Shown in pieces: positions 1 through 64,000 of a DNA stretch of 64,000 nucleotides (position 1 is its first letter; each line of letters starts with the position of its first letter). A program made the translations under genes and the position numbers. The stretch spans positions 62,001 through 126,000 of the forward strand of contig JALMLS010000213.1 in NCBI GenBank assembly GCA_038496445.1, read 5' to 3'. Origin of the DNA: Trichosphaerium sp. ATCC 40318. Its lineage: Eukaryota > Protista > Tubulinea. Below the pieces are notes generated by a model. That model saw nothing but the letters and a program-made list of their open reading frames with translations, made no database searches and was not told the origin of the DNA.

Positions 1-905
1 AATTTTCTTTTATTACTTTAACTCCAACTTCAGTGTCTGTCCAAAACACTGCTACTTCTTCATTGCCATCTTTATCTTTAATGTATTTATAGTGCTTGTA
101 ATGAGATTAGGTAACCGCCAAAGTTATTTGTCTCGTACCAAGCTACAAAGGTCAAAGTACTTCTCCATCGCAGCTCTACCAAACTCTGTCCTTAAAAATA
201 GTGTTGGATGTTTCGCATTACTGTTTATACCGCCAATAGAATAAGAATGTAAACCTTTCTTTGCCTGTTTTCGAGTTAGGAATGTAGTGAGTTCCATCAA
301 CGCACAAGAACAATAAGTTCATCTTGTAATCTTTCCCAGAGCTCTTGTACTTGCTCGAGAATATATGTTACAGCTGTAATTACTATTCTATTCGCTACAA
401 AGGATGTTAGTACCTAAAAGACCTTGAGACCACGTGTACGATAAAGCATTTTTATCTCTCTCCACGCAATAGGTACGCCATAATATTGTGCCGCATAATA
501 TAAATTGGAGGCATCTTTAACACCAGCTATGCTTTCTTTTTTCATTATACTCACGATTGTCGGAAGATGTTTTGAATGGCTACAATCGATATTTAAACTC
601 ATTACTAGCTAAAGTACACGGACCTGCATTCCTCTAAAAGCGTTGTTGATTCTGACGATGAATTATCTTGTAGTGATTCAAAATGTACTTTAGACGCGAA
701 AAGAGACGATGAATACGCGTCGAGAAGCTCTTCCGATAACGTAAAGCTAAAATCACCACATTTAAACTGTATTGAACTTTCTGTTGCTGTTTCTGTTGTT
801 TCAGTGGTCGTATTAAGTTTCCTCTTGTTGCGGTTCAGGTTCTTCCTTTGTTGCAACTTCTGGTGTTGAATTCAGTTTCCTCTTATTTTTGTGTGGTTCA
901 GACAT
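1..905 (-). pseudogene. NLS-BTB/POZ family copy A1, truncated by the window edge, with a frameshift near 825
   Basis: ATG at 905 (MSEPHKNKRKLN) runs into TAA. The BTB core IQFKCGDFSFTLSEELLDAYSSSLFASKVHFESLQDNS is in another frame (ORF 605..856). Later exons (AAQYYGVP, FLRTEFGRAAMEKYF, HYKYIKDKDGNEEVAVFWTD) splice as in the other copies. Confidence 0.75.
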
Positions 906-944
906 TGCGTGCAAGGTGTATAAAACGTTCTACACATTTTTTTA

Positions 945-992
945 TAGTGATTGATCAGTTGGCACTTGAAGTGCCGTGTACTCTGATCAGTG
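945..992 (-). promoter_or_regulatory. Imperfect palindromic element just upstream of the A1 start, an inverted homolog of the 1482-1720 repeats
   Basis: On the minus strand it reads TGATCAGAGTACACGGCACTTCAAGTGCCAACTGATCA, with a GGCAC/GTGCC inner stem and TGATCAG/CTGATCA outer arms. Confidence 0.4.
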
Positions 993-1481
993 AGATAATA
1001 GGTTAAATCCATTTTTTTAGTTGCGCCTATTAAGGAAAGGGTAGAGGATCTCGAGTAGTGATTGTAAGTACATGCAACATATTTGTACACAGAGATTTTA
1101 TTTTTATGGTTTTGCTTGAACTCTTGCAATCATTATTACGGGTGTGCACTGATCTTGGAGACATAAAAATCCCTCTTGGTACAATACAAACACTACCTTA
1201 ACTTAATACCGTCGATGCTTTTCAGGGATTGGTTACAGGAACGAGTATAGCTGAGGTAACCTTCTATTGGATGAATATGTCACCATTTCAGGCGTTTGAA
1301 TTCGTGAGACCGAAGCTCAACATTGATCTCAACAGAAGACGCATTAACACAATTAAACTATGGCTAATATCAACAACACCCACAAACCCCCTAACCAAAT
1401 TCAATCAAACTCAAACATGACTAAACCGCCAAACCTTGCTACCAGAGCAAGGTTGTGTCTAGTGATCAGTGTGCAATCATA

Positions 1482-1720
1482 GGGACACACTCCAGGGATA
1501 TTGGTCAGCAATCAAGTATTACGGCACCTCGAGTGCCAAGTGATTGAAAACTATGGTGGTAGAATATTAACACCCGTAACCACCCTTACCAAAAAACTCA
1601 TAGTAATCAAAGGGACACACTCAAGGGATAATGGTCAGCAATCAAAGTATTACGGCACCTCGAGTGCCAAGTGATTGAAAACTATGGTGGTAGAATAATA
1701 ACACCTGTATCCACCCCAAC
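1482..1720 (+). repeat. Two direct repeats of about 105 nt, about 130 nt apart, each containing a hairpin
   Basis: agggacacactc.agggata.tggtcagcaatcaa(a)gtattacggcacctcgagtgccaagtgattgaaaactatggtggtagaata occurs at ~1482 and ~1611. Confidence 0.9.
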
Positions 1721-2580
1721 CCCTTGAAAACTTCATTTTCTTTCCAAAACTTTTCTTCTCTTTTCCTTTTTTTTTTACCATTTATTTCTTTTTCTTGAAA
1801 AATTCACATCTTGTATGTAATGTAATTCGCACAAGTGCGCTGTAGTGTTTTATGTACAAATATACACGACATCAGTGCGCTATTGATAGCCACTAAGACG
1901 TTGTCTTTCCTCCCAAACAATCGCATATTAGTTGTCTAGCTGGCGCAACGGTTATTCTAGCGATTCAAAAATAGCTAAAGAGCTGATTTAGTAAATACAC
2001 AACATGAACCCACAACAAAAAAGGGTATGAAGAAATACACTCACGTGCTTAATATTGTCTTAGACTGCGCCTTCAAGAAGTTCCACCAGATTTATTTAAC
2101 AGGTCAGATTCTAGAACAAATATTTGCGCCTAGCGGCTTGCTTACCTTGGTAAGATTGTTTGCACTACAATCCTACTTTGTTTATTAGCCACCGTAAGTG
2201 ATAAAGCCAGACTTGCTTGGAGTAATTTTGTCCGGTGCAATGGGCGCGTATTGCTGAATATAAGAATAGAATTATTGCCCTATTCTTGCGTCAACCGGAC
2301 AAGATTATCACATAGCACATTGTGTACCTTTGTTGCCAGCACCTGAGCCGAGCCTTGACAGTGCAGATTTCTCTATTAACTAGCGTACACGTCTTACATA
2401 TGACTCCTTCCTCACTGCTCGATCAGATGCTCTCTGTTGTTCGTTATGGTAACATCTCACTTAAATAAACTTGCTATCCACTCCTCTGGCGACTAGTTTC
2501 TATTGCGCACAAAGTATGTAGGAAAACGTGACTACCCAAAAGTCAATTTTTTTCTTTCTGTAATGTAACGGTCCGCCACA

Positions 2581-4062
2581 ATGTCTGAGCCACATTTGAA
2601 GAAAAGGAAGCTGAATCCAAAAAATGACGCTCCAGGCATAGCAAAAGCAACACCAGAAACACCAATACAGTTTAAATGTGGTGATTTTAGTTTCACACTA
2701 CCGGAAGACGTTCTAAACGCTCACTCATCGTCATTATTCGCGTCTAAAGTACATTTTGAGTCACTACAAGATAATTCAGAAACAACAACGATCTTGGAGG
2801 AATGTAGGTACGTCAAACTTACATGGTTAATATTTTAAGCGTCTGATGTTGTAAACAACCAGCAACTCAAAATATCTTCCAATTATCGTGCGCTATATGA
2901 AAAAAGAAGAAATCACGAGCATTGAAGAAGCGCCCAAGTTATGGTATGCAGCAGAATACTATGGTATACCCATTGTATGGAAAGATATGAATATGCCTTT
3001 TAGCACGTGCTCATCTTGCTTCTTTTAAGTACTAACAACCACTTGTAGAGCGTTTATTACCTATTATGGCCGTAACAAACATCCTTGAAAAAGCACGAGA
3101 TTGTTGGAGCAGATTACAAACTGAACTAAAAGCTCACGTAAGTTTGTAGCATAAATGATGTACCTAACTAGCAGTTTACATTGTAGGCAGAAGCCGGGTT
3201 CAACTTATTTGTTGTTGGTGGTATTAAAAGAAACGCAAAGCATCCAACAAAATTTTTAAAGACAGAACTTGGCAGAACTGCAATAGAGAAGTATTTTAAA
3301 AGACACGATATGGTATGATGTCAAGTTGTTTCTATCAATGTCGTTAATCTCATATTCAAGCACTATAAATATACAAAAAATTTACGAGGTAAAGAAGAAT
3401 TGACCTTGTTTTGGACAGATGAAGAAGTTGGAATTGAGGTTTTTGCAGCGAAATGTGGTTTTGCGCTTGCTGGTCAATTTTGGGATTTTGCAAACCTGAG
3501 TAAGTAGACCCGGCTTAGTGTTTGTCTGAAAAATTGCTTGTAGCTGAGGAGTTATGGGCCAGATCTCAATGTAAAAGATGGAGTGATTTAACTAATAATA
3601 GAGCCACTTTAATACAAGCTTATTTCAGTGAGGCAGCAATAGGAGGTTTGGAATTCATCATTTTATATCATAATACAGGTACAAACTATCCGAAAGATGT
3701 ATTTTATGACCATAAAATTACCCTTGCGTACGTTATAATTAAAGACGGTTAATTTCTGAAAATACCATGTATTTTTAGGCCAGATCATGTTTGTTCTGTT
3801 AAGGCAGTAGCAAATGATGAAGTGTTGCGAATTAAACTTGGAAAAGTACTGTGTTCGTATCTTGAAGGGGCAGTACGTGTTTATTATCTGTAACATGGTA
3901 TAACAAGTTGCACAGACGTTTGTTGATAATGATGTTCACGACGAAAATAATGTGACCATCACACTATCCATTCCGGAATTGGATAAGAATTTGCTTGAAG
4001 AATTTTTACCAATATACCTCTCGCCCGCACAATCAACTCCTACTGCCAAAGGAGAAGAATAA
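2581..4062 (+). CDS. NLS-BTB/POZ family copy A2 (intact, 8 exons, ~380 aa)
   Basis: Spliced by eye from MSEPHLKKRKLNP to ...FLPIYLSPAQSTPTAKGEE*. Intron 1 is 2808-2862 and intron 2 has a GC donor at 3003. BTB pattern: N-terminal beta hairpin, SLF helix, AAEYYGI matching KCTD EAEFYGL. Confidence 0.85.
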
Positions 4063-4818
4063 AAAACTTGTTGAACACATGGCTACAACTAATTTACGAA
4101 ATACTAATAGTATTGCTGTTGTAATTTGAGGTACAAAAATTCTGTTGTAGTCATTAGTTTAAACTTTGTGAATATACATGTAATATAGTGCATTAGTGTT
4201 TATACCATTTTGGTATTCTGTTCTCAATCATGTGATGAGGTATAGTGGTAGAATAGCTTTGATACTTGCAGGGATTACAAACACGAGTTGCATGTACGCT
4301 AAGCCAGACGGTTTGTGAACATAGGAAGCCTTTTACAACTCTGCAAGCTATACTATTAGTGTATCCTTATGGAGTACTTTACGTGAGCATAAGTACAGAA
4401 AGTCACGTGCATACTACAAATCAGGAGTGGCCTTTTAAAAAGTTGGCTTTCGTTAAAAAAAAAAATAGCGCTATTTCAGTTGTGGAGTTAAGGTAATTGT
4501 AGGCCGAAATGAAGCAAACACTTGCAGCTAGTCGAATTTGCTGTCTTTTGGGCAAAAGTCGGGTATCAATTAGAGGTGACTAAACGCCTCTTATTTCCCT
4601 ATTTGTGCGTAGAAAAGGTATTTGCAAGGTAGTTTGCCGAGTTTTACCAGAACAGGAAGTAACTATTAAAAGTCTGTTCACGAACAGTGAATTATTTACT
4701 ACTGCATTATACAGCGCAGAACTCGCAAAAACATTGCTAAATTTGGTAAGTTATGAACGGCAAGCCCAGTCCGCTTAATAAAATTCAATCTGTCTTGTTC
4801 ACCACTGCTCTAATAACC

Positions 4819-6465
4819 ATGACTGAAGCCCCTAATCCCAAGAAGAGAAAGGTTGCTCAATTGCAAGATAATGGTACGATCAACGCTCTGCTATAGACTG
4901 TACCCCAACCTAATATCTGTGCAGAGGCTTTAACAATACGCCCTGATGCCGTGAAAGCCCCTGAAGAAAGCGAGAAGTTTGCCTTTCTCGTACGCAATGG
5001 TAGGGCGCCGTACGTGAAACGTTTTAAGTGGTTTGTTGACAGTTTACAAGGCATGCTGCCGCTCAGATTACAAACTACGCTGCGCCTGTTCCAATAGATG
5101 AACCAACAAGATTTGTCAATCATGGTTTCCACTTCGAACTGTCTTCCGATGCTCTGAAACAGCACAAATGGTCATTCTTTGCTCGTGCAAGCGCTAACGT
5201 GTCAAAGATGAGCATAACCGTGAACGAAGCCAACGAAATTGTCCTTAATGACGCAATGTACGTACAATTTAATTTGCTGTAAACTTTTAACGGACAACAT
5301 CAGGTACACTGAGGAACTAAAAATAGTTGTACCACTAATGAAAAAAAGAAATCAGCCTAATTTTCCACTTGACAACGCTGATATGGTGATTATGGCACTT
5401 GAGTTTTATGGAGTGGAAATTGACTTTAAACATGAGACAATACCAATAGGTAACATTACACTACTTTGAGTGATTGCTAACTGAAATAGCCTTTCGGTTC
5501 CCGATGGCAGGTGAGGAAAGCTTGATCACTACGGCGAAAAACCTATGGGCGAAAATATTAGACGAAGTGATAAAAACGGTAACGTGTTTAGTTGAACTAA
5601 TAAATACTAACTCAAAATAAGGCCCAGCATGGTGCAACTTCATTCACTTATTCTTTGAAGAATGAATCAGCGCTACTTACTGAAAACGGCAGACGAGTTC
5701 TTACGAGATATTTTTATGGCCATAGCTATAAACTTGTACGTGTTAATCCACAACCAATACTGACAACGTAACATAGTCTGTTGCAATAGAGGAGGAAACA
5801 ACTAATACCACCAACAACAGCATAGTGAGGTTTACATGGGACGAAAGCGAAGTGCCGGAGGCAGCGATAGTCCAGGGCTACCTCAGCCTTCTCCAAACTG
5901 ATTTTACGCTTTTTGGAACATTCCGTACGCCAATATATCAATCATGATTAATTAATATGTATTAGGCGAGCGGCTATGGGCAACAGCTGTATACGCTCAG
6001 TGGCTTAGCATTGATCAATATTCCAGCGCTTTGAAGGAATGCTTCTTGAAAACGGCCAAAGACATATTCAAAATAGTGGTTCATGATGGCTTCCTGCTAC
6101 ACAAACAAAACTTCGATTTTCAGATGAAGGGGTACGATTTACTACCAAAATGTTCCAACCTCACCTTGTATAGACACTCTATGTTCTACTCCGTAAGTAT
6201 TTTATTCAACACCCATGCACGTTACTTGTCTGATTATTTTGCTGGTGTCTTGGGTGGTGTACGTGCTCAATACAAACAACCACTAACCTCTGTGCAGATA
6301 CTAAAGGATGCACATGTGGATTGGATTGACCGATATCTTGTTATTTGGATTGGCATACCTAACACCACCTGTCGCCAAACCAAAGCCCACGTTGATAATG
6401 TACTGGTTACAAACAGTGCCCAGGTAGTCCCACCACCGAAGAAAAAGCTGTCGCACCTTCTGTAG
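4819..6465 (+). CDS. Divergent NLS-BTB family member D1
   Basis: MTEAPNPKKRKV; FVNHGFHFELSSDALKQHKWSFFA; MALEFYGV; GERLWATAVYAQW. The downstream intron layout matches the core copies, but the 5' exon structure is ambiguous. Confidence 0.7.
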
Positions 6466-6622
6466 ATGGATCTGGGCAACCGAGCTGTAGTGCTTTAACA
6501 CTCTTACCACGTCTTGTAAGCTTTAAAAACCAAAAATAAAACGACTACAGCCAGCAACAAACTTAACAGTCAACTTCGTTTCAAATTCAAAAAAGTAACC
6601 GGTAAAACAAACTAAGCTTTTT

Positions 6623-8120
6623 ATGTGTGAACCACAAAAAAAGAAAAGGAAGTTGAATCCAAAGACGGAAACAACAACTACAGCGAAAAACATATCAAGA
6701 CAGTTTAAATGTGGTGATTTTAGCTTTACACTATCGGAGGACCTTCTCAACGCGCATCCATCATCTCTTTTCGCGTCTAAAGTACATTTTGAATCACTAC
6801 AAGATAATTCAACAACAACAACGACTCTGGAGGAATGCAGGTGCGTATACACTATACATTATGTTTTAGCTAACAAAAGTAGGTACGAATAGCCTTTCTT
6901 GAATACAAGATCTTTAAACTGACTTTATCAACGAAAAGCCACTCAAAGTTTCTTCCAACAATCTTGAGTATTATGAAACAAGAAAAAATCCAGAGTGTTG
7001 AAGATGCAACCAATTTATTTTTAGCGGCCGAATACTATGGTGTACCCATTGATTGGAAAGAAATACCTATGGCCTATGGTACACTTTATTCCTTGCATTG
7101 CTTAAAATAACAACTATGTAGCACGGAAGCTACCAATTGTGATAGTTACATACCTCCTCGAACAAGTACAACATTTTTGGGAAAGCCTACAAAATGAGCT
7201 TGTGGCACCAGTATGTTGTTACATTTAAACGTCTAAACTTATTTTTTAACAGGCTGAGCATGGGTTAGGATCCTACTTTGTTGGTAGTGTAAAGAGTAAT
7301 GCAAAGTATCCTACACTCTATTTAAAGTCAGAGTTTGGCCGATCTGCAGTGGAAATGTACTTCACACGCTGTGACTTGGTAAGCACGTGGTTTTGTGGTA
7401 GCTAACATCAACAAGCATTTTAAATATGTCAATGATAAAGACGGTGTAGAACAATTGGCTTTGTTTTGGACAGATGCTGAAGTCGGACGTGAAGTGGTGG
7501 AGGGGAGATGTCTTGAAGCAGTTGCAGGTCAGTTCTGGAAGTTTGCTAACCTGAGTACGTTTGTATTTAGTACATCCATTACCTTGGTGCATAACTGAAG
7601 TACTTTTTTAGCTGAAGAATTATGGGCAAAATGTCAATATAAAAGATGGCACAGTTTATTTTGCGAAAGGTTACAAATCCGCAAGGCCTATGTACAAGAG
7701 GCAACGCTGGGATCATTAACATTTGTTTTTATGTATCATTCATCTAACGAAGATCCTCCAGCAGACGTTCAACATGATTATATCACTACTGTTCAGTATG
7801 TATACAGTTTTGTAGCTCCTTGTATTAATACCCAGCTAGACCAGGTACTGCAAGTTGTGTTAAGAAATTGATTGGTGATGCACTAATGAGGAGAAAGCTT
7901 ATTAGTCTATTGTGTTTGTTCCTAGAAGTAGCAGTACGTTGTTTACTTATTTCACTTTCCCTAACTATTTAAGACCTTTGTTGAAGAAACAATCTACAGT
8001 GACGACACTTTAACAATCACATTATCAATGCCAGAAATTAAGAAATCTGAACTTGAAAATTATATGCCACTGTACCTCACGCCATATAACCCAGAGCGTG
8101 ATCTCAAGAAACAGCTCTAA
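6623..8120 (+). CDS. NLS-BTB family copy A3 (intact)
   Basis: Runs from MCEPQKKKRKLNP to ...YMPLYLTPYNPERDLKKQL*, and all exons splice in frame. Confidence 0.85.
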
Positions 8121-8399
8121 ATTACGCTTAATACTATGTAAAGCCTACTGTACAGACAAATAACAATATGTATTTGTGATATTGTAGATAGCACTTGTTG
8201 GATTAGATCAGACCTCTATACCAATCAAGAACAACAGAGACATCTGGGAGGAGAGGGAAACATCTTTCCCTGATAGATACCTCTACTGCAGAGCGAGCGT
8301 GTGCGGTTTAGTTACAATATAAACATTCGCGATTTTTTTTTTGAGTCGTAGATCAAAAACAGTTTTTTGGGGAGTACAAATAGTTCGAACTCTAAAAAC

Positions 8400-8510
8400 A
8401 GTAATTCAGCAAAACAGTTTAACTCGTTAACGATGTTTACTAATTACATGCTGGCATTCACCTTCAGTATTTTTACGATGCTTTCAATCTCATTTCCGTC
8501 TACTTCATTA
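8400..8510 (-). pseudogene. Relic of a D2-type family copy
   Basis: cagcaaaacagtttaactcgttaacg and caccttcagtatttttacgatgctttcaatctcatttccg closely match D2 at ~11840-12020, with the intervening sequence deleted. Confidence 0.65.
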
Positions 8511-8530
8511 GACAATGTAAGTACTTTAAA

Positions 8531-8886
8531 ACAGAACTAGCAAAAATTACACGATCCATTATATTAGATAGTACACAATGATACTACCAAAACTGTTGTA
8601 AACTGATATGATACGGACAAGCCAGTAGTACTGGTATTAAGTGTTGAACAACAACGAAAGATCCTCTCTTCTCATCGCACAAATGGAAAGCTGATTGACT
8701 AAATAAATGGTTCTCAACAAGTTGTATATTTTCCTACCTTACTTTAAAAGGACACATTTACAAATCGGAATGGTTGTATTCTAGAAACCTACATACACGC
8801 CGTTACGTGTATAATCTATTCAATATTCAGTGTTTTGCCTCTAACTGTGCTACTGTAGCTGTCTGAACTTTACGCTAAAACAACGT
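8531..8886 (+). repeat. Upstream region duplicated at ~14370-14794
   Basis: Long near-identical blocks (gaactagcaaaaattacacga ... tgtatattttcc.accttactttaaaaggacacatttacaaatcggaat ... tgtagctgtctgaactttt) precede both A4 and A6. Confidence 0.85.
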
Positions 8887-10405
8887 ATGTCTGAACCAAA
8901 AACAAAGAAGAGGAAGTTAAATCCAACTGAAACGAGTGAAAAAACAGAAATAACAACACTGGGAGCGAAAAGAACATCAATACAGTTTAAATGTGGTGAT
9001 TTTAGCTTTATGTTATCGGAAGAGCTTCTTAACGCACATTCATCATCTCTTTTCGCGTCTAAAGTACATTTTGAATCACTGCAAGATAATTCATTGTCAA
9101 CAACGACAACGCTTTTGGAGGAATGTAGGCGCGTATGACACTGCACTGGAATAGCATCTCACTAAATTACGACTATAGGTACAACGTATTAAACAAAAGG
9201 CATTAAAACTGACTTTTATGAACGAACAGTCATTCACAGTTTCTTCCAACAATCTTGAGTATTATGAAACAAGAAAAAATCCAAAGTATTGAAGATCCCA
9301 CCAATTTGTTTTTAGCGGCCGAATACTATGGTGTACCTATCGTTTGGAAAAACCTACCTATGGACTATGGTACACTTTACTCCTTGCATTGCTTCAAATG
9401 ACAACTACGTAGCACGGAAGCTACCAATTGTGATAGTTACATACATCCTCTCACAAGTAAAACATTTTTGGGAAAGCCTACAAAATGAGCTTGTTGCACC
9501 AGTATGTTGTTACATTTAAACGTTTAAACTAATTTTTTAACAGGCTGAGCATGGGTTAGGATCCTACTTTGTTGGTAGTGTAAAGAGTAATGCGAAATAT
9601 CCTTCACTCTATTTAAAGTCAGAGTTTGGCCGAGCTGCAGTGGAAATGTACTTCACACGCTGTGACTTGGTAAGCACGTGGTTTTGTGGTAGCTAACATC
9701 AACAAGCATTTTAAATATGTCAACGATAAAGACGGTGTAGAACAATTGGCTTTGTTTTGGACAGATGCTGAAGTAGGACTTGAAGTGGTAAAAAAGAGAA
9801 GTTGTGAAGCAGTGGCGGGTAAATTCTGGAAGTTTGCGAACTTTAGTGCGTTTAAGAAAAGCAATTAAAGCTCATTGTGTTCATGTGCACCTTTTTAGCT
9901 GAAGAACTATGGGCCAAATGTCAATACAAAAGATGGCACAGTTTATTTTGCGAAAGGTTACAAATCCGCAAAGCATATGTGAAAGAGGCAACACTAGGAT
10001 CATTAACATTTGTTTTTATGTATCAATCGGCTGATATAGATCCTCCTGCAGACGTTCGACATGACTATATCACTACTGTTCAGTATGAATACAAGTTTTG
10101 GAACTCCATGTATTTATTAATACCTTGTTGTAGGCCAGGCACCGTATGTTCTGTTAAGAACTTGATTGGCGATGCACTATTGAGGAGTAAGCTTAGAAGT
10201 CTATTGTGTATGTTCCTAGAAGTAGCAGTACGTTGTTTACTTATTTCACTTTTCCTAACCATTTAAGACGTTTGTTGAAGAAAAAGTCTACAGTGATGAC
10301 ACTTTAACAATCACATTATCGCCAGAAATTAAGAAATCTGAGCTTGAAAATTATATGCCACTGTACCTTACGCCATATAACTCAAAGCGGAATCCCAACA
10401 AATAG
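8887..10405 (+). CDS. NLS-BTB family copy A4 (intact, mosaic)
   Basis: GC donor at 9129. The exons 2-8 region is largely near-identical to A3, while the 5' end matches A6/A8. Ends ...YLTPYNSKRNPNK*. Confidence 0.85.
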
Positions 10406-10813
10406 CCCTTTATTACGGTCTTTGTAAAGCCTACTGTACACAAATAAAACACTAAAAGGTTGCAACACTTGATGGCCTACGAGTAGAATAAAAACCTGGC
10501 AGAGTACTTTTATTCCAACATTATCTTCCTGTGTTGCGTTTTCATAGCCCGCAGTAGTTACCTTTGGCAGCAGTTGGAATTCTATGTGGTTTTCACGTTA
10601 TGGTAGGTGTTAATATCCTCAGTGACGCTACTGATAGCGCATGGTAACGCCAGTAAATATTTCGCATGTGGTTTCTTCGTTTTTTACAGTTGTTTGAACT
10701 TTTTTTTAAGGACTGTCAAACTATGAAAACAGAGTATTTATTGTTTATTTTCAGATTAAAAACAATGACAGTTTTGGCGAATACAATTGAAACATTTAGC
10801 GCTAGTGAGACTT

Positions 10814-12387
10814 CTATTTTTTGTTGCCTTTCTTCTTGTAGGTGAGCTTCTTTTTACCGCTTGTATTGCAGAACTTGTTTCGGTCCTGCCCTGATTGTTG
10901 GGCGTCAATGAAAGAATCCTGTTGGTTGTTTGTAATTTTTGGTAAGTTTATTTGAACTCTTAGCAATATTGAACATCCTTCATGGTCAGAAACAGGCTAT
11001 TGAATGTTAGTTTGATTTTACTATGTAATGAAAACATACGCTACCCAACTCAGCTTCAAAATGAGCGAATAATTTTTGTTTGTGCATGTTGCACTCAAGT
11101 TCCCCAACACAAAATACCGGGTGATCTCTAGCAGAGTGTGAGATAAACAATACATCTAAAGTACGTACACATAAAAAACAAAATCTGCTCCTTCTGGATG
11201 AGTCCACCAAGTGGTAACATACAAGAGAAAAAATGGCTTTCCAGCCTCTGCTACCTCAAAAAACTTTTTCTTCAAATCGTCTGTTTGTTCCAAAATATCA
11301 TACCACTGCGCATACACAGCTTCAGCCCATAATCCCTCTCCTATGACACAGTTATTATGATTGTTGATGCCTGCGTACCGAAGCTTTTAAACGAATCCCA
11401 CTCAAGCCCAAGAACATTCTCATAGTCCTTAAATAAATGAGCATTTGCCTGCAGAGTATGCTCATCCCAATACAATGTGAGGTTTATTGGATTTTCTTCA
11501 TTGTCAAGGTTTTCTACAATTTCAAGGTGCTAAATGTGATATATATCAGTACACGTTTTTTTTTTTGCGAAACTACGTACCATGCCGTAAGTAAATGACG
11601 CAAAATACCTTCTCATTTTGGCCAATCCCCTTGATGTTAACAATACGGGTACCAAATCTGGAAGCTTAAGCGTAAACGACATTCCGCCATTTTTTGCCTA
11701 TTTAAGTTATTAAATCTATCAATCAATCTACGTACGCGTCGAAGTACTTCAGCTTTTATTCTGTTCCACAATGCGCCTATCTCTGGTAACAAGGCATTTC
11801 CTACAAGTACGAAAGTTCGAAGATCTAAAAAACAATCCTCAGCAAAAAACAAGTTTAACTCGTTAACGGCGTTTTACTACTTACAGGCTGGCAAGCTACC
11901 GTCATCAAGATTAGCCTTCACACCATAGTATTGAAGAGCACGCATGACGTCACCCCCATTTTGAATGGGACCAAGCTCTTCACCTTTCAGTATTTTTACG
12001 ACGCTTTCAATCTCATTTCCGTAGCTATTTTGTTACTATGTTAGTACTTAGATTACAACAAAGAACAACGTACCTATCCAAAAGTATTATGTCACCGTAC
12101 TCATCAAGTACTTGCATGTCTGTATTAGCCACCAAAAGCGCAAACATCGAAAGGTTATGCCTTCGTAGTATTTCGTGCGACAATGAGAAACGAAAACTCT
12201 TGTGTACATGCACAAAACGTGTAAAACTCGCCACGATTCTAGCCTTTTCCATTTTCAAAGGTTCATTCGAATCAGTCATTATAGTATCATAACCCGCATC
12301 GTATAGGTTCCGTCTTGACATCGCAAGCGCTTTCTCATCATCATTCGGTTCATTGAGCTTTTGTTTCTTTCTAGGCGGTTCACTCAT
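10814..12387 (-). CDS. Divergent NLS-BTB family member D2
   Basis: MSEPPRKKQKLN; FRFSLSHEILRRHNLSMFA...DEYGDIILLD (KCTD-like DxxGxYFID position); RALQYYGV; AKNGGMSFTL; GEGLWAEAVYAQW. Intron positions and phases match the core copies. Confidence 0.75.
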
Positions 12388-12867
12388 TGCTGTTGGGTGC
12401 GTTTGTTGTCTATACAGCTTAAACAAAGTAACTTAGAAGACACGTTTCAATCTTGATTTTGCCCGACAAATACTTGTCTGTCATTGTCAGAATATCAGAT
12501 AAGGTTAACTAGGCGTAGATACATGTTTGAGCGTATACAATGAGTATGTAGTTACAAGGACGATTGTGGAGTTGTGCTTAACACCAGAGAACAGGATAAA
12601 ATGTACCCCTGATACTCTGCAAACCCCTCAGTGTCCTTATCGGTATGGTAGAACACCAAAGGGGTCATCCAAAAGTATCCAACAGTATACCTAGCGAGTT
12701 AAGTGTAGACGTAGAGGCATGAAATTAGTGACTGAACTCCGCTTGCCTATCAGGTTTAACAATTCGACTTTCTGCTGGCCAGGAATCAAAAATTCAGTTG
12801 TTGAGAACTAAAAGACAAATTCTGGAAGGTCAACAGTATTTCTTTTGTAACCAATACACCTACAATA

Positions 12868-14313
12868 ATGTGCGAACCTCTCAAAAAGAAAAGGAAACTG
12901 ACTCCAACAATGGAAACTACAGAAAAAACAGAAATGCCGGAAATACAATTTAAATGTGGTGATTTTAGCTTTGCGCTATCAAATGAGCTTCTAGACGCGT
13001 ATTCATCATCTCTTTTCGCGTCTAAAGTACATTTCGAATCATTACGAGATAATTCAGAAACAACAACTCTGTTGGAGGAATGTAGGTATGCAAATTACAC
13101 CACCACATCCCGCCTTGCGTCCACGCTAACTCTTGCACTTAACAGCCATTCAAAGCATCTTCCGGCTATTATTAATGTGATGAAAAAAGAAGAAATAACC
13201 AGCATCGAAGATCCTTCAGGTTTGTGGTTTGCAGCTGAGTACTATGGTGTACCGTTCACTTGGAGAAGTATAAAGATGCCATTTGGCACGTGCTCAAAGT
13301 GGCATTATCACTTCAACTTACGACATAGTAGAGAGCAAGCTGCCAATAGTAGTAATATCGCAAATGTTCGAACAAATACGAGTTTTTTGGGAAACCCTAC
13401 AACAAAAACTTATTGTTCCTGTAAGTTAAACGAATTTGCAATGTTTCTCAGAATTAATAGGCAGATGCTGGCTGTAATTCATACGCCATCGGTGGTATTA
13501 AGAATAATGCAAAACATCCAACTTTGTTCTTAAAGACAGAACTTGGTAGAGCTGCAATGGAAAAGTATTTTACACAAAGTGACTTGGTACGAAAATAGCA
13601 CGAATCACTAGTGAGCTGACTCTCACCAACAAGCACTATAAATATACAAAAGATAAGCATGGCAAAGATGAAATGACAGTACTATGGACAGATAATGAAG
13701 TTGGGCACAAAGTCATCGAGGAAAGATGTTCTGCAGCTTGTGAAGGACAAAAATGGGATTACGCTAGCTTGAGTGCGTTTTTACTTTACAAACGTTCCAT
13801 ATACACTTTGTGATATACTGTTTAGCTGAAGAGTTATGGGCCAGATCTCAGTACAAAAGATGGAACAATTTGTGCAAAATGAGGAGAACTATGGCTGATA
13901 CCTTTCTAGCAGAAGCATATTTAGGAGCAATTGAATTTGTAATTTTATATCATTCATCTGGCATTGAACGTCCATCAGACATACACCACAACTACATGAT
14001 AAACCCTGCGTATGTTTATAATGCAACTGATTTTTAACATATAGTTTAGAACGGACGCTATTTGCTCTGCTAAGGCTGTGGGGAGCGATAAAATGATGCG
14101 ACAAAAGCTAGCTGGTTTGTTAATTTCATTTCTTAAAGGAGCAGTACGGGTTTTGTATACTTCATAATTCGTTAACCTACCGTACAGAATTATGTTAAAG
14201 CAAAGATCTACAATGAGAACACGTTAACTATGACATTTTCTATTCCTCAACCAGACGTTAAGAGGCTTGATGATTTTTTACCAATATACTTGACCCCATA
14301 CAAGCCAAAATAG
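12868..14313 (+). CDS. NLS-BTB family copy A5 (intact)
   Basis: Runs from MCEPLKKKRKLTP to FLPIYLTPYKPK*. Intron 2 has a GC donor. Confidence 0.85.
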
Positions 14314-14794
14314 AACGAACTTTAACAAAATTTACAAGCTCAAGTGTTAATAGAGCTGTCAGTACTTACAAGAACTAGCAAAAATTACACGAACTATTTT
14401 GCTAGATAGTACACAATGATACTTACCAAAACTGTTGTAAACTGATATGATACGGACAAGCCAGTACATGATCAAGTATTGAACAGCAACGAAAAGATCC
14501 TCTTGCTTCTCATCGCACAAATGGAAGGCTGATTGACAACATTTGCTAAATAAAGAGTTCACTTCTCAACAAGTTGTTTGTTATCTAGTACAAGCTAAGT
14601 TTAAACCTTTTGAACACTAAATTTGAAAATGTATATTTTCCGACCTTACTTTAAAAGGACACATTTACAAATCGGAATTGGTGTTCTAGAAACCTACATA
14701 CACGCCGTTACGTGTACAATCTATTCAAACTGTTCAGATTTTTGGTTCTAACTGTTTTATTGTAGCTGTCTGAACTTTTACGAACAAACAACTT

Positions 14795-16291
14795 ATGTCT
14801 GACCAAAAAAAAAGAAGAGGAAGTTAAATCCAACTGAAACGAATGAAACAACAGAAACAACACTGGGAGCGAAAAGAACTGGAATACAATTTAAATGTGG
14901 TGATTTTAGCTTTACACTATCAAAAGACCTTATCAACGCACATTCATCATCTCTTTTCGCGTCTAAAGTGCATGTCGAATCATTACAAGATAATTCATCA
15001 TCAACAACGATTTTGGAGGAATGTAGGCACGTATCACACTGTTCAACGTATCGAAATCTTTCATAATAGAATCATACGCTGATTATCAACGCACAGCCAC
15101 TCAAAGTCTCTTCCAACAATCCTGAGTTTGATGCGAAATGAAGAGATTGCGTGTATTAAAGACGCCTCCAATTTATGGTTTGCTGGAGAGTACTATGGCG
15201 TGCCCATTAAGTGGGAAGAAATTAATATGCCATTAGGCACGTGATGTCCAACGCCTGTTGGTTGGAATTGGCTCGCTTCAAGTCCTAGTATCTGTTGTTA
15301 TTTACAACTTCATAGGACCCAAGTTGGCAGTGGCTACTGTTGTAGCCATTTTAGACCGCATACGAACGTTTTGGGAATCCATGCAAGCTTCTCTAAAACA
15401 AAGAGTACAAAACAACCTTCAATAGCATATCAGCTCACTTGTTGCCAGGCGATGCGTGGTTACATCTCACATAGTGTTTGTAAACTAGATGAAGAACCAC
15501 ACTTAAACACACGGCTGGGCAGAGCTGCATTGGCAAAGTACTTTAAACAATGTAATATGGTAAGGCTGATAACACCAATTAACACTCACCTTAACAAGCA
15601 CCATAAATACACTAAAGACGAAGATGGCACTGACGAGCTGACAGTGTTTTGGACAGACATTGAGGTTGGACCTGAAGTGGTGAGGAACAAATGTGTTGAA
15701 GCAATTACTGGTAGATTTTGGAAGTTTGCCAACTTCAGTACGTCGCTTTCGTAAATGTACACTTTGTGATGTATTGATTAGCTGAAGAGTTATGGTGCAG
15801 ATCGCAATATACACGATGGAAGAACTTGTATAACCGTAGAGGACGTATGCAACTTACCTATGCCCAAAGAGCAAAAACTGGCGCAGAAAAATTTGTTATT
15901 GTGTATTGCTCAAAGCAGGCAGTACTGGAAGATGTATATAATGATTTTATTGTACACCCTCAGTATACCGACACTATTTGACAGTTTTCTATCCAAATTA
16001 ACTTGCTTGTGTTCTGGGCTCAGACGACATTTGTTCAGTTAAAGAAGTTGCAAATAGTCTCCAAATACAGAAAAAACTGTGCAGCCTGCTAAGCATTGTA
16101 TTGGAACTTTCCGTATGTTTCCTTGCTACTCATTGTCATTAATGATTTATTATTAGACTTTACTTGAATATAAAGTATACAAAGATGTTGCTTACATAGT
16201 CACGTTGTCAATTCCAAAAATTGACGATTCTTTAATTGATGAATTTTTACCAATCTTTATGTCTCCATATGATCAAGACAAGATACCTTGA
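14795..16291 (+). pseudogene. NLS-BTB family copy A6 (disabled)
   Basis: One nucleotide is missing just after the ATG compared with A4, giving an early TAA. The exon 7 acceptor reads ...ctggg|ctcagac where A8 has ...ggtag|ctcagac. Confidence 0.75.
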
Positions 16292-16399
16292 GGTACTGTA
16301 ATGAGCTAATAAAGTTGGATGAAGTTAGCTTGACCAGATAGGAAGTAATCTGTTCAACATGTTACAGGGCACCTTGTACAATTTTTGATTAGCTCATTA

Positions 16400-16480
16400 G
16401 ATCGTACGCTATTTGCTGTGCTACGCTGTAGGGGTAATGAACTGTTGTGACAAAAGCTAGTTGGCTTGTTATGGTATTTC
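16400..16480 (+). pseudogene. Isolated relic of family exon 7
   Basis: acgctatttgctgtgcta...gacaaaagctagttggcttgtta resembles A5 at ~14055-14130. Confidence 0.55.
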
Positions 16481-17169
16481 ATGAGTGACAAAATACACAA
16501 GGGGAGAGTTAATCGAGAACCTTACTGTATAGGTACCTGTGGACTCTCTATTGTTTGCAACAGTTTAAAGCAAATAATTCTTATTATACTTTCTTTAGCT
16601 TTTCTCGTAAAGCAGGAAGATACACTTGACGTCAACAACAAAGTGTACTAGGCTGGTCAACCAAAAATGCTGTTCTATAATTACAAAGGCGTATCAACTG
16701 TACCATTTCAGAAACCAATAGAGCTTATTTATTTCTTATCTACTTAGCACTGAATTGACTATGTGGTGTAAGTGCGTGTCATGAACTTTATCTATAAAAG
16801 TCTAGTAACAAAGCAATAGCGACAGGCGTAGTTATACCCAGCTTACACTTAAGCACAATAAACTCAAAAGTGTGCTAATGTCCAGTATACGTTGAAATTG
16901 AATATACTTCAAGTGATCTTTTGACGTTACTTAATTTAGTAATTTGTGTTTGAAATTGCTTAAGCAAATTCACTTTAAATCATTGAACTGCCACAAGGAT
17001 ACCAAGTTTAAGTTACGTATATGCTCCGCCTTTATGTTTTGCTGCTGTAGAGTAGACTTCGAAAAAGTCTAATTCCGTACACGTGGTATCAAAGGGTTGC
17101 TTGTAAGCATCCCTAAAACTAAACTAACGCATAGCTCAATATTACTGTAAGGAGAATTTATTGTATAAG

Positions 17170-18671
17170 TCAATCAAAAGATACTGGTCGGTTGCGATCA
17201 TAAGGAGTGAGAAAGATTGGTAAAAAATGATCAAGTACAGACTCATCTATTTTTGGAATTGACATTGTGACGGTGTAATTGTCATTGTCATGTACTTTAT
17301 CTTCAATGACAGTCTAATAGCAAATCAATAATCAATTAACGTTGTAAGTACAGTCAAAGAAAAACAACAACGTACAGAAAGTTCCAAGAATATACATAAT
17401 AGCTTGTGAAACTTTTGCTTCATTTGGACATTGTTTACCATCTCGTTAACAGCAGTCACTGGCGAACTAAAAAAGATATTGTAAATAAATTTCAACAACA
17501 ATGTTGCGGGTATACATAGGAGATAACATTAAATCGTTATAAACATCTGTTGGAGCATCCACATCAGTACAATACAGAATAACAAATTTTTCCGCTCCAG
17601 TTTTTGCTCTTTTGCGGAAGGCACGTTGCAAAACTACTCTTCGGTTATACAAGTTCTTCCACCGCACATATTGTGATCTGCACCACAAATCTTCAGCTAA
17701 ACAGTACATCACAAACCGACATATGATTATTAATACGCACTGAAGTTGTCAAACTTCCAAAATTTGGAACCAAGCAAATCAAGAAATTTCGCCTTTATTA
17801 TATCAGGTCCAACCTCATCGTCTGTCCAAAATACTGTCACCTCAGCCATTCCATCTTCATCCTTTGTGTATTTGTGGTGCTTGTTGAGGTGTTAGTGTTG
17901 ATAGACAATGAAAATATCATACCAGGTTACATTGTTTAAAGTACTTTGCCAATGCAGCTCTGCCCAACCGTGTATTTAAAAATGGGGCATCTGATTGTTT
18001 GCAAACTATATCTGAGGTATAACCACTAATAGCCTTAAACATGTTAATAGGTTTGGAATTTGTTGGTAACGAAAATGACTTGTACTCTTTTTTTAAGTGA
18101 AGTTTGTAGAGAGTCCCAAAAAGTTCGTATCTGTTCGAAAATAGCTACGACAGTAACAATTACCAACTTGGGTGCTACGTAGATGTAAACAAATAAATAA
18201 GTCAAAGTGTTGAAGTCACGTGCCTGAAGGCATTTTTATCTCTTCCCAAACAATGGGTACGCCATAGTATTCGGCTGCAAACCATAAGTTGGAAGCATCT
18301 TCGATATTGGCGATACTTTTTTTCTTCATTATGCTGATGATTGTTGGAAGAAACTGTGAATGACTATTTGCGGTAAGATTTAAGTTGTTCATTATGCAGT
18401 TATGATAGGATCACGACACGTACCTACATTCCTCCAAAATCGTTGTTGATGATGAATTATCTTGTAGTGATTCGAAATGTACTTTAGACGCGAAAAGAGA
18501 TGATGGATACGCGTTGAGAAGGTCCTCTGATAGTGTAAAGCTAAAATCACCACATTTAAATTGTATTCCAGTGTTTTTTTCTGCCGTTGTAGGTTTAGCC
18601 TCCGGATTCAATTTCCGTTTCTTTCTGAGTGCTTCAGTCTTTGCGTTCAGCTTCCTCTTTTGGTCAGACAT
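17170..18671 (-). CDS. NLS-BTB family copy A7 (intact)
   Basis: Runs from MSDQKRKLNAKTEALRKKRKLNP to FLPIFLTPYDRNRPVSFD*, and all exons splice in frame. Confidence 0.85.
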
Positions 18672-19312
18672 AACGTAAGTCTACTAGTTCAGAAAAGAGT
18701 TGACTTAACACGTTCACAGTAGTACACAAATACTTTGTTTGTTAATTAGAATCTGAGTATTTGAAACTTGCAGGCGAATATGCACCTGCAAAGTACACGC
18801 AGTTGTAACCTTGTCACAAACAATTGAAGTACTTTTGAAAAGGTTAACAACAGCTTGTCAAGTACATTTTGATACATATCTCAAACTGTTCCTTTGACCC
18901 ACTTCAACTTGAGAATATTCGGATGAGAGGTACATTTGTTTGACACATGATCTTCTTTGATTTGTGAAAAGAGTTCAGGTATGCTTTACGCGGGCGTAGA
19001 CAAAGACTGTGGCAACTTTGTTTTTGTTGTAAAAACAGGTTGAGCGTATTCATACATCGACAATTCCGCGACTGTTTTTTGATCTTATTAACGTCTACTT
19101 TTTATTATTTAGTATTACTAAATAGAGTAACGTCAGAATATAACTGGAACCATTCCAAAAACACCACGCATAAGCGACAGTTATTGTGTAAGAACCGACT
19201 ATGAGTTTCTATGCGTTTCAGGCTGCAAGCAAAGCGATAAGTGTTGAAAAACTGAATTTTCTGTATAAGTCAGCGCTTGAAGAAACTAAACGTACAAATA
19301 CATACGCTTTCA

Positions 19313-20886
19313 ATGTCTACACCACAAAAGAAGAGGAAAATGAGTCCAACTACAGAAATTGTAGCAAACGAAACTGATGAACCACAAAAAAAGAAGAGGA
19401 AGTTGAATCCAACTGAAACGAGTGAAAAAACAGAAATAACAACACTGGGAGCGAAAAGAACTGGAATACAATTTAAATGTGGTGATTTTAGCTTTGCACT
19501 ATCAGAAGAGCTTCTCAATGCCCATTCATCATCTCTTTTCGCGTCTAAAGTACATTTTGAATCACTACAAGATAATTCATCATCAACAATGGTTTTGGAG
19601 GAATGCAGGTACGTCTCGTAACGTCCTTGCAATGTAACGGAATAAACTAACTTTATAAACGAACAGCCATTCAAAGCAACTTCCAAAAATCTTGAGTTTG
19701 ATGAGAAAAGAAAAAATAACAAGTTTTGAAGATCCTGCTGGTTTCTGGTTTGCAGCAGAATACTACGGCATACCCATTGTTTGGAAAGATGTACCTCAGC
19801 CCTTAGGCACGTAATTGGCATCCAACTCTGCGAAACTAGCCGACTAGCATCCACAATAATCATTTACTTCTCTTGTTTATACCTCCATAGGACATATGGT
19901 GGTAAGTCTCACTGTTGTATCCATTTTTGAACAAATACGAACACTTTGGGAATCGATACAAGGTTTGTTGAGAAATAGAGTAAGAGCGAACACCTTGGAG
20001 CTAATTCATTAACTTGTAATTAGGCAATGCGTGGGTTCATCTCACACAGCATTTGCAAACAGTCAGAAGCACCGTATTTAACTACACGTTTGGGTAGATC
20101 TGCATTGGCAAAGTACTTTAAACAAATTGACATGGTATTATTATAACGTATGTCATTGCTGCTAACAACCATGTAAACAGCACTATAAATACACAAAAGA
20201 TGAAAACGGTGTGGAAGAGGTGACAGTGTTCTGGACAGATGATGAGGTAGGACCTAAAGTTTTAAATGCGAAATGTCTGGAGGCAATTACTGGTAGATTT
20301 TGGAAGTTTGCCAACTTCAGTACGTCCTGCTTTGTTTGACAAATGTACACGTTTTAATCTGCTGTTTAGCTGAAGAGCTGTGGTGTAGGTCACAATATAC
20401 ACGATGGAAAGACTTGTACAAACGCAAAATACCTATACGACAAGCCTATCTACGAAAGGCAAAAATAGGAGCGGAGAAATTTGTTGTCATGTTTTGTTCA
20501 AAGAAGGCAGTTCTACCAAATGTTTACAATGATTTTGTAATACACCCTTAGTATGTCTACGCTTATTAGCAATGTTTTTCATACTAATGTGTGGTAGCTC
20601 AGACGAGGTTTGTTCAGTTAAAGAAGTTGCAAGTAGTTTTCAACTACAGAAAAAGCTTTGTAGTCTATTGTGTACATTCTTGGAACTTTCAGTATGTTTG
20701 TTTTGTTTTATTGTTCCTTTTGATACACTTTCATTAAAGATTTGTTGCTAGAAATTAATTGACGATACAGTACACGAAGATAGTGCATACCTTATCACAT
20801 TATCAATTCCTAAAATTGACGATTCTGTACTAGATGGTTATTTACCAATCTTTGTCTCTCCATACGATCAAAACAACATACCTTGA
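19313..20886 (+). CDS. NLS-BTB family copy A8 (intact)
   Basis: Runs from MSTPQKKRKMSP..EPQKKKRKLNP to YLPIFVSPYDQNNIP*. Head-to-head with A7. Confidence 0.85.
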
Positions 20887-21019
20887 GGCATTATGTCACT
20901 AAATAACAATAAAACTGCTTTGACTACGAAGAGCAACAGAATAAACCCATCTCAAGTAGTGAATTGCCAAATTTTACACGATAACAACATCGAACAAAAA
21001 CAGAATCAACAACATAAGT

Positions 21020-21680
21020 TTTATTTGAAATCAAACATATATAGAACTGGATTGACGTAAACGGCCTTGGGTGTATCACGACTGTTTTGTTTAATTGTTT
21101 TTATACCAACGTTTGGGTGCTGGCTCAATTTCATTGTGAACACTGGCTCTTTTCCCTTGTTGGTAATTTCCAACCATATTGTACGTTTGTTCGTCAGTTA
21201 TAGAAGTAGGAGGCAATTGGAAAGTTATCCAATAGTACTTTCCTGGTTCAAGACGCTCTTGAAAAGACACAATCTTTAAGAGTGTTAGTTGTTTAAGGAT
21301 TCATCTACGCACATGTTTTATTTGCGACCTAAAAAAGTTGCTTAGCAGTCCACTGTGCATATGCTGTTCAACCCAAAATGGTTCGTCTCTATGCAAACAA
21401 TGAGATTGGATAGTATTAAATGCACGTACACGTCTATGGTCACATTTTGCGCTAAGTCAGGTACATCAGCAAGAGTCGTAGCAGATTTGGAATACAATAT
21501 AGTAAATCCAAGCGTTTTTTCTCCAGATAATACTTGCGACATGTATGCGTCGTTTCATCTTTACTAGTTTCTACTACTCCAGCTTCAAAAACTACCCCTT
21601 TATCTGTCCCACCGGCCTGAAAAGCCTCTTCTCCATCATATGAGTGACCAAGGACGTTTGGCAAAGCGGGTTGAGCCATG
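21020..21680 (-). pseudogene. Possible highly decayed or remote family member (C-terminal exons only)
   Basis: DGEEAFQAGGTDKGVVFEA resembles exon 5 (DGxEELTxFWTDxEVG). DAYMSQVLSGEKTLGFTILY resembles exon 6 (AYxxEAxxGxxxFxILY). The frames are not contiguous. Confidence 0.35.
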
Positions 21681-22805
21681 CTTTGTTCAAATGGGAAACA
21701 AAAAAATATGTTGTAAAACGGCGTATCAACGGTAGTAAACTGAATGGTACTTCGACGAGTGAGATGTGTAACGTACGTAAGAGACCACTGAGTTGTTGGT
21801 TTACTGGAAAAATTTCCAAAAACAAACGTCGCAACATTTCAATCTCGTTTACGAGTACGCAACCTCAAAGTGAAACAAGTTGGCGACTTGATATTTAATA
21901 TTCAGCCAAATATGGAAAAATTTTCGCTTTACTACTTAGCTGTATACAAAAACTCGGTTAGCAACTGAAAGCTTCTCGCGCTAGAAAAAAGTTATCGCCC
22001 AATGAAGAACTCCGAATAGTAATTCACAAATTTACCTAATCGAAATATTACTACTAATGCGTGTCTTTAAAGCTCCTAGTATTAGAAAAAGTAAGAAGCA
22101 CGTTTTAGTATTTCGCAATTGTTATCATATTCTGCCCTTACTAAAAAAAGGCAATTTTGTGTATTTCGGCAGTTTTTTTGCAAAGCGCTTTTGAATCACA
22201 ACGAGAATGCTACAGTGTCTTCGGAATTGACCCAAGTTCACCGTAAACGTTTTTACAAGTCTGTTTTGTACAACAAAAATTTCATTAAGATTGACATTGG
22301 TTTTTTGCTACGCCTCACCTAACTTAAAAAAAACACGACATAAACATCAACTCTAGAGTCACGTGATTGTGCAAGTTGTTAAGATAAATGAGAACACTAT
22401 TTCTTACCAAAGATGTCATTCTTATTGCTTTTGCGACGTCATCAAACAGTTGTACAAATCTATTAAATTATATTAGATTGGACAACGTTGTCAATATAAG
22501 GGAGACGCGCTTGGGAGGAAAGACGCTCAGTCTTTGGTGGCTCTAGCGTAGCCACACGAGCGGATTTATTCTACATTTAAGAACACTCGTGTGAATTGCA
22601 AATGTGTTTGAAGGAAAAATAAAGAAATAATTTTTACAAGAAAAAGAAAAGGATTTTAGGGAGGGTGAGGGGATGTTTTGATTGCTACTCGCCATTGTTG
22701 TTGTTGTTGCCTATTGTGTCCTTCGATATTGACAGTCTTGTTCAGTCCAACCAAACGCTTGAAATGTTCCACATCTTCATTCATAATCATACCTCCACAG
22801 CGAAG

Positions 22806-23003
22806 TTTTTTCTGAATTATCTTGTAGTGATTCAAAATGCACTTTAGACGCGAAAAGAGATGATGAATACGCGTTTAGAAGGTCCTCTGATAGTGTAAAG
22901 CTAAAATCACTACATGTTGATGGTGTTTTTGCAGTCTCAGCCTTTGAATTAAATTTCCTTCTCTTTTCAAGATCGTTTTTAGTCTTGACTATTTTTTTGT
23001 GGT
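22806..23003 (-). pseudogene. Solo exon-1 (NLS/BTB core) fragment
   Basis: Near-perfect copy of the BTB core (gtgattttagctttacactatcagaggaccttctaaacgcgtattcatcatctcttttcgcgtctaaagtgcattttgaatcactacaagataattcag) with no recognisable exon 2 following. Confidence 0.8.
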
Positions 23004-23540
23004 TAATACTGTACTAAAAGGTATTTTTGGTGTATCTAGTTCGGTAAGTGATTTTCTAGCCTTATTTATTCTTCAAGCTGGTTTTACTACTCGAACAGTA
23101 TTTGATTGTCGGATTTAAGATATGTTTGCATTTAAGCACAACATTGTAGCTACATTACAAAATTACTAGTATTGCGCACACTTAAAACAAAACGAAGTTC
23201 TATATTTATTATACTTTGTAAATATTTATAGTTTCACTTTACGAGCACAACTGCAAGCCACTAGCTAGTGTGATTCCGTGATAGTGCAGTATTCCATAAC
23301 ACGCTTAGATGCTGGCTCAACCGAGTCCATAATATCCACACCTTTTTGGTGCTTTTCAGCTTTCAGCTTAAAGGCCTGGTAAATACTACCCAATAGAATT
23401 CATTTTCTTTATAGTCCTCATCACTTTCCGCATCCTTGACAGCTTAAGTCATTGAGTGCATTAGTGTACGTACAGTTTTCATTAGATCAGTGAAGAAAAA
23501 GCGCAAGTAATCTTGTTCATTCCAGATTGAACAATGTGCC

Positions 23541-23730
23541 TCATACGTATGCAGTACAATATTGTGTGCCATAAATGGTGCCATCAGCAAGGTTCATCAG
23601 ATCCGCAGGCAAAATAGTTATTCCAATGGTTTCTTGCACGCAAAATGCTTCTGGTGAGTACTCACTGAGAAAAGTACGTTTGAGATCCTGCCAATGAGCA
23701 TACATGGTTGTCGCCCAAATTCTATCACCT
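23541..23730 (-). pseudogene. Relic of a divergent-subfamily exon 6
   Basis: GDRIWATTMYAHWQDL matches D1 GERLWATAVYAQW and D2 GEGLWAEAVYAQW. Confidence 0.5.
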
Positions 23731-23926
23731 TCAACACGTGTCTTTAACATGGCACCACCACTTTAAGTACTCTATAAGGACACAATAAAGGATATTGAGT
23801 TGCACAAGGCTGCCAACGTTCACAAGCCATTTCAAAGAACTAGGCTTAGCGCTAACATAAAATAGCGTTTTTGGCGTGCCGATGGCGATTTAGTTGTTGC
23901 TGATAGTACAGACAAATTGATGTTTA

Positions 23927-25135
23927 TTAGATTGCATTATCTGCTTTACGGGTTTGATCATATGGAGTTAGATATATTGGTAAAAAATCATCAACCACAG
24001 AATCATCAATCTTTGGAATTGATAACGTGATGATGTAATTATCATTGTCATGTACTTCATCTTCAATGAAAGTCTAGTGCAAAATCATTAATTACGTTGG
24101 ACAACAAACCAATTAAACATACTGAAAGTTCCAAGAAAGCGCCCAATAGACTACAAAGTTTTTTCTGTACTTGCGTACTCTTTGTAACAGTTCCAACACA
24201 GCAAATATCATCTGCACTATGGTACACATGTTAGGTTTTATAAAACAATCCTAAAGGCATACCTGGCTTCAATAATAAAATCATGGTAAACTTCTGGTGG
24301 AGGTGACAACCTTGTGTGATACAGAACGACAAATTTTTCTGAGCCAGTTCTTGCTCGTTCAACATATGCTGTTTGCATTGGGAATATACTTTTGTACAAG
24401 TCATTCCATTGTTTATATTGTGACCTTGCCCATAATTCTTCGGCTACAAGCATATCAGAAAGACTACATTTTGTACTGAGAAATCTCGAGTTGACAAACA
24501 AACAGATACGCACTGAAGTTGTCAAACTTCCAAAATAGACCTTCAATTGCATCAAGACATCTCGCTTTCACAATTTCAGGTCCAATCTCGTCATCTGTCC
24601 ACAATATTGTCAGCTCATCCTCACCATTCTCATCCTTTGTGTATTTATGATGCTTGTTGAGGAGTAGTTAGTGTCAGTGAAACTTGCTTACACATCATAC
24701 CAAGCTGCAGTGTTTAAAATACTTTGCCAGTGAATTTCTACCCAAACGGGTGTTTAAATATTCTTCATTGCCTTTGAGATTAATACTAGCTGAATCGCAA
24801 CCAAGAATCGCCTAATACCAATTGAGGAAACAAGCTAAATTTGACCGAAGCGCACTCTTTTGTTTACAAATACACTGGGCTGGTACGTACCTACACTCCT
24901 CTAGAAGCGTTGTTGTTTCTGAATTATCTTGCAATGATTCGAAATGCACTTTAGACGCGAAAAGAGATGATGAATGTGCGTTGAGAAGGTCCTCCGATAG
25001 TGTAAAGCTAAAAGCACCACATTTGAAATGTATTGGTTTTTTTGCTGCTTCAGCCTTTGGATTCAACTTCCTCCTCTTTTCATGATCGTTTTTAGTGTTT
25101 GTATTGAGTTTCCTCTTTTTTTTAGGTTCAGACAT
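23927..25135 (-). pseudogene. NLS-BTB family copy A9 with exons 2-3 deleted
   Basis: Exon 1 ends in phase 2 and is followed within about 80 nt by exon 4 in phase 0. Exons 4-8 are present. Confidence 0.75.
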
Positions 25136-25510
25136 AACAACAGCTGGTCACGTCCTTCAAGTTCAAGGGCTGTATTGTGTTGTGTACTATACTTTACTAC
25201 TGTCCCTACCGGTTACTTTTGAAGGTAGGATTTGACATGAAATACCGCTATTTCATTTTCAAGTTAAGCTACTTTACTGCACGGCCCAACCTTGATTTGT
25301 AGCACACGTGCCTGAAAGATGGTACCAACACGTTTAAGTGTACCATAAGGATACAATAACGGATAGCTTGTAGAGTTGCACAAGGCTGGGCTACTTACAT
25401 TCGCAAACCATTTCAAAGAACTAGGCTTAGTATAACATAAAATAGCGTTTTTCGGGATGCCTACGGCAATCGTAGTTGTTGATATACAAACAAATTGACA
25501 TTTATGGTTA

Positions 25511-26967
25511 TTATACTTTACGATTTCGATCATAGGGAGTTAGGTAAATTGGTAAAAAATTATCAACCACAGAATCATCAATTTTTGGAATCGATAACGT
25601 GATGGTATAATTGTGTAAATCGTGTACTTCATCTTCAATGAAAGTCTATTTGTAAATCATTAATGATGTTTGAACAACCAATTAAACATACTGAAAGTTC
25701 CAAGAAAGCATTCAACAGACTACAAAGTTGTTTCCTCATACGGACACTTTGCACAACAGCTCTAACAGAACAAATATCGTTTACGCTGACCACATGTTAG
25801 GTTTGATAACTTCTGAAAGCTCCAGACTTACCCAGCTTCAATAATAAAATCATGGTAAACTTCTGGTGGGGTTGACAACCTTGCGTGATACAGAACAACA
25901 AATTTTTCAGCGCCAGTTGTTGCTTGTTCAATGTAGGCACCTTGTATTGGTGCTATACTTTTGTACAAATCTTTCCATCGTGTATATTGTGACCTGGCCC
26001 ACAACTCTTCCGCTAAACACATATCACAAAGTGTCCATTAGCAATCTAGGATTGACACGCACTGAAGTTGTCAAACTTCCAAAATAGACCTTCAATTGCA
26101 TCAAGACATCTCGCTTTCACAATGTCAGGTTCGATCTCGTCATCTGTCCACAATATTGTCAGCTCATCAGCACCATTCTTATCCTTTGTGTATTTATGAT
26201 GCTTGTTAAGGAGTAGTTAGTGTCAGTGAAACTCGCTTGCACATACCAAGCTGCAGTGTTTAAAATACTTTGCCATTGATGTTCTACCCAAACGTGTATT
26301 TAAAAAGGCATCATCCTTGCGCGTGATAGAAATACTTTCTGACTCGGCACCAAGAATTGCCTAATTTCTATTGAGTTACCACTAAATTCCAACTCTTACT
26401 GCTTTTTTAAGTGAAGTTTGTAGGTATTCCCAAAAGTCTCGTAGCCGTGTGAGGATGGTGACAACAGTAACAATTTCCAATTTAGGTGCTGTACAGTCGT
26501 AAACAATAAAAAATTGTGCAAGCACGTGCCTAAAGGCATATTCAATTGTTGCCAAACAATGGAAACACCATAGTATTCTGCTGCAAACCATAAATTAGAA
26601 GCGTCTTCGATACTTGTTATTTATTCTTTTCTCATCAAACTCAAGATTGTTGGAAGGAACTTTGAGTGGCTAACGATGTATTTCAGCACGTTAAGTATTA
26701 CAATAGCGTTGGTACGCGTACCTACACTCCTCTAGAAGCGTTGTTGTTTCTGAATTATCTTGCAATGATTCGAAATGTACTTTAGACGCGAAAAGAGATG
26801 ATGAGTGCGCGTTTAGAATGGCCTCGGATAGTGTAAAGCTAAAATCACCACATTTGAACTGTATTGATGGTTTTTTTGCTATCTCAGCCTTTGGGTTCAA
26901 TTTCCTCTTCTTTTTATGCATGTTAGCTTTTGTATTCAGTTTCCTCTTCTTTTTTTTTGTCAGACAT
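25511..26967 (-). pseudogene. NLS-BTB family copy A10 (disabled), tandem partner of A9
   Basis: An A9 run after the ATG shifts the frame (a second ATG lies at 26921). Exon 2 has an in-frame TAA (ATG AGA AAA GAA TAA). The 3' flank is shared with A9. Confidence 0.75.
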
Positions 26968-27150
26968 AGCGATAGCTGTTACGTTCAAGTTCACTATTCG
27001 TTAGCCATTTTATTCGTCAAAATTAAAAGATATTCATTCGACATTCTTGATTACACAAACAAGGGCGTAAGGAATCAAATAAAGTAAGGTCAGAAAATTG
27101 CCAAAACGAACACTTTAAGCCTAATTTTGGCTAAGAGTAAGTAGCAACAT

Positions 27151-28083
27151 ATGTGAACCTGCAACTCCAAAAGCATCAGTACAACGTTCAACACAGTTTA
27201 AATGTGGTGATTTTAGCTTAACACTATCAGTACATTCTCAACGCGTATTCATCATCTCGTTTCGCGTCTAAAGTACATTTCGAATCACTACAAGATAATT
27301 CTGAAAAAAAAACAAGGATACAATACAAGGTAAGTACTTGAAGTACGTACAAAAGAACGGAAGCTTGTTGGAACACTGTATTTGTAGGCGAGGTGGTGGT
27401 GAAAACACCAAAATTATAAGTGCAGCAACAGGCTCAGTTGGATTGGCATAGTACCTAAAACAATATTTGGTTTGCTGTATTGCGCTTACTTTCCTTCACC
27501 AAGCATTTTAAGTATCAAAATCAACTTGGGATAAACGGTGGCGCTGAAGTTGTAGCTGCAGATGCAGTTTTAGGAAAAAAATGGGATCGAGTATCTTTAC
27601 AATAGCAATGTTTCTGATGTACCTTATAGCGGAAGAGATGGGCTAATAGCAAAACAGAAATGGAGCCATTTACACAGGAAAGAGATAGACTGTTCAGCTT
27701 TCCTTTCATGCGGCAAAAGGAAAACTCTTATGTATTTGAAGTATATCGCGACTGGTCATGCGATACATAAAGTACGTACTCACTTAGGTACACCTCGAGT
27801 CGAAACAGCAACGAGTAGCTATAATCCGCTCTTATTAAAGCAAATGTTTACAAAGACGAACACAAGAGTAAAAAGCTGTTTAGCCTATTTAATTATGGGT
27901 TTCTGGAAACAGTAAGGAAAAATGTTTTTATACATTCTTCAGACTTACATGGTACTACACAGACGTTAATTGCTGAATGAGAATGCCATTACTAATTAGA
28001 ATATTGATGATTCTATGTTTGACAAGTTCTTGCCGATCTATCTCACGCCATACGAACGAGATCGAGTGTCAAGGAGGTTCTAA
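27151..28083 (+). pseudogene. Heavily decayed NLS-BTB copy A11 with a well-preserved BTB core
   Basis: The core at ~27195-27303 is close to consensus. Only remnants of later exons survive (caag|CATTTTAAGTAT; GCGGAAGAG; FLPIYLTPYERDRVSRRF*). Confidence 0.75.
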
Positions 28084-28575
28084 CAGTTTTTAATCAACTT
28101 CCTCCGTATACAAATAAATTTAAAGGCAATATAGAGCGTTAACTTGTATTCGCTTTCGTTCTTTTCTGACTAAATATCATAGCGGATTCGTACTTCAAAG
28201 TTACCCTTTGCATCCCCTGTACCTCGAACCTGACAATTTTTCTTAACTCTCCAGATTTGTAGCTAAGGTAAAACATTGTTCCGAGTTTCTTTAACAGTGA
28301 TTCTCCTCGAGAAAACCCGTGATTCAAAAAATACACGTGAACTAAAACTTGAGTGAATCTTTTTCGAAACATCGTTTTACCGAGAGCTCTAAAACGGGCC
28401 ATAAATTAATACTATGCTTGACATTTAATACAAGTACGTTTTTAAACAAATAGGGTACTTTTGGGGAACTAGTGGGTCAGGGCTAATAAAACCCTGGAAG
28501 AATGCAGAAAAGAAAACTCGCAAATATTCATTTAGCAGTGACGACACTAAACGTAACCACAAATCTGGCCAACAA

Positions 28576-30450
28576 ATGAGTCTTAATTGTTTTTGTATCA
28601 TCCTAGCACTCCTTTCTATAGTATGACAATTAGTTTTAAACAACTATCAAGCGAGAAATCGAAAACCCAATTTTTGTGTTTTTCCTCTTTTCAACACGTG
28701 CCTTTCGCAAACGCTAACTTTTTCAACTACAAGGTGTCTGGTTTAAACACTCGCCTTCCAGGAAGGATAGAAGCGGAGGCATTCACGGGAAAATTTGACA
28801 AAAGCCCAGAAAACCTCGGTACGTCATATGAACTCCATCCGTGACTGTTGGCTGATGATGCTTAGGCGTTCGCTGCGGTGTCGCTCAAACGAGTCCAAGA
28901 GTTGACTTGGTACAAACAAATGATCCAGCTGGAGGTAATTGCCATGTGGCTTTCATACAACCAGGAGAGTTCCTCGTATACAGCACACCGATATTCGCCA
29001 GAACTGCTGACTACCAAATAAGATTTCGTGTCTCCGCAAGAAATACAGTTGCTAACACTATCCGTGTAAAAATTGGATCTGTAACAAAGAACTTTGTTTG
29101 GCGTGGTACAGGAAGTACGTTACTATTGAAATGACATAAAAATACATTCATAACTCTTTGTTTAAGATGGAAATGAATGGACGAACCTTTACGTAAATTT
29201 TGGGCGTATTACACAGGGTCCAAAACCTATTACTATTACCTTCGTTACCGGTCGATTAAACTTTAATTTCTTTACTCTTCGAGCTGAAGGAAACTATAAT
29301 ATTGAAGTTGGTTTTAACGGTGTAAGAAACGCACTTCGCACTAGATTGGTATGAACACAACATTGGGTTTTCTTATTTTTTTTGTACTTTTATTCTAAAA
29401 CACCCTTCTAGTTGAATCAAGTCGAAACTGCTGCTAGATTCTGGGAATCAGTTATCACAGCTGATGACCAAATGGTGTTTCGGTGTTTACAATCGAGCTG
29501 TTGGTTAGTAGCTATAACAAAAGTCTTAGCATTTAGTTACTTATTTTTTAATTATAGACGACCTTTACATTGACGTCACTTTTCCTGCCATTGGTAAGTC
29601 ATTACTTGTAGATGTCAAGTTTGTGTATCAATGCTTATGTTATTTAGATGGTCCAGGAAATGTACTTGGAAGTGCTGGCCCTAGAGAAATTAGAAGATCA
29701 TCCAATCTACCTGTACACCTTATCAATTTTCACTACCATACTTATTGTCATAGCTTTCTGGTTTAATAAGATTCGATATTGCAGACGCAAGTCGTCTACT
29801 AACTAATGGTCAATTTGATGAAGTAGTTAGACACGAAATGGGACATGTTCTGTAAGTTGTTTTGGTTTGTGCCTGCCATTACTCATGTTTTGTTGTAGTG
29901 GTCTTGGTCCTCTTTGGAAGTCCATACCCGGAATCATTAGAAATCCTACTTCTAGCAATCCCAGATACACAAGGCCATTTGCAACTTTAGCATTCAACAC
30001 TAGATTTCAAAACACCCTGAATTCTGTGCCTTTGGCAAATACTGGAGGTGAAGGAAGTAGACTGAGGTACAAATAATACCAACAATTTGATATCTTTGCA
30101 TTTTCTTACAGTCACGTGTATAGTCATTGGCGTGAATCTAAATTTGTAAACGAATTGATGACTCCTTTTTTGAACGCTGGTGTAGCCAATCCTGTATCTA
30201 GAATGTCCGTACAAGCACTAAGAGATCTTGGGTACAAGAAAAGCAAAACTGAAATAGAGTTTGTAAAATGCTAAAGCCATTTAGGTATTCAATAGATCTT
30301 ACCAAAGCTGAACCTTATCCTCGTCCTTCCAAAAAACGTGATGTTGAATCTCATGCTGATGACTTTGAATGTAGATTCTCTGCACCTGAAATGTACGTGT
30401 TACATCCTTCACTCAGCTCTTATATTCTTTTTAGGATTGTACTTCCATGA
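28576..30450 (+). CDS. Secreted CBM6-like domain + leishmanolysin-like (M8-type) zinc metalloprotease
   Basis: Signal peptide MSLNCFCIILALLSI|VSG; CBM6-like LPGRIEAE...GEFLVY...GRLNFNFF; protease motifs IDGPGNVLGSAGP, HEMGHVLG, SHWRESKFVNELMTPF, SVQALRDLGY. Confidence 0.8.
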
Positions 30451-30675
30451 GCTTTATTTCGAGAGGTAAATTTTTTGAACAGCAAACTAAGAAAAATAAT
30501 TTCTAAATAAACAATTCGACAAAGCACGTTTGGTAGTTTTTCAATTACTTAAAGAGTTTTACTTTATTGGATAAGAGTTATTACCTGCGTTTTAACAAAC
30601 TTTTCAGTTCTTTCGAAAATTAGAAAAACCCGTGAGTGAAACAAGTTCTGAAAATATGAAAAAAAATAAATAACT

Positions 30676-31128
30676 TTATTCTGCGCGTGGTGATTGTGCT
30701 TCTGCTGCACCATTTAACATTGTTGTTTTTAAAGCAGAATAGCTTGCTATCCACGCATAAGCTAAATCATTATTCCAAGCATCTCCAGATAACTTTGTAA
30801 GTGTATAAACAAGAGCTGAACCCACGTGATCATATTGTTCTGGTTTGAATACTCCATAGCGTACATGACGCTCACCAAGCTTAGTAATAGCCCTTTTAAC
30901 TTTATTGAAATCATCCAATGACCGAATAACTGTTTTAATAATTTTAGCGAGTTTTTTCCCTTGCTCAACAATATCTGTTACTTTTGAAAAGATTGTTTCC
31001 TTGTATATTGGATGCTCTTCAAATAAGCGACCATAGAACGTGTTTGCAAATCTTGCGAACGGATAGGGATTCTCTGGTGTTTTCTTCATAATAAGTTCCC
31101 AGTTTTCGCGTACGAGTTGTGCTGTCAT
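30676..31128 (-). CDS. Single-domain 3/3 globin (flavohaemoglobin/Vitreoscilla-like)
   Basis: Intronless 150 aa. FYGRLFEEHP (B10 Tyr), Q at E7 (EQGKKL), proximal His in LGERHVRYGV, then YDHVGSALVYTL and AWIASY. Confidence 0.9.
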   Translation of the reverse strand: MTAQLVRENWELIMKKTPENPYPFARFANTFYGRLFEEHPIYKETIFSKVTDIVEQGKKLAKIIKTVIRSLDDFNKVKRAITKLGERHVRYGVFKPEQYDHVGSALVYTLTKLSGDAWNNDLAYAWIASYSALKTTMLNGAAEAQSPRAE

Positions 31129-31570
31129 GTGTTGCGTTGTTGGTTTGTAAATTCTGCTTTTTTAAAACAAAATGACTATAGTTATTCCGAGGATTTGCTA
31201 GTCAAAATCCAACAAAGAAAAATCCTATCCTAGACTTCCCAACAACAGCCTGTTTCTACCCTTTTCTTAATCTTCGCTAAACTTTTGAAGTCGATGTAAA
31301 GAAAAAACGTTTCGAATAATACCCCACGTGATATTTTCGAAATATCTGAAACGAATCGGCATTTTCTGTGACGCGCTCAAAAAAGACAATAGACAACGAC
31401 TACGAGTGGTGGGTTGATTAAGTATTATTACAACTACAAAGCAAAGGTAGTAACCGTCTTTTTTTCGACTTCATGCGGCTACACGCGTAGACAAAAAAAA
31501 TGTCGTTCTACTGCTGGTACTATCAAAAACCCGTACAAAATCCCAAGGCAAAAAAATGGCTTTCTCGCTT

Positions 31571-34500
31571 TTATGCCAAGTAATTGTACGTTTTTGGGTC
31601 TTCAGGGTGTCTCTCGAGGTAATCACGCTCAATTAAGCTCTCAATACGCTTTTTGATAGTGAGCGCCTTTAGTCAAAGTCAGTTTCAATAAAATTAGGCG
31701 GTGAAAGATTAAAACAACGAAAAAATTGCTTGTGGCGAGCTGTGACGTACGTCAACAGGAAAGCGAAGCTGTTTCATAGTCTCAGAGAACAGCATATTAT
31801 GTTTTAATGTTTTTCTCGTTTTCATGATACGAACTAATGCAGCATCAATCTGGTATTGCCTGGCGTAAACAGTAAGTACATGTCTTTTAGTAATGGCACT
31901 ATAAAGCCAAAAAGATAGCGTCACAAGAGAACAAGGTTCTAATCAAAATAAAAAATACTTTGTTTGACTTTTTTTGTAAAGTGTGATATTTTTTTCTTAC
32001 CTATCTTGTTGGATGCTCTTTTTGACTTTTTCTTTTTCAACCTTCGTCTCCTGCATTTGGATCATATTGAATTTAATACGGTACATTTTATGTGTAAACT
32101 CATTTCTGAAGCGGAACTTATCAGTAGGCACAATGATAGCATTGTGTGGTTCTTTTGCTAGAATCTTATTCTTTCCGAGAGCCAAAGACTTGAGCGTACG
32201 GTTTAACTCATCATCATCTACGCGTATGAGCACAAGAAGCCAAAAACGTATAAAAACACGCACCAACGCCCGTAGCAGTCTTAATCTCGGCCTGTGTAAG
32301 TACTTGAACACCCTCAAAGAGCAATAAAACAACTGCTTGAATCAAGGACAATGAAAGGTCCTTCCTGCGTCCTTTATCGAATAGTGCTTTGATAGTACAC
32401 TGACCCAGGTAGTTTTGCCAATTCAAACGACGACCAGCGAATTTGTTTAAATAAAATACTTTATAACACTCTTGGACTAGCGTCAACTTAAAGAAACGGT
32501 TAATAAAACAACTTGTAGAGTGATCACTAAACTGCTTACCTCATTTGGAAGATTAACTTCGATTACAGGGTAGTTTGGCCAATTACCGCTTGTAAGTACA
32601 TTTACATTCAAATCAATAGGAGATGCTAATTTTTGGGCATCATCAGACTAAATTAAAATGTAAGCATACAACAGCTACGCGTATCATTACTCACTTCTTT
32701 AAATGCAACCATTACAGTTTTTGAGGTCTCCATATCTTTAAACATACCCTCAAGCTTTGTAGTAAACGATGAACCGCACTCTACAATAAAAAATTAATAC
32801 GAAGTCCAAACGGTTGAAAGAAAAAAACAAAACTCAAATCGTACCAATCTTCAGCTTAGAAATCATTGACTTTTCAGCATCAATAGAAGAACTCCTACCA
32901 AGCAACAAACGCTTTGCAAGATCCTTTTTATAAAACGCTTCAAACACATCTTTACCATTAATGAAACGGAAAATAGCCAAAACCTGTTAATAAAATTAGC
33001 ATTCCACAACGTTATGTCAGCCACAGAAAACTTACACTATCTAAAAGTTCCTCTACTGCATCATCTGATCCAGCTTTGCTTCCTGAGCGTAACTTACCAT
33101 CAGCATACTTAGCGATGAGCTCTGCTGTTTCAACAGGTTGTAGATTAATAAAATACTCAAATGCTTCCTTAAGAGCATATGCAAAGTCATCATTACGGTG
33201 GTATGCACGACGTAAGATAGTGTCTAGTTTCTTTTTGTATTTAAGTAATTCTTCGACAAGTGTCTTTTGCTTGCCAACATCTTTAACGATTTTACTACCA
33301 CGCTCCTAAAGAAATAGTTAAAATAAATCAACTTGACTTAATAGCTTACCTTAATATACGAGTTCCATTTAGCACGCATTGGTTCTAAGGCGGAAACACG
33401 ATTAAATAGACCATACATAAGAGCAAGATCAGCTTTTTTATCCTCGTCTACAAGTTCATCGAAACCTTGGGGCTGTTAGTTCTGTATCAAAAAATCAGTT
33501 AATACCATTATTTAAGAGAGTATCGACATGTTCACTGAGTAAATGCTTTTCTAGTATGGCAACAAGTGGTTTTCGTGTAGAGTTATCTAAATAGTGTACA
33601 ACACGCTCCATTTCTTGGTCTAGGCGCTTTGCGACATGTTTGAGATACGCAGCGACCTGTAAAAGACAGTAAGAAAATAATTTAAAAAAAGAGCCGAAAA
33701 ATACTCCGAAAACGTACCGAAAAGTCTTGCAGACGTTGTGATGATTCTTGTATGTAGAATTCTGTTGTAGCGCGCAAGAACTTGTCTTCAAAAATATTGG
33801 CGTACATAGAGAGGGAACTGAACATGCGCACAAGATTTTTAAGCAAGTTACGATCAATATCTTCATCTAAAAACAAATACAATAAGCTTTTTCTAGTGCG
33901 TAAACAGTTGTCATCTACGCACCTTTTCTCTCCCTCTCTATAATTTGCATGACACCGTCAATAGTCTTATCCTTTATATCTTGGGCACCAGCAACATGTT
34001 TATGAAACAAATGTAATCCCAAATCCAGAATAGCCTTGACTTGTGGGTTTTGGAGCGCATACTTTCTGTCTAAATGTAAAAATATTTGTCTGACCTAATG
34101 TAAAACGTCAAATCTCGTGCAAAATTGTTTTTTTTTGAAGAGCGGAAAAAATACGAATACGTCTTTTACTTCCGCGATACGGCCTAAAGATAACCCGAGC
34201 GTAAGAGACAACGTACCATTTGCATTTGTTCGCAGTGGTTGTTCCACGTGGTGTTCATTACTGAGAGAAAGCCAATAGCATCTGTTTCAGCGAGTTGAGT
34301 TCGCTGTTTTATTGTTAGTTTGATTATAGTGAGTTGAGGGTCTTGGATTTAAAAAATAATTCTTTAACACTACAAACGCGCTATAACGCGATGAAACGTA
34401 CCATTGATACCAACAATCCAGTTATATGCTCTTCGAGTTGAAGACGAAGTTTGTTGTACAAGTTTTCAGCCATTTTGTGATCACACATGGTCTTTACGGC

Positions 34501-35051
34501 CTGGTATAGCTGTTCTTCGCCGACGTTGAAGGCTTTTTTTTGATGTACCGCCTACAGAGTGGAATTCGTTAAAATACGCTTACAGGCGCTACCAACTGGC
34601 TGCCAAACGTCTAAATACCTCGATAGCGAGCTTCAATTCTGTCCATTTCTGCTCGGCAAAGTTTGCTGGCAGTTTAGGCGCTGTACGGCATGAAACGTCA
34701 GTGAAAGCTTCGAAAAAATCCAATATGTAATAAAACAAAGTGGGAGAAACTGGCGCAATGCTTTACAAGCCAAAATAACAAAAAATTTGATACAGCAGCA
34801 CTGTTAATACCTTTTTTGAAGCTCTTGATCGTTAGCTTTTTCACAGGGCCCTTACGCTTTGCTCCTGGCTTCACCGACAGTCGAATCTTGGAGCTGTTGA
34901 TAGTCTTCATGATTTTGGCTGGTCTTCCTTCGGTTAAGCCTGATGAGGTGCGCTTGCGTTTATTTGTCTCTGGTTGATGTAAACCAGTTCTCCTCCTCTT
35001 AGATTCAATATTCTCACCTTCAAACTTGCGCTTATTCGAGGAGCTCAGCAT
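31571..35051 (-). CDS. CUL4: Cullin-4
   Basis: CUL4-type N-terminus [33 protein letters not shown]; [22 protein letters not shown]; neddylation region [22 protein letters not shown]; ends YNYLA*. Confidence 0.92.
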
Positions 35052-35308
35052 TTCATGGTGGAGAAACGAAATTAAAGTTCGTGTTCGACCTTGCTTAAAG
35101 CCAGTAAGTCTTTTAATTTATTAAACTATTGCAACGCGTAAACCAGGAGCTTATCTTTGGCGGTACACCACCACACGTAAAATTACTCTTTGCACATTTT
35201 TTGTTTTGCAAAAAGAAGCCATCAAAACCATCTTAGAAAAGTATATGTACAAAGAAACAAGTGCTCCGTGAATTAAAAAATACATTTGAGGACATTTAGC
35301 CATTTTGT

Positions 35309-36122
35309 TTACACAGCGAATTTTTTTGTCCAATCTCTCGCTATTTTTTCGAATTCTGTAGGATCTTCGCGTAACAGAACAGCTGCTTCTTCATTTAAAG
35401 GGTTTTCTACAAAAAAAAAACATGACATGTCAACAAATGATTACTTGGTGCAATTTGATTGCAACTGTACCTATAACGGGATCACGTAGTAATTGTACAA
35501 GAGTTTGAAATGCTGAGTAAGCAATAAGTTATTTAGAGACGAATAATTGAAGGAGTTTGATCGTACCTTGAGACATTGTTATACCTGGTTTCCTAAAGGG
35601 TTTTTAGTTTGGGTATAATAGTAATAACTTGTACCATTCGCCCCATAAGGCTTTAGGACATACTTCGCCACTAGGATCACTAACATTGGGATGGTAAAGA
35701 CGCGTACGAAATCGTAACTAGTCATCATAAGATTTTTTTGACACTTACATTTTTGTTTCGCGTCTATTTGTTATGAGGACGTACCGTGGGTGCGGAGAAA
35801 GGGTAATCTAGATGATTGAGTCACAATTTATTTTTTACAAGGTAATAAAGCGTACCAGCGGGAAACTCTACGTCCAATTGAAACAAACCACCATTGTAGA
35901 AGCTATCAACCTATTCAATAATTTTTTTAACAACTACTAACGTTAAAAATTACGTACTGGCCCAATAACGGTTGCAACCCATGCGAATATGTTTGATTCG
36001 TCTTGTAAAGTAGCGCTTACATTATCTGCTGGTGTTGTTTGTAGCGTTATTAATTCCTATGGCGTTAGTAACGCCAGTACATATTATTGATGTCAGCGCA
36101 CTTTTTGTATCCTTCTGGCCAT
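35309..36122 (-). CDS. Ubiquitin-conjugating enzyme E2 (~150 aa)
   Basis: MARRIQKEL..., W.ATVIGP.DSFYNGGLF, FPADYPFSAP, YHPNV..SGEVC (catalytic Cys), ends ARDWTKKFAV*. Confidence 0.9.
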
Positions 36123-36327
36123 GTGTAAAATAGGTGGCAGGGAATCTAGCCAATTCAAAAAGTCAACCAGATTCTGAAAAAAAGTTGTGGAGCACATTTA
36201 GTGAATTTCGAAGTACGGTGCAACAAGGCGTCCCAAAACACTTCTCGTTTACTTGCGGATAAACAAAAAGGCGTAAATCAAAATTTTGAACGAATTAGGA
36301 AAGCAAATAGAACATAATCACTAAAAC

Positions 36328-37790
36328 ATGTTGAAAGTGGAAGCAACTGGCGAAGCTCAAAAATTGAAGAGACAGACAACGAATTCGTCAACTAAAGACA
36401 ATGAACAAGAGAATTACTTGCGCAAACCGGTTTATAAATCTCTGGTACTCAACCTTTTATCACAAGTGCGCGTTGGCATGGATTTGACAAAAGTTACACT
36501 TCCCACTTTTATTTTGGAGCCACGATCGTTCCTTGAGAAGATTACAGATCAATTCTCACACCCTGAGCTATTAGTAAAGTACGTAACGGGTGGAAGTTCG
36601 CTAAACTAATAAAGAATAGAATACCAACCATTAATGATCCAATTGAACGCATGATTAAAGTCGCACAGTGGTATCTAAGCGGATTTTATATAAAACCAGT
36701 ACGAACAATTCATTAAATCGTTCCCGAGTTGGTTGAACTCACCATAAACTTAGCAAGGCGTAAAGAAACCATATAACCCGATTCTCGGCGAAACTTTTCA
36801 TTGTACTTGGGAACACGATGACTCTACGACTTTATACTACAGCGAACAAGTCGTACATCAACCTCCTTGTTCTGCTTTTTATGCCTGTAATGAAAAACAT
36901 GGTATTGTAGCTTCAGGAGAGGTTCAACCAAGAAGCAAGTTTTTAGGAAACTCAGTTGCTTCTTTGCTCCATGGGAATGCTACTCTTTGTTTGAAGAGTA
37001 TCGGGGAGACATATCAGATATCTTTCCCAGATGCTTATGCAAGAGGAATAATCTTTGGCGCCCTTCGTAAGTTTGGATAAATGTATTTTTTTTTACCGAG
37101 ATCGGACTTTTTTTATCGAGTTTCTCCATATGGTAATTCGTCAAGTAATTGTTTTTTGTAGGCATGGAATTATGTGGTCAGGTTACTATATTGTGTATTG
37201 AAACTGGTATATCGACTACTATAAACTTTTTGGCCAAGGTACGTCGTACATGTTCACAGTGTTGCTGTTGTTTTAGCCTTTTTTATTGATCTAAATTTTT
37301 ATTTTAGCCTTGGTTTGGTGGTTCGTACAATGGAATAGTTGGCCGTATTGTGAATAAAAAAGGATCTGTATTATATACTATTGATGGTAAATGGGATGGC
37401 GCAATATTTATGCGAAACCTATCCACAAAGGTACGTCATAGCGATGAAAGAATACAAAACCTTCAAAGACGATTTTTATTACATTCTAAATCATTTTCTT
37501 AGGAACGTACCGAGCTATGGAGACCTCCAGTGGGTGGTATAGTACATAATAAAATAATAAAACCAATGGAAGAGCAAGGAGAGTTCGAATCAAGGAGGTT
37601 ATGGCAGCATGTGTCTGATGCAATTGAACAAGACGATCAAGATTTAGCAAGTGTGGAGAAAACAAAGTTAGAAGAAGCACAACGTCTGGAAGCAAAAACA
37701 CATCTAGAAAAAGGAACTGCACATACACCTTTATTATTTAAACAAGTAGATGGCCTTTGGCAAACAATGCGCCCAGAAAAAGCTGAGTAA
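36328..37790 (+). CDS. Short oxysterol-binding protein-related lipid transfer protein (LPTFILE class)
   Basis: [67 protein letters not shown]. Confidence 0.9.
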
Positions 37791-38245
37791 TAAGTTTAAA
37801 AGCTGATTTTCTAGGCTTGTGGCAAATTTTTACTATGAAATAATGTACAATAAAAATTAAGTTATAATAACCAAACATACTCCAAACTATTCGTCTTTCA
37901 TATGTTACATTATGTCGAGTGACTTATTGATCAATGCATCCAAAGTAGTCAGCAATTCGACTGTTTTACATGTACTGACTATCCACAGGTCTGAGCCACA
38001 AAAAAAAGACAAACGAGGAAATTGATGCACATAAACGAAAGGCTAGACTAAGACAACGAGAAACGACGTGAGATTACATATCAAGAGTGAATTTTTTGAC
38101 CTTACTAGTTGTCGTACAAGAATATTCACTGTGAAGCCGTTCATAGTATGACATATACGTGCGGTAGTATTCTACAATTTTTTTACTGGCATAACTAGTT
38201 TACACGTTGATTTTTATTTTTTTTTGTTTTGTTTGCAACGCCTCC

Positions 38246-41178
<2,933 letters not shown>

Positions 41179-41319
41179 ACTGTACAACCGATTAATGCAT
41201 TACTTGGTAAAGAACAAGCGTTGAAGGTTCCAATTGTCTGAAAGTCAATTACTGTCAATGTGTACCAGCTTTTTTGACCCTGGTCCTTTCGCTGTAGCTT
41301 TAATAAAGTAGCGGTTGAG

Positions 41320-42799
41320 ATGACTGAACCTCAACCAAAGAAACGAAAATTGAATCCAACAAAGGAAACTACTGAAAAAACAGAAAAACTAGAAGCGGTA
41401 CCCGGAGTACAGTTTAAATGCGGCGATTTTAGCTTCACGGTATCAGAAGAGCTTCTCAACCAGTACTCATCTTCGCTTTTCACGTCTAAAGTGCATTTTG
41501 AATCACTACAAGATAATTCATCAAACATAACGCTGCTAGAAGAATGTAGGTACGTACCTATTATTATTATAGTGCGAAAATGTATACACTCACTCCAAAA
41601 ACAGCCAGTCAAAGTATCTTCCGACAATCTTACGTATCATGAAAAAAGAATTCGTAGAGAGTATTGAAGATCCTGTTAGTTTATGGTTTGCGGCAGAATA
41701 TTATGGTGTACCCATTGTTTGGGCAGCTATAAATATGGCATTTGGTACTTAGTCACATGCGTTGTTTTGATTCAACTAACGACAGAAAGAACCTAAGTTG
41801 AAAATTGTGACAGTTACAAGTATTTTCGAAATACTGCAAGAACTTTGGCATACCTTACAATGTGAACTTGTAGAACAAGTATGGTATTTTTAATACAGAC
41901 AAATAATCTTATTTGCAAACAGGCTGATGCTGGCCTTACATGTTACAATATATGTGGCGCAAAGAGAAATGCAAATGGACCAACTTATTTTTTACGAACA
42001 AGCTTGGGTAGAATGGCAATGGAAAAGTACTTTAATCATTGCAACTTGGTACTACATAGTACATAGCACAAATAAAACTAATTGCTGTTGATAAGCACTA
42101 TAAATATACAAAAGATGAAGACGATAAAGATCACGTGACAATTTTATGGACAGACAACGAAATTGATCCAGATATACTTTTGAACAGATCTCTTGACGCT
42201 ATTTCAGGTGATTTCTGGAAGTTTGCAAACTTGAGTACGTTCTCTTGTTATTAATACAGTTTCTTACATAATTTGTAGCTGAAGAGTTGTGGGCCAAATC
42301 GCAATACAAGCAATGGAACAAGTTGTACTGTGCTAGGAACCAGATACTCCAGTCTTATATCGCACAGGCAAAAATAGGAGGAGAAACATTTGTTGTCATA
42401 TGTTATTCAATTGACGAAGGCCCTGAAGAAGGACTACCACCTATACAATATGATCACAACCTAGAAACTGAGTATGACAATATTGTGCACCAATTATTGA
42501 TTTTCGTAACTGTTGTTTAGCCCTAATGATGCATGTTGTCTTAAAGCGTTAATATCCGATAAATGTATGCGTGGTAAGCTTGTACAGCTATTGAGTATAA
42601 TGTTGAAAGCAGTGCGTTGTAGTTTTTTTTTGTCACAGCTATACTTATTGTGTTTCAGGTCTTCCTTGAAGAAAAGATTTATGATACTGCAGCGCTCACA
42701 CTAACATTCTCAATACCGAAAGTAACAGAAGATTTGCTTGATACTTATTTACCAATATATCTAACACCATACAAAGGAGGTCAACCTCCAAAACAATAA
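41320..42799 (+). CDS. NLS-BTB family copy A12 (dispersed, intact)
   Basis: Same 8-exon structure, from MTEPQPKKRKLNP to YLPIYLTPYKGGQPPKQ*. Head-to-head with CPSF3. Confidence 0.85.
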
Positions 42800-43013
42800 C
42801 TTATCCAAACAAACATGATGTAACAGCGAAAATACAAGCCAAGAAACTGGAATCTTCAGCAATGTAGTTAGTATTTATAGTGGTTATATGTTCACCACTG
42901 CTATTTTGGTTGATAAGCCAACGGCAAACAAAATAGCTAGTAGATGGATTTAAATTGTTATTGAGTGTAAAATAGTGTAGTAGCTCTGTGCTTAACTGGT
43001 GGGCCATACTGAT

Positions 43014-44101
43014 TTACACTCGTCCCCCTTCAACGAATTGGAAATCTGAAAAGTAGGGACCACCAGCCAGGTTAGTTAAAGCCTCCGCGCCACATCTCGT
43101 ACAGGCACATCTGACGCTTTGTTAAGCTCTTTGATGTTAAGTGCTTTCTCCAGTTCTTGTTTGTAGTCCTACAATCTTAACATTTGCAATGAAAAAAAGC
43201 TAGACATTTCTTTGCATAACTACACAGCTGTGTAGCGGAGAAACTGCGACGATTGTATGTACACATTTTTATTACGTATTTTTAGAATCACATTATTAAC
43301 TTGAAGAAAATTTTATCCAACAATCAGTTTTGTAAAAAATAGAAGGGTCACCACGTGATTTGCTTGGTAAAGAATTTAGGAAAATATCATCTACTTTGTT
43401 TTTGGTAGGCGTATGCCTGCCTTTGTATGCGGAGAATGACTGCCAGTGTCGCTTTAGCAACTGAAGTTTAGTCCAAGGATCCTTGTGGAAGTGCTGTGTT
43501 CGTATAACTGCAGGTGAACAAATGGGTACCGTTGTGGTAAGACTGTGAGTTTCTTGGTATTTCTTCAACCGAAGTGTATTTTTCCTCCTTCTTCTTCTTT
43601 TGACAAGTTGCCTGCTGACCCATTTGGGTGGAGAAACAGTCTTGCCGTCGTAATACTGCGGGTATTGCGTTCGGTGGTTTCGAAGCCCGTTCAACTTCAG
43701 CGAAAGGTGCTTCGGGAAGAAGTTTGGGTGTGCGTTTTTCTTTATATTCTTGTGTGTACTGCTAGACATTTCAAAGTTAGTTTCTCCGTTGAGGTACCGG
43801 CAAAATGGGAGATGGGTCTTTCTTCGGGTTTAGTTGGTAAATGCTAAAGTTTTGTCCCAAAGAATAGTTTATTTGGTGGGCTAATTCATTGCTTTTTTTA
43901 CAAAAGGGAAAACAAAACAAAAACTTGCAAAGCGCATTTTTCGTACCACGTTATTTTGGGTTTAGAGCAACGTACAGGTTTGTATGATCTGCAGTGGTTG
44001 TTTCTTCCCCACATACTCACCAGTGCTTTTGCTGCTGCATCGCATGGGCTTTTAAAAGGCGGGTATAGAACCACATTATTTGTATGCTCTGTTGTTATCA
44101 T
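43014..44101 (-). CDS. Hypothetical basic protein (exon structure unresolved)
   Basis: Open frames 43898-44101 and 43296-43769 plus an acceptor-bounded segment near 43170. No unique in-frame model found. Confidence 0.3.
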
Positions 44102-45523
44102 CTCGTGCTGTTGCGTTTGTTGTGTTTTGTTCTTTCAAATGAATACAATAACCAAAAAACTAGTTTGGTGAAGATTTTTGTTCGCTAAAGTACTGACACT
44201 AGTTTTAATTGCGCACGTGATTGCTTAGATGCGCAGATACGTTTTTTTTTTCTTTAGCGAGTTATAAAGTGCGGAGATGGTGAGCGTGTGAACCTCAGGG
44301 CTAAGAGCGGACAAACTCTTGCAGGTAGAACGGAAAAAATCTTTGTTGAGCAGTTTTTACGTAGAAGTTCGAAAAAAACAGTCAAAACGGCAAAGCAATG
44401 TATAACAACACGAAACAAAGACATGGGCAATAATAACCCAGTTTTGTTCGTCGGCTGAATCACCCAGATTATCACTAAAACGAGAGAGACACGTAGAAAT
44501 AAATCTACGGAATAAAACCTCCTCACCCAAAATGCCCCTTTGTTACTTGTAAGACGATTGCGAGTAAAATTGTACATACAAGTTTCTCCTTTTATTTTGA
44601 TGCATTTGCTTTAATGTTTTAAAGCGTATAATTTACGGAAAACATGTGGGACATTACAGCGAACACTAGAATTTCATTTTCTGGAGGCCGCTGTAACCTT
44701 TACGGAAGTGATTTTTTTTTAGCTCAAAAAAAACAAAAAGAAACTACGTCGTATTTTTTTATGTAGTTCTCCTCCGCAATTTATTATATTTTTATAGTAT
44801 CCGCATAGTGTATTTGCGTATTTTGCGAGTTTGTGCGAAATAATAGTAGAAGGTATTTTGTATCTGAACATAATCTTTTCAACATAAGAACATTCGGAAG
44901 GCACTCGCACAGCGTCCGTTGAGCTCCGTGGTCTCATAGGACTTTTGGTAAACTCCTGTGCTCTTGTAATTGAATATGAGATAGTTTGGAGCGCCTACAA
45001 GTGGTTAAACTAGTATTCTTTAGGTGAAGTTTAATCGCTGTATTTAGAAACTCTACAAATCTCGGCCCATAATTTAGGTTAAAATCCAACCAATAAACTA
45101 TTTATTTGTTCGGACAAATCTAAAAAGATCCAAGTGTGCACCTTGGTATAAACACTACCTGGTCGGTACACTTTTTTTTTTGATCAAAAATCAGGGAATC
45201 TCATTGTTAAAAACACCAGCGTAATGAATAAAAAGAACCCTAAGGTAGCTTAATAAACCTTAGTATTGATTAGATTTCTCACAGTTTACTAGCCTTCGCA
45301 ACTCCTCCTGATTGGGATTCACGTATAACTGTCCCAGATTGAAACGCTAGTTAATTCGTTGTTTAGTACTATCACAAGTGAGCAAGCCAAAAAAAAAAAG
45401 TGAACGTGCCAGTGATACTGTTGCAGAAGCTACTAATTTCCCGCATAGCCCGCATAAACCAAAACCAAGCACAACGTACAGCATAATACTGAATGTTGGG
45501 TTAACATTGCTTTTATTCTTATG

Positions 45524-47306
45524 TTACATACGCAGTACAAAGCTGCTTGATGCTTCATCCGAAGGATTTGTCGGGAAAGCAGCACGTTGTCTTGATTCAT
45601 TACGTTTTTCTCTTCTATCATCTTTTTGTGGCCAAGTTTGCATAAAATCAGGGTCTGTAGGTGGTGGAGACTCTTCAAAGTAGGCATGTCTAACAGCATC
45701 TTTTGCTGTTATTCTTTTTTCAGGATTATAACATAACATATTCATTAAAAGTAAAAATCCTGTTTCAGTAAGCCTATCCTTAGCTATTTTAGAGCGTATA
45801 TTATTATAAGGCTGATTTTCGAATTTTACCTAGTGTTAGATATGTTAGTACTCTACAACGAGCAACTCGTAAACGTTTACTACTTGTTTGGAAAAAAATA
45901 CCAAAAAACACGTGAAAATTGTTCAAAGTAGAAATTTCAATAAAAAAGCCCAAGTTCAGCTTAGTACGTACTTTTTGTACATTGGGTAGCTTGGAAAATC
46001 CGGGCCAGAGCTTCTCGTTAGGTGTTCCAAGTAGTTTGAACATCTGAAAAACATTTAGTGCTCACTAAAGTAGAAAGGAGATTAAATGCATACTTGATCA
46101 AGTTGTTCAAGCTCACTACGACCGGGTATGAGAGGTTCTCCTGTAAGTAGTTCTGCGAATACACATCCTACGGACCACATGTCTATGGCTGTTGAATATA
46201 TTCGCTGTCCAAGTAAAAGTTCAGGGCAACGGTACCTTAGATTGGGTAAGAAAAATTTACAACTAATGCCACTTTTACGCACCACAGAGTTACAACCGGT
46301 TGTGACATTGCTGCTAAAGGCTCACTGTAGGCTCTTGCTAAACCAAAATCACATATTTTAATAACGCCTTCGTTATTTAGAAGAAGATCTTGGCGTTAAG
46401 GAATAAAAAGGTAAACAAGTTTTCCAACAAAACACAAAGAAGGATACTGGATGTCTTGATATCACGATGGATCAACCAACTTTCGTGTAAGTATTCAAGC
46501 CCTTGTAATAAGCCCAACATGAGCGTTTTAACCTGCGAGGGTATCAGTGTGGGTTCATTTGGTATCAATTTTTTTAATGAATAAAAAAAATTGCATTGAC
46601 ACTTCTACATACCTCTCCAATCTTAAATGGTGATTTCATATCTTCCATTAAAGCCTTTAGATCATGGTCCAAAAATTCCATTACAATATATATGCTACAA
46701 AGGGGTAAGACCAGAGCTGTTGAAATTTGAAAAAATCGGAAACTGATGTTTTTTCTTTTGGGCTTTTATGCTCTTTACCTGTTGATATTTGGGCCTATGA
46801 CTATTTCTTTTACATCTACAATATGTGGGTGTTTACATTTCAGGAGTATATCCACTTCACGAAGACTTGTGAGCGGAAATCCTTCCTTTTCTTTTTGCAT
46901 TTTTACTTTCTTTAGTGCTACGATTTCTCCTGTTTGTTTGTCCTTTGCTTTGTCTACAACTGTGTTAGCTCCCTACGCGTATGTAAAAATCATTTTCGTA
47001 CAGACAACGCCGAATGTGCCCTCTTCTATTCTGTTCACTTTGGCGAATGCGTCAACGGATCTACATCCTTGTAATACCGCGTTGGCAGGTACTTTCGGTG
47101 GTCTATAAGCTACAACTTTCTTTTCTTCCACTGGCGCTTCAGTTGGTTCATCCACCTTCTGTTTCTTTGACGTGTGCTCTGTTCCGTCTAACTTTTTGTT
47201 TTAGTTACCTCAATTTAAATAGTGATAACCACAGATGACTAGATTACGTACTTCCGTCGGTTCTGGGACGTTTTTCACCAACAATCTCTACATTTTGCTC
47301 TGACAT
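45524..47306 (-). CDS. CDK11: Cyclin-dependent kinase, CDK11/CDKG type
   Basis: [90 protein letters not shown]. Confidence 0.88.
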
Positions 47307-47460
47307 GCGGTTATGACACTAGTATTAAACGTTGATATGCTGGTTTAACGTCCAAAGCAATGCAAACGCTAAGAGTCAGTTGTAAAAATAGCTGTGAGAC
47401 TTTTTCTCAGACAACAAAAAGTCAAAACTTTGCTTGCTTTTCTACTTGTTGCGCACTAAC

Positions 47461-49295
47461 ATGGATTTCAAGTATGTTACTTTCAATTTTACTCGGCTAA
47501 AGCCTGTACAGAGCAGAACTAACTAAAAAAGCCTCAACATTCGCTGCGCAGTACAAAAACGCGCTCTTTGATAGTGTGATACCTTTTTGGTGCGTAATGA
47601 CGCTGTTTCCTGCCTTCTAATAAGCTAAAGGGAAAAAAACTCTCCAGATAAAGAAAATGGCGGTTATTTCACTTGTCTCGATACTACAGGTACTAATATC
47701 TTTAGATTACCAGTACTAGATATCTAACACTATTCAAGGCAAAGTTTTTGACACTGACAAGTTCATATGGTGCGCACGTGATGTTCTGAATTATACGTTA
47801 TAACTAACAAAGAAAACTAATGAAGGTTGCAAGCTAGACAAGTGTACATGTTTTCAAAATTCGCTGTTAACTACAAAGAAAACGCCAAAGCAAAGGAGTG
47901 GCTTGCACTTGCTAAGCTAGGTGCTGACTTTCTTGCAGCACATGGAAAGGATGAACAAGGTACAGAGCGTTCATTGTAACGGCAATTGCTAAGTAGATTT
48001 CTAAGGCCATTTCTATTTTTCTTTGAATAAGGAGGGTAAACCTTTAGTGCAGCCTTACAGTATCTTCAGGTAATTTCAAGCGTCAGTACGTTTACTCACA
48101 CTTATGATTAGCGATTGTTTTGCCTGTATTGCATTTGCATGGTATTTTAAAGCTTCTGGGGAAGGTGAGTTAGACATCTTTGTTCTTGTGTACTTACTAA
48201 TATTTTTAAAGCTTGGGCTAAGAAACTGGCGCTTGAGACGTTTGACAACATTGAAAAGCGTAAGAGTAGTCCAAAAGGAAAATGGGAAAAGAGTTACCCA
48301 GGTACAAGAGGGTATCATAGCTTGGGCGTCCCTATGATCGATCTCAACATTACAATGGAGCTACAAGTAATTATTATTTATTGTTTCACAGTTTGATTTA
48401 TACATAATAGGAAGTGTTCGGTAATGAATTTTCCTTTGATGATAGAATTGAAGCAAACATTAAAGAGGCGTTATCGCATAATGTGAGCTCCTACTTTTGA
48501 GCAATTGAACATAACATTGACTTTACTAATATAATTACAGTGTGGTAGATGTCTCAGAGAGAATATTGCAGAAAAGGATATGGATACGTTTGATGGACGT
48601 CTTGCGAACCCAGGTCATTCCATGGAAGTATGTAACGGCTTTAAACTTAAGCGTTATGTAATATTGTTTGTAGGCATTGTGGTTTCTTATGGATTGCAGT
48701 AATAAGATTGGAAAGAAGGAGTTGATAAACCAATGTGCTGATTTGATGATTGCAACGCTCGAGTTGGGTTGGGACAAGAAGTTTAAGGGTATTTTTGTAC
48801 CTGTGTAGGCTCTTTTATAATAAGTATATCAATAGGTATATTTTATTTTGTAGACCTCGAAGGAAAACCACCTCAACAGCTGGAATGGGATCAAAAACTA
48901 TGGTATGTTTTTGTTGAACTGGATTTGTTAATTGTAATAATAGGTGGGTTCACCTTGAATCACTTGTTGCTATGGGTCTTGCATTTGAATTAACAGGACG
49001 CAATGATGTTGCTGAGTGGTATTTGAAACTACACGAATATTCTTGGAGTCACTTTCCTGACGAGGAGCACGGAGAAGTACGCTGCGGAAGTAGACATTTT
49101 TTGCTAACCTCAGTTAGTGGTTCGGATACTTGAATCGTCGTGGTGAAGTGCTACTGAATCTCAAAGGAGGCACGTGATTATTTTAATAGTGCAAGTAACT
49201 TACAAGTTGGTTCAGGCAAGTGGAAAGGATTCTTTCATGTGCCGAGAGCGTTGGAACTTTGTGCAGATATCTTTACGCGCGTAGCCAAAAAATAA
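47461..49295 (+). CDS. N-acylglucosamine 2-epimerase (AGE family)
   Basis: [94 protein letters not shown]. Confidence 0.92.
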
Positions 49296-49349
49296 ATATT
49301 GAGTCGTTAAGGACTGTTAAGTTGAGTTATGTGACACTTTGTGTCAAGT

Positions 49350-50798
49350 ATGACAGAAAGCGCGCTACGGTTGTTGAAAGAGGAGATGAAGGCTCTTGAT
49401 GAAGCCAAACGATCAATTGATGCTGCAGCGTCTAGTCGCGTTGTTCCTGTTACTCAAGGTATTAAATGAAGCGAAACGTAAGGATTTAGGACAGTTAGAG
49501 TATCACGGAAGTGCTTATGATGACGAATGGGATAAATTGGAAGCTAGTATCGAGTAGGGAGCTAAATTTTTGGTTTAAACTGCATAAAATGTAAAATTAT
49601 CTCGACAGCTTTCTGACGCTTAAAAAACAGTGTAAACATCGGCGATGGCGTACTGGATGAGTTTGACGCATTACACATTGAATCAGCAGACGTCTTTGAA
49701 GAACCGCCCTCGGAAGAACCGAAACCAGCGCAAGATGGCGCTCCAGTACTAAGTACACTACCAAAGACGTAAATAAGTCGAAATACTAACATTTTTGAAC
49801 AGATGTACTGGACAGCCTTATGGGTACACTAAAAACATTCGAAGACGTATCTAAAGACCGTCAACAAGCTATATTAAAGAATAAAATGAAACAAAAGATA
49901 GACCAAAAAATACGTTCAAAAACATCTCCTAGAGGTGTTACCTATCCTGCTCAAAACGAAAGAAATACAATATCAACATATTCATCAACCGTTAGCCCTA
50001 GTATTAGCAATATACAAATTAGTTCAACGTCACCGCCGATAACTAGCACGTGCGTATATTTTCTTAGAACTATGTAGTATTCACAACAGAGGTAGAGGGA
50101 AGCCTTCCCAAATGCAATTTCACTCAACTGTACAAAGTAACGTAGGTTACTCCCATACGCAAAATCAACCAGTTCACAGTGGTGCAACCACAGTAAACTA
50201 CTCTAGTCAACCAAAACCAAACCAGGCAAATAACAACACAATGCCAGAAAACAAACGAATTCTGTTGGTGAATTGGGCAAAGGAATGTATTAGTAAAAAC
50301 ATTCTTGTACGTCATTTTAAGATTACGTATCACGAGTACTCTTATTCATCAATGTTCCTAGCATGTATTATCTATGAGCTTGCAGGTGCTTAACAAGTCT
50401 ACAGCTCTAGAACCTGTAAAAAAATTACTTTTAACTATAAAACAAATACAAACATCTTTGGATGTATTACCACTTCACTTATCAAATATTACACCTTTAC
50501 CTTCTCCCTCAAGTACGTATATCTTGGTTATTTCCTTTATAGTTAATACAATATTGTTTAATTAATTTCTTCAGCCACAACTGATCGTTTTCAAACACTT
50601 AAAAACGTGATTGAACATAAATATTCAACTGCTATTTCCATTTTCAGTAAATTGCTGAGGTACGTTTGACTTATATTTTCGTAGCCACATGCCTTCTAAG
50701 TACTTAAAAATAGTGTGCTTGATACGCCTGATATCAATGATGGAGAGTTGTTACAAGTAGTACGAGCTCTCAAAGCTATAAAAGCTATTTGTACTTAA
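49350..50798 (+). CDS. Hypothetical multi-exon protein with a Ser/Thr/Pro-rich middle
   Basis: From MTESALRLLKEEMKALDEAK to ...LQVVRALKAIKAICT*, with canonical short introns. No family recognised. Confidence 0.6.
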
Positions 50799-50824
50799 AT
50801 CAATAAAATTTTTTACTACCATGA

Positions 50825-51060
50825 AGCTTCTTTAAAAAGTACAGATCTCTTTAAAGCTTTAACACCTCCATCTGTTATATTATCACACTTGATAAATCAA
50901 TTGTATGTACACCTCTTAATGCTTTAACACCTTCATCATAGCTCGCTAATATCAATGAATGCCTTCAAATGCTCGCCAAATCAGTATCATTCAAATCATC
51001 CCTTGTCTTAACTTTGTGACATCCGTAAAACAATGCACAAAAACTTGTGAAGATTAACTT
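50825..51060 (-). pseudogene. Decayed leucine-rich-repeat gene fragment
   Basis: The minus strand gives DEGVKALRGVHTIDLS / CDNITDGGVKAL across a frameshift, with nearby stops. Confidence 0.55.
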
Positions 51061-51346
51061 GTTCGTAACCAACAATACTCTGAATAATATCAATCCTAAG
51101 ATGACACGATTGAGCCACATTGCGCTTGTTCAAAGGAGAAATTCATTGCAACACTGTTTGTAGATTTCATGAAAAGTCAAAATTGAGCTACACTGAAGAA
51201 TATTGTCTGGTAATATTATTTTATTGATTGGTACGATAGTGTACGACTACTCGTATCACGCCAAATATTCTAAAATGCTCTACGAATGCCTTAGACTCCT
51301 CAAATGAACAAAGAACGTTATTAGACCCGTTAACAGTTGTTTTTAT

Positions 51347-51781
51347 TTAAATGAAATCAAAGTAGATATCAGCGTGTTTGTAACATGTTTTACCGTCTTC
51401 AATGGCGATTTTAGCAACAACATACTCGCATGTAGCAAGACTGCTGTCTTTTCCTTTGTATTGGTACACAATGTACTTCAAAGTCATAGTCTCCTCGCAG
51501 AAATCAAGGTCACCAAGGATGTACTTGCTTTCAACGTAAACTGACTTCATATTATCTTCGACGGTAGCAATCCACTCATCAAGACTCTTGTACTCCGTTT
51601 TGGATGAAGCGTTGACAAAGAAGTTGAAAGAGTGCTCTTTTGTGTATAGAAAGCGAAGTGTGGCAATAAGCTCTTCGAATGTGCTTGCTCTTGAGTTTTT
51701 GAGGAAGAACTTACGGACATCTAGTACAACGCGTTCGCGTAATGTTGTAGGTACAGGTTCGAATTGAGAAGTTGTTGCCAT
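51347..51781 (-). CDS. Intronless 144-aa protein, possibly NTF2/SnoaL-like fold
   Basis: Clean ORF from MATTSQF to YFDFI*. It has N-terminal helices followed by beta-strand-like segments ending IAIEDGKTCY..IYFD. Confidence 0.6.
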   Translation of the reverse strand: MATTSQFEPVPTTLRERVVLDVRKFFLKNSRASTFEELIATLRFLYTKEHSFNFFVNASSKTEYKSLDEWIATVEDNMKSVYVESKYILGDLDFCEETMTLKYIVYQYKGKDSSLATCEYVVAKIAIEDGKTCYKHADIYFDFI

Positions 51782-52693
51782 GTTGTTTACTGTGAGGTGT
51801 AATAAAAATGATGTGACGTTTATTGACAATTCTCCAAATTACCTTAAATGTCATGTGAATCTTGCGTGAAGTTTTCCAAATCCTAAAGCAAAATGTTGGG
51901 AAGTTCCTTTTCCTAAATTATTACGTCATTCATGAACACTTGTACTATCCGCTGGTTCTCTCCAGACGTTGAGAGAACCAGTATAGCCTGACGTAGCCAA
52001 ACACGCACCTTATACTGCGTTATACAGTGCAAATAAAACCAAGTACTTCCCAGCTCTTGTTTTTTGAACGGCACTCGAGCGCTCTTTTTTTACTTTACCC
52101 AACGGGTTTGTTGACACTTTTCCATGTTTGTTTACAATCAGTGTGCTCCTTGATAATTTCTGATAATACGGAATGCTAGGATGTTGAAGCTTGACTCGCA
52201 GAAAAAGAAAGGCTATTTGTCCAAGCTTACAAAATGTGCCAAAGTTTATTCTTCATGCAAATTGATGTGTCTCGCTTTGATTAGCACTCTCAGAAAACTA
52301 CATTACCTCATTCCTTACTAACAACAAACCAGGGCGTGCATTCTCACTCTCATGCTTAATAAAGTCACACAGATTGAAGCTTGTACATTGTACAGTGGAG
52401 TTGACCCGGACACTAAAGATGATAGGCGATATACCGCTTTTTAGCTAGTCATTACTCAAAACCATTTCCAAGTCTCATAATTTGTGACTTGCCAGCACAT
52501 AAATAAATCATTTGGAGTTGGTAAAACGAACACGTCAAATCCTAAAAAAACTCACAAGAAATGCGCAGTCGTTAGTTTTATAAGATACACCACATTTTTT
52601 ACAGTGGCTAACCTTTTTTTGATGCTTAGTAAACTCAGAACCAACATTTAAAGCTGTGTTGCACTACCAAACCTTGTTCGTTATTTGAAACGT

Positions 52694-54219
<1,526 letters not shown>

Positions 54220-54314
54220 TGCAAAATCAGGTGTATTGAAATGCAATCAACTTAAGCATGTTTGTTTAAGTTGTCTTTTATTTTGTCATGTGCTTACGAC
54301 ACAAAAGTAAACAA

Positions 54315-54490
54315 GCTTTTCCTCCCATTCAAGCCACTAAAGCAGGCGGGAAACCGGTTAAACCTCAGCAGAAATCACAAAAGAAGCTCACTATAGTGAC
54401 TCGGACAATAGGGTAAACAAAACTGCGAATGAGTCGGGCAAATCACATACCGAGCATTCCAAGGTAGACTGAAGGCTTATATGAGTGTAA
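54315..54490 (-). pseudogene. Degenerate duplicate of an internal exon/intron segment of the reductase (53530-53700)
   Basis: caggcg..gaaaccggttaaacct, gaaatcacaaaaga, tgactcggacaat and ggcttatatgagtgt are shared in the same order. Confidence 0.75.
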
Positions 54491-55121
54491 TAGTATAATA
54501 GCTTTTGTTGGCATCATCACATGCTCAGGAAAGTGTAGACAAAGCGTCATAACTCAACGGTTCTGTGAACGAAAAAAGAACGAAGTAATGTTTTTACCGC
54601 CGTTTTAAATAATCGTTTGAGTTACGAAACGGTGCATGATTATGGCGATTTAAACAGATATTACTTGCGGTCCTGGTAGTTCTGTGTACGCCTTCGACGT
54701 TTACTTGTTGTTGTTAGTAGTAATTTAGCACAGCGAAGGTAATAATAACTAGGTAATCAATGCTACGTGAAAACTGCACTTTAATCACTGTAAAGGGCGA
54801 AATACATTATTAGAAAATGTGCAATTTTGGCTAATGTCCTATTTTTAACGAAAGCTACTAATAGCTCTACAACCTCTTACATACAATAAACAAATAAATT
54901 GAGCACAAAAACCATTTTGGTAATGAAGAAAGGAAAACTACCCCGATAACAATCAAACGCATCAAAAAAGCTATTTCTAAAGTTTCTAAAGTTAACAAAA
55001 AGGAGAAAACGCTCGCTACGTGTAGCGAGTTTAGGTTGTCTTTTCAAATGTCGTGTAGTGAGAGGGTTTTTTTTGTTGTTTAGTTGCAAACTAGCGAGAT
55101 AGAGTACAGTAGTGTTTATTT

Positions 55122-55677
55122 ACAAGGCTTTTAATCTATTTCCCTGTTGTAGACTTTCTCCCGTTTTACAACTCGGAAAAGTCAATCTACACAAGTTCAG
55201 TAGCGTGTTTGCATTCTGGCTGATAGCCTAGAAGGGTTATTAGCTAATAAGCACGAAACATCCTTACACTTTTTTGTAGCGTTTGAAAAGGACGTACCTT
55301 TTGTTGGTTGTAAATAGAGGGTTAGGCTTTCCATTTGGTCCTGGTATATCGAAAAAATCTCTGTTTAGCTCTGCAAGTTTCTGATCCTTGTGCTTTCGCG
55401 TGTTTAGGATCCTTCTAGTATGCTTTACTACACCGGAGACAATACCAATAGCATTCATGTTGCACGAGTAGTTGTAACGAAAAATGGAGTGCACAAAACA
55501 CGTAAACGAAGTAGAAATTTCACCACTTTTTGACTTGAAATGATATCTTTAAATAAGCCAGATCTCTGATAAGTTTTTCCAAGTTTCCATGTGGCGTCCA
55601 TCTTTAAAAGCGTATTTGAATATAATTCCTAGTTTGCGTAAAAGCTTCATGCCTTTTTTAACTTCAAACGCCGCCAT
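55122..55677 (-). pseudogene. Possible disabled gene of unknown family
   Basis: The frame MAAFEVKKG... is open to a GTACGT donor near 55297 apart from one TAA (~55549-55551). The downstream exon has stops. Confidence 0.25.
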
Positions 55678-55964
55678 TCGAAGGTAAACAACCCTGATCA
55701 ATTAAATAGACGCCCAAGGACAGATTGGAGCCTTCCGGAACATATTACTATTTTTGTCAAATGTCACCCATTTGTTGCCTTTTTAAAAACACGTGAAGCA
55801 TGAAATTTCTCCGGGCTATATACTCCTGTCAACGAAATTTCGTCGAACTAAAAAGTATACTACAGTAGTTCCTTGATCGCCCATTTATTTTTATGAACAC
55901 CTATTTTAACAAAAAAGAAATCTCATTAACTTGCGAATGCGTTTTCAATGCACCATGTACATCA

Positions 55965-57064
55965 TTACGAGTGTAAGAATTCTCTCCATATTTCTTTAAT
56001 AACGTCCTATGTAAGGTAGTTAATTAAGAGCGTTTTACTAGCGGTGCCGTACGTCATCGAAATTAAGTTTAAAACTTGATTCCAGTTCTGCTTTTGCTTC
56101 TGCCGATAAATTATCTTTTGGTGCAATATTTTTTAATACATCTTCTCGTGTAAACTCTGGATGTGCTTGTATACCCAAGAACTTATCTTTATAAGAAAAC
56201 ATCTCTACTGCTGCACCTTTAGACGTTGCCAAGACATCTACAGTGTCTGGAACACTATGTACTTGATCGCCATGACTTTCTTCAAATTCACGCGTTAGTG
56301 GACAGTATTACGTTCTTAGTTCGATTAAATGTATAGTACCAATACAAATAAACTGTTTATCAATATTTCTGTCTTTGTATTTGGATAGAACAGGAGAAAT
56401 ATAAGTTTTTGTCGTAAATCTTCGAAAAATAAATAAGTTTCGCGTATAAATTTGGTACAAGTACTTTTTTGTTGGTTTTATGACCTCTGCACGAAGTACA
56501 GTCACTTCTCCAGGGTTTTTAGCAACTTTACCGCCCAAAGCTACAAATGTCGTGTCAACCAGATTTTGACACGCACTAATACCAATAGTATCTTAAAAGC
56601 GTACCAAACGCAATAAGTTGATGTCCAAAGCATCCACCTAATAATTTTGGCGTATTAGGACCAACACACTTGAGTATAAAGTCCTTCAGGTCTAAAATCC
56701 ACTGGTCTTTGTCTATGATACGAAATAAGCGGCTGCGCGCTACAAATCAGCGTACCATACGCAGATGAGCTACTTCCGGTTATAACAACGCCTTTATACG
56801 TCAATAGCTTCTCCCAATCTATTTTTTCCTATGAATAACGTTTATTGACGCTCAAACAACAAATGTTGACAAAATCACTAATTATTTTTGTTACGTGCAC
56901 CTTTGTTGGATCGTATATCTCCCATATATCACCACCACGCTTTAAGTGATCTGCAGTAATGTTAATGTAAAAAAATTATCATTCGGTACATTACCTACCC
57001 AAACCTGACCGTGCCCATTCCATTCGTCTCCATGAAGCACATCTAGAACAGCGAACTTTGACAT
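55965..57064 (-). CDS. Class I glutamine amidotransferase-like protein (gamma-glutamyl peptidase-like)
   Basis: GVVITGSSSSAY, GGCFGHQLIA (nucleophile Cys), ESHGDQV, LGIQAHPEF (His-Glu). Confidence 0.9.
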
Positions 57065-57140
57065 TTCGTTCGACAATGATTTGTACAAACAGACTTAAAG
57101 CGACCAACTAGTCTTGAATCTGTTCTACACGCGACACAGT

Positions 57141-59370
57141 ATGCCACGACGTAAAATAGGCAAATTCTATGAGACGACATTCTTTGAGGAAGAACTGTAT
57201 GTTGGCTACGACTCTGCTATTGGCCCTAAGGAAGACCAAGCCGAGCGTAAAATTACGTATGGAATAGACTTGGTGAAAGAGATACAACGATACAGAGAAC
57301 AACAAAAAGGCAAGATACAAGAGGAAGAGGAGCTCAAAGAACAAAGAGCTGCTGAAGTAGCACGCAAAGGTATGTAACCGTTTTTTTTTCGTACAAACCG
57401 CCCAAACTATCGAAAAACACACTCAATAATTACATTGATACTACAACATAATTTTTGGCACTATTGGTTGTTAATAAGTGGAATTTAGAGCAAGAAAGCA
57501 CACAACGCTTAAAACAAGCTATGCGCGAAGCTAAAGCCATTGAAACTGTAAAAAATCACCTAGACACGAAAGTTTTAGTTTCACGGTAAGAGTTCATTCA
57601 ATGTTGGCAACTACACTCTACACGCCGCCACTTACATTCTTGACAGCATTTCAGATGAGGATAGAGCAGTAATTAACAAACGAATTCAAAATCAACAACA
57701 GCAATTCTCAGCGTTTTTCTCTGCTGTTCATACACAAAAACTAGCAACTATAAGATCAGTACGTTGTATTAAATGTATTATATCCACTCAATGATTTATA
57801 GATTCATCCTCACATCACTGATGAAGAAGGCGTCCAAGTTCTAGAGGCATGATTTTTTGTGAAATTTTTTTTTGTATTTAATTTTTTTCTGACCACCCTG
57901 TCGTTTTATCAGTTTCTTAACTACGCTATAGGAAACTGGGTATGAGGAGAATGAAGCAATAAATTATCTCATGAGTTGGACAAACTTGCGTGATCTGAGA
58001 CGTAAAATTGCAAAAAAGTTTACAAATAAGGATGCACCCCCAGTAGATGAAGACGCAGAGGACGAGTACGCCTGTCAATAATTAATATCTTTATTTTCTT
58101 TTATACGCGATTATTGCTAAACAATCCATAGACCTGAGCCAGCTCCAAAACCAAAGAGAAAGAAGAAAAAAGTATAGTACGTTTTTTCTTGTAAAAAAAA
58201 CAATGTCATTCTTTGTGTGTATGGTCCTTACATCTTTGATTTTAGTAGTAATGCAAAGAAATTGAAACTGGATGATGCAATTGAACAAGTTGCAGTATCT
58301 GGATCGATGGATGGATGGTCAGAAGCGCGGTACGATAAAAATGTTCAAAAAAAAAATGGGTTATTGATTTTCTTTTTTCTAGTGTCCGTGCTTACCGATT
58401 GATTAATAAAAACCCTAACGCATATTATTACCGGTTTAATGCACCTGGAGAAAAACAAAGGAACGGTAAATGGACAGAAGAGGAGAAAAGACAGTTTTTT
58501 AAGCGTATGGAGGAGACAGGTGTTGATGGGCAATGGGGTATGTTTTCTATGGCAATTCGTGGTAGAGTTGGGTACCAATGTGCCAATTTTTACAGGTGAG
58601 ATTAAATAAGTTTAAATGGTCAATGTCTTTTACTCATATGGTCGTCGCTTTTAGACAACAGATTGAAGGTGGTGATGTCAAGGATGAGCGGTATATTATT
58701 GATGAGAATGGAAAAGCTCATTATAGCTTTAGTGAAGCTGCAAAGCAGCGTAAACTTAAAAGAAAAGGTGTTACAATTGTTTACTTTATGATTTTTTTTC
58801 CTTGTTTTGTGTTTATGCCGCGTTTTTGACTGTTTTATTTAGCGCAGCCAAAGATTTTACATCCTAGGAAGCGTCGTTGTAAAGTAGTTAATGATGATAA
58901 TGATTATATGCCACCTAATGCTGGAAAATCTCGTGTTAAAGCGAAAGGTATGTTTCTTCCAATTTTTGTTTTTGATATTTCCGTTTGTTCTTTGTTGCTG
59001 ATTGATTGTTCGTTAAGCTGCCAGAGAGCGTCTAGAAAAGGAAAAGAAGACAGTAGATTCTAATCCATTACCTGATTACATTGATCCAATAACTTTTGAG
59101 CCTATAAAGGAACCAGCAATATCCCCTTACGGACATGTTATGGGGTATGCGTTCACTATAATTTTCGTAAAAAAAATATGTTGAACTTTGATTGTTTACC
59201 CCTTTTTTGTTAGATATAAAGTTTGGTTACAGTGTCTTACACAAGCAGACCCAAAAAATATTTGTCCTTATACAAAGAAAACACTACACAAGCGTGACTT
59301 GGTTAAACTAACCTGGGATAACATTGATCAATATAAAGAGCGCATGGTAAAGGCATCCTTTGTTTATTAA
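57141..59370 (+). CDS. Myb/SANT-like domain protein with a C-terminal U-box/RING-like domain
   Basis: NPNAYYYRFNAPGEKQRNGKWTEEEK...WGMFSMAIRGRVGYQCANFYR; NPLPDYIDPITFEPIKEPAISPYGHVMGY..W..CL....NICPYTKK. The 3' end is approximate. Confidence 0.8.
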
Positions 59371-59708
59371 ACAATCACGTGACCTGGACTTTTGAATAAA
59401 CGTGGACATTAAGACTATAATAAACGTAATAAAAGAACTCAGAACCTTGATAAATGTATGAATCGTTATGATAATACTGTATACAGAGGAGCAACTGTGG
59501 GTGGAGCTAGGATAGTTGCTGTAGCCGAGTCGTTGGTGAGGAAAACCTATTTACAAAATAATGTGAATAAGTGATGGACTATCACGTGCCTAACAGAACA
59601 AACCTGACGGATGTACAAAAGGTTCTAATAATTAAAAAGTTCTGTGTTACGAAACTTAAATCAGAGAATTTTTGACTTGAAGTAGCGAATCGGACTTTTA
59701 TTTCGACG

Positions 59709-61024
59709 ATGAATGGCACAACGGAATCATGCCTGACATTTTTCCCGTTACATAGAGAGTGCTCAGGGCGTGGTTTTTGCTCAAACGGCACATGTATATG
59801 CAATAATGGGTACGTATCAGGCTTTATCGGTGTCCTGACGCTAAATAAATAGGTGGGACGGCGATGGAGTGCTTTTATACGCTCAAGAAAACGGTATTGA
59901 CAAAACTTGCTTGTCATACAATGTGGGTATCAAGATTGGCTATTCCGGGCTGTTGATAGTGCTTCTAGCTGCTTTATTACTAAATGCGTATCATTTCTAT
60001 TTATTGATGCCTTGTAAGCTTCGAAAACTGTTTGATCCGAGGGATATATACATGTTACAGTGGATGAGCACATTAATGAACTTATGTACGTCACGGCTAA
60101 ATGTTTAAACCGGTCCAAAAAAACTCCTAACTTTTTTGTTTCAAAAAAACAGTCGCATCTGTTGCTGTTCTATTGATTGTACTTGGATATACAATGGCAA
60201 GAAACTGGGCTATTTTTCTTCTATTCACTGCCGGAGAGCTTATACTATTGTCATCCTTTGATACATTACTGACGTGGAAGGTCATACAGTACGCAAGTTG
60301 TGTTCGATTGCCGGGATTTATATTTTTCCAATTTTCCGGATTTTTTTTCAGTGTTTGTTTGGAGCTTATTGATGCGACAGGCCTATAAAAGCAGCACCCA
60401 ATATCTTAACAAAAACGAAAGCTAGATGGATATTACGTATAGCATACATAAGGAACGGACTCCGCGTTTTCCATCTTACAGCTTTTTTTCTTCTCGTAAG
60501 ACTTCAAATTCCAGCCAACACTCTGAAAGGTACAAGTTGCTAAACGTCTCAAATTATTCTTAAATTGATGTGAAATTGTATAGTCATAGCATCAAGTTTA
60601 TTTCTTGGAGTATACTTTATGGTCATACTGCCTCAAGGCATAGGTAATGACTAGAACTGATTTAATTTTTGATACCTAATTTTGTTGGTTAGTTCGATAT
60701 TTCCTTACAATGAAGCTTGTCAAGCTTCTTGATGAAGGAGAGAAACTTACACCAGGACAAAGTTCAAGTGCTACTAGAAATGGATTGTATAATATGGCAA
60801 GATCTTCTTTTGTATTCAGGTTGATGGCATTGCCAACTTTTCTTTGTCTTGGATTGTTTGTGCTCTCATGGGATTACGCCTTTCTGTTCTTTCTCTTTGT
60901 TGGGGTTCTAGAAAGAAACTCTGTTATGATATTTATAGTTAGGAAGAGAACTAGTTGTAAGAGTACAAACAATAACAAAGCAGCTATTAGCGCTGTTGTA
61001 ACAAAAACCAAGACTGTAGTTTAA
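59709..61024 (+). CDS. EGF-like domain + predicted 7-TM membrane protein, paralog 1
   Basis: MNGTTESC...ECSGRGFCSNGTCICNNGWDG followed by about seven hydrophobic segments and a basic Ser/Thr tail. Confidence 0.7.
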
Positions 61025-61355
61025 CAAAATAAAAATGTAAAAATCCAAATATCTTAATCTCTTGTAGCAACTACTATTCTCTCTTAAGAGTTCACGCCAA
61101 TCTTTTCCCCCCAAAACAGGATCTTATACGCTATGGTAATGCAATCGGGTCGGACAAACAGTATACGCAAAAACTCGAGATTGCACTGAAACAAAATCGT
61201 AAAACGACGGTTGTTGCAAAGCTCAAATAGAATAATTTCGCCATAGCCCAAAATACCTATTTTGATGTAACCCTGGTACCCATTTTTTTTCACAAAATCG
61301 TGTCGGGTAATTAGCCAAAGTACCTTAATAAAGGCCTGACTTAAGTATCCTCCGG

Positions 61356-62764
61356 ATGAACATCACGGAGAACAACACAACAGACTGTACTAAATTCTGG
61401 CCTTTTTTCCTAGAGTGTTCGGGAAAGGGATCGTGTATTAATGGGACATGCGTTTGTAAGAGTGGGTAATAGTGACTTTTTGGTAATTTTTTTAATTGTG
61501 GCTTTTTTTTCCGTATTTACGCTTTAAAATATCAACTTACAGTTCGAAAAGGTGGAGTGGTAATGGCATTCTATTTTACGCTATTAACGACGGTAAAGAT
61601 ATTACTTGTATAGCGAGTGATGTAGGAGTAAAAGTTGGATACTCTTGTCTCATTACAGTACTTATCGTGATGCTGTTCGTAAATATGTATCATTACTTAA
61701 TTATACCGTTTGAACTACGCAAAATGTTCAGTCCTAAGGGTATATACTTATTACAGATGATAAGTACAGTAGCGAATATACGTAAGAGGCATTTATAGAA
61801 GTACAAAAAAATTACAATTATCCACGTGATTTATTTTACCGATTGGGTTTTTATGGATTTTCAAGTTAACAGGATTTTTTTGTTTAGTTGGGATCATAAC
61901 AGTCGCGTTCATTATTGGTGGATATACTATCGCTGGTAGCTGGTATCCTCTCGTTTTCTTTGTATTGGGCGACCTCGTTTGCAATGCTGTTTTTGATTCC
62001 TTACTTGCGTGGAAAGTCCTACAGTACGTGTTTTTCTGAAATATGAAACGTTGTTTACCAATAAAAAAAGGCCTGTTAAAGCAACTCCTGATACCATGAA
62101 GAAGAGCGCAGCTAAATGGATTATGATAAATTCTTACTTTAGAAATTCATTAAAAGTTGCCTATATACTCACGTTTTGCTTGGTGGTAAGATTTCATGTT
62201 AGAGTCAATATATCAAGAAGTAAGTTAACAACACTGGTTTGTGTTTTGTCACAAAGTAACTTTCTTAGATATTTCTGGCGCTTTCTTCCTTGGTATATAT
62301 TTTGGATGTCTGTTACCTCAAGGTGTAGGTGAGTAACATGTATTTTATGCTAAAAACAGATGTCTGAACCTTATTCAGTTGACTCTTCAAGGTTTTTTTT
62401 TGTTCCTGTTTATATTCTTTGTTAATTAAACTCACGTTTCTTAGCCAACTACCAAACAATAATGAAGCTTATAAAGTTAATAGACCAAGGAGAAAAGCTT
62501 GCTCCAACACCACAAGGTAAAGCAACAAGGACAGGATTACGTAACATGGCATTATCTTCTTTAAGTTTTAGATTACTGGCACTACCTGTTTATCTTTGCT
62601 TGGGATTTTTTGTAATCAGCTGGGATTATGCTCTTTTGTTTTTTATGTCTGTAAATGTTCTTGAAAGGAATTTTGTGTTGATATCTATTGTCAGAAAAAA
62701 GAAAACAATAGCAGCAAATAGTGTTAGGACTGTAACCGCGAATACAAAAACAAGTGTACAATAA
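61356..62764 (+). CDS. EGF-like domain + predicted 7-TM membrane protein, paralog 2
   Basis: MNITENNTTDC...ECSGKGSCINGTCVCKSG; same intron positions as paralog 1; shared MKLxKLxDxGEKLxP and SWDYA..F...VLERN. Confidence 0.7.
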
Positions 62765-62932
62765 AAAACTAAACATAAAAAAAGTTGACATCGGTTTTAA
62801 TGGACTCCTTGTGAGTAATCAACGGAGTAAAGTTGATTTGTTCATTGGTACTGTCTAAGAGATATTTGAGCGCCCCTCTTAGAAATTGTACAATCAGTTC
62901 TCAAAGTGATGCACACAAACCACACTGACTTA

Positions 62933-63815
62933 ATGACAACGTCAAGTGTATCAAGCGCAATGGGAAACATACTATTCACGCAACAGAAGGACTCTAACAG
63001 TACCAATAATACCAGCTCCCCAATTATACCAGTTCCTGCCCAAGTTGTACATGTACCTGCAGCCTCAACTAAGAGACGTAGTTTGAACACAGAAAAAACC
63101 GCTCCTGTTGTAAAGGTGGAAGTTGTACTTGTACCTGCAGCTAAAGCTAGGATACGTAATTTGAACACAAAAAAAACCGCTCCTGTTGTAATAGCGGACA
63201 AGAAAAAGGATACGGTACATAGTTTAAACGACAGTAAGACCACAACGAACGAAATTGGTGTTTGTTACTTTGAAACTTTGCCAAATGAACTACATGTACT
63301 TGAAAACATACCCCAACGCTCAACTAACGGAATTCGAGGTCATGATAAGCGTTTACAACGGCGAAATGTATTCAAAATATTGTTGTTTATCTAAATCAAT
63401 AGCTACAGCATCACACTACTCATTGTACGGCAGCTCATGTCAGTCAAAATATTCAATGAATTGAAGAAAAAAAAAAACAATTTGATTGAATGTTTTTTGA
63501 CTTTTTTCAAGCGATTTGAAGAGTCGTCGATGCTTTACATGGCATAAACATGGTTGGTTCATGAAACAAAAAACAGTAGTGGATGGTGTAAGAGATGGTC
63601 TTTATAGGCATTTCAATGATAAGGGAAAAGTGATATTGCATTGTTTTTACAAGCAAGGGAAGATACAGGGAACATACAAAGAGTTTCAGGACAACGGAGT
63701 GTTATGGAAGCATTGTGTTTACGAAGAGGGTATAATTGTCGAAAAAATACTTGGTTGGTTTTATGAACCACACGCATGTGGGAGAGTATATTACAAAGAT
63801 GGAATGCCAAGATGA
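62933..63815 (+). CDS. F-box-like motif + MORN-variant repeat protein
   Basis: Removing a 43-nt intron (63296-63338, CTAAC branch point) gives FETLPNELHVMISVY...CCLSKSI. A second intron leads into GVRDGLYRHFNDKG..CFYKQGKIQGTYKEFQDNG..CVYEEG. The start codon is uncertain (62933 or 62959). Confidence 0.65.
63042..63192 (+). repeat. Two in-frame ~78-nt tandem repeats in the N-terminus of the F-box/MORN gene
   Basis: aagttgtac.tgtacctgcagc...acgta.tttgaacaca.aaaaaaccgctcctgttgtaa occurs twice (VVxVPAA...LNTxKTAPVV). Confidence 0.85.
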
Positions 63816-64000
63816 TCAACATTAGAAGACAATTTCCTATAAGTATGTTTTTTGGTTTTGCTTTGAAATCTGTCTTTGTTTTTCTTACATAGTTTCTAGG
63901 CAATATACTTCGGTTGCACAAGAAGTAAGTGTTGTAATTATAATAAAAAGTTACAGATCAAACAGGGAAGAATGTAGAGAAAGTTAATGAAGTTTCAGCT

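Follow-up and report, generated by a model that had tools for sequence, protein, structure and literature searches.

Why a protist should keep a dense cluster of related genes that are nearly constant at one end and divergent at the other is the question raised by this locus, which occupies the left part of the 64,000-nucleotide stretch of Trichosphaerium DNA that we analyzed (hereafter the window). The first-pass annotation, confined to positions 1-28,083, read the cluster as a repertoire of nuclear CUL3 receptors in which a BTB domain docks the cullin while the C-terminus diversifies, possibly against viral, transposon or symbiont proteins. Our analysis indicates that the genes form a lineage-restricted birth-and-death family whose proteins are probably nuclear, and lends no support to a role in defence or to diversifying evolution.

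The repeating unit, of ~1.5 kb, was recovered alike by six-frame self-comparison, genomic alignment, exon projection and a repeat finder. Thirteen copies plus relics in both orientations had been announced for positions 1-28,083, and our count comes close to this: ten core copies (A to J), three divergent L-type copies (one of them, L3, a relic) and two core relics. At least two types, core and L-type, separate deep in the family, the former with subfamilies 1 and 2. Subfamily 1 includes J (1-856, minus strand; exons 1-4 with an incomplete exon 5), A (2581-4062, plus; an intact spliced ORF of 381 aa), B (6623-8120, plus; 378 aa, intact), D (12868-14313, plus; 371 aa, intact) and K (41,320-42,799, plus; 382 aa, intact), the eleventh core copy, which lies beyond the range of the first reading, with globin, cullin, OSBP and CPSF3 genes between it and the array. 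Subfamily 2 consists of E (14795-16291, plus), F (17170-18671, minus), G (19313-20886, plus; ~394 aa, intact), H (23927-25135, minus) and I (25500-26966, minus); F is intact at 380 aa with exon 7 placed at 17466-17376, one codon less than in the other copies. The core copy C (8887-10405, plus; 383 aa, intact) is a mosaic that is considered below. The L-type paralogs are L2 (4819-6430, plus; pieces resembling exons 1-6 and 8), L (10814-12387, minus; 417 aa, intact) and L3, an exon 6-like fragment (23544-23762, minus). The two core relics are a remnant of exon 1 (22,659-23,013, minus) and a decayed copy (27125-28080, plus) that retains exon 1 fragments at 27,125-27,338 and an exon 8 fragment at 28,000-28,080. 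In total the cluster holds ~15 gene copies, part of them decayed, on both strands, and since J is cut by the left edge of the window, the array extends past it.

Exon projection bears out the proposed eight-exon layout in core and L-type copies, with typical exon lengths of ~218-248, 140, 89, 111-126, 139, 181-193, 91-94 and ~147 nt; the L-type paralog shares with the core type not only the eight exons but also the exon phases and the hydrophobic pattern. Introns of 37-101 nt, running from GT or GC to AG, separate the exons. In B and L all of them are GT-AG (38-60 nt in L), and in D the 60-nt intron 1 is stop-free and in frame. GC donors are unusually frequent (8 of ~75 introns), among them those of intron 2 in A and intron 1 in C. 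For intron 2 of A, E and F we also tried a GT donor by hand; its use breaks the frame, and the GC-AG model was therefore kept for these three copies. The spliced ORFs obtained in this way served for the reading-frame checks and for exon-by-exon codon alignments.

After splicing, eight copies are intact, with ORFs of 371-417 aa and every splice site kept, while E, H, I and J carry disruptions, L2 probably does too because its exon 1 is not contiguous within one frame, and three relics remain. E, a pseudogene, is frameshifted by 1 nt within the A9 run that directly follows the ATG, and its intron 6 acceptor reads GG instead of AG; H, also a pseudogene, has lost exons 2 and 3; exon 2 of I contains a nonsense codon, and the first ATG of this copy is placed out of frame by its A-run, with an in-frame ATG downstream at 26921; and J has a frameshift in the N-terminal tail encoded by exon 1. 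Among these defects, the A9-run frameshifts of E and I may have arisen in assembly, and some of the others may be polymorphisms. With 14 full or partial copies and three relics, the locus has the composition of tandem birth-and-death arrays of the MATH-BTB and F-box type, as had been anticipated, and the family has grown and decayed through local tandem and inverted duplication.

It could be argued from so many broken copies and relics, and from the unusual frequency of GC donors, that the cluster is mostly decaying and functionless, or in part an assembly artefact. We regard this as highly improbable. Eight copies have preserved their ORFs and all splice sites over a divergence of dS >1, omega lies well below 1 in each exon (~0.3 under the one-ratio model M0), and the copies differ from each other at 9-49% of nucleotides and are therefore not collapsed or duplicated assembly errors.

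A clue to what the intact copies encode lies in their N-terminal tail, in which every core copy carries the SV40-like basic motif KKRKLN(P) that had been taken as a nuclear localization signal. In all core copies KKRK or KRRK precedes L-N, in keeping with the K-K/R-x-K/R core of a classical monopartite signal, and F, G, H, I and J carry the motif twice. An AlphaFold model of the N-terminus of D gives this tail a low pLDDT, and the motif fits nuclear import.

More difficult to establish is the nature of the module that follows. KCTD/T1-type BTB proteins (PF02214) begin with an N-terminal module of ~95 aa that opens with a strand-strand-helix element and contains a helix resembling '...L..A.YYG.', followed by a family-specific C-terminal domain. 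The first-pass annotation assigned exons 1 and 2 to this class, and the assignment was not recovered by Pfam, by profiles against the PDB, by a profile search of 5.8 billion proteins or by Foldseek. Intron 1 splits the putative domain, and hmmscan at E<=1, run on single exons or unspliced read-throughs (each exon of B, exons of L and three in-frame read-through stretches, including exon 1-intron 1-exon 2 of D), found no match to BTB (PF00651) or BTB_2 (PF02214). A profile of the N-terminus (alignment A2) returned only radixin (E 0.55) from 177,635 PDB sequences at E<=10 and nothing at the same threshold from the set of 5.8 billion proteins, in which the 221-aa ORF of D likewise had no match. 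Positions 12868-13285 of D are the sole genomic in-frame stretch across the putative BTB region, and AlphaFold predicts for them strands at residues 26-30 and 33-37 and helices at 39-57, 94-105 and 116-125. A strand-strand-helix start followed by two further helices is the order expected of a T1/BTB domain, a fold in which a three-stranded sheet lies against a bundle of helices. The model has pLDDT 84-93 across exon 2 and is poor overall (pLDDT 69.6, pTM 0.39); it includes 20 intron-encoded residues, beside which the expected third strand is disordered, and its two halves are not tied by co-variation because each row of the alignment covers only one of them. Foldseek found nothing significant for this model (best E 2.7 in the PDB and 0.1 in BFVD), and the three BTB entries among its 57 weak matches (4yy8_A, 6guv and 8p2p), with BTB ranks of only 7, 32 and 35 in the insignificant PDB list, are a hint only. 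In favour of a BTB-like module there remain a resemblance at the level of motifs and a compatible order of predicted secondary-structure elements.

It is possible that the family is nuclear but not of BTB type, its N-terminus adopting another small fold or binding DNA or chromatin and the ~380 residues acting as a single lineage-specific unit, for example as a transcriptional or chromatin regulator. BTB matches turned up in none of the sequence and profile searches, no Foldseek match has E <0.1, exon 6 has no relative among 1.84 billion representative proteins, the exon-1 core is under strong constraint (omega 0.18) and the basic N-terminus suits a nuclear role. On the other hand, exons 1-2 have conserved hydrophobic and small residues at the spacing of the BTB/T1 pattern, which the predicted order of elements matches as well, and the three BTB entries among the weak Foldseek matches point, as a hint, the same way. 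On balance we consider a non-BTB family rather unlikely.

The C-terminal region of ~260 aa, encoded by exons 3-8, proved as unrecognisable as had been claimed. Exon by exon it has no match in Pfam, the profiles of exons 5 and 6 have none among PDB sequences, and the exon-6 profile drew only three matches from the 1.84 billion proteins. These three (PT repeat, Big_1 and DUF3287) are repeat proteins with an hhalign probability of 35% and were rejected as spurious. An AlphaFold model of exons 6-7 of C is of low confidence (pLDDT 60.6). The region is not hypervariable, and W, G and F positions are invariant in it.

This bears on the claim that a nearly invariant N-terminus is joined to widely varying C-termini. 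A gradient does exist, with amino-acid identity among copies of 77-89% in the exon-1 core, 54-65% in exon 2 and 34-59% in exons 5 and 6 (the recent pair B/C left out), but it is less stark than had been described. Purifying selection acts on all exons: dN/dS by the NG86 method is 0.18 in the exon-1 core, 0.38 in exon 2 and 0.31-0.62 in exons 3-8, where dN is 3-5 times that of the exon-1 core. Site models place about two thirds of codons at omega ~0.1-0.2 and about one third at neutrality. Among C-terminal sites of the intact copies, 68% have omega 0.23 and 32% omega 1, and allowing positive selection brings no gain (M2a equals M1a, 2dlnL = 0); in the N-terminus, 65% of sites have omega 0.09 and the likelihood-ratio test is likewise negative (1.4, p = 0.5). 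Within subfamily 1, M2a again adds nothing (2dlnL = 0), and in subfamily 2 it is preferred over M1a (2dlnL 10.1, p = 0.006). The latter signal comes down to a single indel-adjacent codon with an absurd omega of 246, in a set in which three of five sequences are pseudogenes. Sliding-window omega exceeds 1 solely over the disordered linker and over a single short loop of exon 6 (1.34), and recent pairs have C-terminal omegas of 0.27 (B/C) and 0.41 (H/I). The site models, which used fixed relative branch lengths and have limited power given synonymous saturation between subfamilies (dS >1), thus reveal no robust positive selection, and the diversification that had been proposed for these genes finds no support in them.

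These results also allow the CUL3-receptor interpretation to be weighed. Its attraction lies in the precedents: MATH-BTB (BATH) and F-box genes of nematodes and grasses encode substrate adaptors of CRL complexes and form lineage-specific tandem clusters with many pseudogenes (PMC4091423, PMC6883508, PMC12951971). The array described here resembles them in occupying both strands, in its birth-and-death dynamics with pseudogenes, and in combining a conserved end, which in those families serves for docking, with a faster-evolving remainder; the excess of dN in exons 3-8, the exon-6 loop and the nominal M2a result in subfamily 2 could be read in the same sense. However, those families have BTB, MATH or F-box domains that Pfam recognises, whereas here no domain is recognised and all sequence and fold tests that we ran fail to detect a BTB. 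Moreover, positive selection is documented in their substrate-binding domain, while here the intact C-termini and subfamily 1 lack it, the subfamily 2 signal is the one suspect codon, and the recent pairs are constrained. Nearby, the one cullin observed resembles CUL4 rather than CUL3. Finally, the constancy of the N-terminus, which in this interpretation would reflect the cullin-docking function, extends to synonymous sites and is in part a product of gene conversion. We therefore judge the interpretation quite unlikely; cullin-3 recruitment and a role in surveillance or defence are pure conjecture, and the array does not support the existence of a new surveillance system.

The contribution of gene conversion deserves closer attention. 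Synonymous divergence in the exon-1 core (dS 0.57) is about half that in exons 4-8 (1.1-1.5), and C is a mosaic whose ends have different affinities. In exon 1 it is 89% identical to G and 87% to E, compared with 58% and 56% in exons 3-8, whereas its identity to B is 91% in exons 3-8 and just 82% in exon 1; at the nucleotide level exons 2-8 of C are B-like (90-91%). By the exon-1 tree C belongs with E and G (support 79/98), a clade that the exon 3-8 tree rejects (p-AU 1.8e-53); the exon-1 alignment is short, and by itself it gives no significant AU result (p = 0.15). Upstream of the gene, ~370 bp are common to C and E, and homology between B and C begins at the ATG. Exon 1 has therefore been exchanged between copies that are not sisters, together with upstream DNA at least in C, the one copy in which the tract was mapped. 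The halved synonymous divergence of exon 1 and the mosaic structure of C together imply that 5' gene conversion has helped to keep the N-terminus constant and that stronger constraint is not the sole cause. The homogenisation of multigene families by partial gene conversion is a general phenomenon, and such families show, as here for exon 1 with or without the promoter, one segment with lower synonymous divergence and a conflicting tree. In this partly conversion-driven constancy the array differs from the MATH-BTB and F-box families.

A transposon or viral origin was considered and rejected: no TE domain was found in the five intergenic or relic ORFs of the array that were tested, IMG/VR yielded no relatives, and each copy has seven spliceosomal introns. 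A back-translated pattern of the exon-1 core found no relatives in metagenome, viral (IMG/VR) or prokaryotic genome contigs, and a pattern of exon 5 found none in metagenome contigs. Apart from the C/E homology, no promoter motif common to the copies was found, and tRNA and Rfam scans were both empty. Among the neighbouring genes, the globin has its nearest relatives, at 49% identity, in Logan assemblies only, and comparison of CPSF3 places the host nearer to human than to yeast, in a compact genome with short introns.

An appealing scenario, to which we give an even chance, is that this lineage-restricted family encodes nuclear oligomeric adaptors or scaffolds whose paralogs have sub-specialised, rather than a fast-diversifying receptor repertoire. 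The products, of ~380-417 aa, would enter the nucleus by means of the N-terminal PKKKRKL-like motif, may self-associate through the small strand-strand-helix module of exons 1-2, which by its predicted structure could be akin to a T1/KCTD-type BTB, and would bind a partner through the conserved C-terminal region, a putative helix-and-strand unit; each paralog could then serve as an adaptor or scaffold with a narrowed task. Such proteins would be similar to KCTD/T1 proteins in total size (230-420 aa) and, at the level of motifs and predicted secondary structure, in the order of the N-terminal module. They would differ from them in having no significant match to PF02214, PF00651 or solved KCTD/T1 chains, in carrying K-C-G-D in place of the glycine-rich turn of T1, and in combining an NLS-like N-terminal tail with a C-terminal region without relatives. 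A bolder and unlikely extension is that they represent an undescribed class of nuclear BTB-type adaptors, in which the ~260-aa C-terminal region is a new recognition fold, conversion keeps the docking end uniform and the paralogs partition nuclear targets, possibly including foreign or selfish ones.

As things stand, the cluster is one of many lineage-specific orphan clusters in poorly sampled eukaryotes, and it is of value for annotation on account of its GC-AG and tiny introns, which gene callers may miss. If the N-terminus should turn out to be a BTB domain, the family would represent a new BTB architecture, fused to a C-terminal domain without relatives in very large protein collections, and the array would offer a clean example of genes in which one end is homogenised by conversion while the remainder diverges.

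The array noted in the first-pass annotation is borne out: a gene unit of ~1.5 kb is repeated on both strands between positions 1 and 28,083, and it is recovered by all-vs-all comparison of stop-free six-frame pieces, by MAFFT alignment of the genomic copies and by a repeat finder. From the window start the copies run J(-), A(+), L2(+), B(+), C(+), L(-), D(+), E(+), F(-), G(+), a relic(-), the relic L3(-), H(-), I(-) and a relic(+), and copy J is truncated at the left edge of the window, so the array goes on beyond it. One more copy, K(+), lies outside at 41,320-42,799 (41.3-42.8 kb), with four unrelated genes between it and the array. Exon borders were set by hand on copy B and projected onto the genomic alignment, giving eight exons with identical phases in every copy and intron ends of GT-AG, with GC-AG in eight cases. 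The core copies (A to K) form two subfamilies by their C-terminal part, {A, B, C, D, J, K} and {E, F, G, H, I}, which a five-residue indel in exon 4 also separates. L, L2 and L3, with ~25% identity to the core copies and the same exon phases, make up a much older type.

Complete spliced ORFs of 371-417 aa are found in A, B, C, D, F, G, K and the divergent L; copy F is intact with an exon 7 one codon shorter, preceded by a proper TTTTTTAG acceptor. In copy E the reading frame shifts by 1 nt within an A9 run that follows the ATG (14795-14815), and the intron 6 acceptor is lost; H has a deletion of exons 2-3, I has a nonsense codon in exon 2 and a first ATG put out of frame by a 1-nt frameshift in its A9 run (~26945-26966), J has an exon 1 frameshift, and L2 is probably broken. 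The A9-run frameshifts of E and I, each right behind the start codon, could be real mutations or homopolymer assembly errors. The copies differ from one another at 9-49% of nucleotides and are therefore not assembly duplicates. Transposon domains were absent from the five intergenic or relic ORFs tested within the array.

Two features of the copies deserve mention in their own right. GC-AG ends occur in 8 of ~75 family introns, about ten times the usual share, with donors GCACGT or GCGCGT where paralogs have GTACGT: intron 2 of A, D, E, F, G and I (e.g. donor 3003-3008) and intron 1 of C (9129) and E (15027). Such introns are indispensable to the intact copies A, D, F and G, and alternative GT donors, checked by hand, broke the frame. 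In addition, many copies have a stop-free stretch of 80-197 codons on the strand opposite exon 1 (e.g. 6523-6852, 8850-9146 and 19270-19863, all minus strand); these antisense ORFs form a similarity cluster of their own and probably owe their existence to an exon 1 sequence that is conserved and poor in stops.

The window is eukaryotic DNA of ~37% G+C and is not human, given its introns of 37-101 nt and compact gene spacing; tRNA and Rfam scans of the window gave no matches. Downstream of the array the gene order is CBM_6, globin, cullin, oxysterol-binding protein, CPSF3, K, kinase and MORN-repeat. Directly after the last array relic come the exons of the CBM_6-domain gene (28587-29351, +; E 1.2e-6), followed by a single-exon globin of 150 aa (30676-31128, -; Pfam Globin E 1e-11). 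Among 5.8 billion proteins, the nearest relatives of this globin share only 49% and 40% identity with it and stem from Logan assemblies alone, which shows how poorly the source organism is sampled. The cullin (31997-33866, probably to ~35.1 kb, -) has CUL4A and CUL4B, not CUL3, as its closest solved relatives; it lies ~4 kb from the array. Ordinary housekeeping neighbours are the oxysterol-binding protein gene (36325-37787, +), a CPSF3/CPSF73 homologue (38919-39771, -; 215 bits against human, 113 bits against yeast Ysh1), a protein kinase represented by its C-terminal end (45527-45829, -) and a MORN-repeat protein (63501-63812, +). A 160-aa ORF at 51347-51829 (-) had no Pfam match at E<=1.

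What the N-terminus is can be approached from several sides. Every core copy begins with an acidic-basic tail bearing K-K-R-K-L-N, which occurs twice in F, G, H, I and J, and the products are probably nuclear. There follow a nearly invariant exon-1 core of 47-49 residues with 25 invariant columns, exon 2, and ~260 residues from exons 3-8. By eye, the hydrophobic and small-residue spacing of the N-terminus resembles BTB/T1 domains, as the first-pass annotation had proposed, but neither the sequence searches nor the fold comparison confirmed this identity. Searches were run exon by exon or on in-frame genomic stretches, of which D 12868-13285, with 20 intron-encoded residues, is the only natural one spanning the putative BTB region. 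Pfam at E<=1 found no BTB or BTB_2 on any exon or on this stretch, a profile of the N-terminal alignment, run against the PDB at E<=10, hit no BTB, KCTD or T1 chain, and the N-terminal region had no match in the 5.8-billion-protein set. An AlphaFold model of the D stretch, intron-encoded residues included (pLDDT 69.6, pTM 0.39), has two strands, a helix pair, disorder around the insert and two confident exon 2 helices, an order that fits a BTB/T1 domain. With this model, Foldseek had no significant match in PDB or BFVD; BTB entries, three in all, turned up only among the insignificant matches. A BTB domain is thus a plausible but unconfirmed assignment, towards which we lean slightly.

The description of the C-terminal region as unrecognised held throughout. 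Neither the C-terminal exons nor two read-through stretches (exons 4-5 in E, exons 6-7 in C) had a Pfam match, profiles of exons 5 and 6 had none in the PDB, and an exon-6 profile against 1.84 billion representative proteins returned three weak matches, each a repeat protein and each rejected. Pattern scans found no relatives of the exon-1 core in metagenome, viral and prokaryotic genome contigs, nor of exon 5 in metagenome contigs. AlphaFold modelled exons 6-7 of C with low confidence. At the sensitivity that single exons (46-60 residues) allow, this is an orphan family.

A diversifying surveillance or defence role had been suggested for the family, and selection tests lend it no support. Nei-Gojobori dN/dS, pooled over pairs of intact copies, is below 1 in all exons: 0.18 in the exon-1 core, 0.38 in exon 2, 0.62 in exon 3 and 0.31-0.46 in exons 4-8, with the same pattern in the C-termini of the recent pairs B/C (0.27) and H/I (0.41). 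Sliding-window values exceed 1 in two places only, one short exon-6 loop and the disordered linker that precedes the core. In codon site models (GY94, F3x4, relative branch lengths fixed from a GTR+G tree), M1a places 68% of C-terminal sites at omega 0.23 and 32% at omega 1 for the seven intact copies, and 70% at 0.19 and 30% at 1 for subfamily 1; M2a adds nothing in either (2dlnL = 0). The N-terminus of intact copies (65% at 0.09, 35% at 1) gives 2dlnL = 1.4. The C-terminus of subfamily 2 (66% at 0.175, 34% at 1) gives 2dlnL = 10.1 (p = 0.006), a signal residing in one codon that adjoins the exon-4 indel and has a meaningless omega of 246, in a set where three of five sequences are pseudogenes. 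We see no robust sign of diversifying selection, at a power limited by synonymous saturation (dS 1.1-1.5) and simplified models.

The first-pass interpretation holds in part: this is a lineage-specific family, arranged in a cluster and evolving by birth and death. Within this cluster, the near-invariance of the exon-1 core stands, but constraint as its sole cause does not. Exon 1 has about half the dS found elsewhere in the gene (0.57 vs 1.1-1.5), and an 85-nt stretch is 85-91% identical across seven plus-strand copies, one a relic, in the repeat-finder alignment. Moreover, copy C is a mosaic: its exons 3-8 are 91% identical to B, 58% to G and 56% to E, whereas its exon 1 is 82% identical to B, 89% to G and 87% to E. 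A C+E+G clade is rejected for exons 3-8 (p-AU 1.8e-53) but recovered in the exon-1 tree (79/98); in the opposite direction, the AU test on the short exon 1 falls short of significance (p = 0.15). C and E also have ~370 bp of upstream DNA in common, while B-C homology begins exactly at the ATG. Taken together, the halved dS, the mosaic and the shared upstream DNA show that 5' gene conversion or unequal exchange, a simpler if partial explanation, contributes to the constant N-terminus of this family, in addition to the strong purifying selection that acts on the exon-1 core (omega 0.18).
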